Source: Candidatus Latescibacterota bacterium | Lineage (GTDB): Bacteria; Latescibacterota; UBA2968; GCA-2709665 | Length of the DNA: 64,000 nt | NCBI GenBank assembly: GCA_963662665.2 | Contig: CAXXJS010000061.1 | Coordinates: 32,001-96,000, forward strand | Reading direction: 5' to 3' | Shown here: one piece after another, positions 1 to 64,000 of the stretch | Numbering within the stretch: position 1 is the first letter of the stretch | Layout of the letters: every line of letters starts with the position of its first letter | Position numbers and translations under genes: made by a program | The notes under the pieces: model-generated | Databases searched by the model: none | The model's input: only the letters and a program-made list of their open reading frames with translations | What the model was told of the DNA's origin: nothing

Positions 1-14
1 GCCAATGGACCGAG

Positions 15-326
15 GTGCTCAAGGTCGCCAGCGAGGTGCGACACCTGGCCCCGACACTGGCGGCGGGCACCCAGGTACGGCGCGTGCAGCTCGAGCAGGA
101 GGGCGACGCCATTCACTTCCTCGAGCGGCTGCACGACGGCGTCCACACCCTGATCGCGGTCAACGTGGAACCGGCCCTGGTCCTGGGCACGTGGCGGTTC
201 GACGGACCGGTTCAGCCCAAGGTGCTGTTCGAGGATCGCATGGCGCAGAGCGAGTCCAGTGAGTTCATCGATCTGTTCCTGCCACTGGAGGTCCACGTGT
301 ACCAGTGGACGGAGGCCCGAGAATGA
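15..326 (+). CDS. C-terminal part of a hypothetical protein (starts before the window)
   Basis: Open frame from the window edge ending ...PLEVHVYQWTEARE*, followed by an attC-like site. Confidence 0.6.
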   Translation: MLKVASEVRHLAPTLAAGTQVRRVQLEQEGDAIHFLERLHDGVHTLIAVNVEPALVLGTWRFDGPVQPKVLFEDRMAQSESSEFIDLFLPLEVHVYQWTEARE

Positions 327-343
327 ACCAGGGCTGGCAAATC

Positions 344-426
344 ATATGACACGCTCGTGCCCGGCTTCGGACATCCGCCCTTCGCGCAACCGCATTCGCG
401 GTTCGTGCACCGCGGGAACGTTAACG
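344..426 (+). other. attC-like recombination site (family A)
   Basis: ATATGAC...GTTAACG; interior GTGCCCGGCTTCGG...CGCGCAACCGC..TTCGCGGTTC nearly identical to the attC at 63395-63476. Confidence 0.8.
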
Positions 427-459
427 GAAATCGCCGCTCCCATCCCAAAGGAGGGAAAA

Positions 460-1773
460 ATGAAACTCTGGGTATTCACCTGCAGCGACAGCCCGTTCGA
501 ACACTGGCTCGACGGGTTCGAGGAGCGGTTCGACGCATGGGAGGATGGCGGCGTGAGGGGCTTGGCCGTCGGCCGCATGTCATTCCTCCAGGAGGATGGC
601 ACCACCATTCCGGCGTGGGCTCCCGACCCGAAGGTGTACGAGGCTCTCGGGGCGGAAGTCCCGGAGCAGCGTCCGCGCGACCTCTCGAAAGAGAAGAAGC
701 TGCACGCAATGCTGGACAATGCCGCGGAGCGGGGCTGGCGACTGCTGATTTTCGCCGGAGGCGGCCCGACCGCCCACGTGCAGGACCAGATGAACGCCTT
801 TCCACAGGTGCACGGCGTCGTTGTCGACGGTCCGGGCGAAAACCACTACGAGCTGGCCTTCCACCACGGGGGCGAACTCCTGGAGATCCGTCCGGGTGAG
901 GAGGCCCGGTTCGCCCAGGTCGGCGCCGAGATGGATCGAATACAACGCGGCATCACCCACTTTCGGGAGCGTCTGCACAATCTGACACCGGAAATGGTGC
1001 GGTACCACGCCGACGGGGGGATGCTGGGGGCAATGCTCCTGTTCGACGTCAACGAGGACGTACTCTACTGGCTGCGCAAGCGGCAGGAGCGCTCTCGCTT
1101 CGACTGGCAGTACATGCGGCAACAGGTCGACGCCGTCGACCGCAAGGTGGAGCTGGGCGGTATCCCGCGGGCCGTGTCGTGGTCATCGCTCACCGGACAG
1201 AATTACTGTCAGATGGCGGAGTATTTCGACTATATTTTTCCGAAACACTATTTTTGGCACCGCGGCATGGACGGGATGTACGGAACCATATCCCGCTGGG
1301 TAAGACGGTTGCGAAAGTGGAATCCGTCCTTGAGCGAGGCGGAGTGTTTCGCCGTCGTGAAGGCGCTGTTGGGCATCGAGCTGCCTGGTGTCAACTCGCT
1401 GATGGATATGGAGATGGGTTTCCCGGACGAATTCTTCTCCAGGGTGGTCTACAACGAGACTCGGCGGGCCCTGGCGGCCATAGGTGATCCCGACAAGGTG
1501 ATCGCCTGGGTGTCCACGGGTCGGCGCCCCCACGGCGGCGACCCGATGCAGGCGCGCGATCTCTACGGCATCCTGACTGCTTCGCAGGAGGCGGGGTTGA
1601 AGCGCTTTCTGTACCATCCCGAGCCGGATTTCGGGGCGGCGGAATGGACCATCATCTCGTCGATGTGCGGAAACCAATGGGATGAAGACGCCGGCGGGTA
1701 CTGGCCGACGGGGACCGACAAGCCAGGGTTCTGGGACGGCGGGCGCGAGGTACCCGAAGAGGGCCGAATATGA
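460..1773 (+). CDS. conserved hypothetical protein (possible TIM-barrel/glycoside-hydrolase-like)
   Basis: Long ORF, GGAGG RBS before ATG 460 (MKLWVF); no diagnostic motif recognised. Confidence 0.7.
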   Translation: MKLWVFTCSDSPFEHWLDGFEERFDAWEDGGVRGLAVGRMSFLQEDGTTIPAWAPDPKVYEALGAEVPEQRPRDLSKEKKLHAMLDNAAERGWRLLIFAGGGPTAHVQDQMNAFPQVHGVVVDGPGENHYELAFHHGGELLEIRPGEEARFAQVGAEMDRIQRGITHFRERLHNLTPEMVRYHADGGMLGAMLLFDVNEDVLYWLRKRQERSRFDWQYMRQQVDAVDRKVELGGIPRAVSWSSLTGQNYCQMAEYFDYIFPKHYFWHRGMDGMYGTISRWVRRLRKWNPSLSEAECFAVVKALLGIELPGVNSLMDMEMGFPDEFFSRVVYNETRRALAAIGDPDKVIAWVSTGRRPHGGDPMQARDLYGILTASQEAGLKRFLYHPEPDFGAAEWTIISSMCGNQWDEDAGGYWPTGTDKPGFWDGGREVPEEGRI

Positions 1774-1863
1774 GCAGGATCCTTGACTCGTTGCGGGAGC
1801 GTTTCCCGCGGGCGCGGACGATGGCCTGGTTCGACAACGCTCGTCCCATCCCGGAGATGTGAA

Positions 1864-2625
1864 ATGAAAGATTCCCTGTCATATTCCGTTGGGATAATTG
1901 CAGATATTCACGGCAACGTGGCTGCACTCAACGCTGTTATTGAGGATCTGCAAAGCCAACCCTACAATTGTCTGGTGGTCGCCGGCGACCTGGTGCTGAA
2001 CGGACCCCGCCCGGTCGAGAGCCTTGACGCGGTACGAAATCTGGGCGCTCCCACGATTTACGGGAACGCAGACCTGTTGGTCTTTGATGAACAGTATTCC
2101 GGGGAGAGACTGGACTGGGTGAGGGAGAAGCTGGGAACAGATGGCTTGAGCTATCTAAGGAATCTGCCCTTTGAGCACCGGATAACCCCACCCGGAGGGC
2201 AGTCTCCGGAGGATGATCTTCTCATTGTCCATGCAACGCCGACTGATGTGGCCGGTTTCTTGGTTCTTCAACCTGATCAGGATCCGTTCAGGCCTCTGAC
2301 CGTTACGCCAGACGAGGAGGCCGGGACACTGCTCGGGGATGCGATGGCCAATCTGATTGTGGCGGGTCACCTGCACTATGCGGCCAATGGCGTTCCGTGC
2401 GGTCAGCGGTATAGCATCATTGATTCAGTTGGGTTTCCGTTTGACGGGGATCATCGAGTCGGATATGCCAGCGTGTGGTGGGATGGGCAGGAATGGCATG
2501 TGGAGAATCACAGATTGAGTTACGATTACCACAGGGTTGTGGAGGATGTCAGGGGTTGTGGTGCGCCTTTTGGTGAGTTGTCGGCCCAAAGGATTCTTCA
2601 AACCAGATTCAGGCCGGTCATGTAG
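1864..2625 (+). CDS. metallophosphoesterase family protein
   Basis: IADIHGN, GDLV, GNAD, VHATP and GHLH motifs. Confidence 0.9.
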   Translation: MKDSLSYSVGIIADIHGNVAALNAVIEDLQSQPYNCLVVAGDLVLNGPRPVESLDAVRNLGAPTIYGNADLLVFDEQYSGERLDWVREKLGTDGLSYLRNLPFEHRITPPGGQSPEDDLLIVHATPTDVAGFLVLQPDQDPFRPLTVTPDEEAGTLLGDAMANLIVAGHLHYAANGVPCGQRYSIIDSVGFPFDGDHRVGYASVWWDGQEWHVENHRLSYDYHRVVEDVRGCGAPFGELSAQRILQTRFRPVM

Positions 2626-2633
2626 AATCAGAA

Positions 2634-2713
2634 GCCTGATGTTGCGCGCTGTGTGTCTGCCCGTGACAGGCTTCGCCGCGATGGGGCTGCCGGCGGTTAA
2701 CAGGCCGTTATGC
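2634..2713 (+). other. degenerate attC-like site
   Basis: GCCTGAT...GTTATGC between the stop at 2625 and the RBS of the next gene. Confidence 0.45.
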
Positions 2714-2740
2714 GAAGCAGCGGAAAGGAAATGAAGCGCC

Positions 2741-3397
2741 ATGCTGAAAGCCATTCTTTGGGACAACGACGGCGTCCTGGTCGACACCGAAGGCCTGTAT
2801 TTCCAGGCCTGCCGCGAAACCCTTGAACCCCTCGGCGTCCGCCTGAGCGAAGCCCGTTTTATCGAGTCCTTCCTCAAGGCCAGCGATGGTCTTACCAGGA
2901 TCGCCGCCGAACACGGCATTGACGAACAGGCGCTGGAGTCCGCCCGCATCTGGCGCAACGCCCGCTATACCGAACGCTTGCGCGCCGGCGTACCCGTCAT
3001 CGACGGCGCTCGCCAGGTGCTGCGCCAACTTCACGGCACCGTGCGCATGGGCATCGTCACCAGTTCGCGGCGGGAGCACTTTGAGATCATCCACGCCGCC
3101 ACCGGCCTGCTGGACTGCATCGATTTCACGCTTGTGCGCGAAGACTACCGGCATTCCAAGCCGGACCCCGAGCCCTACCTCACGGCCATGCGGCAAAACG
3201 GCCTTAGCGCCGCCGAATGCGTCGTTATTGAAGACTCGGACCGGGGGCTGCGCGCCGCACTGGCGGCCGGGCTGCGCTGCATCGTCATACCGCAGGGCCT
3301 GACGCGCGGCCTGGACTTCACCGGCGCCACGCGGCAACTGACCGATATCCGTCAGGTCCCACCGCTGATCCATGAACTGATGCAAACTCAACCCTGA
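2741..3397 (+). CDS. HAD family phosphatase (HAD-IA)
   Basis: WDNDGVLVDTE motif I, SKPDPEPY, VIEDS motif. Confidence 0.92.
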   Translation: MLKAILWDNDGVLVDTEGLYFQACRETLEPLGVRLSEARFIESFLKASDGLTRIAAEHGIDEQALESARIWRNARYTERLRAGVPVIDGARQVLRQLHGTVRMGIVTSSRREHFEIIHAATGLLDCIDFTLVREDYRHSKPDPEPYLTAMRQNGLSAAECVVIEDSDRGLRAALAAGLRCIVIPQGLTRGLDFTGATRQLTDIRQVPPLIHELMQTQP

Positions 3398-3582
3398 TTT
3401 ATCATTTTTCGGGGACGTTAATTCGCATATACGCAAGTGTATAAGGGCGATTTGAAGTCGGATTTCTAGGAACCTTCAGGTCGCTGGACGTGAACGGAAA
3501 AAATGTCCATTTCAATGACCGACTCGACCCAATTTGGAAAGACTTTTCGCGGCACCGCGTTGTTGCTTTTGTGTAATTAAGC
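3392..3582 (+). mobile_element. MITE copy 1 (191 bp, diverged)
   Basis: Homologous to five other copies; flanked by a perfect TCAA duplication (3388-3391/3583-3586); supplies the TGA stop of the HAD gene. Confidence 0.8.
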
Positions 3583-3601
3583 TCAATGCCGGGAGAAACC
3601 A

Positions 3602-5059
3602 ATGACGGACGAGAAAGCGGCCTTCCTATTCATTGACAATACGTTAATAGAGAGTCTCGACAACGTCGTGCAAGGGGTCGTATCCGCAAAGAAGGTTTCG
3701 CAACAGCCGCTGATTGAGAAGGATCGGGCCTGGGAAGAGGAGTGGCTGATGGGCGGCTACGTCAACGTCCTGTACGATGACGACGAAAATATCTTCAAGA
3801 TGTGGTACGGAGTGAGCAGAAGACTGAGCGAAGCGCGTGGCGACGTGGCGGACGGACTGGCCTACGCCGTGTCCCAAGACGGGATCCACTGGGAAAAACC
3901 CGTCCTCAACCTCGTCGAGGACAGCGGCAGCAAAGAGAATAACCTGGTTTTTCCCTTCTTGAGGTGGGGGGCCGGGACAGGAGTCATGAAAGACCCCGTC
4001 GAAACAGACCCAGCCAAGCGCTACAAGATGCTCTTTATGTTCCAGAGTGGAGACATGATATTTGCCGGCATAGTCCAGCCGGTCTGTGTGGCGTATTCTG
4101 CCGACGGGATTCATTGGAACGTGCCCCAACGCTGGCTCAACCCGGTCATTCCACAGGGCTCGGATACCCACCTGGTCGCTTATTGGGATGCGAAAATCCA
4201 CCGCTACGTCGTTTATCTGCGGGGCCGGCCTAACGTGCGCATCATTTGCATGGCCGAGAGCGATGATTTCGAAAACTGGACCCCGCGCAAGATCATCGTC
4301 GCACCCGATGAGCACGACCCCCCGCAGGACCAGGAGTTTTACGGCATGAGTTCGCTGGCGTATCGCGACTTTCGTATCGGCTTCCTGTCGGTGTTTCACA
4401 CGCTCCACGAGGGGTGGATCGCCCGAAACCGGATCGAAGATTGGATGCCCGAATGGATGAACCGGATGGACATTCAGTTGACCTACTCGAAGAACGGCCG
4501 GACCTGGCATCGGGCGGGCAACCGTGAACCCATTCTGGAATGTGGCCCCCGCGGTAGCCACGACAGTGGAAATGTCTATCCGTCTCACGCCCCCTTTGTC
4601 CACGGCGACGAGATCTGGGTCTATCACAGCTGCTCAAACGAATTGCACGGCGAGGGGACGCGCTACGGCGAAGAATCCCGGCGGGGAATCAATCTGGCAA
4701 AGGTCGAAAAGGATCGGCTGGTCTGTCTGAAGACGGAGGCGCAGGGGGTCGTGACCACGGTCCCGCTGAGTATCGAGCCCAATGCATTGTGGATCAACGC
4801 CGATGCGACCGGCGGGTCACTGCGAGTGGAGATACTCGATCCGTTTGATCGGGTCGTGCCGGGTTTTGGCAAAGAAGACTGCAGACTCTTCTCAGCGAAT
4901 GAAACAGAATACCGGGTACAATGGAAAAGCGATCCGCAAGGCGCAGTCGGGGATAAAGAGGGCGGGCTCGAAGAGAAGATGGTCTCACAGGCACGCGGGG
5001 GGATCAAGGTCAAAGTGTACCTTGACCGCGCCAGGCTATTTGCTCTTTATGCGTCCTGA
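3602..5059 (+). CDS. five-bladed beta-propeller glycoside-hydrolase-like protein (GH32/43/130-like)
   Basis: Repeated S.DGIHW Asp-box-like motifs (AYAVSQDGIHWEKP, AYSADGIHW, YSKNGRTW). Confidence 0.75.
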   Translation: MTDEKAAFLFIDNTLIESLDNVVQGVVSAKKVSQQPLIEKDRAWEEEWLMGGYVNVLYDDDENIFKMWYGVSRRLSEARGDVADGLAYAVSQDGIHWEKPVLNLVEDSGSKENNLVFPFLRWGAGTGVMKDPVETDPAKRYKMLFMFQSGDMIFAGIVQPVCVAYSADGIHWNVPQRWLNPVIPQGSDTHLVAYWDAKIHRYVVYLRGRPNVRIICMAESDDFENWTPRKIIVAPDEHDPPQDQEFYGMSSLAYRDFRIGFLSVFHTLHEGWIARNRIEDWMPEWMNRMDIQLTYSKNGRTWHRAGNREPILECGPRGSHDSGNVYPSHAPFVHGDEIWVYHSCSNELHGEGTRYGEESRRGINLAKVEKDRLVCLKTEAQGVVTTVPLSIEPNALWINADATGGSLRVEILDPFDRVVPGFGKEDCRLFSANETEYRVQWKSDPQGAVGDKEGGLEEKMVSQARGGIKVKVYLDRARLFALYAS

Positions 5060-5180
5060 AGCCATTTAGGGATTCAACAACCATCCACGGCGAATAAACT
5101 GTATCTGGCTTTTCAGCAACGAGTGGAACTTGCCGAACTTTCTCCCCAGAATCGCAAGTCAGGCCGTTCGGAGGTCCGCT

Positions 5181-6308
5181 ATGAAGTGGGAACTGCTGCA
5201 TCCGGACCAGGAGCAAGCCGAGGATGTACCCTGTAAGCGGGCGGCCTTCGGCGGAATGTTGAGCGACGATGGATCCGTCTACCTGTTCGGTGGGATAAAG
5301 GTGATGTACGGCCGGCCGCAAGGGCCTGGAGATCTTTCCGTCCAGGGCTCATTGAACGACCTGTGGCGCTACGACCCGGGTCGAGGCCGGTGGACGCGGT
5401 TGGAAGACCACGACGGGCGCATCGGGTTCAGTCCGTCCGATACCAGACCATGTACCCGGAAGCTCACGACCTGGCTGCCCGTGAACGGCAGGCTTTATCT
5501 TTTTGGCGGGTCTTCAGTGCGGGGTCCCGGCAAGCGGGAGATCAAGCTGAACGATCTCTGGGCCTACGATCCGAAGACAGCCTCGTGGGAGCTGATAGAG
5601 CCCGACGACGGGCGCGCATCAGGAATAACGGCGGATGGACATCGACCCGCCGGGTACGGCGGTATGGGGGCGGCCGTTCTGGGTGATAGCCTGTATCTGA
5701 TGGGGGGACATGGCGCGATGACGCACGCACAGCTGTGGACCTGCGAGGCATCGGCCGGGAAATGGGAGTACCTTGGGCCTGCATCGAATGGGCGCAACGG
5801 CTGGCCGCCGAAACGATACTGTCCCGTGCTGGCCGGCTGGAACGGCAGGCTCTACCTGTGGGGCGGTCGGGACAGTCAGAGTCGAGCGCCGGAGTTCTAC
5901 AACGATCTGTGGGAATACGATCCCGACGGAGGCGTCTGGACCTGCATTCAGGAGAACCGGGCGGATGATGATACACGGCCTTCCCCTCGGTACGGGCTGG
6001 GATACGCCGTGATTGGAGATCACCTGTATCTGTTCGGAGGATTTGCAGGAGGAGAAGGGGAGCATCCCCAGCTGAACGATCTGTGGACGTACGATCTTCG
6101 TGCCGGCCGGTGGGAATGTCTATGTCCGCACAACGGTGCGAAGGATTACTCTGCCGGCGCCGAACGTCCCGGTGTCAGGCGAATCCCCGTTATGACAGTG
6201 GAGGGCGAGTCCGTCTATCTCTTCGGGGGGCTGGACCTGGCGACCGGGCCGCACGGGGAGGGGCCGCTGGCGGCGTACAACGATTTCTGGCGCGGAACAC
6301 CGGGCTGA
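5181..6308 (+). CDS. kelch-repeat beta-propeller protein
   Basis: Repeated YLFGG ... LNDLW.YD....W units; GGAGG RBS. Confidence 0.9.
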   Translation: MKWELLHPDQEQAEDVPCKRAAFGGMLSDDGSVYLFGGIKVMYGRPQGPGDLSVQGSLNDLWRYDPGRGRWTRLEDHDGRIGFSPSDTRPCTRKLTTWLPVNGRLYLFGGSSVRGPGKREIKLNDLWAYDPKTASWELIEPDDGRASGITADGHRPAGYGGMGAAVLGDSLYLMGGHGAMTHAQLWTCEASAGKWEYLGPASNGRNGWPPKRYCPVLAGWNGRLYLWGGRDSQSRAPEFYNDLWEYDPDGGVWTCIQENRADDDTRPSPRYGLGYAVIGDHLYLFGGFAGGEGEHPQLNDLWTYDLRAGRWECLCPHNGAKDYSAGAERPGVRRIPVMTVEGESVYLFGGLDLATGPHGEGPLAAYNDFWRGTPG

Positions 6309-6324
6309 CAGGTTCATATAATTG

Positions 6325-6762
6325 CTATCGTATGGCCACGCTGTCGTCGGTATCAAGAGCGTCAGCAATCCGCTGCGCGTATCCCCTCATAAGTGGCGGT
6401 AGTGCGTCTCTGCCGAAGAATTCAAATCCATAGGTTTCCGGATTTGGTTTGAACTCGCCCTCCGCTGATTTCGCTAGAAAGACCAGCGCTACAACCTGAT
6501 ACTGTGGCCCCAGGTGAAGGTATAGTGAGTCGCCTGGGTCCGAGTATACGCCCGAAAGTCCACATATGTCTACCGCAAGCCCAGTTTCCTCTTCCACTTC
6601 TCGAAAAGCTGTATCGAGAATCCTCTCCCCAGGTTCCATAAATCCCCCGGGGAGAGCCCATTCGTTGTTGTCTTTGCGTTTGACTAAAAGGATCCAGCCT
6701 CGTTCATCGAGGATCACGCATTCGGCGACGATTTTGGGTGTTATAAGCTCCTTGAAAGGCAT
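6325..6762 (-). CDS. NUDIX hydrolase
   Basis: WALPGGFMEPGERILDTAFREVEEETGL Nudix box; AGGAGG RBS; only intact non-transposase gene on the minus strand. Confidence 0.92.
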   Translation of the reverse strand: MPFKELITPKIVAECVILDERGWILLVKRKDNNEWALPGGFMEPGERILDTAFREVEEETGLAVDICGLSGVYSDPGDSLYLHLGPQYQVVALVFLAKSAEGEFKPNPETYGFEFFGRDALPPLMRGYAQRIADALDTDDSVAIR

Positions 6763-6852
6763 TCTAACCCCTCCTCTTCAACAGACGGTGCTTTGCTTAT
6801 TTGGTTCCCAAGGGCTTACCAAGAGTGCCGTGAGCGAAGCGTTGGCTGACTG

Positions 6853-6909
6853 TAATAACACTGATTTCTTGTTTGATGCACGGCTCCTTTGGGGTCATCA
6901 CGGTTATGC
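6853..6909 (+). other. attC-like site (R' GTTATGC at 6903)
   Basis: TAATAAC...GTTATGC; 6903-6922 is 19/20 complementary to 7950-7969. Confidence 0.65.
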
Positions 6910-6924
6910 GAAAGTGAGTTCGGC

Positions 6925-7968
6925 GTGTTTAGAGCGGATCTCTTCCAGGCGCACCTGGAAAACTGGGAACTCATTCTGCAGGAGCGAACCGTTGAAGCCA
7001 TCGAACGGATCGCGTCTGTTCCTGGCGTTGGGGGTGTGATTCTTGGGGGTAGCATTGGGCGAGGAATGGCGTGGCCCATATCAGATATAGACCTCATCTA
7101 CATTACTACCAGGGCGGCGGACAACAGTCTTCCAAAGGCAGTGGACGAACTTGCGTTGTCCATCACAAGGGAGTGGGCTCGGGACACGTGGCCGACGTCT
7201 GTTGACGCAGGCCGACTCCATTTTACAGCCGATGAGGCGGACGACTTGATCAATGGCAAGCGTCACTTGGACAAGCTGATGGCCAATGAGAGGATTTTCC
7301 ATGCGACCGACAAAAGCCACCTCGGTCAATCAGTTCACGCGTCTGAGGATTGCGATACTCCTGCATTTGTTGCGCTACTTTCCGATGGTCGATTTGACCC
7401 ATCGGTTGTCCGGGCACGCCAAATCGAGCGAGTCAGACGTGTAACAAGGCTCGCCCATCGAGTGAAGTCACATCTGCAGGCAGGTCGTCTGAATGCAGCA
7501 GGGATCTCTATACAGGAACTCGCGCGTGTTATAATCCCATATCTGAAGGAAAGTTGGGGGCATGGAGATCGGTCCTTTGGGAGGGTTTTCACTCGCTTTT
7601 GCGTTCTGGCTCAGGAGCACCTGGAAGAAGGAATTGCGAATCGTCTCATTCGTCTGTTCTCTCTTACGGCGGATGAGGTAGAAGCACGGTACGCGAAGGC
7701 TCCAGCTAATGTTGTGGAGCGGCACATCACATCGTATCCATCCCGCCTGGCCGCGGGCGAGGAGGTCACGGAGCTCGATGACAAACGCGATGTCCTGTAT
7801 GCCTATACGTGGTATGCAGTTCGTTCTGGTGAAACTGGTTCGTGGCTCCTCAATGAGGACCTGCACAAGTCTCAACTCAAGTTGTCATTGGATCAAACAG
7901 CATCCATATGGGCCGAGGTGGTCTCGAAGGAGCCGGATTGCGTATCCAGCGAACTCACCTTCGCATAA
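6925..7968 (+). CDS. nucleotidyltransferase (Pol-beta/KNTase-like) domain protein, gene cassette
   Basis: ILGGSIGRG...SDIDL motif; stop codon lies inside the R'' box GCATAAC. Confidence 0.8.
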   Translation: MFRADLFQAHLENWELILQERTVEAIERIASVPGVGGVILGGSIGRGMAWPISDIDLIYITTRAADNSLPKAVDELALSITREWARDTWPTSVDAGRLHFTADEADDLINGKRHLDKLMANERIFHATDKSHLGQSVHASEDCDTPAFVALLSDGRFDPSVVRARQIERVRRVTRLAHRVKSHLQAGRLNAAGISIQELARVIIPYLKESWGHGDRSFGRVFTRFCVLAQEHLEEGIANRLIRLFSLTADEVEARYAKAPANVVERHITSYPSRLAAGEEVTELDDKRDVLYAYTWYAVRSGETGSWLLNEDLHKSQLKLSLDQTASIWAEVVSKEPDCVSSELTFA

Positions 7969-8099
7969 CACGAGCACCCACGGCTCCAGCCATCCGACCT
8001 CCGCCCAACCTGGCTTCGCCGCCCTTCTGGCGCCCCGGCCCCTGGCAACCGGCTTCGCAGGTTCGCAAATCGTGAGACCTTGGCGGACGTCGTTTAGGC
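7963..8099 (+). other. attC-like site (long)
   Basis: GCATAAC...TTTAGGC; contains GCAACCGGCTTCGCAGGTTCGCAAATCGTGA, shared with the attC at 61209. Confidence 0.7.
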
Positions 8100-8115
8100 G
8101 CAGAATGCGAACTGT

Positions 8116-8724
8116 ATGACGACGCCAGAGATTCCCTTCAGCCATTGGCAACCGTTGTCAGTCCGGGAATTGACGCAATTGTTCGCTGGCGCCCCTTTCC
8201 TGTGGGGACTCGCGGGTGGCTATGCGGTTGAACAGTTCGCGGGAAGGCGCGTCCGAGACCACGATGATATTGACGTTATCGTGTTCCGGGATCAACAACT
8301 CGACGTACAGCGATGGCTCTCAAATTGGCATCTTTACGCGGCAGATCCAGCTGGCTCATTGCGACCATGGGCGGAATCAGAGTACTTGCCTTACGGGATA
8401 TTTGACATATGGGGCCATACCGGCGTACGGGTATGGCAGCTTCAGATTATGTTAACTGAAAGCGAACGCGACAGGTGGTTCAGCAAGCGCAGCAGACTGA
8501 TAGGCGGGCAACGAGAAGATTTGATCGTTGCATATAGAGGTGTTCCCTGCATTCGGATTGAGGTTCAATTGCTTTACAAAGCAAAGAATCCTCGTTCGAA
8601 AGATGACCTGGACCTTGAAACGTGCCTGCCGCTGATGTCCGCCGAGGCAAAGAGATGGTTGGGGACCGGGTTGGAAGTTCTGTATCCTGAAGGTCATCGC
8701 TGGCAAAGTCTTCTGTCGAAATAG
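8116..8724 (+). CDS. nucleotidyltransferase, AadB/LinA-like (aminoglycoside-2''-adenylyltransferase domain)
   Basis: GLAGGYAVE..GR..RDHDDIDV motif; QLLYKAK..R.KD..D C-terminal motif. Confidence 0.8.
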   Translation: MTTPEIPFSHWQPLSVRELTQLFAGAPFLWGLAGGYAVEQFAGRRVRDHDDIDVIVFRDQQLDVQRWLSNWHLYAADPAGSLRPWAESEYLPYGIFDIWGHTGVRVWQLQIMLTESERDRWFSKRSRLIGGQREDLIVAYRGVPCIRIEVQLLYKAKNPRSKDDLDLETCLPLMSAEAKRWLGTGLEVLYPEGHRWQSLLSK

Positions 8725-8757
8725 TGGTCTGTATAGTCAGGCACGACCGAGATGCGC

Positions 8758-8844
8758 GCCAAAAGTACGTTTTGTGCAAAGGCGTATACGCTCCTTGGCC
8801 TATAATAATTCCTTCGGCGGTTCGGTAAGCGGCAGATGTTATGT
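8758..8844 (+). other. attC-like site (family B, degenerate R'')
   Basis: GCCAAAA...GTTATGT; interior TTTTG.GC...GGCGTATACGC.CCTTGG like 61209-61298. Confidence 0.65.
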
Positions 8845-8903
8845 GCAGTTGCAGTCCCGGAGCGACGCCTCCCTGCGCCCTGACCCAAATCCTGGGAATC
8901 CTG

Positions 8904-9677
8904 ATGCCCCGCCCTGATCTCAAAACCACTTTCAATACCGTTGCCTCGCTCTACGACGAAGTGAGGCCCGGATACCCTGATAAGCTTGTCAGGGATGTCC
9001 TGGATTTCTCAGGTATCGATAAAAGCGGGAAAATCCTGGAAGTAGGATGTGGAACCGGACAGGCTTCAAGATTATTCGCCGCCCACGGATGCGAGATGAC
9101 CTGTCTGGATATTGGCCCAGATCTGATCGAGGTCGCGAAGGTCCGACTCAACCACTACAGGAACGTTCGCTTCACCCTGTGTCCTTTCGAAGATTGGGAC
9201 TCGGCTTGCAAGTTTGACCTTGTAATCTCCGCGACTGCATTCCGCTGGGTGAGTCCGGGAGTCAGATTCATTAAAGCCCGTGACACCCTGAAGGCCAGGG
9301 GATCATTGGCTATCTTCTCCAACCAACACGTGAGAAAACTCGAGGGTTTCTTTGCGGAAGTCCAGGAAGTATACAACAAGCATTATGTCGTGTCAGATTC
9401 CCCTCGGGATCCCGGTACTCCGACGACATCAGAGTCACCGGAACCCGGAACTTCCGCTTTTGCCGATCCTATCCACCGAGTGTACGCGTGGACAGCGAGC
9501 TATTCAGCGGAACAGTACATCAAACTCATTGGCACCTATTCCGACCACGTCGCGCTGCCCGAATTCAATCGCACGCACCTTTTTGATGGTATCGCTGACC
9601 TCATAAACAAGAACTACGGAGGATCGATCACCAAGTACTACGAAACTGCTTTAGCATTTCGCAGAAAGAAAGCGTGA
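8904..9677 (+). CDS. class I SAM-dependent methyltransferase, gene cassette
   Basis: ILEVGCGTGQAS motif I; RPGYP; FDLVISATAF. Confidence 0.92.
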   Translation: MPRPDLKTTFNTVASLYDEVRPGYPDKLVRDVLDFSGIDKSGKILEVGCGTGQASRLFAAHGCEMTCLDIGPDLIEVAKVRLNHYRNVRFTLCPFEDWDSACKFDLVISATAFRWVSPGVRFIKARDTLKARGSLAIFSNQHVRKLEGFFAEVQEVYNKHYVVSDSPRDPGTPTTSESPEPGTSAFADPIHRVYAWTASYSAEQYIKLIGTYSDHVALPEFNRTHLFDGIADLINKNYGGSITKYYETALAFRRKKA

Positions 9678-9703
9678 TTGAAGTTTAAAGTATCAACCCG
9701 GTT

Positions 9704-9730
9704 CCGGCCTTGCCGTGCGTGCAAGGCCGG
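9704..9730. terminator. GC-rich hairpin (possible terminator)
   Basis: CCGGCCTTGC-7nt-GCAAGGCCGG perfect 10-bp stem after the stop; no clear U tract. Confidence 0.4.
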
Positions 9731-9753
9731 CGATTGACCGGGACTGCAACAAC

Positions 9754-9841
9754 ACGAAATACGACGGTCTGCGGCTCCGGTACGATTGCGCCTCCAATCC
9801 AACTCGCCTACGTCAAGCTCCAGCCCGATCGTACATTATCG
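9754..9841 (+). other. degenerate attC-like site
   Basis: Both ends defined by long complementarity to neighbouring cassette ends (9738-9760 vs 8838-8860; 9836-9853 vs 10837-10854). Confidence 0.65.
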
Positions 9842-9872
9842 GAAATAGACTCATTCGAGGGAGTCTCCAACG

Positions 9873-10640
9873 TTGAGCGAAGACGTCAGACGATTTTACG
9901 ATGCCCTGGCAGCCGATTACCATCACGTTTACGCAGACTGGGAATCGGCAATCAAACGGCAGTCGTGTGTACTGGATCGGTTGATTCAATGTGAATCGTC
10001 AGTAGATGCATCGCTTGTCCTGGACTGTACATGTGGAATAGGCACCCAGGCAATTGGCCTGGCGCGGCGAGGATACGAAGTCTTCGCGTCCGATCTTAGC
10101 CCGAAGGCGATTGCCAGGGCGAAATCAGAAGCAGATAACCGGGGACTGAAGATTGATTTCGCCGTTGCCGATGTTCGTGAGGTGGAATGTGCCTTCTCCC
10201 ACACATTTGACGTCGCGATCAGTTGTGATAACTCTCTACCGCATCTTTTGACTGACGAAGACTTGACTCTCGCTCTCCGAAGCATTCGGCGCACACTTGC
10301 CGGTAATGGACTGTTTATTGCCAGTATTCGCGATTACGATCGGCTGCTTGCGGAAAGACCGTCGTTTATGGGTGGGAACGTCCAGGGTGTACCGGAGCGC
10401 GAGGTCATAACGTTTCAGATCTGGGACTGGTCGAAGGAATCAGATACCTATTTGATTCGGCTCTTCATAATGAACCAGAAACCGGGTGGATGGCAAGTAC
10501 GGGAGGTCAGGACTCGCTACCGGGCAATTCGGCGCAAAGAGCTCACTCTGGCTCTGGAGTCAGCCGGGTTTGCGAAAATTGCCTGGCATACACCTGAGCA
10601 GTTGGGTTATTTTCAACCCGTTGTGACGGCGCGTGCTTAA
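9873..10640 (+). CDS. class I SAM-dependent methyltransferase (glycine/sarcosine N-methyltransferase-like), gene cassette
   Basis: VLDCTCGIGTQA; DNSLPHL; TTG start with GAGGGAG RBS. Confidence 0.9.
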   Translation: MSEDVRRFYDALAADYHHVYADWESAIKRQSCVLDRLIQCESSVDASLVLDCTCGIGTQAIGLARRGYEVFASDLSPKAIARAKSEADNRGLKIDFAVADVREVECAFSHTFDVAISCDNSLPHLLTDEDLTLALRSIRRTLAGNGLFIASIRDYDRLLAERPSFMGGNVQGVPEREVITFQIWDWSKESDTYLIRLFIMNQKPGGWQVREVRTRYRAIRRKELTLALESAGFAKIAWHTPEQLGYFQPVVTARA

Positions 10641-10831
10641 CCTTGATTGGTTGTTTTTCCGGGACGTAAAATCGAATTTAGGCAAGTGGATAAAGGCGAT
10701 TTGACTTCTGGTTACCGGGATACACCAGGTTACTGGACGTGAACTGAAAACACGTCCTTTTTGACGACCGTTACGCCGCGTTTCATGGGTTTTCGTCGCG
10801 TCGCCGCGTTGCTGTTTTTTTCGGACTGGGG
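10641..10831 (+). mobile_element. MITE copy 2 (191 bp)
   Basis: CCTTGATT...GACTGGGG, flanks TTAA/TTTA; sits between a stop codon and an attC. Confidence 0.88.
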
Positions 10832-10848
10832 TTTATTGAGTCTGCTTC

Positions 10849-10939
10849 CGATAACAGCACGTTTTGCGCTGCGGCGCTGATCGCGCCCTGGCCTACGGCA
10901 ACCGCTTCGCAGTTCGCGCACGGCGGCAAGACGTTAGAT
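10849..10939 (+). other. attC site (family B)
   Basis: CGATAAC...GTTAGAT, TTTTGCGCTGCGGCG...GCAACCGCTTCGCAGTTCGCGCA. Confidence 0.85.
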
Positions 10940-11043
10940 GAAATGGGAAACGTAAAATCAGACTATTGCAGAATAACTCCAGATAGCGGGAGATGTTCTG
11001 CATATTTATCGCTCAGTCACTGGTTGGCCGCAGAGAATACCGG

Positions 11044-11508
11044 ATGACCAGGAAGATTCCCGAATGTGAATTCCACGATCCAGGACACCTGGTCGACGGA
11101 GATCTTGAGCTTGTCCTCACCGAGGCGCTTCCGTCCGATTCTGAGAAGGGACGGGTGCCCGAGTACCGTTTCGAGATGCGGCTCATTGTCAGCAAAGCGA
11201 CGATCGGCAGCATCCGCCTCAGGACCCGGTTGACGGAAAGGCTCGAACAGTATGGAGGAAATCTGAGCTACGATGTTCAGGAGGAATACCGTGGGAACAG
11301 ATATGCTGCCCGCAGTTGCCGCCTCCTGTTCCCCCTTGCTCGCAGCCATGGATTGGACTCGCTGTTGATCACTTGCCGTTCCGATAACGACGCATCCAGG
11401 AGGACCTGTGAGCTGATCGGGGCGACATACGTCGACACCATCGAAACCGAACGGGAGCCAGGAGAATTCGGGCCAACGTGCCGGTACAGACTGGACCTGG
11501 ACACATAA
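11044..11508 (+). CDS. GNAT family N-acetyltransferase
   Basis: GGNLSYDVQEEYRGNRYAA; ITC..DN.ASRRTCE..G. Confidence 0.9.
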   Translation: MTRKIPECEFHDPGHLVDGDLELVLTEALPSDSEKGRVPEYRFEMRLIVSKATIGSIRLRTRLTERLEQYGGNLSYDVQEEYRGNRYAARSCRLLFPLARSHGLDSLLITCRSDNDASRRTCELIGATYVDTIETEREPGEFGPTCRYRLDLDT

Positions 11509-11518
11509 AGGTCGTCTC

Positions 11519-11728
11519 ATGAAGCATATTATCGTAGCCAGAGAAGAAGGCCGATTCCTGGGATGGCCGGCCAACGACGGGGTATGGAGCTGGGCGGACG
11601 AGATCGTCGTTGGCTATACGAACGGCGGCAACGAGTGCCTGTTCTTCCTGTCGGTGCGGGTCCCACAGGTGATGGCGGGGTTCCTGATGGACAGCGTAGA
11701 GGTCGGCTACTATGTGCATATCGGCTGA
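11519..11728 (+). pseudogene. N-terminal fragment of a sialidase-like/BNR protein
   Basis: MKHIIVAREEGRFLGWPANDGVWSW.DEIVVGY resembles the start of a longer family; similarity is lost after about 36 codons. Confidence 0.45.
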
Positions 11729-13157
11729 ATTTAAGCGGGCAGTAGAAGCAGCCGTGAAGGCCATCCACGCCAACGATAGGGCTGGTCTAAACAGCCTCGT
11801 CGCGGAGTACCCCGGTCTGCTCGCGTGGTCCAATCCGGACGACGAGCGTCCCGTTCTGCTCTACGCCACCGTCTCCTATGCCAACTTTCCCGGCACCGGG
11901 GATGAAGACGTCTTCAACCGGCCCGACTGTGCGCGCCTGCTGCTCGATGCTGGCGCGGTAATGCACCCCCGGGTCTACTTGAGGGCGATCGACACCGGCG
12001 CACACGGCATGCTGGCGCTGTTTGACGAATACGGCGTACTGCCGGAAAACCTGCGTACGTTGACCGCGAGGGGCGATCTCGACAGGGTGCGGGGATGTTT
12101 CGACCCTGCCGGCGCCCTGCGCAACGTTGGACGCCCGGACGCGGAACTGCGCATCGGGTACACCGGCGCCGAGGCGGACTGGCCCGATCCCGCGGATGAA
12201 CAGTTGATCATTGCCGACGCGTTTCTGTACGCCTGCCGGCTGGGCCGTCGCGACGTCGCGCATTTTCTGATGGATCGTTGCCTTCAACTGGACGAAGATC
12301 TCCGGACCCGTGTGGACGCGTTGCAGGGAAAAACGGCCTTTACCGAGTACCTGCTGGAGAAGCGGCCGGAGGGGGGAAGACAGGTGCGCTCGTACCGGGA
12401 GGCGGACGACGATCCCGGTCTGATCTGGCGTCGTGCCGTGGAACTGCGCCTGCTCGCCGCCCTGGACGATGGAGACGGGGATTCCATCCGCGATCTGCTC
12501 GCCACCGAAAGCTTTCTTCTTGGACCCCGCTATCTCGAGACCCAGGAAATGTTGCTTGCGGTAGCGGCCTGCTCCAGGGGAAAACTGCCGGTGATCGAAG
12601 CCGTGATCACCGCCGGCGCCGCCATCACCACGGTGGTTGAGCCGCCGGCGTCTGGCGCCGTCCTCTATGCTCTCGAATACGGAAATGCCGACTACGTTCC
12701 GGCCTTGTCGCAAATCTGGCCCGTGCCCGACGATCTGCCCCACGCTGCCGGTCTGGGCGACATGGAAGCAGTCGAAAAGAGGTTCGCGAAGGGGATTCCG
12801 CAATTGGGCGATCCTACCTTGTATGCCTGCGCACCCGGGGAATCGCCATTGGCCAGCGTTCAGGAGATTGTCGACAGGGCTTTGGCCTGGGCGGTGCAGA
12901 ACGGGAACTACCAGATCGCGGACTATCTCCTGGACCACGGAGCCAATATCAACACGAGATGGAGCACTCACGAGCCGGCCAGCATCCTGCACGAATGCGC
13001 CTTCGCCGGCCGCATGGAACAGGTGGTTTATCTCGTTCGCAAAGGGATCGACGTGACTCTCAGGGATCATCGACACGATGCCACCCCGGAAGACTGGGCA
13101 CGGCACGCGGGTCAAAAAGAAGTCGCCGAATATCTTGCGGGATTGAAGGGCAGGTGA
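11712..13157 (+). CDS. ankyrin-repeat protein
   Basis: ALAWAVQNG...DYLLDHGANIN; ILHECAFAG...YLVRKGIDV. Confidence 0.85.
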   Translation: MCISAEFKRAVEAAVKAIHANDRAGLNSLVAEYPGLLAWSNPDDERPVLLYATVSYANFPGTGDEDVFNRPDCARLLLDAGAVMHPRVYLRAIDTGAHGMLALFDEYGVLPENLRTLTARGDLDRVRGCFDPAGALRNVGRPDAELRIGYTGAEADWPDPADEQLIIADAFLYACRLGRRDVAHFLMDRCLQLDEDLRTRVDALQGKTAFTEYLLEKRPEGGRQVRSYREADDDPGLIWRRAVELRLLAALDDGDGDSIRDLLATESFLLGPRYLETQEMLLAVAACSRGKLPVIEAVITAGAAITTVVEPPASGAVLYALEYGNADYVPALSQIWPVPDDLPHAAGLGDMEAVEKRFAKGIPQLGDPTLYACAPGESPLASVQEIVDRALAWAVQNGNYQIADYLLDHGANINTRWSTHEPASILHECAFAGRMEQVVYLVRKGIDVTLRDHRHDATPEDWARHAGQKEVAEYLAGLKGR

Positions 13158-13676
13158 TCCGCGGTTCCGTTTGCGCTATCTGACAAGCTCATCCGGCGGA
13201 TCGTAGAGAATCCCGGCTGTTTCGACCGGCCGTGACGGAGGTGAAGCTGAGCCTGTGCCGATCACTTGCGCCGGCATGGGGAAATAACCTTCAGGTTGGG
13301 CAATTCTGCATACGGATATCGCAAGAACCCAAAGGCACCTTGATGTAATAATGAATGAGAATGAAGCAGGATTCAACTAAGGACGGTAGCTGATGAATAG
13401 CATGCCTGAACATCTTCGGCTACAAGCTCCATCGTAACACACTCTCGAACGTTCGCAGATCCTCCAACCAGATACGAATTACCGTTACTATTCGGTAATA
13501 CCGCAGTTAGGCGGCATTTCTGGGACTGCAACGGCTGAAGCAGCCCTCGGAGCTGAAACACCTGCAATGAGCTGCCAGGTCAAAACCACACCTGACCCGG
13601 ACACAGTTCCAGGTCCTGCGGCACAAGAGAGAGTCGGTACTCCACCGATGGTGACGGTGCTTTTGTGGAGGTCGGA

Positions 13677-14636
13677 ATGGCCATACGAAGCTTCGACGAG
13701 CTAACTCACCAAGGACGAATCCGTCGGTTACGCAAGGTGGCAGAGGCCGCGCTCCGCGAACTGGGTTTCGGAAAATGCCGTTGTCGCAAGTTGAAGTGGA
13801 CCTGCGATTCAGGCGAGTATCGAGTGCGGATTCACCGTGACAAGAAGGCGCCCCAGATAATTGAATCGGAATTGGATTGGCTGGAGGCTCTATGCCACGA
13901 TACCACACTCTCCGTTCCACAGCCCTATAGATCGCCTGACGGCAAAAGAGTTATCGTGGCAGATGTTCCAGGCGTACCCGGACCATTCCCAGTATCCGTT
14001 ACTTCTTGGCTCAACGGACGAATTCTGGATCAGGACCACCGATCGCCTCGACACTTCGAATTGCTTGGCCGCCTTGCGGGTGAGTTGCACAATCACTCTG
14101 AAGAGTGGTCGCCACCCACGGGTTTTGATCGCCCCACGTATGACGCTGAGGGACTTATTGGTTCCCGTTCGAAGTTTCCTTTAGATGAGATTGGACCGGC
14201 TCCTGTTCGCCGCGACCTGGAAACGGTCTATGGTCGGCTAACAGAAGCGGAACAACATATGGGCGGCGACACAGAGATGTTCGGCCTCATTCACGCAGAC
14301 CTCGGTTTCGGAAATGTCCTCTTTCGACCGGGTCACGCCATCGCGATTGATTTCGGCGACTGCGGATTCGGCTACTACTTGTATGACATCGCTGTTATCC
14401 TGGCCGGCCCCTACGGTCGACCCGGTTACCAAGAGAGGTCTGATGCGTTTTTGAAGGGGTATCGTGAAGTTCGTTCACTCAGCATGGATTTGGAACAGTA
14501 CATACCTACCCTAATGGCCAGTCGAGCAGCTGCGAATATCCTGGAAGCAGCCGCAAAGTCACCAGACCATTCCTTGATTGAGAGCCAATGGAGGTATCGT
14601 GTTCAACCGCTGTTGAGGACTGAGTTTCCGGGGTAG
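13677..14636 (+). CDS. phosphotransferase (APH/type II homoserine kinase-like)
   Basis: GLIHADLGFGNVL and IDFGDCG motifs; GGAGG RBS; attC R'-like GTTAGGC at 13506. Confidence 0.9.
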   Translation: MAIRSFDELTHQGRIRRLRKVAEAALRELGFGKCRCRKLKWTCDSGEYRVRIHRDKKAPQIIESELDWLEALCHDTTLSVPQPYRSPDGKRVIVADVPGVPGPFPVSVTSWLNGRILDQDHRSPRHFELLGRLAGELHNHSEEWSPPTGFDRPTYDAEGLIGSRSKFPLDEIGPAPVRRDLETVYGRLTEAEQHMGGDTEMFGLIHADLGFGNVLFRPGHAIAIDFGDCGFGYYLYDIAVILAGPYGRPGYQERSDAFLKGYREVRSLSMDLEQYIPTLMASRAAANILEAAAKSPDHSLIESQWRYRVQPLLRTEFPG

Positions 14637-14661
14637 ATCAATGTATATCCGGGAGGATATG

Positions 14662-14931
14662 CTATGGCTTATTTCCCGTCACAACCCAGGCCTCTCCATT
14701 GGTCCATTCGACTGATTCAAAGCCCGCGTTGATCAGTAGCGTAGTGATGGTCTGCGTTTGTAATGGCAAGTTTACTTTGAATCGTCCAGCATCCGCTCCT
14801 TCCAGACGTACTGAGCTTCGCTCGAAGTTGCTCAGCTTACTTTCCTCTCCCTCGGGAAAAACGCAGTACGTCCCTTCGACATAGGTACCGCATGGCGGAG
14901 AAGTTCTTGAAGGACAGAGGAATCCCGCCAA
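14662..14931 (-). pseudogene. possible C-terminal methyltransferase-like fragment
   Basis: LLINAGFESVEW...VVTGNKP resembles a methyltransferase C-terminus; no N-terminus. Confidence 0.3.
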
Positions 14932-14955
14932 GGTCGTCGATACGCATCACCCGGG

Positions 14956-15044
14956 CGGCAACTCCAGCTTTCACGACGGACTGTGGCGCGAGGATTTCGC
15001 CACTTCGCCATGTCTGCTGACGCAGGTTCGGGAGGACGTTACAT
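14956..15044 (+). other. attC-like site
   Basis: CGGCAAC...GCAGGTTCGGGAGGAC-GTTACAT just upstream of the next gene. Confidence 0.55.
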
Positions 15045-15085
15045 AAGATAGGAAGAGAGAATCAACATAACGTGAGGAAGTAACG

Positions 15086-15982
15086 ATGAATTACCAGTTC
15101 AGGCTAAACTGCGGGCTCTTACGCTTATTTGACGAGTTTGATTCGGTTCCAGATGAGTTGGCGCCTGGCTTCGAATATGAACTCTCACATCCTGAGCTCG
15201 AACGTCTGCGCGAAGCATACGGATTTGATCAGGTTGCAGGAGGTGGAGACGACTGGTCCAGGGTCCTGAACTTGATGCAGTGGATGTCTGAAGGCGTATG
15301 CCACAGAGGCGACATAACCAAATCGCTGCCCGAAGTCTGCAAATCCCTGCCGATGAACGCTACGGGACTCTTGAGATATTCGTTCGGCAAGGGTGAAGAC
15401 TTCGGTATCAACTGCTACATGCTGTCTATCGTGCTGACGGAGGCCTGCCTGTCTCTGGGATTGCAGAGCAGAATCGTGTCTCTGAATCCCTTGAATCCGT
15501 ACGACTATGACAATCATGTGGTATCGGTGGTTTGGTGTACTTCTCGCTCGAACTGGGTGATGGTTGACCCTTCGTACAATGCGTATGTGTGCGACTCTGA
15601 CGGGATGATCCTGAATCCATGGGAGATCAGGGATCTCCTGTGCCGCCACAAGACGATTTTCTGCAACGACGAGCTGAGTCACAATGGAGCCATGTACAGC
15701 TCGCAAGACTATCTGACGTACCTGGCGAAGAACCTGCTCTACCTGCACTCCCCATGCTTCAACGGCTTCGGAAGCGTTACTTCAGGGAAGACGTGGCTCA
15801 CGCTGGCCCCGAAGCACCTGGACGTTTGCAAGCGTGAGACCTATAACATGAAGTGGCGTGAGGAGGCCGAGAGCGGGAACTGGGAGTACGAAGAACTTCG
15901 TAGCCGTCTCGAGAAGCGAAGGCTGGCGGGAGGCCACGCGTACACGTCATCTGTTGCGTCATTCGCGCAAGCCCCGAACTGA
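15086..15982 (+). CDS. transglutaminase-like domain protein
   Basis: INCY (Cys)...NHVV (His)...WVMVDPSYN (Asp) triad. Confidence 0.85.
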   Translation: MNYQFRLNCGLLRLFDEFDSVPDELAPGFEYELSHPELERLREAYGFDQVAGGGDDWSRVLNLMQWMSEGVCHRGDITKSLPEVCKSLPMNATGLLRYSFGKGEDFGINCYMLSIVLTEACLSLGLQSRIVSLNPLNPYDYDNHVVSVVWCTSRSNWVMVDPSYNAYVCDSDGMILNPWEIRDLLCRHKTIFCNDELSHNGAMYSSQDYLTYLAKNLLYLHSPCFNGFGSVTSGKTWLTLAPKHLDVCKRETYNMKWREEAESGNWEYEELRSRLEKRRLAGGHAYTSSVASFAQAPN

Positions 15983-16035
15983 GCAAAACAGCGGAAGAGA
16001 ATTGACGTACGCGGAAACCACACACAATTCCACGA

Positions 16036-16302
16036 ATGTCAAATTCCGGGGCCTATGGCCGATGGTTCAAGAAACAGCTGGAACCTCACCTGTGGTCGGA
16101 GATCGAGGCGACTTTTGCTCGAGCAGACCTGGAAGAGAACTGGAAGGCTATGTTCAAGACAGCCGAAGTATTCGGGCGAATGGCTACCGAAGTTGGGGCT
16201 CATCTGGGCTTTGCCTATCCTCTTGAGCTTGATCGGAATGTCACCGAGTATCTTTTGGAGATTGCAAAGATAAGTGAGAATCCGGTCCGCGATACCCGCT
16301 GA
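16036..16302 (+). pseudogene. C-terminal fragment of aminoglycoside 6-adenylyltransferase (AadK/AadE-like)
   Basis: GRWFKK.L....W..IEATF....EENWKA.F.....F...A.EV...LGF.YP..LD..V..Y; N-terminal NTase domain missing. Confidence 0.7.
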
Positions 16303-16377
16303 CACGTCCGCGCCCGGCTTAGGACCTAGCCCTTCGTCGAGGCGTTGCGCGGTTCGGGCGCGCCGGGAATGTTAGAG
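16297..16377 (+). other. attC site (family A)
   Basis: CGCTGAC(stop)ACGTCCGCGCCCGG...TTCGGGCGCGCCGGGAAT-GTTAGAG. Confidence 0.75.
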
Positions 16378-16495
16378 GCGATGCAAAGCAGGCCGCTAAA
16401 AAGCCGATCCTATGTGTCGAACCCAGGAATCTGAGTCGTGCACAGCACTTCAGTGGGATGGGTCTGCCCGTCCTGAGCTCTACTGCAAGGTATAG

Positions 16496-16663
16496 ATGAT
16501 TCTGAATCGGTTGGGATACGAAACCGGGCCGGTTGACGGGGAACTGAGCCAGGCCGCACGGGAGGCATTGAGAAAATTCCAGGCGGATGCGGGATCGGAT
16601 CCCATGGGGGAGGTGACGATGCTGACCGCGATCGAATTGCGAAGTCTTTGGGCAGGGGAATAG
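16496..16663 (+). pseudogene. peptidoglycan-binding domain fragment
   Basis: LNRLGYETGPVDGELSQAAREALRKFQADAG..P.G; in-frame TAG immediately upstream. Confidence 0.65.
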
Positions 16664-16853
16664 CGTGGGAAACGCTTGCGCAGTCGGGATGCTGGGGCCG
16701 CTTAAGCGACCTGGACAGCGGCCCACAGAGTCAGTTGACAAGAGATCCGGGATCCTCTGAGTGTTTCCATTGAGGAAAACGGCACGCCCAACCCGGTGCG
16801 ATTCCAACACAGACTAACACACTGATGCGTTAATTGACATCTCCGAAAATCTC

Positions 16854-16882
16854 TTGCAAATGATATCAAAATTTGATATCAT
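16854..16882 (+). promoter_or_regulatory. sigma70 promoter with palindromic operator of hicAB
   Basis: TTGCAA-17bp-TATCAT; ATGATATCAAA-A-TTTGATATCAT inverted repeat (16860-16882) covers the spacer and -10. Confidence 0.8.
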
Positions 16883-16888
16883 TTACTC

Positions 16889-17143
16889 GTAAACAAACGG
16901 CACCGGGATACTCTGGCTGATACTTTCAGGACGCCCGTTTCTACCGGACTGGAATGGAGGCGTATAGAAGCTCTTTTCAAGGCAATTGGAGCTGAATCGA
17001 TTGAAGGCAGAGGTTCACGGGTGCGGTTTGCGCTTAATGGTGTCGTCGCCACCTTTCACCGTCCTCACCCTCACAAAGAGGCAAGAGTCTATCAAGTGCG
17101 TGATGCGAGACATTTCCTACAACGGGCAGGAGTTACCCCATGA
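16889..17143 (+). CDS. hicA: HicA toxin with a non-canonical GTA first codon (possibly inactivated)
   Basis: Manual translation VNKRHRDTL...EWRRIEALFKAIGA...EGRGSRVRF.LNG....FHRPHP.KEA..YQVRDAR.FL; ATGA overlap with hicB; absent from the ORF track. Confidence 0.85.
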   Translation, partial: VNKRHRDTLADTFRTPVSTGLEWRRIEALFKAIGAESIEGRGSRVRFALNGVVATFHRPHPHKEARVYQVRDARHFLQRAGVTP

Positions 17144-17484
17144 ACACAATGACCCATAAAGGATATGCGGCTCGGATTGACTATAGTGATGAAGATGGCT
17201 GCTTCATTGGTCATATTGCAGGGATCAATGATGTGGTAGGCTTTCACGGCGAATCGGTTGAAGAACTGCGTTACGCCTTTGAAGAATCTGTTGACGACTA
17301 TCTTGAAACCTGTGAAAAGCTCAACAGATCCCCTCAAAAGCCGTATTCCGGCAGACTGATGTTGCGCATTCCTCCAGAGGTTCACGCAGCGATCGCGACG
17401 GCGGCTGAAGTAAGTGGAAAGAGTATCAATCAGTGGGCGACAGAAACGCTCGCCGGTGTTTTGGCGCCGGATGCACGACGATGA
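17140..17484 (+). CDS. hicB: HicB antitoxin
   Basis: MNTMTHKGYAARIDYS.ED..F.G...GI.DVV.FHG.SV.EL; KPYSGRLMLRIPPEVH RHH. Confidence 0.93.
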   Translation: MNTMTHKGYAARIDYSDEDGCFIGHIAGINDVVGFHGESVEELRYAFEESVDDYLETCEKLNRSPQKPYSGRLMLRIPPEVHAAIATAAEVSGKSINQWATETLAGVLAPDARR

Positions 17485-17521
17485 GAAAAGCGAAAACATC
17501 TTACATTCGGAAGGGTCATTA

Positions 17522-18580
17522 ATGCCACGTCATGACATTCATTGTCGATTCTTCTCGCAGGAAGACCTCCTGGCCGCAGGATGCCTGGATATCCGGATGG
17601 CGATGGACGCTGCCGAATCGGCTATTCGTGCCTTCGATGAAGGAGACGTTCTGTTTCCTGACAAGATCGTGCAGATCTTCAACGATGAAACCCAGGAGAG
17701 AATCAACTGTCTGCCGGCCACGTTCAAGGGTAAGGGGATATGCGGCATGAAGTGGGTGTCGGTCTTTCCACCGAATCCGGTCAAACATGGTATTCAGAAT
17801 CTCTCGGCAGTGATCATTTTGTCCGAGATTGTTCATGGATTTCCAATTGCGTTCATGGAAGGCACGCTATGTTCCAACGTTCGGGTTGGAAGCATCGGCG
17901 CACTGGCCGCCAGGTATCTGGCGCGTCAGGACTCAACGTCGATCGGATTCATCGGCGCCGGTGAACAGGCAAAGATGCATCTGATCGCGATGAAGGCCGC
18001 CATACCATCCCTGACAACATGCGGTGTTGCCGCGAAACTGGGTGCTGAGGAAGAACAGTTCACGAAGGAAATGTCTGCTATCATTCCGGACATGGATTTT
18101 TCGGTCGCGAATTCAGACCTCGAACGTGCCGTAAACGGAGCGGACATCATTGTCACGGCAACAAGTGCACAGGCGCCGCTTCTTAAGGCGGAATGGATGA
18201 AACCCGGAGCTTTCTACAGTCATATTGGCGGCTGGGAAGATGAATACAACGTAGCGAAACAGTGCGAAAAGATTGTCTGCGATGACTGGGAGACCGTGAA
18301 ACACAGAACACAGACGCTCAGCCGAATGTACAAGGACGGCCTGCTGACGGATAACGACTTGCATGCGAATCTCGTGGAATTGGTGCGTGGTACGAAGCCG
18401 GGAAGGGAAAACGACGACGAAAGAATCTATTTTAATGCGGTGGGTTTGGCCTACGTTGACGTTGGGATCGCCATTGCCATGTATGAGAGAGCCCTCGAAG
18501 CCGGCATGGGACAGGATCTGCAACTGCAGCGTGAGATGATATTTGAGCATGCAGACCTTAAAGATTGGGTGCGACTGTGA
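17522..18580 (+). CDS. ornithine cyclodeaminase/mu-crystallin family protein
   Basis: GMKWVSVFPPN; GFIGAGEQA; ADIIVTAT; FNAVGL..VD. Confidence 0.9.
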   Translation: MPRHDIHCRFFSQEDLLAAGCLDIRMAMDAAESAIRAFDEGDVLFPDKIVQIFNDETQERINCLPATFKGKGICGMKWVSVFPPNPVKHGIQNLSAVIILSEIVHGFPIAFMEGTLCSNVRVGSIGALAARYLARQDSTSIGFIGAGEQAKMHLIAMKAAIPSLTTCGVAAKLGAEEEQFTKEMSAIIPDMDFSVANSDLERAVNGADIIVTATSAQAPLLKAEWMKPGAFYSHIGGWEDEYNVAKQCEKIVCDDWETVKHRTQTLSRMYKDGLLTDNDLHANLVELVRGTKPGRENDDERIYFNAVGLAYVDVGIAIAMYERALEAGMGQDLQLQREMIFEHADLKDWVRL

Positions 18581-18868
18581 CAAACGTGGCCGCGTGCGAG
18601 TGCCGAGAGAGGTCATCGGCCAACCATCGCATGCGCCGGAAGCGCCGATTCTTTAGGTACTGAATGGAAAGCCAACAGGCGGCTCAGTGATCCCGGTCAT
18701 TGGTGTCGACGGATACCGATCAGAATCCCCACCGGACAGGCTGTCTGGTGGGGATTCTGCACGACGTACGCTGCCTTGCGCTTGCGTTCATCCCGCACAC
18801 ATGGGGTCGCAACCCGGCGAAGTCGTTTGAGGCCCCGCGACGTGGGCGGATCAAGAGGGAAGTTTCCG

Positions 18869-19447
18869 ATGAGGATTTCAGTCGTCAGCAGCAGTCTCGA
18901 TGCCGACAGTCGCAGCAGGGTGCTTGCCGCCATGTGTCGGAACGCATTGGAGGACCGGGGGCATTCCGTTGACTTCATCGATCTTCGACAACTCGATCCG
19001 CCGAATTTCGACGATGACGAGATCTATTCATCTGAGGTGTACCAATCGTGCCACAGGATCATTGCGGCATCTGATGCGGTAATATTGGCCAGTCCGGTAT
19101 ATAACTGGGCGTGTTGCGCTGAGCTCAAGAAATTTGTCGAGTATATCGGCTCTACGCCACCCGGTGAATCGCTCAGAGGGGCGTTCTTTGACAAGGTCGT
19201 GATGTTTGTCAATTCGGGCGGCTTGCCGCACAGCTATATGGCGTTTGCGTCGCTGGCAACGTCCCTGATGCTGGACTTCAAGTGCATTGTCAGCCCGTAT
19301 AATGTGTATGCCCACGACGGAAATTGGGGTGAGGGAGGCGGCCCCGACGATGCGACTACGGCCAGGTTAAACAAGTCACGGTCTGTACTGATTGAGCTCG
19401 CGGAGCGACTCCAGAGCCGGTCGTATGTGTCGAACTGGGAAATCTGA
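18869..19447 (+). CDS. NADPH-dependent FMN reductase
   Basis: SSSLDADSRS; ASPVYNW....LK. Confidence 0.9.
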   Translation: MRISVVSSSLDADSRSRVLAAMCRNALEDRGHSVDFIDLRQLDPPNFDDDEIYSSEVYQSCHRIIAASDAVILASPVYNWACCAELKKFVEYIGSTPPGESLRGAFFDKVVMFVNSGGLPHSYMAFASLATSLMLDFKCIVSPYNVYAHDGNWGEGGGPDDATTARLNKSRSVLIELAERLQSRSYVSNWEI

Positions 19448-19459
19448 GGCGTGAACAAC

Positions 19460-19541
19460 CTATAATACCGTGCCCCTGGCTCCGGGCCATACGGCCCTTC
19501 GCCCAACCGCTTTGCGGTTCAGGGGCACGAAGACGTTACAC
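19460..19541 (+). other. attC site (family A-like)
   Basis: CTATAAT-ACCGTGCCCCTG...CAGGGGCACG-AAGAC-GTTACAC with clearly paired L arms. Confidence 0.8.
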
Positions 19542-19615
19542 GACATGGGAAGATTGCGGGCAGAAAGCGCTTGCCGCCATCCACAACATTTGACAATATC
19601 TCGTTCGGGGGCACA

Positions 19616-21454
19616 ATGTCTGATCATCGAATGAATTTCCTAATCAGAGACGTGACAAGAGACTTTCGAAACGTTTGTGCCAGCGTGGCAATGGTTGTGC
19701 GTACCGCCCCAAGTCAGTTGGTGCGTTTAGTTGTCCTAATGATAGTCTTAGGGTCAGGACCATCTGCGATCCTGTACATTCAGAAGATGGTAATTGATGA
19801 AGTTGTGGAGCACAAGGAATATTCAGTTGATGTATCTCTGTCAGTTGCTCTTATCGTGGGGATGATTGCCTTTGTTATATGCAATCTTCTGATGGACTCC
19901 ATCGAGACGATTCAGGGATTCCGAGTGGGGATTTTTGGGCGGGTTGTTGAGGGCAGAATAAAGGAGAGGGTATATCATAAGATCGCAATGTTTAACGATA
20001 TAGCACTTTTTGAGACACCCCAACTATTGAACGAACTCGAGCTTGCGCTTCGCGGAGTTGGCAGACTAAGGAGTCTTACCGCCGTAGTTGGGAATCTTTT
20101 GACCGGAACATTCGTGGTGATTCCTGTATTAGTTCTGTCAGCTTCGATTGAGTGGTGGGTTCCAATCGTGATTTTCGGCCTAATGGTGCCGTCTGTTTGT
20201 GTTCAATTCTATTACGAACAAAAGGCGTGGAACCTAGAGGCGCGACAAGCAAGTCTTCAAAGGCAGGTTGGGATCTTCGAAAGGATCCTGACTTCGAAGG
20301 AATTCGCAAAGGAGCTTCGGTTGTTCGGGATCCAGTCGTTGATCCTCGATCGTTGGAAGGATAAGTTTTGGTCTGCCTTCAGAGAAAGCTACGAGGTGAC
20401 GAGGCGTGGAACTTATCAGATTCTATTTTGGTCGCTACTCAGCGGTGTCGGAGTCGGTGCGCCGTTCGTGTACGTTGTTCTCGCAGTCTTGGATGGGCGT
20501 TTTTCGGTCGGTGATCTAGCGCTCTACGTTGGTCTTGTGTTCCAGGCACAGCGCGGCATTTACGTCATGGTCTGCAATGCGTCCGAGCTTCGCATTCTTG
20601 GGCTAGGTACCGGGCCAATCTTTCACATTCTCAATCTTGAACCAGGACTGAAGGATCAAGGCGGAGAAGTCGTTGAACGACATAAGTCAGCAATCGACAT
20701 TGACGGACTGTCCTTTTCGTATCCTGGAGAGACTCGTCTTGTACTGAAAGACATTAATCTGAGACTGCGAGACGGGGAGACAGTTGCAATTGTTGGAGAG
20801 AACGGAGCAGGAAAAACCACGCTTGTAAAGTTGCTATGTCGGCTCTTCGACCCTGTTAAGGGATCGATTTCCTGGAATGGTACGGATATCCGGGAAATTG
20901 GCTTAGCGGATCTAAGACGAAAAATCGGTACGGTGATGCAGGACTTCGCGCGGTTTCCGCTCTCGGGTGCAGAGAACATTGGCATCGGGTCAATTGACAA
21001 CCTGTGTGATAGGGATGCTATTGAAGCCGCAGCCACCGGTGCCGGACTTCGTGAGGTCCTTAAGACGCGGCCAGGATTTATGGACAAGCACTTAACAAGG
21101 GAACTCGATGACGGTATTGAACTATCCGGGGGGGAGTGGCAGCGGGTAGCACTTGCTCGAGCCTTCATGAGGCTGTCGCGATGCAGCCTGGCAATCCTGG
21201 ACGAGCCTACTGCGGCCCTGGATCCGAAAACGGAGTATGAAATACACTCCGTTCTAGCAGACATTGCTAAGGACAAGACTTCCGTGATTATTACACATCG
21301 GCTTTCCCTCGCTCGAATTTCTGACAGGATCGTTGTCCTTGAAGATGGTAGAGTCGTGGAGGAGGGCACTCACGAGGAGTTGATGTCGATCAGAGGCGTG
21401 TATTCATCAATGTTCAAGCGGCAAGCAATTCGCTACACGGATAATCCGGCATAG
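19616..21454 (+). CDS. ABC transporter, fused permease/ATP-binding (peptide-exporter type)
   Basis: N-terminal TM helices; GENGAGKTT; LSGGEWQRVALARA; ILDEPT. Confidence 0.93.
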   Translation: MSDHRMNFLIRDVTRDFRNVCASVAMVVRTAPSQLVRLVVLMIVLGSGPSAILYIQKMVIDEVVEHKEYSVDVSLSVALIVGMIAFVICNLLMDSIETIQGFRVGIFGRVVEGRIKERVYHKIAMFNDIALFETPQLLNELELALRGVGRLRSLTAVVGNLLTGTFVVIPVLVLSASIEWWVPIVIFGLMVPSVCVQFYYEQKAWNLEARQASLQRQVGIFERILTSKEFAKELRLFGIQSLILDRWKDKFWSAFRESYEVTRRGTYQILFWSLLSGVGVGAPFVYVVLAVLDGRFSVGDLALYVGLVFQAQRGIYVMVCNASELRILGLGTGPIFHILNLEPGLKDQGGEVVERHKSAIDIDGLSFSYPGETRLVLKDINLRLRDGETVAIVGENGAGKTTLVKLLCRLFDPVKGSISWNGTDIREIGLADLRRKIGTVMQDFARFPLSGAENIGIGSIDNLCDRDAIEAAATGAGLREVLKTRPGFMDKHLTRELDDGIELSGGEWQRVALARAFMRLSRCSLAILDEPTAALDPKTEYEIHSVLADIAKDKTSVIITHRLSLARISDRIVVLEDGRVVEEGTHEELMSIRGVYSSMFKRQAIRYTDNPA

Positions 21455-21513
21455 TTATGAGTAATGCAAGCTCATCGAAATGACGTACTCGATTTTGATA
21501 AAGGGGACAGGAA

Positions 21514-21630
21514 ATGAAGACGTATGGACGATGTGACGATCAATTTGTTTCTCAAGAATTTGGAAGCGAAGGGTTGCTGCTCAGTCTTCAAACGGGGCAA
21601 TATTACTCACTGAATCACACTGCTATTGCA
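21514..21630 (+). pseudogene. truncated PqqD/RRE family protein
   Basis: FVSQEFGSEGLLLSLQTGQYYSLNHTA is a typical PqqD N-terminus, then runs into attC-like DNA. Confidence 0.6.
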
Positions 21631-21668
21631 GGCACCGGGTTCACGGAGTTTCCGCGACCGATTGCAGT

Positions 21669-21749
21669 GGGTAAATTCTGCGCCGCCTTCAGGCGGCTTG
21701 GGTTTCGCCAACCGGCTAAGCCGGTTCATTAATCCACAAAACGTTACCT
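21669..21749 (+). other. attC-like site (family B, degenerate)
   Basis: TTCTGCGCCGCC...CGCCAACCGGCTAAGCCGGTTC...AAAAC-GTTACCT. Confidence 0.6.
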
Positions 21750-21987
21750 GCAATGCGCCGCTACGGCCGGTGCCGGGCCGGGAAAACCAATGGAATCCCG
21801 CTATCCCAGATCCAGAGACGAAACGGGCCCACTGCCTGATCAGTCAGAGATTACGGAACTCTGCAAGCGATTCTGGGATCTGGAAGTAAACCGCGTCCGC
21901 AGGGCGAATTCGCGGTGCGTCTTCTTTTGCGACAGTTTGCGGAACCGGATCAAACACCTTCAGCCCTGTTTCACACCTGTTCTCCTT

Positions 21988-22012
21988 GTAGGGGCGTCCC
22001 TTGTAGGCACCC
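21988..22012 (+). repeat. GTAG-type REP
   Basis: GTAGGGGCGTCCCTTGTAGGCACCC; copies at 34082 and 43686. Confidence 0.7.
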
Positions 22013-22107
22013 GGCTTCGGGGGTCGTGGTGATGTCTTGTAGCTGTTTGCGGCGCGGGGGCACGTCATTTTCGCGCATCGAGTATTGACCTGTTGCAGGG
22101 GGAATCG

Positions 22108-22602
22108 ATGTTCTCCGACGCTTCAATTGTGGTGATTGCTTTTCTCATCCTTGGTCCCGTTTTTGTTGGTATTCTCTTCAAGCTTTTCAGCCCCAAAATG
22201 CGCTCAGTTATCGATGTGCGAGGGCTTTCGGCGGATGAACAATTGGCTTTCCTTGAAGCCGCAGTGATAACGCTCCACGTTTAAGACCAACGACAAATGT
22301 CTGAGGAAATCGGGTTTCGGTCATTCCTTGGGCGTACCGAATGGAGAATTGACACTAAGAAAGAAATGGTTGGAATCCGCCCAAGAGCGTTGCGTGCTTT
22401 ACAGGACCCTCTTGATCTGGAAGCCTATATGAATGGCATCAAGGCAAAGTTATCCAGTGATAGGGTGGCAGATGCAATTCTGTCGGCCTGCAGGGATTTG
22501 AGTGAAAATGAGGGTGTTTCGCGGATTGAGGGCAGATTGTTGGCAGAACTTGAACGCAAATTACGTCCCGAAATTGAGCAGGTCCGAGTCGATGAGGGTT
22601 GA
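22108..22602 (+). pseudogene. membrane-anchored TerB-like protein split by an in-frame TAA (22282-22284)
   Basis: ORFs 22093-22284 and 22297-22602 are in the same frame. Confidence 0.5.
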
Positions 22603-22729
22603 ATTCCTCGTAGGAAGCACGGGATCGAAGGCGTGTGCGTTTTCGACGCAATCAACAGCTTGAAATGAAGGAGTCGGTTAACCGATGCGAGTCTCGGCTT
22701 CCTCTGGATCGATCGGGATCTGACCATCC

Positions 22730-23521
22730 ATGCACTTATACACCTACTTGCTGAAGATCCAGCTGCTCAACGCGCTGGCCTACCGCTTCGAGTATCTGTC
22801 ATCCATCGGGCGGAACCTGTTCTTCCTCCTCGGTTCCGTCTTCCTCTGGCGCACCGCGTATCGGGGGATCGACCAGGTCGCCGGAGTCACCGAGGCGCAG
22901 ATGGTTACCTATGCGGTCGTTGCCGTGCTGATGAATGCATGCTTTACAGTCAGCATCGACGACGTGCTTTTTAGCAAGATCCGCGCAGGTGAAATCGCAC
23001 TCGACCTGATCCGTCCGGTGAACCTTGTCTGGTACTGGATGACCGAAGACGTGGGGCGTTCGTTTGCCGCAGTCACACAGTTCGCCCTGCCCCTGCTGGC
23101 CGTCTCCCTCCTCTTTGTGGCGCCCCCGCTGCCCGCGGGAGTGGAAGCGTGGCTGCTGTTTCTGCCGAGTTGTGCGCTGAGCTTCCTGCTGCTGTGGCTG
23201 CTTAGCGTCCTGGTGGGCATGACGGCCTTCTGGGTCACGGACTTCGGGGACGTGGGCTCAGTGAAGACTAGCCTCGTCTTCGCCCTGTCGGGACGATTGG
23301 TGCCGATGTGGCTCTTCCCCGACTTCATCGCCGATGTATCGCGGTGGCTGCCGTTCCAGTACATGTACCAGGCGCCGCTGGAGATCTACATCGGTCGCGC
23401 CACTGCCGCGGAGGTCGTCCACATTCTCTCCGTGCAGGCGCTCTGGGTCGTGGTCTTCGCCCTGCTCGTTGGTCTCGTCTGGACGCGCGCCCAGCGGCGG
23501 GTCTTCGTACAGGGAGGATAG
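22730..23521 (+). CDS. ABC-2 family transporter permease (DUF990-like)
   Basis: Hydrophobic; IRAGEIALDLIRP; LSGRLVP..FP; LPFQY....P..IY. Confidence 0.9.
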   Translation: MHLYTYLLKIQLLNALAYRFEYLSSIGRNLFFLLGSVFLWRTAYRGIDQVAGVTEAQMVTYAVVAVLMNACFTVSIDDVLFSKIRAGEIALDLIRPVNLVWYWMTEDVGRSFAAVTQFALPLLAVSLLFVAPPLPAGVEAWLLFLPSCALSFLLLWLLSVLVGMTAFWVTDFGDVGSVKTSLVFALSGRLVPMWLFPDFIADVSRWLPFQYMYQAPLEIYIGRATAAEVVHILSVQALWVVVFALLVGLVWTRAQRRVFVQGG

Positions 23522-23529
23522 GTAAGCTC

Positions 23530-24345
23530 TTGATCGCCGACGTGCGTCATCACCTTTCCGTTGGAGCCCTGTATGGCCGCTTGTCGATACAGCGTGCGTT
23601 GGAATATCCGTTTTCGCTGCTGAGCATCTGCCTTGGACTGGGCTTCAACTACATCTGGATTGGCGTCGCCCTGAACGTGCTGGTCGACCGGTTCCAGCCG
23701 CTATCAGGATGGACTTTCCCACAGCTCGCCTTTCTTTATGGGCTGAGCCTGATGAGCCGTGGCGTCATGTCCATCCTGTCATTTCAGTCGCGCCAGATCG
23801 ATCGTTTTGTCACGCGCGGCGAGTTCGACCTGATGCTTCTCAGACCTCTGGAAATCGCATTCCACTTTTCCTGTCACCGAATCAATGTGGTCGGCCTCGT
23901 GCATCTGGGCATTGGCGCGGGCTACTTCCTCTATGGGGCCCGGCTGTCCGGTTTTGTCTGGACGCCGCTGCACGTTGCCGAGGTACTCCTCGTCATCGCT
24001 GGCGGGTCCCTGATCTACTGGTCCTACCTTACGCTCATCAGCTCCATTGCGTTCTGGACCATGCGAAGCCAGCCCCTCGTGGACGCCAGCATGGAACTGA
24101 TGGCGCGTGGCACGTTTTACCCGTTGACCGTGTACCCGTGGCCCCTGCAGGCGCTATTGACCTTTGTACTGCCCCTCGGCTTCATCGGGTTCTACCCCGC
24201 CTGCGACTTCCTCGGCCAGAATGCGAACACGTCTCTGCCCCTTGACGTGGCCCTGTGGACGCCCGCCGTGGGTGTGGCCATGCTCGCCCTGGCGCTGGCC
24301 GTCTTTGCCGCCGGCCTTCGCCGCTATGAAAGCGCAGGATCGTAG
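23530..24345 (+). CDS. ABC-2 family transporter permease (DUF990-like)
   Basis: GEFDLMLLRP; YPLTVYP; FIGFYP; RRYESAGS C-terminus; TTG start. Confidence 0.9.
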   Translation: MIADVRHHLSVGALYGRLSIQRALEYPFSLLSICLGLGFNYIWIGVALNVLVDRFQPLSGWTFPQLAFLYGLSLMSRGVMSILSFQSRQIDRFVTRGEFDLMLLRPLEIAFHFSCHRINVVGLVHLGIGAGYFLYGARLSGFVWTPLHVAEVLLVIAGGSLIYWSYLTLISSIAFWTMRSQPLVDASMELMARGTFYPLTVYPWPLQALLTFVLPLGFIGFYPACDFLGQNANTSLPLDVALWTPAVGVAMLALALAVFAAGLRRYESAGS

Positions 24346-25344
24346 ATGCCACATATAGAGTTGGAGGGGGTTTGCAAGACCTTCCGCGTGACGGCGAAGG
24401 GAAAGGGGTTGGCCGGTGCGGTGAAGGGCTTGTTCCGTCCCAACCGACGTGAAGTGTACGCGGTGCGCGACGTGAGCTTTGCGATTGAACCGGGCGAGCT
24501 GGTGGGATTCATCGGTCCAAACGGCGCGGGGAAGTCGACGACGATCAAGATGCTCTCCGGCATCCTCTACCCCACGTCCGGGCGCGTCACCGTCGTCGGC
24601 CTCTCGCCCCAGAGGCAACGGCGGGCGGTTGTCCGGCGAATTGGCGCCGTGTTCGGTCAGCGCAGCCAACTGAACTGGGACCTTCGCCTGGGTGAGTCCT
24701 ACGAACTCTTCAAGCGGATCTACCGCATTGCCGACGACGACTTCGAGCGAAGCCTGGCCGAGCTCTGCGAGGTCCTCGGCATCGGCGACCTGCTCGACAC
24801 GCCGGTGCGGCAGTTGTCCCTGGGACAACGCATGCGCGGGGAGTTGGCCTGCGCCATGCTGCACGCGCCGGATATCCTGTTTCTCGATGAGCCCACAATC
24901 GGGATGGACATCGAGGTGAAAGCGGCGATCCGGGCATTCATCCGAGACATCAATCGACGCCGGTGCACGACCGTGCTGCTGACCACGCACGACCTGGATG
25001 ACGTGGAGGAGCTCTGCGAGCGACTCATCATCATCAATCAGGGACGGATAATCGAAGACGGGCCACTGGCGGCGCTCGTCGACTCAATCACCCCGCACCG
25101 CTATCTGATTGTCGAGTGCGATCCGGGCGCCGGAGAGCCGCTGAGTGGGTTCGCGCATCCCAACGCGGAGATCCTCGAACGGCGGAACAATGTGGTCCGC
25201 ATCCGCTTTGCGAGGAGCCAGGTGTCTGCGCCGGCTCTCATCGCGGAGCTGTCGGCCCGCTATCGGGTGCGCGACGTGTCCGTCCAGGAGCCCGACATCG
25301 AGGACGTGATTCGCACGGTCTACGGGCGCGACGTTGAACACTAG
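24346..25344 (+). CDS. ABC transporter ATP-binding protein
   Basis: GPNGAGKST; LSLGQRMR; FLDEPT. Confidence 0.95.
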   Translation: MPHIELEGVCKTFRVTAKGKGLAGAVKGLFRPNRREVYAVRDVSFAIEPGELVGFIGPNGAGKSTTIKMLSGILYPTSGRVTVVGLSPQRQRRAVVRRIGAVFGQRSQLNWDLRLGESYELFKRIYRIADDDFERSLAELCEVLGIGDLLDTPVRQLSLGQRMRGELACAMLHAPDILFLDEPTIGMDIEVKAAIRAFIRDINRRRCTTVLLTTHDLDDVEELCERLIIINQGRIIEDGPLAALVDSITPHRYLIVECDPGAGEPLSGFAHPNAEILERRNNVVRIRFARSQVSAPALIAELSARYRVRDVSVQEPDIEDVIRTVYGRDVEH

Positions 25345-25433
25345 ACGCAGTCAGAGTGTTCAGAAAGCAGGATGATTTCCTGTGCTGCCAGATCGTTGTT
25401 CGGCACGCGATCACAACAAAATAGGAATGTAAT

Positions 25434-26075
25434 ATGAAAATTCTCTTCGTTTGCCTGCTCACGCTTCTCTTCTCGGTTTCGACCCTCGAAGCGGATTCCG
25501 GCTCCGCCGACGACTACGGACGGAGCCGGCCAGACGGCCTGATCATCCCGTGGCAATCGCTTCTTCAGGGTAAGGGCCTCCAGGGCTGGCAGGCGACCAC
25601 GTCATCCGGAGGGTGGTCTCGCGTTGGCGACGCCGTTGTCGGCGAACTGGATGGCAAACGCAAGTCCCATATTTTCCAGGGGGATGCCAACTGGAAGAAC
25701 TACGAGTATTCGCTTTTCGTCACGCTGGGAGAGGGCTCCTGCTTGCAGTTTCCCTTCCGCGCGACTGACAACAGGAAGGGCTTCTACTTTGTCGAATTCG
25801 ATTATGCGTGGCAGTCGATCAACGTCACGTTGCGCGAGCCGGGCATCCGCGGCGTTACCAAGCTCAGTGTCGTCAACTACGCTCTGGAAAAGGGCCGCGA
25901 GTACCACCTCATCATCTCGGCCCGGCACCGCTCGCTGACCACCTATATTGACGGTAAGCTCGTCAACCAGGTGACCGATGCCAGGTACGACGGGGGAGGC
26001 ATCGGCATCGCAATGTGGTGGGACACGCGAGCGGAGTACCGCGATCCGAAGATACGGCATTACAGTTGGCCGTAG
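25434..26075 (+). CDS. secreted DUF1080/3-keto-disaccharide hydrolase-like protein
   Basis: Signal peptide; W.NYE; TYIDGKLV...D....GGIG; R.P.I. Confidence 0.7.
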   Translation: MKILFVCLLTLLFSVSTLEADSGSADDYGRSRPDGLIIPWQSLLQGKGLQGWQATTSSGGWSRVGDAVVGELDGKRKSHIFQGDANWKNYEYSLFVTLGEGSCLQFPFRATDNRKGFYFVEFDYAWQSINVTLREPGIRGVTKLSVVNYALEKGREYHLIISARHRSLTTYIDGKLVNQVTDARYDGGGIGIAMWWDTRAEYRDPKIRHYSWP

Positions 26076-26179
26076 CGCTTTGCCCCGGAGATAGATCGCC
26101 GAAATTCGACTGAATAGAAGCAGAGGAAACAGCTATCAGCCGTCAGCTTGAATCAATAACTCCATCAGATAAACGGTCC

Positions 26180-26312
26180 AATCACTCCCCCCTCGAGGGG
26201 GAGTCGGAAAAGCCGAGCCGGCCCCCTGAACCGGGCCTGCGGTCCCTGAGCCTTGTCCTCTGCCAGTCTTAGGACCGTCGAAGGGGCCGGCGACGGCTGA
26301 TGCGGTGGGGGG
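26180..26312 (-). repeat. palindromic REP-like element (CCCCCTCRAGGGGGAG family)
   Basis: Reverse complement of 34758-34877; third copy at 54930-55035. Confidence 0.75.
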
Positions 26313-26716
26313 ATGTCAACTTCGTAACGCATAAAAACAACATAAACCACAGGTACGTACCCTGTGTCTCCGGCAACTCACTGTGAAGGCTTGCGGACCT
26401 GCAGACACAAATGGACATGGAAAATTAGAGGAGTCTCTCGTGGCTGAAGTTCCCTTGGTCAGAATTGGACGCCCATCTGTCCCGATTCGGATTTTGCTTA
26501 CCGATGCAGAATTCGTTACATTTCCCGCGGGATTTCGTCGGTAGGATCCATATCCCAGGGAGAACACGGCACCATTGGCTGGGATTCCACGTCTATTGCC
26601 AAATTGACTTGGCCGTTTACGCTTTGGACCCCATCGGATTGAAGTCAGATTCAACATCGGTTGACACGGCACCTCTGACTTCGGGGGTGCCGGGTATTTT
26701 ATGGGTCATGTGACCA

Positions 26717-27157
26717 ATGAAAACCCGCCACAGAGCGTATGCGTATATCACCAGTGGGAGCCGCCTGCTCCTCTTCACTCAGCCCGGGGCGCCGGAAGCC
26801 GGCATTCAGGTTCCCGCGGGGACGATCGGGCCCGGTGAGAAGCCGGAGGATGCCGTGATGCGAGAAGCCGAAGAGGAGACGGGACTAACCGGGCTCAGAT
26901 ATGAACGGTTCCTGGTCCGGGATACACGGGACATGCGGGATTGCGGGAGCGATGAACGACAACATCGCTGGTTCTTTCATCTAACCGTCGAAGCACCAAC
27001 GGAGGAAACCTGGCGTCACGGAGAACATTCGGAGGACGGATCGCTTATCCATCCGTTCGATTTCTTCTGGGCCGACGTCAGAACACTTCCTGATCTCGTT
27101 GCGGGATACGACGACAAGATTGATTTACTGAGAGAGTCAATGGACGCATGCGGGTAG
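26717..27157 (+). CDS. NUDIX hydrolase
   Basis: VPAGTIGPGEKPEDAVMREAEEETGL. Confidence 0.92.
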   Translation: MKTRHRAYAYITSGSRLLLFTQPGAPEAGIQVPAGTIGPGEKPEDAVMREAEEETGLTGLRYERFLVRDTRDMRDCGSDERQHRWFFHLTVEAPTEETWRHGEHSEDGSLIHPFDFFWADVRTLPDLVAGYDDKIDLLRESMDACG

Positions 27158-27167
27158 CGCAATCGTC

Positions 27168-27259
27168 CTGTAACAGACGGGATCCCGCTGCGACGTCCCT
27201 CAGGCGACCAGGCGCCGTAGTCAACGGTTTCGCGATTCGGGTGCGGTGAGGCGTTCTCT
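27168..27259 (+). other. degenerate attC-like site
   Basis: CTGTAAC...CAACGGTTTCGCGATTCGG...GC-GTTCTCT. Confidence 0.55.
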
Positions 27260-27310
27260 GCGTGGCGCCGTCGTTGACCCGGCAACCCGAGTTCAGGAAG
27301 GCTTGAAGAG

Positions 27311-27964
27311 ATGACAGATCGAATCACCGATGATGACTTCGCCGAACAGCGTTCTGCGATCGATTCAGATATGGATGCTGGCGGAGATCGTGACCAGCTC
27401 GATCAGGCAATTCGTACGGAAGCCGATGGACTGCTTAGGACAAAAGGCTTGAGAGGTCTACTCGAAGACTACGGTACTCCCCATGTCACGGGTAGTTACG
27501 CGTTGCACCTGATGACCTGGAGGGATCTCGATATCTGTCTGGAAGCGCCGAATTTATCTGAGGGATCGTTCTTTCGTCTGGGAGGCAGGATCGCATCCTG
27601 CCTTGCGCCGGTAAGAATGAGTTTTCGCAATGAACGCATAAACCGGACTCCAAACCTACCGTTGGGTCTCTATTGGGGTGTCTATCTCGGGGATGAGAGA
27701 AAAGGCGCATGGAAGATTGATATCTGGGCCGTTGATTCTGAAGAATGCGAGCGCCAGCTTCAGTTTAATCGACGGCTTGCAGCGGCCCTGACACCTTCAT
27801 TTCGCAGTAAGATTCTCAGCATCAAACAGGCCTGTTGGAAGGATCCTGGATATCGGAAGACGTATACGAGTCAAGACATATACCGTGCGGTGATCGAACA
27901 AGGCATAGAGGACGTTGATGGCTTCAAAGACCACATGAAGGGCAGGGGCGTGAGCGTCTGTTAA
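27311..27964 (+). CDS. nucleotidyltransferase-like protein
   Basis: TGSYAL.LM.WRDLDI; WKIDIW. Confidence 0.75.
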   Translation: MTDRITDDDFAEQRSAIDSDMDAGGDRDQLDQAIRTEADGLLRTKGLRGLLEDYGTPHVTGSYALHLMTWRDLDICLEAPNLSEGSFFRLGGRIASCLAPVRMSFRNERINRTPNLPLGLYWGVYLGDERKGAWKIDIWAVDSEECERQLQFNRRLAAALTPSFRSKILSIKQACWKDPGYRKTYTSQDIYRAVIEQGIEDVDGFKDHMKGRGVSVC

Positions 27965-28125
27965 CACCATGGCGGCTGCGGGCTTTTCGGTTCTTCGCAC
28001 AACCGATACGGCGGCATATACTCATAGGTTCCGAGAAAGTCACGCTTCACTTTCATTCCGACAATTCATCACCTCAGGTTTTGAATGACTGCTCCAAAAC
28101 CTCACTTTCGGTCTTCAGGCATTGA

Positions 28126-28314
28126 CCTTGATTCGTAGTTCTTCGGGGAAGTAAAACTGAATATATGCAAGTAGAAAAAGGCGATTGACTTCTGATTACC
28201 AGGATACACCAGGTCACTGGACGTGAACTCAAATAATGTCCTTCTTGACGACCGTTACGCCCCGTTTCACGGATTTTCGTCGCGTTGCCGAGTTGCTGTT
28301 TTTTCGGATTGGGG
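28126..28314 (+). mobile_element. MITE copy 3 (189 bp)
   Basis: CCTTGATTCG...GGATTGGGG, flanks TTGA/TTAA. Confidence 0.88.
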
Positions 28315-28355
28315 TTAATTGCCTGCGGCGATTTACTATTTTTCGAGTCCGCGTC

Positions 28356-28468
28356 ATTTAACTGCAGGGTCTGTGCCGCGGCGCGGAGCCTGTCCTGAGT
28401 TCACCGAACGGGCGCCCTGGCCTCCTGCAAATCGCTTTGCGAGTCCAGAAACCGGAATAACTTTAGAC
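28356..28468 (+). other. attC-like site (family B) with a REP-like insert
   Basis: ATTTAAC...TTTAGAC aligns with 10849-10939 except for extra CCTGTCCTGAGTTCACCGAACGG. Confidence 0.6.
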
Positions 28469-28471
28469 GAT

Positions 28472-29083
28472 ATGGGAATGGGACATCGACGAGCAAGACT
28501 CGCTTCTCCGCAGCACCGGATCGGGCGGCGGATCCATGTGGTTGGCAATAGTTGCTCCGGAAAAAGTACCCTGGGTAAACAGTTGGCGGCCGACCTTCAG
28601 GTCCCGTTTGTGGAATTGGATGCACTCAATTGGCAACCCGGCTGGGTGGGGTTACACGAAACAGATCCGGAGGAGTTTGAGAGACTCATCGCGAAGGCGA
28701 CTGATGGAGACGGATGGGTTGTCGCTGGTTCATATATGAGTTTTTCGCAACGGGTTTTCTGGCCGCGATTGGAGACGGTGGTCTGGCTGGATTTACCCGT
28801 GTACCGGCTCGTCTGGCGCGTACTCTCGCGATCGTGGCGACGCTGGCGGTCAAACGAACTGCTATGGGGCACCAACTATGAGCGGTTTTGGCCCACGCTG
28901 AAGATCTGGAACAAGGAAGACTCACTCGTGTGGTGGATAGTTACGCAGCATAGGCGTAAACGCCGGAACATGCGAGCATATATGTCAGAGCCTCGCTGGA
29001 AGCACATACAGTTCATGCGTCTCGGATCATCGGCCGAAGTTGCTGTATTTTCTCCTGTCAGCGGAATGAAGCCGCAGGCCTGA
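28472..29083 (+). CDS. adenylate kinase-like/topology modulation P-loop protein
   Basis: VVGNSCSGKSTLG; ELDAL.W.PGW; WVV.G.Y; WLDLP. Confidence 0.88.
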   Translation: MGMGHRRARLASPQHRIGRRIHVVGNSCSGKSTLGKQLAADLQVPFVELDALNWQPGWVGLHETDPEEFERLIAKATDGDGWVVAGSYMSFSQRVFWPRLETVVWLDLPVYRLVWRVLSRSWRRWRSNELLWGTNYERFWPTLKIWNKEDSLVWWIVTQHRRKRRNMRAYMSEPRWKHIQFMRLGSSAEVAVFSPVSGMKPQA

Positions 29084-29143
29084 ATCTCGTGCGCAGTGTC
29101 TTTCTGAGAGACAGATGGGAATTCGAACCCGTACGAAGAAGAG

Positions 29144-29878
29144 ATGTACGTTACAAAGGAAGGAATACGCTTGAACAGCCAGAACGATGTTCCCGGAATG
29201 GCGCTGATACCGGCAGGAGAATTTTTGATGGGCGCCGTGAATAACGATGATATGGGTTACACCGGAGCCTTCCTTGAAGAGAATCCCCAGCACCAAGTCA
29301 ATCTGGAAGCATACGCTATCGATACCCATCTGGTTTCGGTAGAGCAGTATCACGGATTCATGCAGGCGGCAGACTATCGCCCTGAGACCTGGCAGGACAA
29401 CTGGCTGGATGCACCCATTCAGCCTGTCAGGAGTATTTCATTGCCGGATGTTCTCCAATATTGTGATTGGGCGGGAAAGAGGCTGCCCACCGAGGCGGAA
29501 TGGGAGAAGGCGGCCAGAGGAGGCCTGGTCAACCAGCTGTTTCCGTGGGGTGACGATGCCTTTGATGGATCGCAGGCGGCAGATCGCAAGATAGAAGAAG
29601 GCCCTCCGGACGTCGGTACGTTCCCACCAAACGGGTTCGGACTCTACGACATGGTTGGCTCCTTGTGGCAATGGTGCAGAGATGACAGGCGACTCTATAC
29701 CAATGACCGCAGACATTGTCCCATAGGGCCCCTGGGAGGTGAAACGCGGTCGGCACGGGGAGGCGACTGGTATACCAGCCCGTTTCATAAGCGATGCTCC
29801 AGGCGGGGGGGCGTGCGCTTGAGAGGCGGGTCGGGAAATCTGGGATTCCGTTGTGTCCGGGACGAAATCAATGCCTGA
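29144..29878 (+). CDS. formylglycine-generating enzyme (SUMF1/EgtB/PvdO) family
   Basis: IPAGEFLMG; KRLPTEAEWEKAARGG; PNGFGLYDMVG; GFRC. Confidence 0.93.
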   Translation: MYVTKEGIRLNSQNDVPGMALIPAGEFLMGAVNNDDMGYTGAFLEENPQHQVNLEAYAIDTHLVSVEQYHGFMQAADYRPETWQDNWLDAPIQPVRSISLPDVLQYCDWAGKRLPTEAEWEKAARGGLVNQLFPWGDDAFDGSQAADRKIEEGPPDVGTFPPNGFGLYDMVGSLWQWCRDDRRLYTNDRRHCPIGPLGGETRSARGGDWYTSPFHKRCSRRGGVRLRGGSGNLGFRCVRDEINA

Positions 29879-30069
29879 CCTTGATTCGACATTTTTCCGG
29901 GACGTTAAATCGAGTATAGGTAAGTGGATAAAGGTGATTTAACGGCTGATTACCAGGATACACCAGGTCACTGGACGCAAACTGAAAAAATGTCCTTTTT
30001 GACGACCGTTGCGCCCCGTTTCAGGGGTTTTCGTCGCGTCGTCGAGTTGCTGTTTTTTTCGGATTGGGG
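29879..30069 (+). mobile_element. MITE copy 4 (191 bp)
   Basis: CCTTGATTCG...GGATTGGGG, flanks CTGA/TTAA; abuts a stop codon. Confidence 0.88.
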
Positions 30070-30123
30070 TTAACTCTGACGGGTCCACTCCACAACCGCC
30101 GTTCATGCGAGGAGAGTTTAGAG

Positions 30124-31332
30124 ATGAGCCATGAATTCAGCGTTCGTGCAGTCAATTGTGATCACCGGGCCTCCGACGAGGCGGTCTACGAGAACCTGGT
30201 ACGGGCCACCGCCCCGCTTGAGCGTTCCTGGGAGAAGCTGGAGAAGGCAGGCCGCATCGCGCTCAAGTTCAACATGGGGCATACGAATGTGATGCATTTC
30301 AAGGGCCGCCGCCGGGAGCTTGTCGACGACGCCGTCTGCCGGGCCGTCCTTCGGCTCCTGCGCGAGCGGACCTCTGCGGATCTTGTCGCCGCAGACACGT
30401 TCTGCCGGGACGCGTCCGGGGCCGTGACGGACTACTTCAACTATCTTCCGCTGCTGGAGGAATTCGGCGTCGAGCACGTGGAATCCAATTTCCCGCCGTT
30501 CGCCGAGTATGACGTGCCCGGCGGTGGCAGCATGTTTCAACGCTACACGCTCAGCCGGTGCTTCAGCGAAGCGGATGAGGTCATTTCCGTCGCCAAGATG
30601 AAGAACCACCTGTTTATGGGTGTCACGCTTTGCACGAAGAACCTGTTCGGGCTCACGCCCACGATCCCGCCTGAGGGACGCGTGCGGACGTACTTCCATC
30701 ACGCAATCCGGCTGTCCTACGTGCTCCCGGATCTGGCGCGCATTACCAACCCGTGTCTCAATATCGTGGACGCCACGACCGGTCAATGGGGCCGTGAATG
30801 GGACGGTGAGGGCCGCGTGTGCGACACCCTGATCGCGGGCGATCAGATCATCGCCACCGATGCCGTCAGCGCGAGCCTGATGGGGCACGATCCAGCGTCC
30901 GATTGGCCGACGCCGCCATTCCGCCGCGACCGCAACCATCTGCTCGTGGCCGCGCAGAGCGGATTCGGGACGGTCGATCTGGACGAAATTGACTTCGAGA
31001 GTGAGGTTGAGGGTCCCTTGAACGAATTCGACTCTGAAGAGGAAGATCCGCCTGCGATCATGGCCACCGTAAGAGAAACGGCCTGCGAGCAGGGACTGTT
31101 CTATCGCGATCGTATGCAATCGATGATCGAGAAACACGGAGGAAACTTCGTCTATCTGCAGGATGGCGAGGTCAAATGGAGCGGCGAGAACCCGGCGCAC
31201 ATCAGGAGCCACCGCGAGTTTACCGGCAAGAAGCCGGGTAGCGCGTTGTTTCTCAAGAAGGTCGATCCCGAGGAACGCGAAGGCGAGCGCTTTGAGGCTT
31301 ATGAGGATTGCCTTAGACGAATGCGCGCCTGA
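30124..31332 (+). CDS. DUF362 domain protein
   Basis: LKFN; ISVAKMKNH...VTLCTKNLFG; IVDA; LIAG....ATD. Confidence 0.85.
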   Translation: MSHEFSVRAVNCDHRASDEAVYENLVRATAPLERSWEKLEKAGRIALKFNMGHTNVMHFKGRRRELVDDAVCRAVLRLLRERTSADLVAADTFCRDASGAVTDYFNYLPLLEEFGVEHVESNFPPFAEYDVPGGGSMFQRYTLSRCFSEADEVISVAKMKNHLFMGVTLCTKNLFGLTPTIPPEGRVRTYFHHAIRLSYVLPDLARITNPCLNIVDATTGQWGREWDGEGRVCDTLIAGDQIIATDAVSASLMGHDPASDWPTPPFRRDRNHLLVAAQSGFGTVDLDEIDFESEVEGPLNEFDSEEEDPPAIMATVRETACEQGLFYRDRMQSMIEKHGGNFVYLQDGEVKWSGENPAHIRSHREFTGKKPGSALFLKKVDPEEREGERFEAYEDCLRRMRA

Positions 31333-31387
31333 GGCAGCCGCGGCCAGACGCAACGCGTCAACCGCGGAAGACTCTAGGGCACTCGAA

Positions 31388-32290
31388 ATGATCGGCTCTG
31401 AAAGCCAACCTATTATCGTACTTGGTGTGGAGCGTAGCGGGACATCTGTTGTTGCTGAGATGGTGCACGCATGGGGAGCGTACGCTGGCCCTTCCGAACA
31501 GTTGCACGCAGCTGATGCGCACGCACCCAGAGGATATTGGGAATATCTGCCGTTGTGGGATTTTCTGGCCGAGTTAGGGGATTTTGCTTCCGGAGCGACG
31601 TGGTGGGACGCTGAATTCCAGCAGCGAATGGAAGACAGAGCCTCTGAACCGGGTTACAGAATTAAAGCCGCTGAACTGATGTCAGAAATGGACGAGGGTG
31701 GTAAGTGGTTCTGGAAGGATCCTGCGCTCTGCCATTATTTGCCGTTTTTTAAGCAAATTTGGGGAGAGGCGATTTATCTGATCACCGTTCGCCACCCTCT
31801 CGACACAGCCGTGTCATGGCAAAAGTTCATCATGCCGCCCAATTTGAATGTCCGGATCTCGTTTGCGGCGACGAATCTGCTTCGCTGGCAGCACATGATG
31901 GCGCTGATCCTGCGCTACACCGACGACGCGGCGTACCGGCTTTTTGTTGGGTACGAAGATATCATGCGAAATCCACACCTGCAGGCCGAGAGATTGTCCA
32001 ATTTCCTGAACTCGAGGTTCGAGAATCGAGGCTCACGAATTCAGGAGATGGTTGATGCGGTTGATTCCCGACTGTGGCGGAACAATTGTAATATCTCCTT
32101 TGACCGGGCGCCAGAGGCGACAGAGCATCAGAAAGCTCTCTACGCCTTTGCAAGGCAGATGATCGACAATCCACTTCAATCGTTTGACAGTGCCAGGTAT
32201 CCGATGCCACCCGGGCATCTTGAGTTTCTGAACATTCAAGAGGCTTTGCTGAAGGCGTGTCGCGACCTTGAAACGCTTTCGAACGTGTAA
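31388..32290 (+). CDS. sulfotransferase family protein
   Basis: IIVLGVERSGTS PAPS loop; WKDP; VRHPLD.A.S. Confidence 0.88.
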   Translation: MIGSESQPIIVLGVERSGTSVVAEMVHAWGAYAGPSEQLHAADAHAPRGYWEYLPLWDFLAELGDFASGATWWDAEFQQRMEDRASEPGYRIKAAELMSEMDEGGKWFWKDPALCHYLPFFKQIWGEAIYLITVRHPLDTAVSWQKFIMPPNLNVRISFAATNLLRWQHMMALILRYTDDAAYRLFVGYEDIMRNPHLQAERLSNFLNSRFENRGSRIQEMVDAVDSRLWRNNCNISFDRAPEATEHQKALYAFARQMIDNPLQSFDSARYPMPPGHLEFLNIQEALLKACRDLETLSNV

Positions 32291-32338
32291 CTCCGTGCCC
32301 TGGGTCGGCGCATTAGATCATTCAGCTCGGAGATTGAG

Positions 32339-33580
32339 ATGAACATGCGAAGAAGCAACCAGTTGCTGTCGGCATCACTATTGTTGAGCGGGTTCACAAT
32401 CGGCGCGAACGAGATTCCACCCTTGAATACCAACGTGCAAGAGAGGGTGACCGAGGTTGCACCGGGATTGGTTCGGACGCATATTTCCGCGGACTCGACC
32501 AGCGAGGGGCTTCCCCAGAACATCCACGTGGCGCAGATAGACCTGCGGCAGTACCGATTGAAGACGGCCATGGCGATGGATCAGATCATCGGGCAGGAGG
32601 CGACAAGCGACATCGCGAGGAGATACGACGCTCTTGTCGCCGTGAATGCGGGATATTCATTTTCAAACAACGCCTGGAACATCTTTCACGGAGATCCAAG
32701 CGAGTTCTTTGTTCTGGATGGAAAAATCCTGAGCGAGCCAAGATCGCCCGGCCGCAGGAGCGTTGGAATCTGCACGAGGAACGACAGGCAGACCATAATT
32801 GTTGCGGAACCAGTGCTGAATGTAACGGTGACAATGGATGGGAAGGAAGAAAGCGATGTGACCGGGATCAATCGGAGACGAAACGAAGTCCGTGGATGGG
32901 ATAAGGTAGGAGTGGAAAAACAAGAACTCGACAAGAATGACCTCATCCTCTATACACCGGAGTGGAACCGAAGTACTCTGACCGACCGGCGAGGTGTCGA
33001 GGTGATCGTGCGGGAAGATACGGTTTCAGCGGTCCGCGTGAATGTTGGATCCAACCTAATCCCCTCAAGCGGATATATCCTGTCCGGGTCCGGCAAGTAC
33101 GCCGACTGGCTGAAGCAGCGCGCCCGTGTGGGTTCAAGGGCGGAGATCAGTTATCAGCTGACATCCCGCGAGAATCCGGAGAGCCCCCTTCCATTGGAAA
33201 ACTGTAGCTATACGAGTGCCGGAACACTGCTGATTCGAGATGGTCAGCGGTTTACCGATTACGGCAGCGAGTCCTTTGAGCCCTGGTTTTATGATCTAAG
33301 ACATCCAAGGACAGCGATAGGGATATCAAGAGACAATAACACGCTGTGGCTGATCGTAGCCGATGGGCGCCAACCCGGTCTGGCCATGGGGATGACACTT
33401 CCCGAACTCACGGATCTCCTTGTGGACCTTGGGGCGCACAATGCCTATAACCTGGACGGAGGGGGATCCAGCACGATGGTGGTCCAGGGGGAGGTAGTGA
33501 ACAGTTATTCGGATATTCACCGGGGTGGCGTACGCAAGGAACGCCGCCGATGCGATGCAATACTGGTGTTTCCACGATAG
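32339..33580 (+). CDS. phosphodiester glycosidase (NAGPA-like) family protein
   Basis: AVNAGY; HPRTAIG; ADGRQ; NLDGGGSSTM. Confidence 0.9.
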   Translation: MNMRRSNQLLSASLLLSGFTIGANEIPPLNTNVQERVTEVAPGLVRTHISADSTSEGLPQNIHVAQIDLRQYRLKTAMAMDQIIGQEATSDIARRYDALVAVNAGYSFSNNAWNIFHGDPSEFFVLDGKILSEPRSPGRRSVGICTRNDRQTIIVAEPVLNVTVTMDGKEESDVTGINRRRNEVRGWDKVGVEKQELDKNDLILYTPEWNRSTLTDRRGVEVIVREDTVSAVRVNVGSNLIPSSGYILSGSGKYADWLKQRARVGSRAEISYQLTSRENPESPLPLENCSYTSAGTLLIRDGQRFTDYGSESFEPWFYDLRHPRTAIGISRDNNTLWLIVADGRQPGLAMGMTLPELTDLLVDLGAHNAYNLDGGGSSTMVVQGEVVNSYSDIHRGGVRKERRRCDAILVFPR

Positions 33581-34081
33581 GCAAGAGGGAAGCCTGACTG
33601 TCTTACAGGTTGCATGTAAACCAGGGGCGTCCATCCCAAACTACCGACCTGCGCCAGATCCTCGGAACATCCAGGACGTTGTGTGTAATTCCAGGCAGAC
33701 ACACAAAATGAGGACGTGGCGCGTTCCGCTCCAACGCGAGAAGCCAAGTTTCAAATCTCGTCGAGGCTGACCGTTAGAAAGTCGAATTCAGTCTGGCAAT
33801 CCGTGAATAATTCGACGCGCGGGATCTCGCGAATTTCGCAGTCGCGTGGCTGGAAAAACATCTCGGTTAACCGCGGTCTAGCCGCACACAGCGGTCAACA
33901 GCGGGGGCGCCCACAGCCGCCGCCAATTTCCGCGGATTGACGGGACTGCCGATTGCTTGCAACTGGTGGAATGAGGTTCCCTAGGTACGTTATAGGCGAT
34001 GGTCCGGCTACCGTACCGCAAACTGCCAGTTTGCGGTACCGGATCAAGCACATGCGGCCCTGACCGACTCATCGTCGAATT

Positions 34082-34106
34082 GTAGGGGCGCCCCTTGTGG
34101 GCGCCC
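34082..34106 (+). repeat. GTAG-type REP
   Basis: GTAGGGGCGCCCCTTGTGGGCGCCC. Confidence 0.75.
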
Positions 34107-34221
34107 GGAAAACGACACTGACGTGAATATGTGCGTTCACATCTCGTTATAAAACAGTTATTAACAATCAATTAGTAAAGCAGAGTCAACCCAAACGAAG
34201 TACTATCAGGAGAGGTGATCA

Positions 34222-34632
34222 ATGGGTTCAAAACTGAAGAATGTCCTGGCAGTCATCGTAGGTTTTGTTGTCGGCAGTATCGCAAATATGATTCTGGTCA
34301 CGGTAGGGCCTGTTGTCATTCCACCCCCCGATGGCGTCGACGTGACCAACGTGGAATCCATCAGGTCCTCCATGCACCTTTTCGAGTTCAAGCACTTCAT
34401 CTTCCCGTTCCTTGCACATTCGCTGGGTACCCTTGTGGGCGCGTATCTGGCCGCTCTCATCGCCGCCAGTTGCAGGTTGGCAGTGGCGATGGTGGTTGGC
34501 GGACTCTTCCTGATCGGCGGCATCGTCAACGTCGTCTTGATAGGGGGGCCCGTTCTGTTCAACGTCGTGGATCTGGTTGGCGCCTACATACCGATGGCGT
34601 GGATCGGTGCGAGATTGACCCGAAGAACGTAA
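34222..34632 (+). CDS. small integral membrane protein
   Basis: Four TM segments; HFIFPFLAHSLGTLVGA; DL.GAYIPM; GAGGT RBS. Confidence 0.85.
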   Translation: MGSKLKNVLAVIVGFVVGSIANMILVTVGPVVIPPPDGVDVTNVESIRSSMHLFEFKHFIFPFLAHSLGTLVGAYLAALIAASCRLAVAMVVGGLFLIGGIVNVVLIGGPVLFNVVDLVGAYIPMAWIGARLTRRT

Positions 34633-34757
34633 CACTCTCTGCGCCTATTTAAAGGCTCGCACCAGGGGCCCGCAACCCTGGAGCCTCGCAGCAAAACTTC
34701 ATCGCAAAATGCGTACATGTTTCATCACGCTACTTGCATACGGTATGGTGTTGGAAA

Positions 34758-34877
34758 CCCCCCACCGCATCAGCCGTCGCCGGTTCCTTCGACAGGCTCA
34801 GGGCAGCGCCTTCGACCCTTCGACAAGCTCAGGGACCGGCTCGGCTTCTGCGACTCCCCCTCAAGGGGGGAGTAATT
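34758..34877 (+). repeat. palindromic REP-like element with tandem CTTCGACA.GCTCAGG units
   Basis: CCCCCCACCGCATCAGCCG...ACTCCCCCTCAAGGGGGGAGT; three copies in the window. Confidence 0.75.
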
Positions 34878-34987
34878 GGTCAATCAAACGGGCGGGCGCG
34901 TTCCCTGCCACCTGTTTGGTTGCGGTTGAACATCACGAAACCGCGCCAGGAGCCTAACACAGCAGATTACACAGGAGGTTGGAAACA

Positions 34988-35383
34988 ATGGCCCGTGAGA
35001 TCGTACATCCGACAAGCGTACACTCGACGGCGGGGGTGGGGTACTCTCACGTCGCGAAGGCCGGCGACACCGTGTTTATTGCCGGTCAGATCGCCCTGGA
35101 CCCCAACGGCAATCTGGTCGGGAAGGGCGATATCGAAGCGCAGACTCACCAGGTCTACGCGAACCTTCAGGCCATCCTGGAGGAACTCGGCGGGAGTCTT
35201 GACGATATCGTCAAGTTGACGACGTACCTGACAGATCGCAGTCATCTGGATGCCTTTCGACGAGTCCGGAACCGCTTCTTCACGGACGCTTTCCCCCCGA
35301 ACACGCTGTTGTTCGTCAGCGGCCTTGCTCATCCGGATTACCTGGTGGAGATCGAAGCCGTCGCTTACCTTCCTGGCAGTTAA
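34988..35383 (+). CDS. RidA/YjgF/UK114 family protein
   Basis: YSH...GDTVFIAGQ; DIVKLTTY; PP.T...V.GL....LVEIEA.A. Confidence 0.93.
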   Translation: MAREIVHPTSVHSTAGVGYSHVAKAGDTVFIAGQIALDPNGNLVGKGDIEAQTHQVYANLQAILEELGGSLDDIVKLTTYLTDRSHLDAFRRVRNRFFTDAFPPNTLLFVSGLAHPDYLVEIEAVAYLPGS

Positions 35384-35404
35384 AACCATTGATGGATAAG
35401 TGAT

Positions 35405-36349
35405 ATGGGCGTGACATCGATTGCATCCTGGAAAGGCGAAGACCTGTCGCAGGTGATGGATCTCTGGCAGCGGGTGTTCGCAGACCGGAAATACGATTTT
35501 CGGATGGATGAAGCTGGGTTCCGGCAGCGGGTCCTTGAACATCCGGATTTCAACCCGCAGGGGGCGTTCACAGCGAACGTGGAAGGCAGGGTTGTGGGGT
35601 TCGTCCTGGCGGTGGCCCCCAAGTCGGGACAGTCGGGCTACCTGAGCGTGTTGATGGTGGATTCGGACTATCGGTGTCAAGGCGTTGGGGGCAGGCTCCT
35701 GGATGCCGCGGACGGATTTCTTGCAGGACGCGGATGTCGGGAGGTGCGGATCGGATACAAGGGAAATCCGATCACATTTGCGACCGGCGTCGATATGAAG
35801 ACGCCGGCCTATACGTTCTTCCTGAATCAGGGATTCCGAAACCGCGGGTCGGTGAGTCTATTTATGGAAACGACGTTTGCCGAGTTCGAACTTCGGGAAG
35901 ATATTGAGGATTATATCGAAGACAACCGATCTCGAGGCATTCTGTTCGGGATGTGCGACGCCGGGCACCGGGAAGCGCTGTGTGCGTTCATGGAGGCGTT
36001 GTTCCCGGGCGGCTGGGAGGCTTCTGTAAAGTCATGTCTGGACGCCAATCCCCCGTATCCCGTGTTGGTTGCGACCGACGGCCCGGCGGTGGTGGGTTTT
36101 GCCGGTCCGGTCCACGTGGGAAGGGATGGAAGCGGCGGTTTTACGGGCATCGGAACGCATCCGGACTACCGGAGGGGCAAGATCGGTACGGTGCTGTTCA
36201 ATCTGATGTGTGCGGAGTTCAAGAAACGGGGTGTGGTACGCAATACGCTCCATACGGGACTGAATAACCCGGCTCAGGAGATCTATTTCGGCGCCGGGTA
36301 CCGGGTGCGCCAACTGGTGGATTATGGCCTGGTGAAGCGGTTGGGGTAA
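35405..36349 (+). CDS. tandem GNAT acetyltransferase
   Basis: VDSDYRCQGVGGRLL and THPDYRRGKIGTVL motif A. Confidence 0.88.
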   Translation: MGVTSIASWKGEDLSQVMDLWQRVFADRKYDFRMDEAGFRQRVLEHPDFNPQGAFTANVEGRVVGFVLAVAPKSGQSGYLSVLMVDSDYRCQGVGGRLLDAADGFLAGRGCREVRIGYKGNPITFATGVDMKTPAYTFFLNQGFRNRGSVSLFMETTFAEFELREDIEDYIEDNRSRGILFGMCDAGHREALCAFMEALFPGGWEASVKSCLDANPPYPVLVATDGPAVVGFAGPVHVGRDGSGGFTGIGTHPDYRRGKIGTVLFNLMCAEFKKRGVVRNTLHTGLNNPAQEIYFGAGYRVRQLVDYGLVKRLG

Positions 36350-36404
36350 TACGGTTTCACATAGGCTTGTTGCATTGGTTGAGACATTGGTGGATGGAGG
36401 CGTT

Positions 36405-37607
36405 ATGGATTCAGCGCCACGGCGGAGGCTGTCTGGCATAGTAACCTTCTGCCTTGTCAGCCTTTCTGTTGTTGCGGCAGTTGCGGTCGTTTCTCTGGAG
36501 AAGCCCGCCGCAGAGCAGGTTGAGAATGCGAGAATGGAATCCGAAGGGAAGAACGGGCATATGAGCAAGGTTCTGGACATCCGGAGGACGGAAGTCTGGA
36601 CGCGTATCATCAGCGCGTTTCACGACATGCTTCGGGCGCCGGGGCAAACGGAATGGTCGCCCGTGCGGCTTCAGGGCGTGCTGGGCAACGCCTTCAGCTT
36701 TGAAATGAGGAAGGGCGGAGGGGACGTCTGGCAGGAGGGCAATCTGGACTGGTGGCTGGTCTTCGAGACCCGGCCGGAAGAGGGCCTGGGCTGCCGGATC
36801 CAGCGCTTTCAGGCGCGCCAGGGGGATACGGACCACGCCGAAAGCCGCAAGATCAAGGCTGCCGCCTGGGACGCCGTTCGGACAAGCATCGACCGCGGGA
36901 TACCGGCGGCAGCGTGGGCTCCCATGTCTCCCGGAGAGGATTCCGCCCGCGATTGGGGACTCCTGGTGGGTTACGACGAGGCGGACAAGACCTACGTTGT
37001 TCGGCGTCGCGGCGGGGAGTTTGGGGTTCGCTACGACGCGATCGGAGACGTCGACCCTCCCGGACTGTTCTGTGTCCTCGTCTACGGTGGCTCGGAGCAG
37101 GGCGATGTGCCAAGTACCCATATCAAGGCGCTGAGGAACGCAATCGCTTTTGCGAACGGGACGCGATACGATGCGGACAAGGCCCCCATCAAGGTGGACG
37201 CACGCGGGTTCGCGGCATTCGAACTCTGGCGGGACGTCATGGACTCGGGTGCGCGCCCCGACCCCGGTCAGCGGCATCCGAGGAGTCAAGGAATCGTAAA
37301 GGATACCCGCAGTCACGCGGGGGTACTGGCGTCGCTACGGCGCTACGCCGCAGCCTATCTGCGGGAACTCACCATGGTTTTCCCCGTGGCCGCCACCGAA
37401 CTCCGGTCGGCAGCCGGTCACTACATTCGCGTCTCCAAAGCGGCCGGCAAGCTCCATGCGATCTGCGAGCGCGCCGGTGATGTTGACATTCTTGCCGATG
37501 GGGCTCGCGCCGAAGCGAGCAGGCTCATCTCGACCGTGCTCCAGGCGGAAAGAGACGCGATTGACGGTGTAAAAGCGGCGCTCGTCCTCATTGAAGCGAC
37601 CGAGTAG
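36405..37607 (+). CDS. hypothetical membrane-anchored protein (BtrH/peptidase-C39-like domain possible)
   Basis: N-terminal TM helix; SIDRGIPA; WGLLVGYD. Confidence 0.6.
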   Translation: MDSAPRRRLSGIVTFCLVSLSVVAAVAVVSLEKPAAEQVENARMESEGKNGHMSKVLDIRRTEVWTRIISAFHDMLRAPGQTEWSPVRLQGVLGNAFSFEMRKGGGDVWQEGNLDWWLVFETRPEEGLGCRIQRFQARQGDTDHAESRKIKAAAWDAVRTSIDRGIPAAAWAPMSPGEDSARDWGLLVGYDEADKTYVVRRRGGEFGVRYDAIGDVDPPGLFCVLVYGGSEQGDVPSTHIKALRNAIAFANGTRYDADKAPIKVDARGFAAFELWRDVMDSGARPDPGQRHPRSQGIVKDTRSHAGVLASLRRYAAAYLRELTMVFPVAATELRSAAGHYIRVSKAAGKLHAICERAGDVDILADGARAEASRLISTVLQAERDAIDGVKAALVLIEATE

Positions 37608-37850
37608 ATTCAGTCGCGCAGATAGTGCTGGCAATTCCAGGATGCACGTGCAGGCAACATGACAGCGCAGAGGAAACGCAGCGTATATAGATAACGCCTA
37701 TAGTTGAAACCACTGCTGTCCCGGAATGAAGCCGTTTTTGGACAGGCGTGAGTTGAAGCAAAGACTTGGGTTGGAAAGATTGCGGAAAGATCGCTGCGAG
37801 TGTACCAGGTGATGACCGACTTCCGGAAACCACGTGTACGCCATTACTGA

Positions 37851-37879
37851 TTGCAACTGTATTGAATAATGGCTATCTT
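37851..37879 (+). promoter_or_regulatory. putative sigma70 promoter of hicBA
   Basis: TTGCAA-17bp-TATCTT within a CCATTA...TAATGG inverted repeat. Confidence 0.5.
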
Positions 37880-37933
37880 TGATACGCTGGAAAGCATCAT
37901 TGCACGGAATAGCCGATTATCGGGGGCGGGGCG

Positions 37934-38155
37934 ATGAGCAATATCAAATTCAGGGTACTCATCGAACAGGATGAAGACGGCATCTTTGTGGCCGAGGTTC
38001 CCGCTCTGCCGGGTTGCATTTCGCAGGGGTCTACTCGAAAGGAAGCCCTGGTAAATGCCCAGGAAGCGATGGAGCTCTATATTGAGAGCCTGGAAGCCCA
38101 CGGGGACCCTATTCCTCCCGCGATTACGGAAGAAATCATCGAGATTGAAATTTGA
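37934..38155 (+). CDS. hicB: short HicB-family antitoxin
   Basis: IEQDEDG.FVAEVPALPGCISQG.T..EA..N..EA..LY. Confidence 0.92.
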   Translation: MSNIKFRVLIEQDEDGIFVAEVPALPGCISQGSTRKEALVNAQEAMELYIESLEAHGDPIPPAITEEIIEIEI

Positions 38156-38376
38156 GCCCGCTTCCGGTTGTCTCCGGTCGCGATGTTGTCAGTGCATTGG
38201 GAAAGATCGGCTACGAGGCCGATCGTCAACGTGGAAGCCACATCGTATTGCGACTGAATCGAAAACCGTTTCGCCGAATCGTAGTCCCCAACCACAGGCA
38301 GGTAGCCAAAGGAACTCTGCGAGCGATCATCCGTGAGTCAGGATTGACCGTGGAAGAATTTCGAGCCCTGACGTGA
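38152..38376 (+). CDS. hicA: HicA-family toxin
   Basis: LPVVSG..V..AL.K.GY...RQRGSH; VP.H....GTL..I. Confidence 0.92.
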   Translation: MSPLPVVSGRDVVSALGKIGYEADRQRGSHIVLRLNRKPFRRIVVPNHRQVAKGTLRAIIRESGLTVEEFRALT

Positions 38377-38613
38377 ACTGATTTCTAACATTGTCAATGG
38401 CAAAATTGGTACGCTTATCGTGAAAAATACACAAAACGGGGTGATGGCCGCCCCGTTATTTCTTTTAGCCATCGTTCGGATTTGTATCTCTTCCATAACA
38501 TCCACTCCTGCTAAATTGAACGGCTCAGGGAAGGCGTCACGACCGAGCCCGGGGTTTGCATAGCGGCGTAACGTCAGTAACCAATAGTGGTGCTGATTGA
38601 GGAATAAGGAACG

Positions 38614-39294
38614 ATGGGTACGGCTTCTGACGACCACGGATGGGGAAATGAAGTCAAACCGCGTTCCGGTCACAGCGGCCGCTTCGGTATCGACAAGATA
38701 CTTAAGGAAGTCCGGCGAGGCGATTTGAATACTGTAAAGCGACACCTTAAACGTGACCCGACCCTGTTGCAGGCCAAAAGTGGCGGGCACAACCGGACGT
38801 TTCTATGGGAAGCAACGCGCGGCAATCGGGTAAATGTCGTGCGGTTTTTGTTGCGGGCGGGAGCCGATCCCAATACCCCCGGGCGGACCCGCGCGGAGAT
38901 ACCGGTGCTACTTAAACCCTACTGCATCGCGCGGCGTTATCGAAGACCTGAAATCGCCAGGATGCTGGTCAAAGCGGGTTCGGTCATGGATATCTATTCG
39001 TCGTGTTATCTGGGGGACGCCGACCGTGTTCAGCAGTGCCTCAGGGAGGAGCCAGGTCTGTTGACCAGGGAACAGGACGACGACTCCGTCTGGCGTGTGA
39101 CCCCATTGCATTATGCGGTGACGGGAGGCCACGAGCAACTCACGCGATGGCTGATCAGGGAAGGCGCACAGGTGAAGCCGTATACACGCCTATTGTGTGA
39201 TGCGGCCGTCAGGATGAAACACGAGCACCTGATCCCCATACTGGAAAAGGGGGGCGCCGACCCGGACCTGCTCAAGAGCTGGGGCGAGATCTGA
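38614..39294 (+). CDS. ankyrin-repeat protein
   Basis: FLLRAGADPN; TPLHYAV.GGH. Confidence 0.85.
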   Translation: MGTASDDHGWGNEVKPRSGHSGRFGIDKILKEVRRGDLNTVKRHLKRDPTLLQAKSGGHNRTFLWEATRGNRVNVVRFLLRAGADPNTPGRTRAEIPVLLKPYCIARRYRRPEIARMLVKAGSVMDIYSSCYLGDADRVQQCLREEPGLLTREQDDDSVWRVTPLHYAVTGGHEQLTRWLIREGAQVKPYTRLLCDAAVRMKHEHLIPILEKGGADPDLLKSWGEI

Positions 39295-39525
39295 CCTCGT
39301 TGATTGCCCTGAGGAAAATCAACCTGAAGCAGTGTACCGCACGGCCAATTGGCAAAGCTGCCTCTATCGCGTTCCCATAGGGCCGATAGACGCAAACGGC
39401 GCGTCAACCGGTTGAGATGGACGTCAGCCACGATGATCGCCAGACACAATACCGGCTTCCGAATCGACAAGACTATGTAGATAGGCGTAAGGACCGAATC
39501 CAACGAGTGTTCTGCCGGAGGAAAA

Positions 39526-40098
39526 ATGACAACCCATCGCGAAGAATTGCGACCGTTCAAGACCCTTTCGCGACGCACAATTCTGGATCACGGACCCTAT
39601 CTGACTGTAGAGAGTCACACCGTACAATGGCCGGATGGACAGGTCGTCACCGACTGGCCATGGATACTCAGCCCGGACGCATCGATTGTTCTCGCGGTCG
39701 ACTCTGAGGGCAGATTTCTTTGCTTTCGACAGACGAAATACGCGGTCGAGGGAACGACTCTGGCGCCGGTAGCAGGTATGATTGAACCCGGTGAGGATCC
39801 ATTAGCGGCTGCAAAGCGTGAACTGCTCGAAGAGACCGGATTCGAAGCGGCGGAATGGTTCGCCCTTGGCAGCTACAGGGTCGACCCGAATCGCGGCGTC
39901 GGCGTTCGGCACGTGTTCCTGGCTCGTGGGGCACGGCAAGTAACTGAACCTTGCAGTGATGACCTTGAGGATCAACATCTTCTGTTTCTTTCCAGGCAGG
40001 AGTTGGAAGATGCGTTGGGCTCCGGGGAGTTCAAGATCCTGACGTGGGTTGCTGCGATTTCATTGGCGCTGCAATTCCTGGCTCGCACCGGCGAATAA
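39526..40098 (+). CDS. NUDIX hydrolase (ADP-ribose pyrophosphatase-like)
   Basis: AGMIEPGEDPLAAAKRELLEETG. Confidence 0.92.
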   Translation: MTTHREELRPFKTLSRRTILDHGPYLTVESHTVQWPDGQVVTDWPWILSPDASIVLAVDSEGRFLCFRQTKYAVEGTTLAPVAGMIEPGEDPLAAAKRELLEETGFEAAEWFALGSYRVDPNRGVGVRHVFLARGARQVTEPCSDDLEDQHLLFLSRQELEDALGSGEFKILTWVAAISLALQFLARTGE

Positions 40099-40199
40099 GG
40101 ACTTTAAGACAAAGCCAGCAAACCCGTCGAGGGTGTCCGTTTGGATGTTACAACTCCCAAGACGCTCGTAGTCGTATGACGAGTCCGCCTGTGCTTCGG

Positions 40200-40367
40200 T
40201 CGCAGAGCCCGTCCAAGGCAGGTGCGATAAGAGTTCTCGAGAAGCTTGGATTTGCACAGGAAGGCCGTGAGCGTGAGGCTGCATATTGGTCCAATTGCCG
40301 ATGGGATAGGCTCTTGTTCGGTTTGTTAATGACTGAATTTGAGTCCAGGCATGGATCCAGGCAATGA
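40200..40367 (+). pseudogene. C-terminal fragment of a RimJ/RimL-type GNAT
   Basis: AIRVLEKLGFAQEGREREAAY....WD..LFGLL..EF. Confidence 0.65.
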
Positions 40368-40399
40368 GTGCTATTTCACGTCGGACTGCAATCGCAAAC

Positions 40400-40485
40400 A
40401 TCCCGTTCGTTTCTCCCGTGTGGGTCGTTCGGGGCCGCATAGCAGATCCCTGACCCCTGCTTCGGGCACGCCGAGGACGTTAGCA
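40400..40485 (+). other. degenerate attC-like site (left end approximate)
   Basis: TTCGGGCACGCCGAGGAC-GTTAGCA right arm matches family A. Confidence 0.5.
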
Positions 40486-40528
40486 TAATTCAAGATTGAG
40501 AGTTGTCACCTTCAAAAGGAATGGGTCG

Positions 40529-40621
40529 TTGTCGATAGAATGTCCTGAGGATTTCGAGGGTCTTGCGCAGGCGGGCCAGGTGGTTGCCGCCACATTGAAA
40601 GCAATGGCGGGCGCCGTTCGG
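40529..40621 (+). pseudogene. N-terminal fragment of type I methionine aminopeptidase
   Basis: LSIECPEDFEGLAQAGQVVAATLKAMAGAVR; similarity then lost. Confidence 0.55.
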
Positions 40622-40933
40622 GCCTCCTCTTGTAGAAGTACGGGGTCTGGAAGAGTTCACGAACCGGTAGCCATACCGGGAAATTTAGTTGTCGGCAGAG
40701 CGAATTTTTCGATATCGCTAATCACAAGCCTTCACCGATCGGTGGGATCTTATGCCGTCAACGAGCAAGCTTGCATGAAACCCTGATTGTGAAAAGCGCT
40801 ACGCGCAAGAGGCCATCAACTTGAGGCAGCTACTCTCAGACCAATCGGATTCAACCTCGCACATCGAGTCCCGGGTGCGGCGAATCCTCGGACTCGTCGG
40901 GGACGTGTCACCACTCACGGGCGGCTGCCGGGC

Positions 40934-43109
40934 TTGTCGGTCACCGTCATCGTAGCTGGTATGATTGCCTACTTGGCGTTGATCACTTTGCAGCCCGGTG
41001 ACGCGGAGGCATCTGAGAGAAAAACCGCCCTCGCGGCTCCACTGTCAGGCATCACCATCGACGGCAGACTCGACGACTGGCCGGGCGGTCTGCCGGTCTA
41101 CAAGATCCGGGAAATCGCTGCCACGTATGGTCCCACCGACGTGGATGGCACCGACCTGGACAACAGTACCGACCTGAGCCCGGAGTTCAGGGTCGGATAC
41201 AGTCTGAAAGAGCAGGTCATCTACGTGGCCATCCGGGTCAGGGATGATCGCATCAGGGTCGGCGGATGGAGTGTTAACACCGATGCGTGTGAGGTCTACT
41301 TGGGCCGAGGTTCGCTGCCATTCCAATACGTTCTGTGCCCCGAAGGCGGTAGCTATCGCGGCGGCTCGAATCCCACCCTGATTCACGACGAACTGGGCAA
41401 TGATCTGTCAATAGACGTAACCCGTTCCCGCGGCGGCGTCGGACGCGTCGGCGACGTCACCGTGTACGAGTGGGCGTTAGAGCTGTTGGGCACATCACTG
41501 GAGCATTCTCTGCCCCTGGACCGGGGCATGGTCATCGACTTCGACGTCGTCGCCGTCGACAAGGACACGGAGGACGGCAATCCCGCGTACGTGTCCTGGA
41601 ACATGATTCCACCCAGGGGCGCCTCAAAACTTCGGGATCCAGAACTGCAGGGCAAGTTGGTCCTTGTAAAAAGCATTGCGGACGTGCCCGATGTGACCGT
41701 TTTGAGCGAGCCCGCTACCGGATCGATAAAGGGTCAAATCCTACGCGAGGAAGACGGAACGCCATTCGGGCATGCCATGGTCGAGCTGCGGCGGGATACG
41801 CTTGCGCACCGCTTCGACACCGGCGCCGACGGTTCGTTTCAGTTGACAAAACTTCCTGGCGTTTATACGATCACGGCTTCGGGTCGAGGGAGCTTGTCAG
41901 AAACAACTGAGCTCCAGGTCAAGATTGGCGACGAGGTTGCTGTGCGCCTGTCCCTCGCAGATCGGGGTACGCTGTTTCACGCGGACCCGGATACTCCGCA
42001 GGACAAAGTCGCAGACGGTGGCTACGGCGCCGCGTCGCGTCCGTTTCAGACTATTCAAGAAGGCCTCGATGTAGCCAGTTACGGCGACACGATCCGTCTC
42101 GCGCCAGGTACCTATCGTCAACCTGCCGAATTGATCAGCGGGGTGACCTTGATCGGATCGGGCGAGAATGAGACGCGGGTGATCGGCGAAGCGCACTTCG
42201 GCCTGGCGATCCGCCCCTTTATCTCTTACTATGAACCTCCCGGGGCAGAGACTGAGTTGTCTACTGTGACGTTGCGCGACGTCGTGATGAAAGACTTCAC
42301 GTTCGACGGTGGCGAAGAGTACCCGCCGCGTTCAGCAGAAGATGTCTCGGACCTCCTGGCGCTCGTTATGGCCGCAAATCGGAGGGATGTAGCTTCCGTA
42401 GAGGCGATGCTGGCGCGCAATCCCGGCTTGGCCACTGCGAGAATCCTGTCGCCCCGATGCGTACTCAGACGGTAGCACGCTCCTGCATAGCATTGTCAGT
42501 GTGTATACCGCCGCCTCCGATGAGAAGTACGAGATCGCCAGGCTGCTGATCGAACACGGAGCGGATGTCAACGCGGAGGGCGGGCAGGCTCGCGGCGCGG
42601 GCGAGTCGGCACTTGGGTACGCCGGCTTTTTTGGCGATGTACGACTGGTTGAGTTGTACCTCGCTTACGGCGCGGACCCCAACCGTGTCAGCTCAACCGG
42701 ACTCACGCCCGTCGGGGCCACGGCGCACGAGGGTTCTCACGCACGGAGGTACCGTACGTACCTACCGAGTTTTGAAGCCCTGGTCAAGGCGGGAGGGAGC
42801 TACGACCTCGGTCATCTGATTATGCTAAACCACACCGAGCGTCTCGTCGCGGAACTCGACAAGCACCCGGATAAGGTCAACGATCAGATCAAACTCAGAC
42901 ATGAGCGCGACGAGTACGGCACCCCTCTGCATGAAGCGGCAGACGATTGCAGATCCGAGGTCGCCGCGATGTTGCTCGAGCGAGGCGCTGATCTGAATGC
43001 GCTCGACAACAAAGGGCAGACGGCCCTCCAACGAGCGATCAAACGCAATCGCGATGAGTGCAGAGGCGTTATCGAAATCCTGCGGGCTCACGGCGCAGGT
43101 GCCAGGTAA
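40934..43109 (+). pseudogene. frameshifted multidomain protein: CBM9-like + prealbumin-like + DUF1565-like + ankyrin repeats
   Basis: ITIDGRLDDW, PFQTIQ.G...A..GDTI.LAPGTY, TPLHEAA; removing one C of CCCC 42452-42455 joins the two ORFs (LSPDAYSDGSTLLH). Confidence 0.7.
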
Positions 43110-43168
43110 CGACGGCTGGACCGACGAGCACGATTCAAAATCGGCCCTTCGAGCCCCGCCCAATCTGC

Positions 43169-43633
43169 ATCGATCCGTCACTTCGCGCTACGATAAGAGA
43201 ATGGCCCTACCTGATTCAAGATGTATATGAAGGCATTCGAATTTCGTTTCTCCACTACTGACTCGCAGAATCACAGGTCGACTTCAAGCCCGTCGTTCAA
43301 GATCCTCGCCCTGTCGACATGGATGCAGTCTTCGCGGACATAGATTCCGACCTTGTTTTTTATGGCCACGATCATTCACCTTCAGATCTGGTGGGTAAGG
43401 CCAGATACGTAAATCCCGGTTCATTGGGCTGTTACATAGAACCCATTGCCCGATTTGCCATTCTGGAGTTCGGGAGCAGAAGTTACGAATTGAAATTGCG
43501 TCTTGTTCCGTACGATGATAGCGCCTTATTCCACCAGTTTGAAAGTCGCGACGTTCCAGAGCGACAATGCATCTATAGTACGTTTTTCGGTGGTAGGAAT
43601 GCACTATCCCGCCAGGCTTCGGAAATCCTCTAA
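43169..43633 (+). pseudogene. 5'-truncated metallophosphoesterase with an in-frame TGA (43259-43261)
   Basis: ISFLHY*...VFYGHDH...YVNPGSLG...VPYD. Confidence 0.7.
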
Positions 43634-43685
43634 CGTCACGCTCGGCGATCAAGCGCCCGAATTTCGTTACGGCTCTCCGTCGGCT

Positions 43686-43708
43686 GTAGGGGCGTCCCTT
43701 GTGGGCAC
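43686..43708 (+). repeat. GTAG-type REP
   Basis: GTAGGGGCGTCCCTTGTGGGCAC, right after a short attC remnant CTCTAAC...GTTACGG (43628-43672). Confidence 0.65.
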
Positions 43709-43780
43709 ATGCCTCCGATGCCAGTGGGATCTTCGTAGGGTCTTGCCGGCGCCAGAAACGTCATTCGAATGGAGCGAACG

Positions 43781-44571
43781 TTGATCACGCACATAGGGAC
43801 AGACAGGTTCGAACTCTACAACCATCCGGAGATCTATGACGTTGCCTTCTCCTGGGATCTCTCTAAGGAGTAAGCTTCCTCAAACGCGTCTTTGGAACGC
43901 ACGTGCCCTACCCCGTGAAGGACGTTCTCGAACCGGCCTGTGGCACGGGGCGCATGCTGAGGGCCCTGGCTGGCGTTGGGTTCCGGGTCACGGGGTATGA
44001 CGCCAACCCCGTCATGGTTCAATATGCAAGGGACTCATTCGGAGCGGATAGAAAGAATGTCCGCGTTATGCCTGGAGAAATGGTATCCGCTCAGATCCGT
44101 GGCGAATTCGATGCCGCGATGAATTCGATCAACAGCATCGGATACCTCCATTCGGATGACGAAATCGTCTCGCATCTGCGAACTACTGGTTCATCACTCC
44201 GTGAGAAGGCGGTCTACGTTCTCCATCTTAACTTCGCTCACGAAGGCGAACTTCCGGATGGTGATCATTGGACGCTGGAACGCGGCGGCATCCGTGTGAG
44301 TACGTCGTGGAGAATCCTCAATGAAGACAGAGAAACAAGATTGAGTCACCAGGTATGCGCGTTTGAGGTCGAGCAGAACGGGCAGTTAGATCGATTCGAA
44401 GAGCGCCATACATTGAGACTCTGGCTGTTCTCCGATCTTGAGAAGCTGGCTCACAGATCTGAAGAATTCGAAGTCGCCGCGATTTATGGGGAGGATTTCG
44501 TAGAGCTCGAGGATAAGGAGCACGTGTCCGGAGAACTTGGAAACGTCTACGTGATACTCCGAAGAGTCTGA
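43781..44571 (+). pseudogene. class I SAM methyltransferase with a frameshift near 43870
   Basis: LYNHPEIYDVAFSWDLSKE* continues in another frame as FLKRVF...VLEPACGTGR. Confidence 0.75.
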
Positions 44572-44801
44572 ACAACCTCGGGCCGCGATGTCGTGAGAAA
44601 CCGATGTGGGGGCCCTGCACCCGAGGCGGCTTCGCTCCGGCGAAACCGGCATCCAAGAGCGGATTCCTTTGCCCTCTCGTGTGATAGTAACCAGCCCGAT
44701 CATCGATCCGAGCACCGCCTCGGTTTTCCAGAACCGGCCATTGTCCTGCATTGAGCACCGCCTCAGTTCCGGGTCGTTTGGTCATCGAAAGGGCAGCGTT
44801 C

Positions 44802-45185
44802 ATGGGCAATTCATCGAATTTTCCCGATTCCGTTGAGTTGGGGCGCATGGCGCCCGGTATCACGGTCAGCAATATCGAGGCATCCGTCGCGTTCTACGCG
44901 TCGATGCTGGGAATGCGCAAGACGTTTGAGAATGGGAATCCGGTTGGCTTTGTGATCATGAAGAAAGACCGGGCCGAGTTACACCTCTCATTGTGCCGTC
45001 AAAGGAAGCCGCAGACACACAACGTCGCGCACCTGAAGGTGAGTGACGCGAATGCGCTTTTCGATCACCTGAGCAGGTCCGGAGTACGGATAATCAAGGG
45101 ACTGCGCGATCAGCAATACGGTCTTCGGGATTTTGTCATCGCAGATCCCGATGGCAACCGAATTGATATAGGGCAACCGATATAG
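44802..45185 (+). CDS. VOC/glyoxalase family protein
   Basis: V.NIEAS.AFY..LG; YGLRDFVIADPDGNRI. Confidence 0.9.
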   Translation: MGNSSNFPDSVELGRMAPGITVSNIEASVAFYASMLGMRKTFENGNPVGFVIMKKDRAELHLSLCRQRKPQTHNVAHLKVSDANALFDHLSRSGVRIIKGLRDQQYGLRDFVIADPDGNRIDIGQPI

Positions 45186-45426
45186 AGAGCCCCAATTGAA
45201 GATTGCGATGATCGGGCCGGGACACGTCGTTAATCTTGACTTCTGGTGGCTAATGATGAAAACCAAAAACCAGGAGGCTGTGATCAGGGCACGGGCCTGG
45301 GTTCGCAAACTGGCAATGCCCCCAGAAGCGGTATCTGCAGACAAACCGAAAGGAAAAATCACTCTTGAACCCTGGTCTGTAATTTGCGATTATGTGGAAT
45401 AGACGACAACGCACGGAGGAACTGAA

Positions 45427-45621
45427 ATGAAGCTTTTCCTGGATCTCACGGATTCGCAAAACGAAAAGTTGGATTTAACCGCCAAACGACTTGGAATACG
45501 TCCTGAGGAGCTTGCAAAAGCGGCGTTGGATGATTTGCTTGATAAGCTTCAGGAAGATTTCGAAGCCGCAGCGCAGCGTGTTTTGAGCAAGAATGAGGAA
45601 CTCTATAGAAGGCTGAGTTAA
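45427..45621 (+). CDS. antitoxin partner of Doc (small DNA-binding protein)
   Basis: DFEAAAQRVLSKNEELYRRLS C-terminus typical of Doc-adjacent antitoxins; TAATG coupling. Confidence 0.8.
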   Translation: MKLFLDLTDSQNEKLDLTAKRLGIRPEELAKAALDDLLDKLQEDFEAAAQRVLSKNEELYRRLS

Positions 45622-46006
45622 TGAGGTATCTTTCTCTGGCAGAGGTGATCGAACTTCACAGACGCGTTGTTGATCAAAGTGGCGGAGCATCGGGGTTGCG
45701 CTATACAGGCAGATTAGAGTCGGCCGTTGCGCAACCCCGTATTTCTTTTGGGGGGCGGGATCTATATCCTTCGCTGATAGAGAAGCCGGCGCGTTATCCT
45801 TTACCCTGGTGCAAAACCATCCGTTTGTCGATGGGAATAAGCGATTGGGCCATGCAGCGATGGAAGTATTCCTGATTCTGAATGGGCATGCGATCTGGGC
45901 CGGTGTGGATGAACAGGAGTCTCTCATTATAGGCGTTGCTTCCGGCCAGGTTTGAAGAGAGAGTCTGATCAAATGGTTGACCGAGCATGTATTCGAAACG
46001 GTGTGA
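45621..46006 (+). pseudogene. Doc/Fic toxin, frameshifted and with a premature TGA
   Basis: MRYLSLAEVIELH...G.LESA..P...F...LYP..EK, then shifted frame [10 protein letters not shown]; TGA at 45953. Confidence 0.85.
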
Positions 46007-46168
46007 CGACAGTGAAGTCACGTACGAAACGTACCTTAACGTATTGGGATTTTTCTAACTGCCCTACGTGCCGGCGCAATGGATCCAAATGATCATTGCC
46101 ATTGTGGATTGACTTGATGGAATCCGGGTCGAGCCGTGGGAGTTGGTTTGAAATGAAAGGAGGAAGCA

Positions 46169-46663
46169 ATGGAAGAGATTCCGCTGTCTGAAATGCTGCC
46201 AGTCAGCCAATGTGTCGCAAAATGCGACAGTGAGCATCTAAGACTATCCGGATACGGCTATGTCAGAACCCCTGCGATCTACGCGGTACCACTGAAGATC
46301 GAGGCGGTGGCGAAGACGGATTCGACAAACCTGCGCCTTCATTTCGCGAAAGGGCACGTAATACTAAACTGGGAAGCCGTGCCGGACCAGTTGGCGTGTT
46401 ACGAACCGGTGTACGGCCATGCGTTCCATGTCAGAGGACAGGGACGGATTGACCGGGATTCCTGGGTGAAAGTGTCGTGGGTGATCGAACGGGAATTCAT
46501 GCGTGTGCTGGTGGACGATGAACTCAGATTTACCAACGAAGGTGACGTCGGAGATGAGTTTCACCAGATCGACTATCGGGGTCTGATTGGTCCAGTCTGC
46601 ATCGGGCCGGCCTGGGGATCGAATGTGACGGTCCGGTCGCTGACTGTAGAAGCGTTGTCGTGA
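46169..46663 (+). CDS. hypothetical beta-sandwich protein
   Basis: Strong AGGAGG RBS; AKTDSTNLRL, ILNWE. Confidence 0.7.
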   Translation: MEEIPLSEMLPVSQCVAKCDSEHLRLSGYGYVRTPAIYAVPLKIEAVAKTDSTNLRLHFAKGHVILNWEAVPDQLACYEPVYGHAFHVRGQGRIDRDSWVKVSWVIEREFMRVLVDDELRFTNEGDVGDEFHQIDYRGLIGPVCIGPAWGSNVTVRSLTVEALS

Positions 46664-46712
46664 TCCGGGCGGGAGGAAGATCGAAGACTGAGAGTAGGTT
46701 TCAAGAGATGGA

Positions 46713-47090
46713 GTGAAAATCGTGTTCAAAGAAGCGGTACCAATTTTGGGCGTTTCAAGTTCGGAGGCTGCCGAGGAATTCTACTGCCGAAAACTCGGGT
46801 TCCGTCGCGTGTACGCCTGGCGGCCCCATCCGGAAAAGCCCGACCCCTGCTACATGGGCGTCGTCCGGGATGCGGCCCACGTCGTCATTTCATCGTTTCC
46901 CGGCGACGGTCCACCCGGGGCGCGGACAGTACAGATCTACGTCGAGGACGCGGCGGCCGTCTACGAAGCGTATCGGCAAGCGGGTATCGCGGTCGGAGAA
47001 CTCTGGGACCAGAGCTGGGGAAATATCGAGTTCAGCTTTGACGACCCCGACGGAAACAGTCTGTGTATTGCACAGGACAAGAACGGGTAG
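46713..47090 (+). CDS. VOC/bleomycin-resistance family protein
   Basis: FY...LGF; DQSWG..EF...DPDGN.L. Confidence 0.9.
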   Translation: MKIVFKEAVPILGVSSSEAAEEFYCRKLGFRRVYAWRPHPEKPDPCYMGVVRDAAHVVISSFPGDGPPGARTVQIYVEDAAAVYEAYRQAGIAVGELWDQSWGNIEFSFDDPDGNSLCIAQDKNG

Positions 47091-47194
47091 CATTCAGCCC
47101 GCGGAACCGGGCGCCGAGATTCCGACTTGCGAAATGACCAACGCATTCGGCGAGTACGAAATTCCGGCATTGACATTTTCGACCGACTGACCGA

Positions 47195-48036
47195 ATGCTG
47201 AAATTCCACCTCAAGATTGCCTGGCGACATCTGAAAAGACACAAGGTGGTTTCAATCCTGAATATCTCAGGGATGGCCGTCGGTATCGCTGCTGTATTTC
47301 TGATCGCAATCTACGTGCAGAACGAACTCAGCTATGACCGTTTTCACAAGAATGCCGAACGGATATTTCGTCTGTCGGTACGCCAGAAATTCGACAACGG
47401 TGAACGCATCTGGCATCAGTCCGCATGGTTTATGGGTCCGCGCCTGTTGGAAGAATATCCCTATATCCTCTTGGCATTTTCCTCGTCGAAAGCGGTCCCG
47501 GCATATTGGCAAGAATCCATCCGGAACGCGTAGAAGACGCCGTCAGCTGGATTCGTCAGACGTGGTCCAGAGTTGCACCGCAGACGGCATTCTCATCAAA
47601 TAGCGGATTCCTGACCGATCGGTTTGAACGATTGAACGCAAAGGAACATGCTTTGTACAGGATTGTCGTCATCTGCGTCTGCATCACGCTGTTGTTGGCC
47701 GGAATGGGTCTGGCGGGATTCGTCAAGTCGACGGTTGAACGGGACACGAAGCATATTGGCGTTCGTCGAGTTCTCGGGGCGTCGGGATGGCGTATTGTGG
47801 CGATGTACGTGAGGAAGTTTATTTTTGTAGGACTCCTGGCCGGCGTCCTGGCGTGGCCTGTCGCGTATTTTTTTATGTCCCGGTGGCTGCAGGATTTCTC
47901 CTATAGGATTCAGATTAGTGCGGATGTGTTCGTTTATTCGACGTTGGTTACTTTATTGATAACAGCCTTGATTGTAGTGTGCCAATCCTACCAGGCTGCC
48001 GCGATGAGTCCTGTCAACGCTATTCGTGACGAGTAG
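47195..48036 (+). pseudogene. MacB/FtsX-type ABC permease with a large internal deletion
   Basis: N-terminus KIAWR.L...SILNI.G.A.G...ELSYDRFH..A.RI joined out of frame to C-terminus IGVRRVLGAS...WLQDFSYRI...P...IR.E. Confidence 0.8.
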
Positions 48037-48168
48037 TGTAGAAATCACATACGGTGAGCGCGACAGTCTCGTTATCGGCTGAATATCAATATCTTACGTG
48101 ACGGATAACCTTCCGGGAAAGCCGAAAACCGTCGCTGAAGCGAATTCCCCAAGTCAGGAAAAACGCCA

Positions 48169-48831
48169 ATGTCATTCAGAATTGCGGACGATCAGGACGT
48201 CGATTATCGAGCGCTTGTCCGGGCGGCCTATGACCGCTGTGCGATGGAGTATGCACGGCGACGGCGCGCCACGGCCGGGCCGGAGCTCAACCTGATCACG
48301 GAGCGGCTGCCACCGGGTTCCAGTGTGCTTGACGTCGGCTGCGGCGCTGGCATTCCGGTCGCGCGCCACCTGGCAGAGACTTTTGACGTCACGGGAATCG
48401 ATATCTCTTCGAGCATGATTGCGCTGGCCACGAAAAACGTCCCTTCGGCCAGATTTGTCCACGCCGACGTTGTAGAGACCGAATTCCCCGAGGGTAGCTT
48501 CGATGCAATTGTCAGCTACTACTCTATCTTCCATATCCCCAGACTGGAGCATCGGGAACTACTTCGTCGATTCGCACGGTGGCTTCGGCCCGGTGGCCTC
48601 CTTCTGTTTACCGTTGCCAAAAAAGACGACGGACCTGGATATACCGAAGATGACTTCTTCGGCGAGACCATGTACTGGAGCAATTTCGGTCCCTCGACGT
48701 ACAGGAAGCTACTTGCTGACAGCGGGTTCAGGATCGAACAGGAAGGTATCGCAGGCGCCGGGTTTGCCAGCGTCGATGCGCTGGAAGAGGTTCACCCGTT
48801 ATTCTTCGCTGTCAGAAACGCGCGGGTGTAA
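48169..48831 (+). CDS. class I SAM-dependent methyltransferase
   Basis: VLDVGCGAGIP; FDAIVSYYSIFHIP; MYWS. Confidence 0.92.
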   Translation: MSFRIADDQDVDYRALVRAAYDRCAMEYARRRRATAGPELNLITERLPPGSSVLDVGCGAGIPVARHLAETFDVTGIDISSSMIALATKNVPSARFVHADVVETEFPEGSFDAIVSYYSIFHIPRLEHRELLRRFARWLRPGGLLLFTVAKKDDGPGYTEDDFFGETMYWSNFGPSTYRKLLADSGFRIEQEGIAGAGFASVDALEEVHPLFFAVRNARV

Positions 48832-48848
48832 TTTACCTTGATTCGATT

Positions 48849-50823
48849 GTGCGCCGTGAAAAGGCGCGGAACTTCAGTGGGTGAGAGTCCCACCCGACAG
48901 ATGTTGCCACAGTCGGAAGCAATCGGAGCGGAGACGCAGGTAACGACATCTCCGAAGCCTCCGGTGTAGAGGGTCGCCAGGCGACCCGGCGAGTATGTGG
49001 GCTGAAACGTGAGTAAACGCTGCGCAGGCCTCGAAAAAGGTAATGCGGGAGCCGACCCGGCTTTTGGACGGGGAAGGCCGCCGTCGTTGGGGAAGCAGGC
49101 AACGAGCGCACCCAACGGTCCCGCCGGGGTAATGGCGGAGGCACGCATACAAGGAGTTCCGACGCAACACGGGAAGCCCCAGCGGTGGGGGTGACACCAA
49201 CCGGCAGCCCGCGAGGGCCAGGCCGGGCCGCATGGGGTGGCGGAGAGGCCCGTAGTACCTGAGAAGCCGGGTAATGCCGGTGGAGGAAAGGGGCCTTGGT
49301 TCAAGGGCAACGTCAAAGGAGCGAGAGCCGGGAGATTGGTATGAGCCTAAGACCTCCGGACAAGGTTCGGAAGCTGCGGATGACGTTGCATGCCAAAGCG
49401 AAGGAATCGCCCGATTACCGATTCTACGCGCTATATGACAAAGTGTATCGCGAGGACATCCTGAACTATGCTTACCGCTGCTGCAAGGCCAACGGCGGCG
49501 CGGCGGGCGTGGACGGGGAGACTTTCGAGGACATCGAGACATATGGACGAGACCGGTGGTTAGGCGAACTGTCGGAAGCCGTAAGAAGCAAATCGTATCG
49601 GACCTCTCCGATTCGTCGGGTATATATCCCGAAGCCGAACGGGAAGCAACGGCCGCTGGGTATCCCGACGATCAGGGACCGTGCGGTGCAAACGGCGGCG
49701 GTGCTGGTCCTGGAGCCGATCATTGAAGCGGACCTGCCAGCAGGGCAGTATGCGTACCGTCCGAAGCGGAGCGCGCACGACGCCGTCAAGGCGGTTCACA
49801 GTCTGGTGAACCGAGGCCACACACAGGTGATCGACGCCGACTTGAGCGGCTACTTCGACACGATCCCGCACGCCGAGTTGATGAAATCGGTGGCGCGCCG
49901 CATCTCGGACGGGCGGATACTGCGTCTGATCAAGATGTGGCTGACCGCGCCGGTGGAAGAAACCGACAAGCGGGGCCGGAAACGTCGGACGACGCCGAAC
50001 AAGGACCAGGGAAGAGGGGTGCCGCAAGGCGCGCCCATCTCCCCGTTGCTGGCGAACCTGTATATGCGTCGGTTCATCCTGGGCTGGCGACTTCTGGGAC
50101 ATCAGCAACGTCTGAAGGCTCATATTGTCAACTACGCTGACGATTTTGTGATCTGCTGTCGCGGGTCTGCAAAAGAAGCGATGCGCGTGATGCGATGCAT
50201 GATGAAAGCGCTCAAGTTGACGGTCAACGAGCAGAAGACGAGCGTATGCACGCTTCCGGAAGGACGATTTGACTTCCTGGGTTACACCATCGGACGCTGT
50301 TACTCGCCAAAGACGGGCAAGGCCTACATCGGCACGCGTCCGTCAAAGAAGGCGATCCGGCACATCTGCCGGGCCATCAGCGAGGCCACGGCGCGACGGT
50401 GGTTGCTGAAAGACCATCAAGAACGGATTGCCCACCTGAACCGAAAACTGGCAGGCTGGGGCAACTACTTCCGTCTTGGACCGGTCAGCAAAGCCTACCG
50501 GAGTGTGGACAGCCACACCCGGCAACGGCTCCGATGGTGGTTGTGCAACAAGCACCGGATACCGGGAAAGGGAACGTCACGGTTCCCTGACGAGGTCCTC
50601 TACGATACGTTGGGCCTGACCCGGCTGGAAGCGCAGACGCGCAACTTTCCGTGGGCGAACGCATGACGCCTTGTCCGAGAGCCGGATGCGGTAACTCCGC
50701 ACGTCCGGTTCGACGAGCGGGACGTGGAAACGGGGCACGGAGGGGCTATTGAGGCACCGCCAGACGAAAGGGGCGGAAACAGATAGGCCACTCCTAAACC
50801 ACCGCGCCACATCTCGACTCTAC
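48849..50823 (+). mobile_element. group II intron (complete, not class IIC)
   Basis: 5' GTGCG; domain V GAGCCGGATGCGGTAACTCCGCACGTCCGGTTC (AGC triad); 3' ...CGACTCTAC; RT ORF inside. Confidence 0.95.
49341..50666 (+). CDS. ltrA: group II intron reverse transcriptase/maturase, no endonuclease domain
   Basis: GAAGVDG, RPLGIPT..DR, GVPQGAPISPLLAN, YADD, FDFLG, GWGNYF. Confidence 0.96.
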   Translation: MSLRPPDKVRKLRMTLHAKAKESPDYRFYALYDKVYREDILNYAYRCCKANGGAAGVDGETFEDIETYGRDRWLGELSEAVRSKSYRTSPIRRVYIPKPNGKQRPLGIPTIRDRAVQTAAVLVLEPIIEADLPAGQYAYRPKRSAHDAVKAVHSLVNRGHTQVIDADLSGYFDTIPHAELMKSVARRISDGRILRLIKMWLTAPVEETDKRGRKRRTTPNKDQGRGVPQGAPISPLLANLYMRRFILGWRLLGHQQRLKAHIVNYADDFVICCRGSAKEAMRVMRCMMKALKLTVNEQKTSVCTLPEGRFDFLGYTIGRCYSPKTGKAYIGTRPSKKAIRHICRAISEATARRWLLKDHQERIAHLNRKLAGWGNYFRLGPVSKAYRSVDSHTRQRLRWWLCNKHRIPGKGTSRFPDEVLYDTLGLTRLEAQTRNFPWANA

Positions 50824-51086
50824 TTCTTCGGGGAAGTAAAACCGAATAAATGCAAGTAGATAACGGCGATTTAACTTCTGATTACCAGGATACACCAGGT
50901 CACCGGACGTGAACTGAAAGAATGTCCTTTTTTACGACCGTTTCACCCCGTTTCAGGGCTTTTCGTCTCGTTGCCGAGTTGCTGTTTTTTTCGAATTGGG
51001 GTTAAGACCTGTCCAACGCCTCTTTACTGACATCCTGTCCGGGGCGAGCGCACTTGAAAAGCAATACCTGAAGAGAGGTCCTGCCT

Positions 51087-51920
51087 GTGGATCTTGACCT
51101 GGATCGTCTGAAGGCGATATTGAATCAGGAACACTCCTACTACAGCTCAACGCCGGCGAAGTACCGCACTGATTCAGACATTGCGCCGCGGGCAAGTGAA
51201 ATAATCGTTTCGCAGTTTCGCCCGAAGATGAGAGTTCTGGATATTGGCTGCGGGAACGGCGGGACCCTTTTGCAGAATGCCAATCGCTTTGACGCGGCCC
51301 TGGGAGTAGACAACGACCCGAAACACTTCGAACTGGCTGAAGAAATCCGGATCGCCAGGGACGTGCAGAACGTGGAGTTCAGGCTTCTCGATTTCCTGGC
51401 CGAACGTAAGGCCCTGGAACCGGAGTCGTTCGACTTCGTCTATTCCGAACGTTCGTCGATCGGATATGACAGTTTCGGCGTCCAGGCTGCTCTCCGGGTC
51501 CTGAAGCCGGGCGGTCTCATCTTCTGTGAGTTGATCGGCGAGTTGCACCATCAGGAGGTGCGCGAAGTCTTCGGCGATCATCCGCGGTTATCCCAAACGA
51601 TCACCGTTCAGGACCAGATACGTGTTGCAATGGAAAGGAACGGCGTTGGGATTCGGTTTGCCGCCGACGTCGTTGAGAAACGGATCTATCCTGACGTGTA
51701 CGAATGGCTTCAGTTCCAATGTTCCATCTGGGCCTGGGGCGGAGGATCGCTTCCCCGGCATGATGACCCTCGCCTAAAGCTGTTCGCTAAACGCAACACG
51801 ACCTCGTCCGGTGAGATCGAGACAACACACCACGTCGCCTGGGTAGGGGCGTCAGGCTCCCCGAGAATCCGTATCCGGAACGCGCTCATTGAGGAGACCA
51901 TTTCATGGCGAAGTTCATAG
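51087..51920 (+). CDS. class I SAM-dependent methyltransferase
   Basis: VLDIGCGNGG; RVLKPGG. Confidence 0.9.
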   Translation: MDLDLDRLKAILNQEHSYYSSTPAKYRTDSDIAPRASEIIVSQFRPKMRVLDIGCGNGGTLLQNANRFDAALGVDNDPKHFELAEEIRIARDVQNVEFRLLDFLAERKALEPESFDFVYSERSSIGYDSFGVQAALRVLKPGGLIFCELIGELHHQEVREVFGDHPRLSQTITVQDQIRVAMERNGVGIRFAADVVEKRIYPDVYEWLQFQCSIWAWGGGSLPRHDDPRLKLFAKRNTTSSGEIETTHHVAWVGASGSPRIRIRNALIEETISWRSS

Positions 51921-52585
51921 GCATCAGCGAATGTGAATCTGCTTCGGGCGCGGCGGTTGTGATCGACGTAATGCGGGCATATACCGTTGCCGCGTGGGCG
52001 ATGCACATGGGCGCGTCGCGTATGATTCTGGTTGACGACCTTGAAGAAGCCCTGAAACTCAAGTCGCGGCTTCCTGGATCCCTGGCGTTGAAGGATGGTG
52101 CGCCGGCAGAGGGATTCGATCTGTATAATTCACCCGCGGACCTGTTGGACGCGGACATCCTTGGCAAGACCATCGTGCAGCGGACAACGGCCGGGACGAT
52201 TGGCGCGGTTGCCGTTCGCCATTGCAAACCACTGATCTGCACGGGATTCGTCTGCGCATCGGCTGTGGCCCGGAGAATACGCGATCTGGCGCCCGATGAA
52301 CTGACCTATGTGGTGACGGGCGAAGACGGAACGGCCGAGGAGGATCTCGCGTGCGCTGAATATATCGATGCGCTCGTTCGAGATCCCCTGGCTGATCCGG
52401 CCCCGTACATCCAGAGAGCTTCAGAGTCCAAAGCGGCGATCGATATCCTTCAGGCAGCGGCGGAGGGCTACCCGGGTATAAACCCACGAGACGTCGAAAT
52501 GTGCATGGATGTCAACCGTTTCAGCTTTACGCTTGAGGCTTCGATGGAAGGCGGACTTCTCGTCCTGGGGAAACATCAAGCATAG
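51905..52585 (+). CDS. 2-phosphosulfolactate phosphatase (ComB) family
   Basis: VVIDVMRAYT; NSP; QRTTAGT; EDLACA. Confidence 0.88.
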   Translation: MAKFIGISECESASGAAVVIDVMRAYTVAAWAMHMGASRMILVDDLEEALKLKSRLPGSLALKDGAPAEGFDLYNSPADLLDADILGKTIVQRTTAGTIGAVAVRHCKPLICTGFVCASAVARRIRDLAPDELTYVVTGEDGTAEEDLACAEYIDALVRDPLADPAPYIQRASESKAAIDILQAAAEGYPGINPRDVEMCMDVNRFSFTLEASMEGGLLVLGKHQA

Positions 52586-52726
52586 ATTCTTTTATCCCAA
52601 TGACTTAGATCGCTTCTTATTGCAACCCATCACCTTTCCGCATGGTACGTGACGGGTGTGCGGACGGGCCGGCCCGGAGGTAATCCGCGCTGCAACGTCA
52701 CCCTGATCGTTTGAGAGAGAAACCCT

Positions 52727-53536
52727 GTGGACGCGTCGAAGATCACCTTTGTCAGCGATCGGGATGGGACCTTCGATCTCTTCGTAATGAACCCGGACGG
52801 GAGCAATCAGAAGAATATTACCCGTACCGCCTGGGAGGAGGATCATCCGCGATGGTCGCCCGATGGCAAATGTATCGCGTACTGCGACCGGCGCCATGGA
52901 AAAGGGGAGATCTACCTGATCGATGCAGATGGGAGCCGACCGAGACGACTGACCCGCAATTCGGCGCCGGATCTTCGTCCGCACTGGTCACCGGACGGGC
53001 AGACGATCATCTTTACGACCGATCGAGACGATAACGTCGAAATCTACGCGATGAACCGCAACGGATCCAACCAGAGGAACCTGACCGATCATCCCGCGCG
53101 GGAACTCGAGTCAACGTACTCTCCCGACGGCTCTCAGATCGCGTTTACCACGGACCGTGACGGAAGATCGCAAATCTACGTGATGAACCCGGATGGCAGC
53201 GGACAGCGACGTCTACACGTGTCACACGGCGACGACGACGATCCGGCCTGGTCGCCGGACGGCATGTGGATTGCCTTCAAATCGGACCGCGACGGTGACA
53301 CGCAGGTATACGTCATGAGGGCGGACGGGTCCGACGCCAGATGTCTCACCAACCTTGAAAAGGGCGCTGGAGAAACCTCCTGGTCTCCAACCGGTCGGCA
53401 GATCGCATTTGCAGCCAACAGAGACGGCCGTCAGCAGATCTACCGAATCGATTTCGACGGCGGGAACCTGATCAACCTCTCCAATAGCCCGGCCAATGAT
53501 TTCGCGCCCGATTGGGGGCCGGAGATCGGGCAGTGA
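52727..53536 (+). CDS. TolB-like PD40-repeat beta-propeller
   Basis: Six P.WSPDG..I.F.SDRDG...IY.M..DG repeats. Confidence 0.92.
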   Translation: MDASKITFVSDRDGTFDLFVMNPDGSNQKNITRTAWEEDHPRWSPDGKCIAYCDRRHGKGEIYLIDADGSRPRRLTRNSAPDLRPHWSPDGQTIIFTTDRDDNVEIYAMNRNGSNQRNLTDHPARELESTYSPDGSQIAFTTDRDGRSQIYVMNPDGSGQRRLHVSHGDDDDPAWSPDGMWIAFKSDRDGDTQVYVMRADGSDARCLTNLEKGAGETSWSPTGRQIAFAANRDGRQQIYRIDFDGGNLINLSNSPANDFAPDWGPEIGQ

Positions 53537-53613
53537 GTATTCAGGATTTCTTATTCAGTGCCGGGTACGGCCGCGCCACCCCGGAGATTTGCAAAGAATG
53601 ACGGAGGTATACA

Positions 53614-53985
53614 ATGCGATTTAATGGGATTTGTATCGTTTCAGACAATGTGCCTCGATTATGCGCTTTCTATAGAGCGATATTGAAACTCGAACCTGAA
53701 GAAGCGAATATTTTCGAGATAATCCCGACGGAGGGAGCGGAATTGTCAGTCTACTCCTCGGAACGCACGGAGAAAACAGCGCCTGGATGCCTGGAGGGAT
53801 CCGGAAACGGCAGGTATACCATCGAGTTCGAGGTGGAAGACGTCGACCGGGAATTCGAACGCCTGGCGGCCCTGAATGTCGAGATTGTCAAACCGCCCAC
53901 AACCCAGCCGTGGGGACGCCGGTCGGTCTGGTTTCGCGATCCGGACCGCAACATCGTCAACTTCTACGCCAATGTTCAGGTATAG
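53614..53985 (+). CDS. VOC family protein
   Basis: IEFEVEDVD; PTTQPWGRRSVWFRDPD.N. Confidence 0.92.
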   Translation: MRFNGICIVSDNVPRLCAFYRAILKLEPEEANIFEIIPTEGAELSVYSSERTEKTAPGCLEGSGNGRYTIEFEVEDVDREFERLAALNVEIVKPPTTQPWGRRSVWFRDPDRNIVNFYANVQV

Positions 53986-54051
53986 AATGGATGTGAGAGA
54001 CGCAAACCAAGCGGATCAGGTTTGCAAAGTCTTACGGTAATGGGGGGCCGA

Positions 54052-54870
54052 ATGGATCGAATTGCCGCATATTACGGCAAAAAGAGCGAAAGCCGGCGCC
54101 TCCTGAGCGGCCGAGGCGAACTGGAATTCGTCCGGACGAAGCGGATTATAGACCAGTATGTGCCGAACGAATCCGGACTGTCGATCGCAGACGTCGGCGG
54201 AGGTACCGGTCCGTACGCGTTCTGGCTTGCGGGGAAGGGACACCGGGTTTCACTGTTTGATCTGGCGCATCGACACGTCGATGAGGCTGTGTGGATCAAC
54301 AGAACCGCGCAAAGGCCGCTCACCCGGATTGAAACTGCCGATGTGCGGACACTTGAACTCGAAGCCGGGCAGTATGGCGTCGTACTGCTCCTGGGACCCA
54401 TGTACCATCTCACCAGCGCAATGGAACGCATTCAGGTCCTTCGGAAAGCCGCCGACTGGCTGTCACCCGACGGCGTTGGGTTTGTGGCCTATATTTCACG
54501 GTTTGCATCGATGTTGGATGGTTTCACGCAGCGTCTTTACGATAATCCGGAATTTCTAGATATTGTGAGGCAGGACCTCGAAACGGGCGTTCACCGACCC
54601 AACAGGGACAATACGAGATACTTTACCGATGCGTATTTCCACCATCCGGATGAGATCGAGCGGGAAGCCGGGAAGGCAAATCTACAGGTCGTGGACCTCG
54701 TCGCCGTAGAGGGAATTGCGTGGATGTGGCAGAATTTCGACGAGATGTGGGCGGACCCGCGAGAACGTGCCATCATGCTCGAGATGATCGACCGCTCGGA
54801 CCGGGACCGCTCTCTCATGGGCGCAAGCAGCCACATTCTTTTGGTTTTCAAAAAGCGCGGCGTTGCATAA
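54052..54870 (+). CDS. class I SAM-dependent methyltransferase
   Basis: ADVGGGTGPYA; LLLGPMYHL; stop within an R''-like GCATAAC. Confidence 0.92.
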   Translation: MDRIAAYYGKKSESRRLLSGRGELEFVRTKRIIDQYVPNESGLSIADVGGGTGPYAFWLAGKGHRVSLFDLAHRHVDEAVWINRTAQRPLTRIETADVRTLELEAGQYGVVLLLGPMYHLTSAMERIQVLRKAADWLSPDGVGFVAYISRFASMLDGFTQRLYDNPEFLDIVRQDLETGVHRPNRDNTRYFTDAYFHHPDEIEREAGKANLQVVDLVAVEGIAWMWQNFDEMWADPRERAIMLEMIDRSDRDRSLMGASSHILLVFKKRGVA

Positions 54871-54929
54871 CAACACGAATCTTGCCTCACCGCTTTCGAC
54901 TGTTTGTTCAGGTGGGCAACCTCGCGACG

Positions 54930-55035
54930 CCTTCGACGAACTCATGGCAGCGCCTGCGAACCTTCGAACGGCTCAGGCACTGCAGACTCAGGGATCGGCT
55001 CGGCTTCTGCGAGTCCCGCTCAAGGGGAGAGTGAT
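54930..55035 (+). repeat. palindromic REP-like element (third, diverged copy)
   Basis: CGGCTCGGCTTCTGCGA.TCCC.CTCAAGGGG shared with 34758-34877. Confidence 0.7.
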
Positions 55036-55118
55036 ACGGGCCGTCAAACGGGCTTGCGCGCTGACCTCCGTCAATATAGTTGCGGCTGAGCAGAAGAAGC
55101 CCCGTCGGGTACAACTCA

Positions 55119-55940
55119 ATGAAGGAATTACCCCAGGGAAGGAAGAGCAGGATCGAGGTCCTTTCGGACGGCAGCGGGGTCAGGAAGACGTACAATGAAA
55201 ACGGATCCGCGGCGGAGAAGTATCGGCGGGAGGTCGGGTTCTACACTCACTATGCCGGATCCAACCTGATTCCGGGACTCATCGGATGCGCGCAAGATAA
55301 GCACATCACTGTCGAGAGAATCGAAGGCCGGAGACTTGCAGACCTGCTGCCCCTCACGTGCGAGGAGATGACGTCGCTTGCGGAAGACTATATTCGGAAA
55401 TTGGCGGAACTTTTCGCGGTTTCAACCGGCGTAGATTGCAGGACCAGGGAAACGTATTACAATGGGCTGGGCGCGGAGGATAACCGTGCATTGCTGCTTG
55501 AACGTCTCGATCGGCTGATTGAATTGTACGATGGAAATCCAATCATTGCCGATCTTCGCGGCTCAGTTTCCAGGATACAGCGTGATCAGGGACTCCTGAT
55601 CAAGCTCGACTGGAATGCTGAAAACGTCTTCCTCCTTGATGGCAGGATCCACAAATTCATCGACTTCGAGCAGGCCTTCATCGGTTCGAAAGCAATCCTG
55701 GCCGGAGTTCTGCTTCACAATCCGATCTGGCCGGCTGCCCGGATCTTCCGTGGGTTGAAGGATGGCGGATTTATCAAATCTGGTGTCAGAGATTTCCGGA
55801 AATATATCTGCTACGGTTTCTCGGCAGTTCTCGTGGATTCGATCCGGAGACGAGGCGCATTATGGGAATCGGAACGACTCGAGTCCGCATTCGAGAGACA
55901 CGTGACGGCCCGCTATAGTGAGATTGCAAAAGGAATGTAG
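55119..55940 (+). CDS. protein-kinase-like/phosphotransferase fold protein
   Basis: VRK.Y; REV.FY; KLDWNAENV; FIDFEQ. Confidence 0.65.
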   Translation: MKELPQGRKSRIEVLSDGSGVRKTYNENGSAAEKYRREVGFYTHYAGSNLIPGLIGCAQDKHITVERIEGRRLADLLPLTCEEMTSLAEDYIRKLAELFAVSTGVDCRTRETYYNGLGAEDNRALLLERLDRLIELYDGNPIIADLRGSVSRIQRDQGLLIKLDWNAENVFLLDGRIHKFIDFEQAFIGSKAILAGVLLHNPIWPAARIFRGLKDGGFIKSGVRDFRKYICYGFSAVLVDSIRRRGALWESERLESAFERHVTARYSEIAKGM

Positions 55941-55985
55941 AAGCGAGCGAACGGTCCGCCTGCACAAATCAATGGGGTTCCTGGA

Positions 55986-56462
55986 ATGCGAACGTACACG
56001 CATGCTTCGGACGGGTACACTTGTCCTTTCTGCCTGGTCGTGAAGGGAATCGAGAACGAACACGTCTGGACGAAACAGCAGGACGTCGTGTTTCGTGATG
56101 GTCACGTCACGGCTTTCATCTCTTCTGCGTGGTGGCCCGGGAATCCCGGGCATGTTCTCGTCATTCCCAATGAACACATTGAAAACGTCTACACAATGCC
56201 AACCCGCTTGCTGGCCAGAATCCAGGAAGTCGCCAGAGAGGTCTCTATCGGATTCAAAGAAAATTACGAATGCGACGGGGTCTCATCGCGCCAGCACAAT
56301 GAACCTGCGGGAAACCAGGATGTGTGGCACTACCACCTGCATGTCTTCCCACGATGGCAAGGCGACCGACTTTATCTCGAACGCCGGAGATCCACGAGTC
56401 CGGAAGCGCGAAGACCCTATGCCGAGCCCCTGCGAGCGTGGCTGAATGCCAGGCTGGGATAG
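55986..56462 (+). CDS. HIT family protein
   Basis: CPFC; GHVLVIP; QDVWHYHLHVFPR. Confidence 0.93.
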   Translation: MRTYTHASDGYTCPFCLVVKGIENEHVWTKQQDVVFRDGHVTAFISSAWWPGNPGHVLVIPNEHIENVYTMPTRLLARIQEVAREVSIGFKENYECDGVSSRQHNEPAGNQDVWHYHLHVFPRWQGDRLYLERRRSTSPEARRPYAEPLRAWLNARLG

Positions 56463-56766
56463 GTTAGAGCGCAGAGAGTCAAAGGTCCATGACAGGAATC
56501 CGGGGCTGTTGCGCAGGAAATAACACACCGGCGTATTGTCTCGGATGCCTTACGCGAAGGAGCGATACCTGGTTCAAGGGCATGAAAGGGTGGAGCAGAC
56601 ATTCCTGTCTGCTCACATAACTCAATTCGAGACCTCGGTGTCCTGTGTCTCGGTACCCCAAAACGGGCCGCCGCCTGGCACGCAGGAAACGAACGGGACT
56701 GACTATCGGATCACCATTCGCCCCGCTGACGCGAACCCCTGCGACAAACGAAAGGACCGATCAACC

Positions 56767-58107
56767 ATGTTTCGAATACAAATGAAAATCGCGCCGATGT
56801 TGCTTGCAGTATTGATACCATGCTCTTGGGCTTCAGCCGACGAATGGCCGCAATGGCGCGGACCGGAGAGGGACGGCGTATGGCGTGAAACCGGGATTAT
56901 CGAAAAGTTCGACGGGCCGGACATCCCGATCCGCTGGCGAGTGCCCATCGGCAGCGGCTACAGCGGCCCGAGTGTCGTGGGCGGGCGCGTCTACATTACT
57001 GACAGGCTTGCGAAACCGAAACAGGTTGAACGGGTCCAATGTTTCGCATGGGAAACGGGCGAACTGATCTGGTCCTACACGTACGATTGCGAGTACCGAA
57101 TCGGCTACGTTGCGGGTCCCCGCGCGACGGTTACCGTGCATAACGGCCTCGCTTACGCCCTCGGGGCGACGGGACATCTCCACTGCTTCGATGCGGCGAC
57201 GGGCGAACTGAAGTGGAATAGAGACCTGAACGCTGAATACAATATTGCGATGCCAACGTGGGGTATCGCTAGCGCGCCCATCGTTGAAGGCTCGAACGTG
57301 GTCGTCCAGATTGGCGGAACGCCCGGAGCGTGTATCGTCGCTTTCGACAGAGAAACGGGAGCCGAGAAATGGAAGGCCCTTGATGACAAAGCATCTTACT
57401 CCGCCCCGATTGTGATTACGCAGGGCAATGCGCGCGTCCTGGTCTCTCGGACAGCCGAGAGCATCGTCGGTCTCAACCCGAAGACGGGCGGTGTGTACTG
57501 GCGCCATCCCTTTCCGCCGAATCGCATGGAGATCGGAATCGCATCCCCCGTCCTCTATCGTAACGAGTTGTTTTTCACAGACTTCTTTGATGGGTCCTTG
57601 CTACTTAAACTGAATCCAAGAAAGCCGGAGATGCAATTCGGGTGGCACCGTAAGGGAGAGAGTGAAAGAAACACGGATGCGCTGCATTCAACGATGTCGA
57701 CTCCGGTCCGACTTGGAGATTATATCTACGGCGTGGACAGTTACGGGGAACTCCGCTGTCTGGATGCCCGCAACGGCGATCGGATCTGGGAAGACCTCAC
57801 CGCGGTTCCCAAAGCCCGCTGGAGCAATATCCATTTTATCAGAAACGGCGACAGGGTCTGGATGTTCAACGAGCGGGGTGAACTGCTGATCACCACGCTT
57901 TCGCCGGACGGGCTGAACATCATCAGTCGCGCGAAACTGATCGAGCCCACACGCGACCAGTTGAACCGCAGAGGTGGCGTCACGTGGGCGCATCCCGGTT
58001 TCGCCTATAAACACGTGTTCGTGCGAAATGACGAGGAACTGGTCTGCGCCAGTCTGGCGCAAAGCGAGGATAAGGATGACCGGGAATCTTCCGGAAACGA
58101 ACCTTGA
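56767..58107 (+). CDS. secreted PQQ-binding-like beta-propeller protein
   Basis: Signal peptide, DEWPQWRGP.RDG, repeated D..TG...W, TWAHP. Confidence 0.92.
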   Translation: MFRIQMKIAPMLLAVLIPCSWASADEWPQWRGPERDGVWRETGIIEKFDGPDIPIRWRVPIGSGYSGPSVVGGRVYITDRLAKPKQVERVQCFAWETGELIWSYTYDCEYRIGYVAGPRATVTVHNGLAYALGATGHLHCFDAATGELKWNRDLNAEYNIAMPTWGIASAPIVEGSNVVVQIGGTPGACIVAFDRETGAEKWKALDDKASYSAPIVITQGNARVLVSRTAESIVGLNPKTGGVYWRHPFPPNRMEIGIASPVLYRNELFFTDFFDGSLLLKLNPRKPEMQFGWHRKGESERNTDALHSTMSTPVRLGDYIYGVDSYGELRCLDARNGDRIWEDLTAVPKARWSNIHFIRNGDRVWMFNERGELLITTLSPDGLNIISRAKLIEPTRDQLNRRGGVTWAHPGFAYKHVFVRNDEELVCASLAQSEDKDDRESSGNEP

Positions 58108-58291
58108 TACATTATTCTTCCGGGACGTAAAATCGAATATAGGCAAGTGGATAAAGGCGATTTGACGGCTGCCTACCAGGATACACCAGGTCACTGGACG
58201 CGAACTGAAAAAACGTCCTTTTTGCCGACCGTTGCGCTCCGTTTCAGGGGTTTTCGTCGCGTTGCCGAGTTGCTGTTTTTTCGAATTGGGA
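58102..58291 (+). mobile_element. MITE copy 6 (190 bp)
   Basis: Perfect CGAA duplication (58098-58101/58292-58295); provides the TGA stop of the upstream gene. Confidence 0.9.
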
Positions 58292-58299
58292 CGAAGATC

Positions 58300-58342
58300 T
58301 GATTCGTATTGCCGTATCTGTTCGCAAATGCCGTAGTTAGAT
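58300..58342 (+). other. right arm of an attC (R' GTTAGAT at 58336)
   Basis: GTTCGCAAATGCCGTA-GTTAGATGAAATGAA; 14/15 complementary to 61201-61215. Confidence 0.7.
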
Positions 58343-58419
58343 GAAATGAAAAAAATAAAGATCTACACAGATAAATTGCCAGAAGAACACCATTCTATGA
58401 ACGAACAGGTTTATGGGTT

Positions 58420-59082
58420 ATGTATGAACTTCTAGCGAAGAATATAACCGCCGTATTCGCCCTTGGAGGAGTTTTGTTGGGCTCAATGTTCACCTTCTTT
58501 GCAAATTCAAGATTAAAAGAGAAGGAGTTGCAACTTCGGCTACGGGAAAAGGTGCTGGATCGGCGAATCGAAGCCCATGAGGCAATTTTTAAGCTGGTTG
58601 CTCCAATGAGACATATGAGGTCGTTGGAGTATCAGGAGTCTGAATCAGAACTTGCCCGAACGCCACAGTTCTTCATGAGTCCTGAGGAATTTTACTCTTG
58701 GCATATTCAGCATTTAGAAGTGGCTGCGACCTATTCTGCGTGGCTAACAAAGCCTGTAAGCCGTGAACTCAATTTTATACAAGACTATACGCTAAACCTA
58801 TCTATGCTTATCGGGCCAGCCCCTGCCAATCTATTTCCTGAGATTGGTCGTATCATTCGGTCAGACTTTATCGATATGGCGCACCAACTAGAGAAAATTG
58901 CATTCGATTTTTTTGAGAAGGACCTAAGTAAGATGACATTTGGTGATCCTGACGAGCATCATAAATATAAAAAAGATGAAACGTTAGAAAGGTTAAACTT
59001 AACCAAACTATATCAAGAATGGGCTACAATAGCCGAAATGATCCAGTCGAATACAGAGTCTTCTATCCTGACCTATTCATGA
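58420..59082 (+). CDS. AT-rich hypothetical protein with an N-terminal TM helix (cassette ORF 1)
   Basis: ORF; last codons replaced by IS1380 (pre-insertion end ...ESSITK*). Confidence 0.75.
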   Translation: MYELLAKNITAVFALGGVLLGSMFTFFANSRLKEKELQLRLREKVLDRRIEAHEAIFKLVAPMRHMRSLEYQESESELARTPQFFMSPEEFYSWHIQHLEVAATYSAWLTKPVSRELNFIQDYTLNLSMLIGPAPANLFPEIGRIIRSDFIDMAHQLEKIAFDFFEKDLSKMTFGDPDEHHKYKKDETLERLNLTKLYQEWATIAEMIQSNTESSILTYS

Positions 59083-60764
59083 ATCGTCAGGGATTGCAGA
59101 TTCGTGCAGCAGAAGCAGCTTTCGAGTGAGTCTAAGAACGCAGGAGAAAGCTGGCTGTGCGGAACTGGCGTTTTCAAGCGATTTCAGGGTGTATTTTTGT
59201 AGCAGGGTTGCGTGGAGGCGTCAGGATGACCTTGTTGTGACTGCCAAGAGCACAGACTTCTCCATGGCTTTTGGTGGTAGCAATCAAGACGTGAAGGCGG
59301 CCTGTTCCAGATGGAAACGTTATGGCATGGCGGTTCCCAGATTGTAGAGCATGGTTCGATAGAGGTGTTTGAGTGGAAACGCCGTTGGCAGATGGAACGT
59401 GATTTTGGTTTTCAGTTCACAAACGCGCCCGGCGACTTTCAAGATGCGGTTTTGCAGCGTATTAAACTGGGCGTTCGTCCACGTGGTGCCGCGCAACCCG
59501 ATATGGGCCAGGGCGTGCACCAACACATAGGCGGCGCTGTGGAGAAAGAGCCGGAAGTGATTGGCGTGGAAGGTGTGGCAAGAGGTGCGATCGGAATGCA
59601 GAAAGGTCTTGTGATTCTTGATGAAGTTTTCCATCCTGCCGCGTGAGCAATAAGCGGTTTTGTAGATGAATGACGGTTGTGCGCCGTTCAGGTTGGTGAC
59701 CACGAATCGGATATTGTGACCTTGCGGGGTGACTTCTGCCTTGCAGATGATGCGGCGTGGGGAAGACCAGCTGCCGGCCTGATAGTCCCAACAGCGATAC
59801 AGGCGCACAGGTTTTCCCCCATCGGCATACAGCGCTTTGGCCTGGTCCATCAAGGGCTGTGCCAACCGCAGCAGCACCGCGTTTCCGCCTTGTCCGAGGA
59901 TAAAAAACACATCGTTTTCGTCACACATCGTGTGCACTTCCGGACACGAAAAGTGTGAATCGCCACGCAACAGGATCTTGACATCGGGCCATGCTTTACG
60001 CAGGTAGGCGATCACCCGTTTGAGAATCGACACGATCTCTTTGCCCGTGGGTCGGCGGCCCGGACGCAAGACCGTCGTGATCAACTTGCCGGTTTGCCCT
60101 TCATAGATATGCAGGGGTTGGTAGCAATAGCCCTTGAAATACGCATTGAATAACGACAACTGCTGGGATCCATACACCTTGTCTTCCGTGTCATCGATAT
60201 CCAACAGAATGGCTTCAGGGGGGTGCTTATACGAGGCGATAAACGCATCGGCAAAGGCCTTCGCGATACGATATAAGTCACCTCTGGTGATCCGGTTCTC
60301 GAACCGACTCATCGTGGGTTGACTGGCCAGGTTGGCACCGGTGACCGGCAACCGATCGCAGGCCGCCTTGAAGCCGGGGTCACTACGCAACGCATTGCAG
60401 TCGTTCGCATCCTCATACCCACACGCCATCTGAAAGACACGCTGAGTCAGCAGGTCCACCGACGGGTGATCCACGTAACTTGGATGCCGACGATCTGTTA
60501 TCGCCTCGACGATCCGACACAAAATGCCGATTCTGGATTCCACCTCGCGAAGCAGCATCGCCCCGGTGTCGCTGGTCAGCATGCCCCCGTCGAAGGTGGC
60601 TTCTACCCGTTTGCCAGAAACACTTGCGAAAGACATCCTTTGTTGTTTATCTTGACCTGCCACGGTAGTTTCCTCCCGGTTCATTGTTATCAGGTTATTC
60701 TCGTAACCATAATATAATACAATGACTTGGGTAAGGAAACTACCTTTTTTGTGAATTATTCAGA
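59067..60764 (-). mobile_element. IS1380-family insertion sequence
   Basis: Imperfect IRs CCTGACCTATTCA / TCTGAATAATTCA; CTAT duplication (59063-59066, 60765-60768). Confidence 0.9.
59320..60684 (-). CDS. IS1380-family DDE transposase
   Basis: FDGG.LTSD.G; GYED.ND...LR.DP; ASQPT.SRFEN; LDID; LRGDS.F; Y..RG.MEN.IK. Confidence 0.95.
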   Translation of the reverse strand: MNREETTVAGQDKQQRMSFASVSGKRVEATFDGGMLTSDTGAMLLREVESRIGILCRIVEAITDRRHPSYVDHPSVDLLTQRVFQMACGYEDANDCNALRSDPGFKAACDRLPVTGANLASQPTMSRFENRITRGDLYRIAKAFADAFIASYKHPPEAILLDIDDTEDKVYGSQQLSLFNAYFKGYCYQPLHIYEGQTGKLITTVLRPGRRPTGKEIVSILKRVIAYLRKAWPDVKILLRGDSHFSCPEVHTMCDENDVFFILGQGGNAVLLRLAQPLMDQAKALYADGGKPVRLYRCWDYQAGSWSSPRRIICKAEVTPQGHNIRFVVTNLNGAQPSFIYKTAYCSRGRMENFIKNHKTFLHSDRTSCHTFHANHFRLFLHSAAYVLVHALAHIGLRGTTWTNAQFNTLQNRILKVAGRVCELKTKITFHLPTAFPLKHLYRTMLYNLGTAMP

Positions 60765-60808
60765 CTATAACCAAATAATGGCAATTCCGTAAATATGGAG
60801 AAAATACA

Positions 60809-61174
60809 ATGAATTATGAATGGGAACGAGCATCAGAAAGAGGCCAAAAAGGAGTCGGATATGTGGAGGTATACAACACCACTGCTAAAGGCCATCGCAT
60901 TAGTGCTGTAATCAGCTTTCTCCCTCAAATAACAGGCCGTTCCAATCAGAGGCAAGTTAATGTATGTCTGTTTTTTGAAGGTAAAAAAGTGGAATTAACC
61001 GATGGCTTTTTTCACTGGATATATGACGATATTGGAGATATCGTTCAGGAGCAAGAAAGTGAATATTTCAATAGTGACTCTGAAGCGTTGGAGTATATGG
61101 TAACTCAAACTCTGATAGTAGACAGAATGCCTCAACTTGATTTGGTATCAAATGGTGATTACGCAATAGGCTAA
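60809..61174 (+). CDS. AT-rich hypothetical protein (cassette ORF 2)
   Basis: GGAG RBS, 121 aa, same cassette as 58420. Confidence 0.65.
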   Translation: MNYEWERASERGQKGVGYVEVYNTTAKGHRISAVISFLPQITGRSNQRQVNVCLFFEGKKVELTDGFFHWIYDDIGDIVQEQESEYFNSDSEALEYMVTQTLIVDRMPQLDLVSNGDYAIG

Positions 61175-61208
61175 TAATTTTGTGATATAAGGATGAAGAC
61201 TTCACTTC

Positions 61209-61298
61209 ATCTAACACAGCATTTTGCGCTGCGGCGTATACGCGCCTTGGGCTACGCCAACCCGCTGCGCGGGTTCGCAAATCGTGAAACCGTTATAT
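61209..61298 (+). other. attC site (family B, intact)
   Basis: ATCTAAC...ATTTTGCG...TTCGCAAAT...GTTATAT. Confidence 0.9.
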
Positions 61299-61820
61299 GT
61301 CATGCCAGAATCTTCTTGAGTCTAGAATTCAATGCGACTAGTACTCGTCCGCCACGGACAAGGCAAAGACCAGCTGACCGAGACGAACTCCGGTGAGCGC
61401 ACTTGCTCAGGTCTCACGGACTTGGGCAGGGAGCAAGTTTACGCGCTCGCGACACATCTTCGAGAGTCAGGTGAATTCTCCGATTGTCAGACGTTACTCA
61501 GCAGCACTATTGCGCGAGCGCGGCAGACCGCCAAGGTATTGTTGGATGTCTTGCCGGCACAATGCGTAACCGAGGATCCAGATCTATGTGAGCTGCGAAT
61601 GGGCCAAGCCGAGGGTCTCACCACCTCCGAGATCCAGACAAAGTATGGCGACGCAACGCCTCCGGGCGCGGAAACTTTCCAAGAATTGTTTGACAGAGCA
61701 CATTCAACGTTGTTGTCCTACTCGCGGCGATTCAACGGGCAGACAGTAATGGCAGTGACACATGGCGGATTCATCGTCGGGTCAACGATTAGGCTTCTTT
61801 CAGGCCCCGAGACCAAAGTC

Positions 61821-63246
61821 GGGCAAGTACTATTTTCAGTTGAAAAAGGAGAGGCGTTTAGTCAGCGGCGTAGGCCTCTTGAGAGTCATGATCAAGGTTG
61901 AGATGTTTGCGTAGGGCAAGTCTGAGTGTGGGAAGGAATCGGTATCCTTTGATTCTCCGCAAACGGGGCTGTATATCCAACAGCGCGGCTGCCAACCACC
62001 GATATCGCTGATCGGAGTTGTTCCATCGCTTTACGTTCCGTGTGCGCTGTGCGACCATGGCGTTGAGTGATTCGATACAGTTGGTGGTGCGGAACGACTG
62101 TTTGAGGTGCGGCATGAGTCCAAGGCGATGCAGGGTGAGGGTTTCTTCGAGCCCTTCCTCAAGGCTGTTCAGTGCCGATGCATTCATCAGCGCCAGGGAG
62201 GGCTTGAGGGTCTTCAGCGCGGCTTTGGCGTCTGTGTAGGTCTCCTTGTCGTAAGCATCGTGGAGGGCCTTTCTGACCTCGTCCTGCTGTGATTTGGGCA
62301 GATAGGCGATCACATTCTCCCGTTTGTGCCACTGACAGCGTTGGATTGCCACATATCCGGAGAGGGCCTTGGTGAGGGCGGCCCGCAATCCCCTGGAGCC
62401 GTCGATGAGGCACAGCAGCCCCTGTTGATACTGCAATCCGCGATCGATGAGGGCATCCACGAACTGGCGGCACACGCGCTCGTTTTCACTGGCGGCCTGC
62501 ACGAACCCCAGCGGGATCTTGTGCCCGTCGATGGTCACGCCAAGGGCGATGATCATTTCCTGATCGGCAAAGGTCTTGCCATCCATAAACAGACCCACCA
62601 GGTCATCGCCCGCAAGCGACCGTTCTTGAAACTGTCTCAGCTTGGCCGCCGATGCCTTAATGAACCGCCTGGAGACACTCGAAGAAGACAAACCAAACGC
62701 CTCGGGTACCGCTTCTGCGCAACCTTCATACGAACGCGTGGCAATGCCGCTGACGACGCGCAGCAGCAACCCTTCGTCCATGTGTCTGGGGCGCTGCAAG
62801 CGATGATACACCTCGAGAGGAACTTCCTCATTGGCTTCCACGTCGCGAACCCTGGGCACCGCAACAGGCACCTTTTGGTCCGACAGATACACCGATCCCG
62901 ATTGCGCGCCCCACCGGCGATTCGGAGTCTTGCCCGCTTTGCGAGTGTATCTCTGGCCCGTCAACGCGGCGACCTCATTCTGCAGGATTTCTTCCACGGC
63001 GTCCAAGCCCAGCGGGATCAGCGACTGGATCAATGCGACCCGGACGTCAACATCCTCCAGCGCACCTGCGGGGACCGCCCCGGACCTCACACCACCATCT
63101 GTGCTCAACTTGACTTCACGGGACTTCGATGTTACCTTGCGCATCACAGGCTCCTTTCGTATGAGGATACAGTCTTCTTCCACGAGATTACCGTATCCAA
63201 TTTACATCGGAGCCTCTTCTATTTCAACTAAGGTAGGCACACTCCC
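61821..63246 (-). mobile_element. IS256-family insertion sequence
   Basis: ~35-bp imperfect IRs (GGG...AGTTGAAA.AG.AGAGGC); 8-bp duplication CCAAAGTC (61813-61820, 63247-63254). Confidence 0.93.
61858..63144 (-). CDS. IS256-family (Mutator) transposase
   Basis: FMDG; LIDGS.GL; QRCQWHK..N; RTTNCIES.N. Confidence 0.95.
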   Translation of the reverse strand: MRKVTSKSREVKLSTDGGVRSGAVPAGALEDVDVRVALIQSLIPLGLDAVEEILQNEVAALTGQRYTRKAGKTPNRRWGAQSGSVYLSDQKVPVAVPRVRDVEANEEVPLEVYHRLQRPRHMDEGLLLRVVSGIATRSYEGCAEAVPEAFGLSSSSVSRRFIKASAAKLRQFQERSLAGDDLVGLFMDGKTFADQEMIIALGVTIDGHKIPLGFVQAASENERVCRQFVDALIDRGLQYQQGLLCLIDGSRGLRAALTKALSGYVAIQRCQWHKRENVIAYLPKSQQDEVRKALHDAYDKETYTDAKAALKTLKPSLALMNASALNSLEEGLEETLTLHRLGLMPHLKQSFRTTNCIESLNAMVAQRTRNVKRWNNSDQRYRWLAAALLDIQPRLRRIKGYRFLPTLRLALRKHLNLDHDSQEAYAAD

Positions 63247-63394
63247 CCAAAGTCTGGCTACATCCTTTGAATACAGGCATTACTGAATGGTCTCTGTCTG
63301 ACGGGACCTGGACTCTTGTCCAATACAACAATGCTTACCATTTGCATCGACTGAACGAGAGCAGTTGATCCTCGGTGGGAGGGGAAGGCACGAC

Positions 63395-63476
63395 ATATAA
63401 CACGTCCGTGCCCGGCTTCGGGCATACGCCCGACGCGCAACCGCTTCGCGGTTCTGGCACGGCGAAAACGTTATGT
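63395..63476 (+). other. attC site (family A, intact)
   Basis: ATATAAC-ACGT-CCGTGCC...GGCACGG-CGAAAAC-GTTATGT. Confidence 0.92.
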
Positions 63477-63527
63477 GACATGCTCTTTTAGCACGGAAGG
63501 ACTATACACTGCGGAGGATTGGACACC

Positions 63528-64000
63528 ATGAGCGTCGACGTTGAGGACCTGATCAAGGCCAGTAGAGAGGGTGATTGGGATGCAGTTAGACAGATTATAG
63601 ATAGTGGCGTTGACGTTAACGCCCAAGGAAGTCACGGAAATACAGCATTGGTTAGCTCTTTTGCCTTCGGCGATCACTTCGAATTGGTCCGCTATCTCAT
63701 TTCTGTGGGCGCCAACGTGGACTACACAGGAATGGAGGAGGGCAGTCCTTTGATGTTGGCTGCGTTCGGGGGAAAGACCGAGCATATGAAGCTATTTCTG
63801 GAGGCCGGCGCTGACGTGAATTTGGCAATGCCGGGTGGAGGAGAGACTGCACTGCATGATGCGGCCGTGGCGGGTCATTCTGGCGCGGCAAAACTTTTGA
63901 TCGATGCCGGGGCAGATGTAAACAAGGCTGCCAATTCTAACGCAACAACTTCAATGTTCACCGATCGAAAACTTATGGGCGAAACACCTTTGCATTTTGC
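63528..64000 (+). CDS. ankyrin-repeat protein (runs off the window)
   Basis: Manual translation MSVDVEDLIKASREGD...GVDVNAQGSHGNTAL...GETALHDAA; GGAGG RBS. Confidence 0.88.
   Translation, partial: MSVDVEDLIKASREGDWDAVRQIIDSGVDVNAQGSHGNTALVSSFAFGDHFELVRYLISVGANVDYTGMEEGSPLMLAAFGGKTEHMKLFLEAGADVNLAMPGGGETALHDAAVAGHSGAAKLLIDAGADVNKAANSNATTSMFTDRKLMGETPLHF

Follow-up and report, generated by a model that had tools for sequence, protein, structure and literature searches.

A probable, largely fossil integron-type gene-cassette array in Candidatus Latescibacterota bacterium

The window, by which we mean the whole 64-kb stretch of DNA analysed, very likely lies within a chromosomal array of integron-type gene cassettes in Candidatus Latescibacterota bacterium and covers at least 64 kb of it. 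The cassette array is real but largely fossil, and that of a probable integron variant; in relatives, arrays of the same site family start beside an IntI-like recombinase without the IntI-specific domain. Most cassettes consist of a single small accessory gene and, behind it, an imperfect palindrome of 83-93 nt with TAAC and GTTA cores. Covarying hairpins, cassette-bounded homology, toxin-antitoxin loci and the recombinase/attI-like junctions of relatives support the integron-type reading proposed in the initial annotation; the sites are mostly eroded, so that the array looks largely fossil rather than active.

The window was searched with two covariance models, R1, built from the six sites named in the initial annotation (344, 10849, 16297, 19460, 61209 and 63395), and R2, built from sites in other genomes only. 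The six sites scored 59-94 bits with R1 and 49-87 bits with R2 (E <= 1e-7, all on the + strand), and are true members of one repeat family by both models. With R2, seven attC-type sites of the window were significant (E <= 0.003), these six and one at 21659, and ten further matches were weaker (E 0.085-6.4). Eight of the ten lie on the + strand and seven of those eight are intergenic; with 0.197 of the sequence intergenic, such a placement has a chance probability of 7.6e-5. The matching orientation described earlier therefore holds for 7/7 significant sites and also for the roughly seven marginal intergenic ones, but the count of about 20 sites was too high, as R2 supports seven significant and about seven marginal sites. 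Site density is low, with many multi-gene stretches lacking an intervening site and no significant R2 site between 21.8 and 61.2 kb. The RYYYAAC motif was not enriched in the window (92 matches vs 97 expected), and a generic AAC...GTT hairpin energy scan of the window did not separate the sites from background. The sites are as follows.

344..428, + strand: attC-type site after a 5'-open ORF at the left edge; R1 80.3 bits; R2 69.9 bits, E 4e-12; 21/25 model pairs
7964..8103, + strand: eroded long attC-type site; R2 match at 8003-8087, 20.4 bits, E 0.085; its TAAC box holds the stop of gene 6889-7968
9754..9843, + strand: marginal attC-type remnant at a homology-block boundary; R2 11.5 bits, E 6
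10849..10941, + strand: attC-type site of a second sequence subclass; R2 48.9 bits, E 1e-7; orthologous sites in L001 and L071
14966..15046, + strand: eroded attC-type site inside a block collinear with L037; R2 13.1 bits
16297..16379, + strand: attC-type site; R2 49.4 bits; 22/25 pairs; its TGAC box holds the stop of a truncated adenylyltransferase fragment
19460..19543, + strand: near-intact attC-type site; R2 77.2 bits; 24/25 pairs; bottom-strand z = -5.5; orthologous site in L037
21659..21751, + strand: weaker attC-type site; R2 27.5 bits, E 0.003; 20/25 pairs
27168..27261, + strand: eroded attC-type site after a NUDIX cassette; R2 13.0 bits
27959..28047, + strand: eroded attC-type site after gene 27311-27964; R2 17.4 bits
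28356..28470, + strand: eroded attC-type site with its R' core changed from GTT to TTT (core read from the sequence); R2 18.2 bits
61209..61300, + strand: attC-type site of the second subclass; R2 54.4 bits; 18/25 pairs
63395..63478, + strand: intact attC-type site; R2 86.8 bits; 25/25 pairs; bottom-strand z = -4.0

The L073 cassette orthologous to that ending at 7964..8103 has a 48-bit site at its end, and L037, collinear with the block around 14966..15046, has a 47-bit site at 169-256. The L016 homologue of the NUDIX cassette before 27168..27261 has sites on both sides (2626-2710 and 3205-3295), and homology blocks with L042, L019 and L001 end or start at the remnant 9754..9843. The stop codons noted earlier in R'' boxes, at 7968, 16302, 43633 and 54870, do coincide with a TAAC or TGAC box, but no model supports a site at the last two positions. 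Nor did we find the best preservation at the right end, as the two top sites are 63395 and 19460, with 21/25 pairs at 344.

Pairing was examined in 132 distinct related sites. There, 90.3% of cells were paired, compared to 76.9% in shuffled sites and 28-45% with the partners slid. Double changes occurred in 21 of the 25 pairs and covariation in all seven L-stem pairs, compensatory changes that support the predicted hairpin. Watson-Crick pairs made up 2826/3217 (88%), and wobble pairs were even between the strands (78 vs 72), as expected of a DNA rather than an RNA structure. The TAAC and GTTA cores are conserved, and the sites contain no T-run. In the window, two of the six named sites, 19460 and 63395, folded significantly better than shuffles on the bottom strand (z -5.5 and -4.0), but 344, 10849, 16297 and 61209 did not (z -1.2 to +1.2). 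The bottom-strand fold of 63395 has stems at the R box and the L box, the latter with one bulged base, and a three-way junction.

The gene content also agrees with much of the initial annotation. In a codon-model gene list, 60/64 ORFs lie on the + strand, the four others being a NUDIX gene, two transposases and one spurious ORF within an ABC permease gene. Pfam recovered the cargo classes reported before, with six methyltransferases, three NUDIX, three VOC, four ankyrin, two GNAT, two nucleotidyltransferase-like proteins (one a fragment) and one APH, and all three toxin-antitoxin loci were found, the third degraded. Such loci and cargo are typical of cassette arrays (PMC8618304). A three-gene ABC transporter at 22730-25344 has no site between its genes. 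Cassettes reach both edges of the window: site 344 follows a 5'-open ORF and the ORF after 63395 runs off the end.

3..63998, + strand: co-oriented cassette cargo (Pfam scans and gene list); fragments include 16036-16302 (Pfam Adenyl_transf profile positions 206-278 of 279), 43319-43633 and 47195-48036
16880..17484, + strand: HicA-HicB toxin-antitoxin pair; Pfam HicA_toxin 2.6e-10, HicB 4e-21
37934..38376, + strand: HicB-HicA toxin-antitoxin pair; Pfam HicB_lk_antitox 3e-11, HicA_toxin 7e-16
45427..45875, + strand: degraded toxin-antitoxin locus, a small Phd-like ORF (putative antitoxin, from its position only) and a Doc/Fic fragment; Pfam Fic 7e-4 on 45621-45875

The array is old and mostly inactive, and looks largely fossil. 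Of its sites, two are intact, another five can still be recognised and some seven are remnants, and there are several gene fragments. Its invaders are two insertion sequences, one group II intron and a 195-nt repeat, D1, present in six copies. D1 is a novel inserting repeat whose copy at 10641..10834 separates the stop codon of a gene from the attC of that gene, and both L001 and L071 have an empty site there.

10641..10834, + strand: 195-nt repeat D1 (repeat search, nhmmer), one of six co-oriented copies, the others near 3387, 28122, 29873, 50807 and 58097
48849..50823, + strand: group II intron with a reverse transcriptase/maturase ORF; Rfam RF02003 90.4 bits; RVT_1 and GIIM on ORF 49296-50666
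59320..60684, - strand: insertion-sequence transposase DDE_Tnp_1_4; Pfam 4.8e-156
61858..63183, - strand: IS256-type transposase Transposase_mut, within the last full cassette; Pfam 4.7e-39

A pattern scan of other genomes gave 75 loci, each covering 2 kb on either side of the match, of which 59 are from Latescibacterota; judged from these matches, the site family belongs to Candidatus Latescibacterota, a lineage that is, as had been stated, little studied for integrons. The flanks of related loci carry 2-5 co-oriented sites per 4 kb. Cassette-sized blocks of the window recur in other genomes at 79-94% identity with breakpoints at sites: the block common to L001 stops at the GTTA core near 10936, that common to L057 begins at 10931, and cassette 27385-27967 recurs in four other genomes (L062, L034, L009 and L043), each time followed by a scoring site. 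By our own count, leaving out blocks cut by locus edges and bridging the D1 insertion, 12/18 long shared blocks have their right end within a strong or marginal site. In the order comparison raised by the initial annotation, a close relative shares part of the gene order. Window positions 5084-21538 are collinear over 16.5 kb with the Latescibacterota chromosome OZ244744.1 at 89-94% identity, which agrees with the lineage. The largely kept order in a relative at ~90% identity, and a 2.75-kb indel (16004-18757) without sites at its ends, speak against recent shuffling of cassettes in the window.

As the initial annotation stated, the window contains no integrase: none of 116 ORFs matched Phage_integrase, and tblastn with five array-linked integrases was also blank. 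No attI was found in the window either. A tyrosine recombinase is present in 5/75 related loci, each time at the array's upstream end, and four of these five have a conserved attI-like stretch that stops at a GTTA core. Two pairs of loci have non-coding DNA beside the recombinase that is conserved between genomes to the GTTA core and then diverges, and at the first cassette of L028 the order is the canonical one: recombinase, attI-like core, ORF and site. The recombinase is divergent from the array in 2/5 genomes and co-oriented with the cassettes in 3/5. The two divergent recombinases have full-length homologues (the P0121 group) that match integron integrase best in NCBIfam and PDB but lack ~42 residues spanning the IntI-specific domain, 17 residues standing in place of IntI4's 59 (IntI4 179-237). 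Their NCBIfam scores of 227-240 bits lie below the 265-bit family cut-off, there are 12 clusters of full-length homologues (292-314 aa, 73-99% identity), and VchIntIA (PDB 2a3v) is the top PDB match for a full-length homologue (156 bits). The conserved catalytic-region motifs of P0121 line up with those of IntI4 and, by our own reading of the alignment, appear intact. The nearest named homologues of the co-oriented type bear an N-terminal extension of ~100 aa.

By analogy with the integron paradigm and these relatives, a tyrosine recombinase would insert cassettes one by one at an attI expected upstream, to the left of the window; the site would recombine as a folded single strand, at its GTT. 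Such insertions would yield a co-oriented array, which toxin-antitoxin cassettes may help to keep.

The window could instead be an ordinary chromosomal region in which the hairpins are a lineage-specific intergenic repeat (REP-like or a terminator) and co-orientation reflects leading-strand bias. GC skew is positive throughout, and the + strand may be the leading strand; sites come right after stop codons, as terminators do, most window sites are weak, and order is largely conserved with a relative. The even wobbles and 88% Watson-Crick pairing are, however, not the pattern of an RNA terminator, and the sites have conserved cores instead of a T-run. Homology to other genomes breaks at the GTTA core, the same cassettes turn up in different arrays, and a recombinase lies at the upstream array end in five genomes, with attI-like junctions in four, so that we regard an ordinary region as extremely improbable. 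The recombinases themselves could point to a module system of the pdif kind seen in Acinetobacter plasmids, in which an Xer-like recombinase moves modules between short double-stranded cores and the hairpin is incidental. They are Xer-like in length, lack the IntI insertion and align end-to-end with an archaeal XerC-like/XerA structure, and P0136, a divergent-type homologue, and the nearest co-oriented-type homologues pass the NCBIfam XerA-type cut-off. Against this, selection has kept an 85-nt branched hairpin through compensatory changes, the sites are all co-oriented rather than alternating, the P0121 group is best matched by integron integrase, and the order recombinase, attI-like core, ORF and site is integron architecture. 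An Xer/dif-type system is thus very unlikely.

The array might also belong to a canonical integron, with a standard IntI including the additional domain encoded elsewhere and the short array-adjacent recombinases as bystanders or degenerate copies. The site cores are canonical, the search covered 2 kb on each side of pattern matches, a small part of each genome, and CALINs are common in genomes with IntI elsewhere (PMC4889954). But all five array-adjacent recombinases lie upstream, four with attI-like junctions ending at GTTA, the P0121 catalytic-region motifs align with IntI4, the full-length homologues form 12 clusters, and no canonical IntI was found in 300 kb of flanks (Pfam on opposite-strand ORFs only, and tblastn with the short type). 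We therefore consider a canonical integron unlikely and favour an integron variant.

Sedentary chromosomal integrons, of which the Vibrio cholerae superintegron is an example, resemble the window in being long chromosomal arrays of small accessory genes in one orientation. Their general features (PMC8618304, PMC4889954) also include attC sites that form a lineage-specific family of similar sequence, interspersed toxin-antitoxin cassettes and a cargo dominated by acetyltransferases, methyltransferases and unknowns. The window differs in having far fewer sites per kb that can be recognised (7-14 in 64 kb), in its mostly eroded sites, in its many multi-gene stretches without a site, in the absence of an integrase and in the linked recombinase of its relatives, which lacks the IntI-specific domain. 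The superintegron scale suggested earlier therefore holds for length (at least 64 kb) but not for sites, as seven significant sites, or 14 with marginal ones, fall below the sedentary integron criterion of >19 sites used in PMC4889954. Since it has no integrase, the window taken alone is a CALIN-type element. Like CALINs (Cury et al. 2016, PMC4889954), it has attC-type sites without a nearby integrase, insertion sequences and a site similarity below that of complete integrons. Unlike them, it would be broken by that paper's 4-kb clustering rule into four or five small clusters (several small CALINs or singletons), whereas its gene orientation and its homology to relatives are those of a single continuous array.

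Group IIC-attC introns are a known system, and an intron with 72% identity to that of the window lies in an attC site of the relative L053. The window's own intron differs in that it interrupts one of the 195-nt repeats and not an attC; it has the same orientation as the cassettes. Compared to IntI1 and VchIntIA, the array-linked recombinase lacks the additional domain and is co-oriented with the cassettes in three genomes, but in two of the five genomes it is divergent and has an attI-like junction, and its full-length homologue finds its best matches in VchIntIA and the NCBIfam integron integrase.

The six sites that the initial annotation had named (starting at 344, 10849, 16297, 19460, 61209 and 63395) are genuine: they align as one family of 83-93 nt with conserved TAAC/GTTA ends and a common inner stem-loop. 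A covariance model built from them (R1) scored them at 59-94 bits, with the rest of the window below 20 bits. A second model (R2) was built from 150 matches outside the window, and searching the window with filters off gave 17 matches at E <= 10. The six named sites scored 49-87 bits (E <= 1e-7) and a seventh was detected at 21659-21751 (27.5 bits, E 0.003). All seven significant sites are on the + strand and have the TAAC and GTTA cores, with single changes. The ten weaker matches (E 0.085-6.4) comprised eight on the + strand and two on the - strand, one of the latter coinciding with the site at 21659. Seven of the eight weak + strand matches are intergenic (8003, 28356, 27959, 14966, 27168, 9754 and 2695; P = 7.6e-5 given an intergenic fraction of 0.197) and the eighth falls inside the ORF of a group II intron. 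From these counts and the intergenic placement of the weak matches, the "about 20" sites first reported therefore reduce to seven well-supported sites and roughly seven remnants. Comparison of the stretch 54866-55079 with orthologous sites in two related loci (L070 and L006) suggests a mutated core, but the alignment is poor, and the stretch was not counted.

The number of model pairs formed was 25/25 at 63395, 24/25 at 19460, 22/25 at 16297, 21/25 at 344, 20/25 at both 10849 and 21659, and 18/25 at 61209. There is no left-to-right gradient, and the idea that the best-preserved sites lie at the right end was not borne out. RYYYAAC is not enriched, with 92 matches compared to the 97 expected from shuffled sequence. 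A generic AAC...GTT scan by constrained DNA folding energy was dropped because known sites were indistinguishable from GC-rich coding sequence. The expected bottom-strand hairpins were recovered in part: two of the six named sites beat shuffled sequences (z of -5.5 for 19460 and -4.0 for 63395), but the other four did not (61209, -1.2; 344, +0.3; 10849, +0.5; 16297, +1.2), and top-strand folds behaved like the bottom strands. Since only two of six single sites fold better than shuffles, we relied on covariation across relatives.

A gapped pattern fitting four of the six named sites was searched for in a single genome of each bacterial and archaeal species, and 2 kb on each side of a match was examined. 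The scan returned 75 loci, 59 of them on Candidatus Latescibacterota records, mostly closed chromosomes (among them OZ244619.1, OZ242214.1, OZ242318.1 and OZ244744.1). The spacing of matches in the window was not reproduced in any of the genomes with matches. The remaining loci were labelled Gemmatimonadota (six), Poribacteria (one) or Terriglobia (one), or came from unrelated taxa (eight); these last eight had no significant full-site match (one was at E = 1) and were therefore rejected as chance pattern matches. R1 gave 156 matches at E <= 0.001 in the 300,827 bases of the 75 loci, including some double counting because loci overlap. Each 4-kb locus holds 2-5 sites, which are always co-oriented within it. 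Among 132 distinct related sites, the TAAC and GTTA cores are retained in 124-131. Standard pairs were formed in 90.3% of cells compared to 76.9% in column shuffles, none of 500 shuffles reaching the observed value, and pairing fell to 28-45% when the partners were slid by 1-3 columns. Double changes were observed at 21 of the 25 pairs, including all seven L-stem pairs. The R and L box helices are thus kept by structure rather than sequence, via compensatory changes, although the alignment was fitted to the model and so tilts the measure somewhat towards structure.

In the consensus layout the R box is followed by a one-sided loop of 5 nt in the R' arm, one more pair, 1-2 unpaired bases and a 7-bp L stem, and then a three-way junction. 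The internal loop is asymmetric: the R' arm has 5 nt (AAAAC) and the R'' arm 1 nt. The predicted folds contain one bulged base in 63395 and zero in 19460. This geometry appears to differ from that of the attC(aadA7) and VCR sites. The sites have the attC feature of an imperfect inverted repeat whose R'' core ends in AAC and whose R' core starts with GTT. Two other identities were considered. RNA terminators were rejected on the symmetry of the wobble pairs: 2826 of the 3217 cells in the related-site alignment are Watson-Crick, and the wobbles that pair on the top strand only (78) equal those that pair on the bottom strand only (72), a pattern that suits a hairpin in DNA better than one in RNA. 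In pdif/Xer modules, the flanking sites are short duplexes of about 28 bp whose orientation alternates; the sites here were set apart from these as covarying hairpins of 83-93 nt in a single orientation. An Rfam search of the window detected the group II intron alone, with no family for the attC-type sites or for the 195-nt repeat described below.

Comparison of the window with the loci by blastn revealed blocks the size of cassettes, 79-94% identical, that are spread over many genomes. The one common to the window and L001 (9766-10936) ends at a GTTA core, and the one common to the window and L057 starts at 10931, at the same core. Among the long blocks uncut by a locus edge, 12 of 18 right ends fall in a strong or marginal site, a count made by hand on the blastn blocks, bridging the insertion of the 195-nt repeat. 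The cassette at 27385-27967 was found again in L062, L034, L009 and L043 with a scoring site after each, and the NUDIX cassette (window 26717-27174) is flanked by two sites in L016. Several marginal window sites therefore mark real cassette ends that are better preserved in other genomes: 14966-15046, for example, has 13 bits, against 47 bits for the one in L037's collinear block. Many window genes are without a site of their own. The co-oriented sites, and the same cassettes in other genomes with breakpoints at GTT cores, point to an integron cassette array. Conserved gene order in relatives, which the initial annotation had listed as a refuting outcome, is found in part: order is largely kept with OZ244744.1 (L015, L001 and L037), with which window 5084-21538 is collinear apart from kb-scale indels. 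The indel at 16004-18757 is not bounded by sites. Window 444-791 and 4907-6308 match OZ242180.1. This partial collinearity with one related genome, together with the OZ242180.1 matches, suggests that the array is vertically inherited and slow to change. Nucleotide identity and collinearity also make Candidatus Latescibacterota the probable phylum of the window. The cassette at 6903-7967 is 93.6% identical to a Gemmatimonadetes-labelled contig and 92.7% identical to a Latescibacterota chromosome (L026 and L073); this and the Gemmatimonadota labels on six pattern loci point to either cassette exchange between phyla or mislabelled bins.

Nearly all genes are on the + strand (60 of 64 called ORFs) and three toxin-antitoxin loci were detected by Pfam, both as previously reported. 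Many window ORFs are without a Pfam family. The cargo includes genes of aminoglycoside-modifying type, with no link to clinical resistance.

Window cargo and gene decay, by Pfam
Methyltransferases (6), NUDIX (3), VOC (3), ankyrin (4) and GNAT (2) proteins
ANT(2'')-like gene, truncated streptomycin-adenylyltransferase-like gene and APH
HAD, Kelch, PD40 and PQQ-propeller proteins and a sulfotransferase
Three-gene ABC transporter
16036-16302, 43319-43633 and 47195-48036, gene fragments

The array also holds invading elements.

Invading elements and repeats in the window
Minus strand, two transposase genes (Pfam)
About 48849-50823, + strand, group II intron with a reverse transcriptase/maturase ORF, co-oriented with the cassettes
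3387-3598, 10635-10844 and 28122-28330, + strand, copies of the ~195-nt repeat
29873-30084, 50807-51014 (plus 48836-48848) and 58097-58306, + strand, copies of the ~195-nt repeat
34786-34876, 54930-55035 and, inverted, about 26184-26260, second repeat family, containing sub-repeats similar to CCTTCGAC and a palindrome rich in GC

The window intron interrupts one of the 195-nt repeat copies, ~13 nt in. A related group II intron (72% identity) lies at about 2478-4002 of L053, in an attC site just past the R''/L'' arm and likewise co-oriented with the cassettes. A seventh copy of the 195-nt repeat was found in a Gemmatimonadota-labelled contig (L002, 851-1050), with no further match among the pattern loci at E <= 1e-3. 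Relative to two other genomes, the repeat at 10641-10834 has inserted cleanly after a stop codon and ahead of the attC site. Neither a target duplication nor a terminal inverted repeat is evident, and consensus folding of six copies on both strands gave few compensatory changes. The repeat resembles a small mobile element with strand-specific insertion, speculatively derived from a single-strand transposon, or else a non-coding RNA gene that is mobile. Two copies of the second family lie just past genes with a stop in a TAAC box (34632 and 54870), where the model detected no attC, and this family may represent another kind of long site or a further small insert. Window 58000-62000 has a GC content of 0.48-0.50, compared to 0.51-0.63 elsewhere. 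Since this drop coincides with low-scoring ORFs and with DDE and IS256-type transposases, it suggests that the right end holds more recently acquired DNA. Cumulative GC skew climbs monotonically over 1-64000; the + strand is therefore probably the leading strand, with the array co-oriented with replication.

The window has no integrase, as the initial annotation stated: there were no Phage_integrase matches among 116 ORFs and no tblastn matches with five recombinase proteins. With the same five proteins, tblastn located recombinase genes in five loci of five different genomes (L028, L049, L052, L053 and L054). The gene is upstream of the array in all five, divergent in two and co-oriented in three. 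The top family of the L028 recombinase fragment is the integron integrase TIGR02249 (125 bits over the N-terminal half), with XerC/D at ~70. Between L028 and L049, non-coding DNA beside the recombinase is conserved up to a GTTATG core and divergent beyond it; L052 and L054 likewise have common non-coding DNA up to a GTTA core, to which the recombinase-adjacent DNA of L053 did not align. The order in L028 is recombinase, GTTATG core, ORF and then a site in canonical orientation. An intI and attI beside the array are not found in the window; in relatives the arrangement is present in form, with five upstream recombinases and four attI-like junctions. The attI-like region (L028, 3200-3470; L049, 360-620) has, a few nucleotides ahead of the GTTATG core, a perfect hairpin with 7-bp arms and a 3-nt loop, and this hairpin carries a GGTTCG motif that also occurs in the inner attC-family stem-loop.

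When longer homologues of the L028 fragment were sought, only ~50%-identical proteins with N-terminal extensions were obtained, and a search at similar length gave the full-length set (292-314 aa, 12 clusters, 73-99% identity). These stand for the divergent type because one of them, P0121, is 89% identical to L049 and only 50-64% identical to L052-L054. The co-oriented recombinases of L052, L053 and L054 are a more distant type, whose nearest named homologues (P0051 and P0071; 56-68% identical) have an N-terminal extension of ~100 aa and exceed the NCBIfam XerA-type cut-off. TIGR02249 is the best family of the full-length homologues, with a two-stretch match of 227-240 bits, below the cut-off of 265, in four of five proteins; the fifth, P0123, has 128 bits and looks frameshifted. 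The best Protein Data Bank match of P0121 is VchIntIA (2a3v; 156 bits). Its residues 24-187 and 205-285 align to VchIntIA/IntI4 residues 12-178 and 238-318, leaving residues 188-204 (17) opposite IntI4 179-237 (59), and an archaeal XerC-like structure aligns to P0121 unbroken. The IntI-specific additional domain around patch III is treated as defining an integron integrase (PMC9668308). These alignments show that it is absent from the homologues of the relatives' recombinases, which come from genomes other than that of the window. Because the IntegronFinder profile is centred on this domain (PMC4889954), arrays with such recombinases would presumably be labelled CALINs.

Collectively, the data favour a largely fossil cassette array of a probable integron variant. 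The site family, its conserved fold, the cassette-bounded homology and the relatives' recombinase and attI-like junction are directly supported. For the history of the array, we infer that a tyrosine recombinase would have added cassettes at an attI lying left of the window, with recombination at the GTT of folded single-stranded sites. The toxin-antitoxin cassettes may have helped to retain the array, and the window part would later have lost most functional sites. A bolder reading, to which we give somewhat less than an even chance, is a distinct integron branch in Latescibacterota and some Gemmatimonadota- and Poribacteria-labelled genomes, with an IntI-like recombinase without the additional domain and a different attC asymmetry. 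That asymmetry would lie in the 5-nt one-sided loop beside the R box and the branched tip. Profile tools requiring the domain would then call each platform a CALIN and so hide a whole class of complete integrons. On this reading the window would represent 64+ kb of a fossil array of that system, also invaded by a novel element of 195 nt that inserts strand-specifically and is in turn targeted by a group II intron.

Integrons rank among the main means for bacteria to gain accessory genes, and their known range is limited by what detection tools recognise. If the domain-less array-linked recombinases are the active enzymes, they would be an exception to the rule that the IntI-specific domain is needed for attC recombination, and many of today's CALINs might also turn out to be complete integrons. 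The window offers a natural picture of array decay as well: sites erode, genes fragment, and insertion sequences, an intron and a small inserting repeat move in. Our literature search pairing the phylum name with integron or gene cassette gave no relevant paper among those listed, and supplementary tables of large surveys may already contain such elements. With the present results, long cassette arrays are placed in a candidate phylum that a 2021 review does not name among its 14 integron-bearing phyla (PMC8618304).

Taken alone, the window is a CALIN, for which at least two attC sites must be spaced by under 4 kb in a neighbourhood free of integrase: the significant sites, detected by R2 rather than the IntegronFinder model, form the clusters {16297, 19460, 21659} and {61209, 63395}. 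Sedentary chromosomal integrons have been delimited by >19 attC sites or by presence in all genomes of a species (PMC4889954). The superintegron scale first proposed is upheld for length only (at least 64 kb), as the window has seven significant sites, or 14 with the marginal ones. The partial collinearity suggests vertical inheritance. The window array works as sedentary chromosomal integrons do, but falls under their >19-site criterion. Because of this shortfall, and because the relatives' recombinase type fails the IntI-domain test, we file it as an integron variant rather than a plain member.

Follow-up and report, generated by a model that had tools for sequence, protein, structure and literature searches.

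Cassette ends in a lineage-wide family of attC-like sites pair with each other out to position 16-17 around a fixed mismatch

Results

In the attC-like sites described here, a family common to a whole bacterial class, the start of a cassette pairs with that cassette's own end out to position 16-17 from the crossover G (116 cassettes), around a position 11 that is non-complementary and fixed. An extension of this pairing beyond 7 bp is already known; the reach to position 16-17 and the fixed position 11 make the present form a longer, structured variant of it. The anatomy of the extended stem, the covariation of its arms and its distribution were read directly from the cassettes of the window (the whole stretch of 64,000 nucleotides analysed, from a Candidatus Latescibacterota bacterium), of its contig and of related genomes. 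From these data we infer that selection keeps the arms complementary because insertion would take the excised circle's bottom strand, once folded, as its substrate.

Cassette-end pairs in the window

The window lies inside an ~86-kb integron-type cassette array that occupies roughly 12.2-98.6 kb of its contig (C61). Alignment of cassette starts to the reverse complement of cassette ends revealed that the five start/end pairs of the original prediction are all present as described, all on the plus strand (match counts take in the G:C pair). In the cassette 6904-7969, the start arm at 6903-6922 (R' core GTTATGC plus a 13-nt extension, the right arm of the circle-form stem) matched the end arm at 7950-7969 (the left arm, with a 13-nt extension and R'' GCATAAC) in 19/20 nucleotides. 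After the G, 18 of 19 nucleotides are the reverse complement of 7950-7968, with position 11 as the sole mismatch (A vs G). ORF 6889-7968 terminates inside this end arm, which contains its TAA and the five codons before it; their reported translation, ELTFA followed by the stop, was confirmed in AGC GAA CTC ACC TTC GCA TAA, ending at 7968.

The start arm of cassette 8839-9835 (8838-8860) aligned with its end arm (9738-9760) in 19 of 23 columns with two gaps, the outer 13 being identical; the R'' ends in AAT and the cassette's own R' starts with ATT (left-half profile E = 0.18). For cassette 9836-10933, the arms at 9835-9853 and 10837-10855 matched in 16/18 positions past the first base, which is A and not G. 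The last two pairs, 58336-58350 with 61201-61215 (cassette 58337-61292) and 61292-61306 with 63387-63401 (cassette 61293-63470), each matched in 14/15 nucleotides, or 13/14 past the G, with the mismatch again at position 11. An IS transposase gene lies inside the former cassette and a Mutator-family transposase gene inside the latter, so that matching ends were retained in cassettes that acquired IS elements. The original prediction had not mentioned that the single mismatch falls nearly always at position 11, with A in the start and C in its partner.

attC-like sites of the array

Sites were called with sequence profiles in place of a hairpin-energy search; an energy scan for AAC...GTT hairpins gave 128 matches across the whole 270 kb, missed known sites and did not separate from background. 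The profiles fixed 19 sites on the contig (79-152 nt long) independently of start/end pairing. Those of the window are all on the plus strand. The site of cassette 6904-7969 (7963-8085) has a degenerate R', with C instead of the family's G at 8079, and in the site at 28356-28468 a T replaces the family's G at 28462. In the site of cassette 8080-8838 (8757-8844), R'' ends in AAA and the cognate match to the start at 8080-8085 is only 6 nt. The degenerate site at 9754-9841 carries a compensated AAT...ATT in place of AAC...GTT. Family members were also called from the profile at 10849-10939, 61209-61298 and 63395-63476, together with those at 344-426 and 16297-16377, whose R'' ends in GAC, and at 19460-19541, where it ends in AAT; in the profile-called site at 21662-21749 the position of R'' is ambiguous. 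A weak site at 40393-40485 is followed by a start (40479) with a candidate partner ending at 42829 (15/17).

The alignments display several of the features that define attC: inverted core boxes RYYYAAC...GTTRRRY bound an imperfect palindrome (55-150 nt by definition), the sites form same-strand arrays with ORFs in one orientation, and the crossover lies at G|TT, with the bases after the G matching that cassette's own R''. At least 93% have TTA at positions 2-4, and R'' ends in TAAC. Within arrays, 187 sites are on the array strand vs 1 on the opposite strand, and 109/116 cassettes of the relatives also carry their longest ORF on the array strand. Single-sequence folds showed an L helix, a one-sided 4-nt spacer and a bulged base, with a palindromic interior branched into two small hairpins; RNAalifold on 20 aligned sites gave no consensus. 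No match was found in Rfam for the sites or for a 205-nt repeat.

The array looks decayed, with 7/24 R' triplets other than GTT, 5/21 R'' triplets other than AAC and a truncated recombinase gene at its head. It also contains a group II intron with an RT/maturase gene (48875-50666). In contigs of other samples one cassette is replaced, with a left breakpoint that is not at the predicted junction, and contigs of four runs show mosaic joins at sites, many of them owed to between-site similarity.

Pairing of neighbouring ends on the contig

The summed score of the 18 neighbouring start/end pairs of the contig was 194, vs 112 ± 12 with permuted ends, and 0 of 20,000 permutations scored as high; neighbouring pairs thus exceed shuffled pairings. 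The original prediction had extended this relation to each cassette, which held for the 7 of 18 neighbouring pairs that are reciprocal best matches but not for the other 11, which carry no extension. These 11 mostly span gaps of 2-33 kb, where unrecognised sites may lie. Besides the start at 40479, with its partner ending at 42829, none of 13 orphan cassette starts had a clear partner within 9 kb. A blind scan without prior junctions remained at chance level, with 36 matches scoring at least 11 on each strand. The claimed cassette specificity likewise stood in part: cognate ends were far above permuted ones, but non-cognate scores reached 19 because starts share the family consensus GTTAnnnGAAATgcc.

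Stem anatomy in relatives

The site family is present in 45 of 61 related genomes. The position profile was drawn from 116 unselected unique cassettes of nine of these genomes, which as relatives are non-independent samples, with sites called by matrices built from the window's own genome. Of 123 neighbouring pairs less than 1.5 kb apart in the relatives, 104 reached or passed the 95th percentile of the scores from 3,231 non-neighbouring pairs. The matched length of the family's stems had a median of 15 bp and reached 24. In the 116 pairs, positions 5-7 were paired at frequencies of 0.83-0.85 in cognate vs 0.29-0.32 in non-cognate combinations, position 9 at 0.82 vs 0.37, and positions 12-16 at 0.62-0.84 vs 0.27-0.49; pairing faded gradually and reached background by about position 18-19. 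Position 11 was paired at only 0.04 in cognate vs 0.03 in non-cognate combinations. Complementarity was lacking there in ~95% of cassettes, and stems as long as 20 bp or more carried the same two bases: A vs C on the top strand, which is T·G on the bottom strand, in 91/116. Flank-free matrices gave the same profile in 121 pairs (position 11 A in 104, partner G in 100).

At positions 5-7, 9 and 13-16 the bases vary widely and pairing is kept. A change of T to A at position 2 is mirrored in the cassette's own R'' in 3 pairs; this and the AAT/ATT compensation within the site at 9754-9841 both fit a crossover between G and T. The excess of bottom-strand wobble pairs outside positions 10-11 was not significant (75 vs 65), so the strand argument rests on one or two positions. 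The stops of the ORFs either lie within R'' as TAA (10/109) or precede the C of R'' by at least 16 nt, and never fall between, which indicates that the stem is a discrete, mostly non-coding module. The ATG at positions 11-13 was considered as a start codon and rejected, as it opens a long ORF in only 6/116 cassettes.

Predicted folding of the circle and array forms

In the circle-form folds predicted for the five window cases, continuous outer helices of 14-19 bp were obtained. Among the 116 cassettes of the relatives, predicted stability favoured the bottom strand of the circle form over the array form by 7.5 kcal/mol, with the circle form the more stable of the two in 103; the bottom strand was also predicted to be more stable than the top strand in 101/116. 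These predicted energies agree with the earlier proposal of a longer stem in the circle, and such a stem may reasonably be expected to favour reintegration over excision.

Comparison with known cassette systems

The ~7 bp assumed for canonical pairing proved wrong: a passage in Bouvier 2009 gives 9-11 consecutive paired nucleotides for most cassettes, and our class 1 control of 14 cassettes gave 7-12 bp. Automatic end assignment looks wrong in 3 of these 14 (dfrA25, aac(6')-IIc and the aadA1 of L148), dfrA25 having 8 bp and aac(6')-IIc 7 bp by eye. The proposed comparison with a known cassette set sets this family apart from class 1, whose stems never exceeded 12 bp vs position 16-17 here, though stems of this length may be commoner, for instance in chromosomal integrons with a canonical integrase, than these 14 cassettes suggest. 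As extension beyond 7 bp is in print and the class 1 maximum is 12 bp, this family is a longer, structured variant of that extension.

With the class 1 attC (59-base element) the sites share core boxes ...TAAC / GTTA..., same-strand arrays of mostly one-ORF cassettes, and an R'' complementary to the cassette's own start, not to the adjacent R', with a match exceeding 7 bp. Unlike in class 1, pairing resumes past position 11, to 16-17, with a conserved A/C at 11; the interior is branched into two small hairpins, and the arrays have no canonical integrase next to them. Similarly long arrays, homogeneous site families and cassettes of unknown function occur in sedentary chromosomal integrons with species-specific attC families, such as the Vibrio repeats, and in the 'inverted integrase' group, but their IntI has the additional domain; their stem length is here taken from the figure of 9-11 nt. 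Because the window's genome has no TIGR02249 match above the cut-off, its array would probably be classed as CALIN by an integron-finding program. Unlike CALIN, defined as attC clusters without an integron integrase (Cury 2016), this array has a truncated IntI-like gene at its head. Cury 2016 reports recombinases without the IntI domain only beside fewer than 3 sites and judges them 'not IntI', whereas the intact domain-less genes of the relatives head arrays of many sites.

Xer recombinases act on a folded single-stranded site of the CTX phage. The likeness lies in a tyrosine recombinase without the integron-specific domain working on a single-stranded hairpin, and the difference in that a phage integrating at dif is not a cassette array.

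Recombinases at the array heads

The truncated IntI-like gene at the array head is followed, 128 nt past its end, by GTTAGCAG at C61:12223, a candidate attI, and the next 14 nt match the R'' flank of the first site in 13/14. The best match to TIGR02249 in this genome (87.6 bits) covered model positions 242-315 only and was below the cut-off; the array is therefore not accompanied by what defines a complete integron, an intI with the additional domain that exceeds the TIGR02249 cut-off beside the array. Queried with the 98-aa fragment of this recombinase, genome contigs yielded only generic recombinases from many phyla.

In the relatives, the TIGR02249 cut-off was exceeded in 6 of 61 genomes, only 2 of which have the attC-like site family. 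Three canonical intI genes were examined: two had no family sites within ±20 kb, and the third had one site ~19 kb off. Arrays of many sites are headed in relatives by intact IntI-like genes without the integron-specific domain, and complete genomes hold 40-60 sites each, with such a domain-less gene at the array heads and no canonical integrase. TIGR02249 is the best family for these array-head recombinases (240.9 bits vs a cut-off of 265), and IntI4 (2a3v) the best solved structure. Their catalytic RHSFATHLL...LLGH...Y is conserved, in keeping with the R..HxxR..Y pattern of Xer/IntI-type enzymes, and their best similarity is to IntI; in a 20-row tree they join the IntIs, apart from the genomes' own Xer-like proteins, with 100/100 support. 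The suggestion of an undescribed attC class is supported in part only, by a lineage-wide family with an anatomy of its own and a non-canonical recombinase beside it.

Discussion

We consider it likely that the extended helix, odd position 11 and clamp of this family are under selection in the excised circle, whose bottom strand would act in folded form. The core-box helix comprises ~10 bp beside the crossover, then a position 11 conserved as a non-Watson-Crick pair (start A with the C before R'', T·G on the bottom strand) and beyond it a clamp of 4-6 or more bp. With the crossover between G and TT, the sequence past the G moves with the downstream cassette, so the full helix would form only in the circle, where a cassette's own start meets its own end, and the match would for that reason be cognate. 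In the array, a site would pair with its neighbour's start through the family consensus alone, and we propose that folding, and hence excision, would then be weaker. The odd pair at position 11 may mark the outer edge of a recombinase arm or act as a hinge, and may add bottom-strand bias.

Among other explanations, the arms might be terminal inverted repeats, double-stranded binding sites of a Xer-like recombinase without any single-strand folding. The array-head recombinase does lack the domain with which canonical integrases engage folded attC, and conserved bases occur in both arms. We regard this as unlikely: binding would need conservation and not covariation, cassette by cassette, at variable positions; recombination between inverted sites would invert the segment, whereas 109/116 cassettes keep one orientation; and the site interior is palindromic as well.

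A footprint of cassette genesis, in which fold-back synthesis or the reverse transcription of folded RNA made one end a copy of the other and complementarity is historical, was the templating claim of the original prediction, and we find it rather improbable. The complementarity is cassette-specific at variable positions, passages in Loot 2017 and Cury 2016 treat cassette origin as unresolved, and the array holds the group II intron with its RT/maturase gene (48875-50666). Copying alone, however, predicts perfect complements of arbitrary sequence and length. Position 11 is instead non-complementary in ~95%, stems of at least 20 bp included, and always through the same bases, pairing decays gradually, both arms follow the family consensus, and ORF stops avoid the stem. 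A fixed mismatch, gradual fading and consensus arms are marks of selection on structure, and the templating claim was not borne out; the finding alone leaves the origin of cassettes unexplained.

It is very unlikely that the arms act in RNA, the 5' leader of a transcript pairing with its 3' end to stabilise the message or control translation. They do sit in the 5' leader and just past, or over, the stop codon, but position 11 of the sense strand is A vs C, unpaired, the wobble existing on the antisense strand only, and no more than 6/116 cassettes begin the long ORF with the ATG at positions 11-13. That there is nothing beyond an ordinary 7-bp relation, chance and family-level conservation is hardly credible, for although a score of 11 is at chance level without prior junctions and the consensus yields some high non-cognate scores, 0 of 20,000 permutations equalled the observed sum, cognate excess at positions 12-16 appears in both the 116 and the 121 pairs, and no class 1 cassette of the control went past 12 bp. 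The data fit best with selection for a clamp helix, formed when the bottom strand of the excised circle folds.

Only in the excised circle does the site include the pairing of a cassette's two ends. At twice the usual length and with a fixed mismatch, this pairing offers a natural handle on the role of the circle helix in insertion vs excision, and on the recombinase's DNA reading range and strand choice.

The question of the recombinase is larger than that of stem length. A possible, still tentative reading makes these arrays the sister of classical integrons: an IntI-like clade in which the I2/additional domain was absent from the start, or was lost early, would capture and shuffle cassettes via attC-like hairpins, the 16-17-bp helix with its odd position 11 replacing part of I2 recognition. 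Current work (Escudero 2016; eLife 2020) ties the step from Xer to integrase to domain gain. If the sister-system reading were true, recombination of folded single-stranded sites would not need the domain held to be the founding innovation of integrons, and the array-head recombinases would offer a concrete candidate for a step between Xer recombinases and the integrases of integrons.

An integron-type cassette array on the source contig

Four one-ORF units are carried on the + strand between 6.9 and 10.9 kb of the window, with spacers of 80-140 nt between them that open with ...TAAC and close with GTTA.... Their ORFs encode a nucleotidyltransferase-like protein (no Pfam match), an aminoglycoside-adenylyltransferase-like protein, and two methyltransferases. 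An iterated nhmmer search seeded with the four spacers revealed about 20 homologous sites (attC-like cassette junctions) in the entire source genome, all of them on the + strand of contig CAXXJS010000061.1 (C61, whose positions 32001-96000 are the window), from 14,969 to 98,613. Alignment of these sites was used to set the C of the left core box (R'') and the G of the right core box (R') in each. About 20 kb to the left of the window, a 98-aa ORF (C61:11799-12095) encodes no more of a tyrosine recombinase than its C-terminal catalytic region, and the first junction-like GTTAGCAG is found just after it, at C61:12223. This fragment and the sites that follow therefore define a cassette array of the integron type, about 86 kb long and headed by a broken recombinase gene.

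The array looks worn, with R' triplets other than GTT in 7 of 24 cases and R'' triplets other than AAC in 5 of 21. The conserved GTT/AAC triplets have been lost at several sites (9758-9760 and 9835-9837, 8079, 28462, 348-350, 16301-16303, and 19464-19466); together with the broken recombinase gene, these losses suggest that the array is no longer moving. Its insertions include a group II intron and two IS elements, as well as several copies of a repeat of about 205 nt that is spread through the genome. The intron (48875-50666; RF02003 domains 1-4, 90 bits) has a reverse-transcriptase/maturase ORF (49296-50666) behind its domains. The IS transposase genes, both on the - strand, belong to DDE_Tnp_1_4 (59320-60684, within cassette 58337-61292) and to the Mutator family (61858-63183, within cassette 61293-63470), and both cassettes retain matching ends despite them. 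The repeat, which contains a terminator-like hairpin and has no Rfam match, is present at 3385-3600, 10634-10850, 28118-28335, 29872-30090, 50804-51020, and 58095-58310; since nhmmer located about 75 copies on >25 contigs and on both strands, it is not array-specific. Further repeated non-coding stretches (21933-22014 and 34027-34108; 34786-34876 and 54930-55035; 43685-43717), showing 77% identity over 82 nt or 80-90% over about 90 nt, have the common motif TGTAGGGGCG.CCCTTGT.GGC.

Parts of the window are also present in runs labelled sponge metagenome. In a contig of run X1, from another sample, 8753 and 9839 are linked by 935 unrelated letters instead of 8754-9838, so that cassette 8839-9835 and the site preceding it are replaced. 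The right end of the replacement lies at most 3 nt from the predicted junction and the left end where the preceding site begins, which is weak evidence of turnover cassette by cassette.

Several cassette starts are complementary to their own ends

The five self-complementary start/end pairs of the original prediction were found as described (matches of 19/20, 19/23 columns with the outer 13 identical, 16/18, 14/15, and 14/15), as was the ELTFA* at the end of its first cassette. A blind search for TT.../...AA inverted pairs within 6 kb returned 36 matches scoring at least 11 on each strand, so that such matches are meaningless without prior junctions. When the sequence profile by itself was used to set the junctions, the scores of the 18 neighbouring pairs summed to 194 vs 112 ± 12 for permuted ends, and none of 20,000 permutations reached as high a value.

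Reciprocal best partners were observed in seven of these 18 pairs. The remaining 11 stretch over 2-33 kb, gaps that probably hold sites of other kinds, an instance of which is the site ending at 6903, outside the family; no clear partner was found for 13 orphan cassette starts. The statement that each cassette pairs with itself is thus borne out for part of the array and too strong for the window as a whole. Likewise, the extensions are not entirely cassette-specific: the starts follow a consensus, GTTAnnnGAAATgcc, through which some non-cognate scores reach 19. A further feature had been missed: counting from the R' G, a mismatch occurs at position 11 in 8 of 13 aligned pairs, where the start has an A in place of the G needed, resulting in A against C on the top strand and T against G on the bottom strand.

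The long-stemmed sites form a family in related genomes

A sequence-only model built from 16 sites was applied to 61 related genomes and matched 45 of them, including 13 of the 14 congeneric genomes, 20 of the 21 from the same family, 21 of the 31 from a second family of the order, and 3 of the 8 others from the class, with up to 62 matches per genome arranged in arrays. In 20 stretches from nine relatives, two position matrices made from the source-genome sites called 188 sites, all but one of which share one strand per array. Scores at least equal to the 95th percentile of the 3,231 non-neighbouring pairs were reached by 104 of 123 neighbouring pairs less than 1.5 kb apart, by 13 of 33 separated by 1.5-3 kb, and by 1 of 19 more than 3 kb apart. 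The observation of self-pairing ends is real and reaches far past the window.

The profile along the stem was determined from 116 unique pairs of the relatives, without selection by score. Own-end complementarity exceeded the non-cognate level at positions 5-7 (0.83-0.85 vs 0.29-0.32), 9 (0.82 vs 0.37), and 10 (0.59 vs 0.33), collapsed at position 11 (0.04 vs 0.03), and resumed at positions 12-16 (0.84, 0.75, 0.73, 0.65, and 0.62 vs 0.49, 0.35, 0.38, 0.27, and 0.28) and 17 (0.45 vs 0.26), with background values from about position 19. Flank-free matrices gave the same profile in 121 pairs, with A at position 11 in 104 starts and a partner that would need G in 100. This position forms a T·G pair on the bottom strand in 91 of the 116 pairs and never a top-strand wobble; at position 10, wobbles were 14 on the bottom strand vs 1 on the top strand, and no strand bias was found at other positions (75 vs 65). 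In the 111 pairs scoring at least 12, the median number of matched base pairs, G:C included, was 15 (interquartile range 13-18, maximum 24).

Comparison with known integron cassettes

The premise that canonical pairing is about 7 bp proved too low. A passage of Bouvier et al. 2009 (PMC2727003) states that most cassettes self-pair past the 7-nt boxes, with a 'total of 9-11 consecutive complementary nt', and in our control of 14 cassettes from six plasmid class 1 integrons, three of whose automatic assignments are doubtful, cognate complementarity including G:C was 7-12 bp and never more. Loot et al. 2017 note that the 4 variable bp of R' do not have to match R'' when cassettes sit in an array. 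Both the cognate relation and its modest extension are thus already established knowledge. By contrast with the class 1 cassettes, on which the comparison rests, pairing here resumes past position 11 and reaches 16-17 vs a maximum of 12 bp, with a fixed odd pair and an anatomy common to the whole family. The literature searched contained no description of a stem resuming after position 11 to 16-17, and a search combining integron, attC, and Latescibacter* found no paper. The long-stemmed site is a known feature in a new form.

The stem is a mostly non-coding module, probably under selection

The longest ORF shares the strand of its array in 109 of the 116 cassettes of the relatives (loci L027-L046). 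Its stop is a TAA inside R'' in 10 of these 109 and otherwise lies at least 16 nt upstream of the R'' C; since none of the 109 ORFs ends from -15 to -2 relative to that C, the stem is a discrete module, non-coding in about nine cassettes out of ten. The first cassette of the original prediction belongs to the minority whose ORF reads through the stem. A start codon was considered as the reason for the conserved A at position 11 and rejected, because the ATG present at positions 11-13 in 51 of the 116 cassettes opens a long ORF in only 6.

Position-2 variants are mirrored in the R'' of the same cassette in three pairs, and the sole site with ATT carries AAT in its own R'' (9758-9760 / 9835-9837). 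These compensated variants and the cognate relation at positions 5-7 place the putative crossover between G and T. The bases after G would then travel with the downstream cassette, so that the complete helix would be possible only in the excised circle. In agreement with the predicted lengthening of the stem in the circle, DNA-parameter folding gave continuous outer helices of 14-19 bp for the five window cases, and a bottom-strand circle form predicted to be 7.5 kcal/mol more stable than the form paired with the neighbour's start (103 of 116 cassettes); the bottom strand was predicted to be more stable than the top strand in 101 of 116. A more stable circle hairpin might favour insertion and disfavour excision. 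The proposal that one end is templated from the other is not supported. Variable positions covary, the non-pair is conserved, pairing decays gradually, and stop codons avoid the stem, all of which point to selection on a structure and not to copying.

A short recombinase accompanies the site family

No gene in the source genome reaches the integron-integrase cut-off. Canonical IntI is present in 6 of the 61 related genomes, only two of which have the site family; of three canonical genes examined, two have no family sites within ±20 kb and the third has one about 19 kb off. Canonical IntI is missing from complete or nearly complete genomes that hold 43-62 sites (G007, G013, G015, G016, G020, G057, and G058).

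Array heads carry a short protein of about 260-330 aa, which matches the integron-integrase model TIGR02249 in two pieces (positions 1-178 and 234-315; 240.9 bits, cut-off 265). Among solved structures its best match is IntI4 (2a3v), whose chain has 62 residues at a place where the short protein has 20, and alignment to two canonical IntIs from its own class showed that it lacks 41 residues at the integron-specific additional domain. In a tree of 20 rows (midpoint root only, small outgroup, one stop-codon-bearing row dropped), the short proteins (88/87) and canonical IntIs (100/99) join against Xer-like proteins (100/100). The 98-aa fragment of the source genome is an almost identical match to the C-terminal end of an intact short protein from a same-genus genome; the relatives' loci listed with it are L127, L145, L146, L156, L160, L162, and L163. 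Some genomes have the protein only as fragments (G015, G007, and the source genome, G000).

Of 16 short-protein loci examined, 12 have same-strand sites following the gene within 10 kb, starting 0.9-6 kb away, compared with 1 of 6 loci of ordinary Xer-like genes; the site family is present in 12 of the 13 genomes carrying the short protein. From position alone, we infer that the short protein moves these cassettes. A passage of Cury et al. 2016 describes a small number of recombinases that lack the IntI domain and adjoin <3 sites, and concludes that they are not IntI. The short gene may belong to a mobile unit. It has six copies in G020 and three in G017, with match scores and lengths identical within each genome (e.g., L156 and L160), and two of the three G017 copies immediately follow a canonical or partial intI.

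Follow-up and report, generated by a model that had tools for sequence, protein, structure and literature searches.

The window, meaning the whole 64,000-nucleotide stretch of DNA that was analysed, carries at 48849-50823 an intact group II intron with an open reading frame (ORF) for a reverse transcriptase (RT)/maturase and no endonuclease domain, and this intron sits inside one copy of a MITE. The features of the locus, together with the empty MITE copies elsewhere in the window, are listed with the basis of each in brackets.

48832..48835, + strand: left 4-nt flank TTTA, at the position of a target-site duplication; three of its four bases match the right flank (flank comparison)
48836..48848, + strand: MITE nucleotides 1-13, the tip of the left inverted repeat, forming the 5' exon (alignment of copies)
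48833..48839, + strand: candidate IBS2, extending into the flank (pairing with candidate EBS2)
48843..48848, + strand: IBS1 (pairing with EBS1)
48849..50823, + strand: full-length group II intron, GTGCG...AC (boundaries, copy comparison, Rfam)
48875..49012, + strand: domain I segment, match to RF02003, group-II-D1D4-4 (Rfam, 90.4 bits against a gathering score of 49)
49037..49043, + strand: tentative candidate EBS2, AAGGTAA, with 7 of 7 pairs to exon positions -16 to -10 (pairing)
49062..49067, + strand: EBS1 loop, here TTTTGG, a hexamer that is hypervariable across the intron family (covariation)
49341..50666, + strand: intron-encoded protein (IEP), 441 aa, RT and maturase (X) domains, YADD, no endonuclease domain (Pfam, TIGR04416)
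50679..50712, + strand: domain V, 34 nt, AGC triad (fold, Rfam)
50715..50823, + strand: extended domain VI (fold)
50824..51001, + strand: remaining 178 nt of the MITE, forming the 3' exon, with the right inverted repeat at its end (alignment of copies)
51002..51005, + strand: right 4-nt flank TTAA (flank comparison)
3392..3578, + strand: diverged empty MITE copy, about 71% identity over the BLAST-matched part (BLAST)
10641..10831, + strand: empty MITE copy (BLAST, alignment)
28126..28314, + strand: empty MITE copy, called copy 3 in the preliminary description (BLAST, alignment)
29879..30069, + strand: empty MITE copy (BLAST, alignment)
58102..58291, + strand: empty MITE copy (BLAST, alignment)

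The intron is full-length at 1975 nt; it opens with GTGCG at 48849 and closes with CTAC at 50823, in keeping with the group II boundary rule (5' GUGYG, 3' AY, the latter being AC at 50822-50823), and its ends are identical in all 11 copies found in the genome. The RF00029 model for domains V and VI matches 50677-50823 over its whole length and stops exactly at the last intron base; its score of 35.7 bits lies below the gathering score of 40 because domain VI contains an insertion. Folding shows the domain V hairpin and a bulged A at 50817, which at 7 nt from the 3' splice site (position -7) is the predicted branch point. Without domain IV the ribozyme comes to about 600 nt, and from established group II intron biology the intron would be expected to splice. 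A TPP-riboswitch match within the intron scored 24.5 bits against a gathering score of 54.3 and was taken as chance.

The IEP, encoded within domain IV, is matched in Pfam by RVT_1 (2.7e-36) and GIIM (2.4e-13) and by TIGR04416 with 354 bits (cut-off 300); it ends past the maturase domain with no further Pfam domain, an endonuclease domain thus being absent. Its ORF is uninterrupted in all three full-length copies of the genome, among which 14 nucleotide differences result in only 3 amino-acid changes. The best plasmid matches are on Planctomycetes plasmids (63-65% identity), and a copy on a Nitrobacter hamburgensis plasmid has 50% identity. A search of solved structures places IIC-type RTs nearest among PDB entries, a proximity that does not amount to a classification. 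An IEP made up of RT and X domains only is what is found in IIB-like lineages without an endonuclease domain (classes D, E, F and newer groups), and the best explanation is that the intron is IIB-like and lacks this domain, an assignment that stops short of naming class D, E or F. Class C (IIC), including the attC type, was ruled out by the 6-nt EBS1 hexamer and by the sequence beyond about 17 nt upstream, where the intron copies show no relatedness; with a covarying EBS1 of this length and no common hairpin upstream, the initial judgement that the intron is not of the IIC-attC type holds.

With the intron deleted in silico, a 191-nt element remains (48836-48848 joined to 50824-51001), and each of the window's five empty copies is colinear with it. 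The preliminary description, which had placed the intron inside a real multicopy MITE, was exact in its coordinates and in its distance of 13 nt from the left end. With up to 3 mismatches allowed, the window has four occurrences of the 18-nt motif that directly follows the insertion site on its 3' side, where 0.03 would be expected. In the 4.86-Mb genome BLAST gives 68 matches that reach 150 nt, besides fragments. The family is put at about 70 non-coding, intergenic copies, and the body is 188-192 nt long in 65 of 66 aligned copies and 178 nt in the remaining one. The terminal inverted repeats are seen in consensus ends that are complementary over about 14 nt and that pair in the fold, and of 66 copies, 41 carry the same 4 nt on either side (shuffle mean 14.9, maximum 25, 2000 shuffles), rare flank sequences too agreeing on both sides. 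In a relative, 48833 is joined to 51005 with one letter between and neither MITE nor intron (run X2; a single contig, depth 12.5). As a structured RNA the MITE was rejected, its fold being no better than that of shuffles (z = 0.23); no terminator-like sites were found in it, and Rfam returned nothing within it at E values up to 1.

For the parent of the MITE, a strict search that required identical 4-nt flanks gave eight pairs, of which five are MITE::intron composites, two are chance pairs with unlike ends and one is a 1553-nt IS1380-family element with CTAA flanks (G000:C57:49338-50890). The transposase of this element matches NF033539 with 215 bits (cut-off 180), and its ends, judged by eye, resemble those of the MITE over about 13-16 nt, with the same flank sequence; it is a candidate autonomous partner of the MITE. 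Two looser searches by end pattern returned thousands of chance matches and were uninformative.

The 11 intron copies of the genome consist of three full-length ones and eight ORF-less ones of 756 nt, in the latter of which the ribozyme domains are retained along with the first part of domain IV and a remnant of the ORF start; as elements without an ORF, they would be overlooked by ORF-based intron finders. Nine of the 11, namely all eight ORF-less introns and the window's own, share both their orientation and their insertion point at MITE position 13|14, while the full-length copy C24 lies in a reverse-oriented MITE at an internal look-alike site with the same 13 nt upstream; a single copy is outside any MITE. 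Relative to neighbouring genes no clear orientation bias was seen: with ORFs of at least 150 aa taken as a rough criterion, the upstream one shares the strand of the intron in 6 of 11 copies. The eight ORF-less introns differ by 0-1 nt from their reference copy. Repeat collapse in the assembly could be part of the reason for such near-identity.

The hexamer that covaries with the target is the loop at 49062-49067, and an EBS1 tentatively proposed near 49100 (CAACGA) has to be abandoned. None of the five empty copies in the window has a cognate IBS1 for any EBS1 variant of this genome, in agreement with their lack of an intron. In the ORF-less introns, EBS1 is a perfect complement of IBS1 at six of the eight sites and pairs at 5 of 6 positions at the other two. 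These introns occupy 8 of the 20 MITEs that have TCGCAA or TCGCTA as IBS1 (positions 8-13) and none of the 45 with other hexamers (Fisher p = 2.5e-5, for copies that are not independent of one another). Across 11 genomes of the genus, with 60 intron copies and 14 EBS1 types, EBS1 and IBS1 pair at 5 or more of 6 positions in 51 copies and at all six in 40, against a shuffle mean of 14.2 and a maximum of 25. G009, a single-contig genome, has two ORF-less copies that carry another EBS1 than those described above; they too are inserted at this MITE position, and their IBS1 is altered correspondingly. The proposal that the MITE serves as a repeated landing pad is borne out, 10 of the 11 copies being in the MITE family, nine of them at one position, with occupancy following EBS1-IBS1 pairing. 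Eleven MITEs whose IBS1 matches the ORF-less intron perfectly are empty; homing thus falls well short of saturation, and it may not be active at present.

A second pairing is less distinct. The candidate EBS2 pairs well with IBS2 at MITE sites and shows no clear covariation across the family; a free-register 5-mer test gave 26 of 59 against a shuffle mean of 23.6, no excess, and a fixed-register 7-mer test a mean of 3.78 pairs against 3.14, a small excess, so EBS2 is kept as tentative. For EBS3, no column of domain I follows the +1 base and none was found.

As assembled, the three full-length copies misfit their own sites, and their EBS1 variants match each other's. The window copy pairs at 4 of 6 positions, as do the other two; the EBS1 of copy C16 would perfectly match the window and C24 sites, and the EBS1 shared by the window and C24 fits the C16 site only by way of three G-U pairs. 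This mismatch reflects either an assembly mix-up or recombination. That it is real, patches of domain I including EBS1 having been exchanged between copies after insertion by recombination or gene conversion, is a tentative possibility, rated below even odds. A tree of domains I to III intermixes ORF-less and full-length copies, with at least four changes of label, two of them forced by well-supported branches, and all 28 ORF-less copies have one homologous domain IV, so the 5' part of the ribozyme and domain IV differ in history; in addition, one copy in G012, a 2-contig assembly, also lies at a site that fits the EBS1 of a sibling. Against an exchange, a reciprocal swap that leaves the window and C24 copies identical, with the wrong loop, needs several events, and the sole X15 contig over 49060-49067 has the AATCGA variant, weak evidence that fits an assembly swap better. 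An AATCGA in X15 is also expected if this is the commoner full-length type. The public data are Logan contigs from runs of DNA or unknown type; such contigs break or pop bubbles within the repeat, so a flank is not linkable to the EBS1 loop 212 nt away, and parts of the stretch that are uncovered in some runs carry no information.

Movement of the MITE and intron as one unit has also to be weighed, as the preliminary description had suggested that the 2.2-kb MITE::intron might move as a transposon; the intron would then be cargo of a non-autonomous DNA transposon, carried whole by an IS1380-type transposase. Both MITE ends and the 4-nt flanking repeats are indeed kept around the occupied copies, with identical flanks in 6 of 9, and the occupied MITEs C50, C40 and C28 belong to one subfamily and are only 6-8 nt apart. 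No two of the nine occupied bodies are identical (6-25 differences). Those with ORF-less introns are 6-23 of 191 nt apart (mean 14.9), a divergence that would predict about 59 differences in 756 nt where the introns have 0-1, making the introns about 50 times less diverged than their hosts. The nearest relative of an occupied MITE is an empty copy alone for five of nine, tied with an occupied one for two more; for one occupied MITE there is an empty copy of exactly the same sequence, and the C23 host is 3 nt from an empty copy and 18-25 nt from every other occupied one. Occupancy moreover follows the IBS1 hexamer, which transposase-driven copying does not need, and C24, the other full-length intron hosted by a MITE, differs from the window copy in both position and strand. 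The pattern points to independent retrohoming, and composite movement is highly improbable.

A further concern is that the assembler threaded a repeated intron into several contexts, so that only one or a few of the junctions are real. Intron and MITE are both repeats, the uniformity of the eight ORF-less copies arouses suspicion, the three full-length copies look as if their EBS1 variants had been swapped, and 211 nt between exon junction and EBS1 loop are identical in all three. The 5' junctions speak against it: only 13 nt of MITE separate the unique flank from the intron at each of them, so ordinary reads and k-mers span the junction, and at the window locus contigs from X15 (48654-48865) and X19 (48300-48878), runs that may be the assembly's own source, extend from unique flank through the MITE tip into the intron with 0 differences. 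G009, assembled as a single contig, shows this arrangement as well. There is very little probability left for spurious junctions. A chance single insertion into a repeat without targeting, for which nothing speaks beyond the window viewed alone, is negligible in view of nine copies at one nucleotide position and EBS1/IBS1 covariation in 51 of 60 copies.

The preferred reading, with a probability of roughly 0.8, is that an IIB-like, endonuclease-less intron spreads by retrohoming into the MITE, guided by pairing. The anatomy, the copy numbers, the insertion sites, the EBS1-IBS1 covariation and the independence of the insertions from MITE copying are observed; the route by reverse splicing and trans-mobilisation is what established group II intron biology would supply. 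Excised intron RNA with its RT/maturase would reverse-splice into DNA where EBS1, and probably also the EBS2 loop, pairs, and would then be copied into DNA. The preferred target would be the left inverted repeat of the 191-nt IS1380-type MITE, specifically its outermost 13-17 nt, giving insertion between positions 13 and 14; harmless sites are plentiful, since about 70 copies of this non-coding element lie in intergenic DNA. The ORF-less 756-nt derivative would have spread to eight MITEs in this way, presumably trans-mobilised by the protein of the three full-length copies.

A broader reading, possible but more doubtful than not, takes the genus as host of a long-lived non-autonomous retroelement, in which one ORF-less lineage persists across species, swaps ribozyme modules with autonomous partners and is retargeted through EBS1 changes, its ancestral site being position 13|14 of IS1380-type terminal inverted repeats (MITEs, IS ends and 26-bp pairs of abutted ends). 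ORF-less bacterial introns are generally viewed as rare, immobile and short-lived, and such a lineage would contradict that view; it would be a retroelement specialised on DNA transposon ends, and its insertion may disable or tag those ends. Bacterial group II introns persist by homing to harmless places, and this is a clean natural case in which the harmless place is a non-coding MITE in dozens of copies. With at least 14 EBS1 variants in 11 related genomes, most of them matched to their sites, the family is also a natural experiment on the targeting rules of endonuclease-less introns. Proliferation dependent on protein supplied in trans is a step central to ideas on the origin of spliceosomal introns, and an ORF-less lineage present in eight sampled genomes bears on it.

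Among known systems, RmInt1 targets ISRm2011-2, its site being inside an autonomous IS, whereas the intron described here enters a terminal repeat of a MITE that is 191 nt long and non-coding. RmInt1 and its relatives in Sinorhizobium meliloti home into insertion sequences (PMC4615759, PMC4181065, PMC5894124), and the two systems share an endonuclease-less RT/maturase, a high copy number, a mobile-element target rather than host genes, and a target specificity that diverges and so avoids saturation of sites. With class C (IIC) introns, inserted after terminators or attC, the intron has in common that its safe site is a genomic motif which is repeated, non-coding and defined by structure. IIC introns are without part of EBS1 and all of EBS2 (PMC3753933); this intron has a 6-nt covarying EBS1, with nothing conserved upstream beyond about 17 nt. 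In E. coli, a IIB1 intron found at the stop codon of groEL (Gomes et al. 2025, PMC12584367) is likewise a lineage specialised on one genetic context, that context being a single-copy host gene and not, as here, a multicopy transposon.

There is also a close likeness to TeI3/TeI4 of Thermosynechococcus elongatus, which, in the account of Mohr, Ghanem and Lambowitz (2010, PMC2882425), are present as many related copies at mostly intergenic sites, with ORF-less copies that arose from one ORF deletion and outnumber the ORF-containing ones, and with families whose diverged EBS match their own sites and for which trans-mobilisation by sibling IEPs was shown. Many related copies per genome, an ORF-less majority from one ORF deletion, EBS families matched to sites and mostly intergenic positions are common to both systems, trans-mobilisation being only proposed for the one described here. 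Different here are the main target, which is the inverted-repeat tip of a MITE and thus a pre-existing multicopy site; the ORF-less lineage, which is common to 8 of the 11 genomes of the genus that gave intron copies; and the IEP, which lacks an endonuclease domain. The type of system is already known from IS-homing introns and from proliferation in Thermosynechococcus, and the new parts are the MITE target and the genus-wide ORF-less lineage.

The intron inside the MITE begins with GTGCG and ends with AC, and the elements discussed here are listed below.

Features of the window and, where a contig is named, of the same genome (G000).
48836-51001: 191-nt MITE interrupted between its positions 13 and 14
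48849-50823: full-length group II intron
49037-49043: candidate EBS2 loop
49062-49067: EBS1 loop
49341-50666: ORF of 441 aa
50679-50712: canonical 34-nt domain V
50817: bulged A of domain VI
G000:C57:49338-50890 (locus L071): IS1380-family insertion sequence, 1553 nt, CTAA on both sides, MITE-like ends
8030-8079, 21693-21742, 28412-28461, 61242-61291: second window repeat family, about 50 nt, internal palindrome, four copies, 60-78% identity
34828-34876 and 54987-55035: direct repeat pair, 49 nt, 90% identity

The Rfam group II domain I-IV model (RF02003) matches 48875-49012 with 90.4 bits (gathering score 49), and under relaxed thresholds the domain V/VI model (RF00029) gives a full-length match at 50677-50823 of 35.7 bits, slightly below its gathering score of 40, which terminates precisely on the proposed 3′ splice site. 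Folding the last 164 nt places a long domain VI after domain V, with the bulged A in its basal helix, seven bases before the intron end. The encoded protein (IEP) contains RVT_1 and a group II maturase domain with no further domain, carries a YADD motif and scores 354 bits against a cut-off of 300 on the NCBIfam group II RT/maturase model. The domain matches, fold and ORF content point to an intact-looking, RT-encoding group II intron that lacks an endonuclease domain. The IEP has its best plasmid-borne relatives in Planctomycetes, at 63-65% identity. Class C is ruled out, and the intron appears to belong among the endonuclease-less IIB-like lineages.

Once the intron is removed in silico, the remaining 191 nt can be aligned over their full length with five other window copies. 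BLAST of this sequence across the genome returns 78 matches, of which 68 span 150 nt or more. In an alignment of 66 copies (57 empty and nine occupied at 13|14, the intron taken out; 10 short fragments, the copy on contig C24 and the diverged window copy 3392, whose match starts only at query base 14, were left out), the conserved block is sharply bounded and its two ends complement each other. The outer 4-nt flanks are the same on both sides in 41/66 MITEs (2000 shuffles: mean 14.9, maximum 25); they are chiefly CTAA or TTAA, and rarer flank sequences likewise match between left and right. In the public sponge metagenome run X2, which contains a slightly diverged relative, one contig links 48833 to 51005 with a single letter between; this is an empty site with neither MITE nor intron, which dates the MITE insertion here to after the split from that relative. 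The L071 transposase (459 aa) scores 215 bits on an IS1380-family model with a cut-off of 180, and the element is likely the autonomous partner of the MITE, which probably derived from an IS1380-family insertion sequence. The name MITE is justified because of the sharp complementary ends, the matching flanks, the empty site in X2 and the IS1380-family element with similar ends. Contig C14 carries a 349-nt fragment 90.5% identical to an end of the L071 element. The MITE does not fold as RNA better than shuffled sequence, and an RNA-family search returned no match to it. Of the 14 further genomes of the genus that were searched, 13 contain both the MITE and the intron family; beyond the genus, a search of 26 genomes found no copy of the MITE. 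MITEs also appear to insert beside or into one another, as abutting or nested copies with a 4-nt flank in common are present at G000:C9:10032-10323, C36:43134-43446, C30:42479-42732 and C24:7975-8270. The "cassettes" mentioned in the preliminary description may be the palindromic repeats of about 50 nt.

By BLAST, the genome holds three full-length introns, namely the window copy, one on C24 (1 nt different) and one on contig C16 (19 nt different), together with eight ORF-less introns of 756 nt that retain approximately 448 nt at the 5′ end and 151 nt at the 3′ end. Each of the eight short introns interrupts its MITE at 13|14 and has the orientation of the window copy; the C24 copy occupies an internal site of an oppositely oriented MITE, where the 13 nt upstream are identical to those of the window site, and the C16 copy is in non-MITE sequence resembling the MITE left end. 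The proposal that the MITE serves as a landing pad is borne out by these flanks, none of which is unrelated sequence. At the window locus two methyltransferase-like genes on the same strand flank the insertion, and the MITE starts 5 nt past the stop codon of the upstream one. When ORFs are called by a crude rule, not one of the 11 insertion sites falls within an ORF of at least 150 aa, two overlap ORF ends (by 3 and 29 nt), and the orientation of the introns relative to neighboring genes shows no clear bias. Weaker matches to the intron ends (71-78% identity) at G000:C5:13735-13948, C5:37278-37342 and C10:148815-148958 represent either fragments or a second intron family of the genome that is more distantly related.

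Differences between intron copies concentrate at intron positions 212-219, a block that varies far more than any other in domain I among 61 copies from 11 genomes, and the variable hexamer forms a hairpin loop with a conserved stem around it. In the ORF-less copies of this genome the hexamer is exactly complementary to the last six exon bases at 6/8 sites and complementary at five of six positions in the other two. These introns occupy 8 of the 20 MITEs in which positions 8-13 are TCGCAA or TCGCTA and none of the 45 with other hexamers (65 MITEs, the window's own left out; p = 2.5e-5, the copies being related). With 50 further copies taken from nine genomes of the genus, loop and exon pair at five or more of six positions in 51 of the 60 copies with a locatable loop, and at all six in 40 (shuffles: mean 14.2, maximum 25); 14 distinct loop sequences are represented. 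In G009, a single-contig genome of the genus, two ORF-less copies occupy the same MITE family and position with a different loop, and IBS1 is changed to match. The loop at 49062-49067, which covaries with the exon, is thereby identified as EBS1, and the CAACGA near 49100 tentatively proposed in the preliminary description is not. At the window site the candidate EBS2 loop pairs with all seven exon positions from -16 to -10, and at most ORF-less sites it pairs 6/7; the assignment of the last flank bases and first MITE bases as IBS2 is tentative, as covariation across the intron family is weak. Eleven empty MITEs of this genome with IBS1 TCGCAA (e.g., C10:386011-386203) are perfect cognate sites for the ORF-less intron, and one of them has exactly the same body sequence as an occupied MITE.

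In the assembly, each of the three full-length introns pairs with its own exon at only 4/6 positions; the C16 loop complements the window and C24 exons perfectly, and the window/C24 loop pairs with the C16 exon at six positions, three of them G-U. The loops may have been exchanged by assembly error or by recombination between intron copies, with roughly even odds and the former slightly ahead. The 211 nt between exon junction and loop are identical in all three copies, and thus the assembler could have exchanged the loops; in addition, among the public runs, whose contigs do not connect flank and loop, X15 matches the window flanks without a difference and has the C16-type variant on a lone contig over the loop, a weak hint that this variant is commoner there. 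Recombination draws independent evidence from the domain I-III tree described next.

The 28 ORF-less copies come from 8/11 genomes and are all homologous in domain IV, which is about 160 nt long and retains the domain IV beginning and a mutated remnant of the ORF start; they form one deletion lineage. In the domain I-III tree (EBS1 loop masked), however, they are not separated from full-length copies; the label changes at least four times, two of these forced by well-supported branches, and in this genome the ORF-less introns cluster with the resident full-length ones. Domain IV and the 5′ portion of the ribozyme thus differ in history, which points to recombination between ORF-less and full-length forms. 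The 57 copies with both ends found comprise 29 full-length and 28 ORF-less introns. At L038, at a contig end in another genome of the genus (G003:C52), two introns stand in tandem, an ORF-less one beginning right where another copy ends.

Movement of MITE and intron as one unit, as first suggested, would make occupied MITEs mutual closest relatives with equally diverged MITE and intron parts, but the MITE bodies hosting ORF-less introns differ mutually by 6-23 of 191 positions (mean 14.9, from which some 59 differences would be predicted in 756 nt), all eight introns are only 0-1 positions from their reference copy (a uniformity possibly inflated by assembly repeat collapse), and, unaffected by such collapse, an empty copy is the sole nearest relative of 5/9 occupied MITEs and, for two more, is as close as an occupied copy. 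One occupied MITE has an exactly matching empty counterpart, and another is 3 nt from an empty copy and 18-25 nt from all other occupied ones. Diverged MITE bodies, near-identical introns and empty nearest relatives together mark the insertions as independent events into MITEs already present.

In relatives, sibling introns with other EBS1 loops are located in other interspersed repeats, several of them again 13 nt inside an element end with a YTAR-like flank before it, suggesting that the ends of the IS1380-type IS family may be the ancestral target. Introns with EBS1 CATGGA (L027-L036, L041-L047, L066 and L067, in genomes G001, G007 and G009) follow TCCATG in another interspersed repeat, composed of a reiterated ATCCTGT-type motif and then TAAGTT; in this repeat the introns of the genus have a second multicopy landing pad. 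Introns with EBS1 TGAATT (L056, L057, L062 and L063 in G013 and G011; L022 and L026 in G001) lie 13 nt inside element ends starting with CCTGA. In G011 and G013 their 5′ and 3′ exons resemble two abutted 13-nt ends with the intron at the center, in both orientations, forming a 26-bp palindrome-like unit flanked by YTAR-like bases.

A full-text literature search, judged mostly from titles and abstracts, found no paper on a group II intron homing into a MITE. The mechanism is already well known: EBS/IBS pairing guides retrohoming into other mobile DNA, specificities diverge, and ORF-less copies are served in trans. What makes the system valuable is that it offers a clean set of natural data and a second case, this one genus-wide, in which ORF-less introns have proliferated. 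Bacterial ORF-less introns are described as rare, and their derivatives as short-lived, in the review by Zimmerly and Semper (PMC4424553); the genus is an exception in the same sense as Thermosynechococcus elongatus, for which a single deletion lineage of ORF-less introns is likewise described (PMC2882425).
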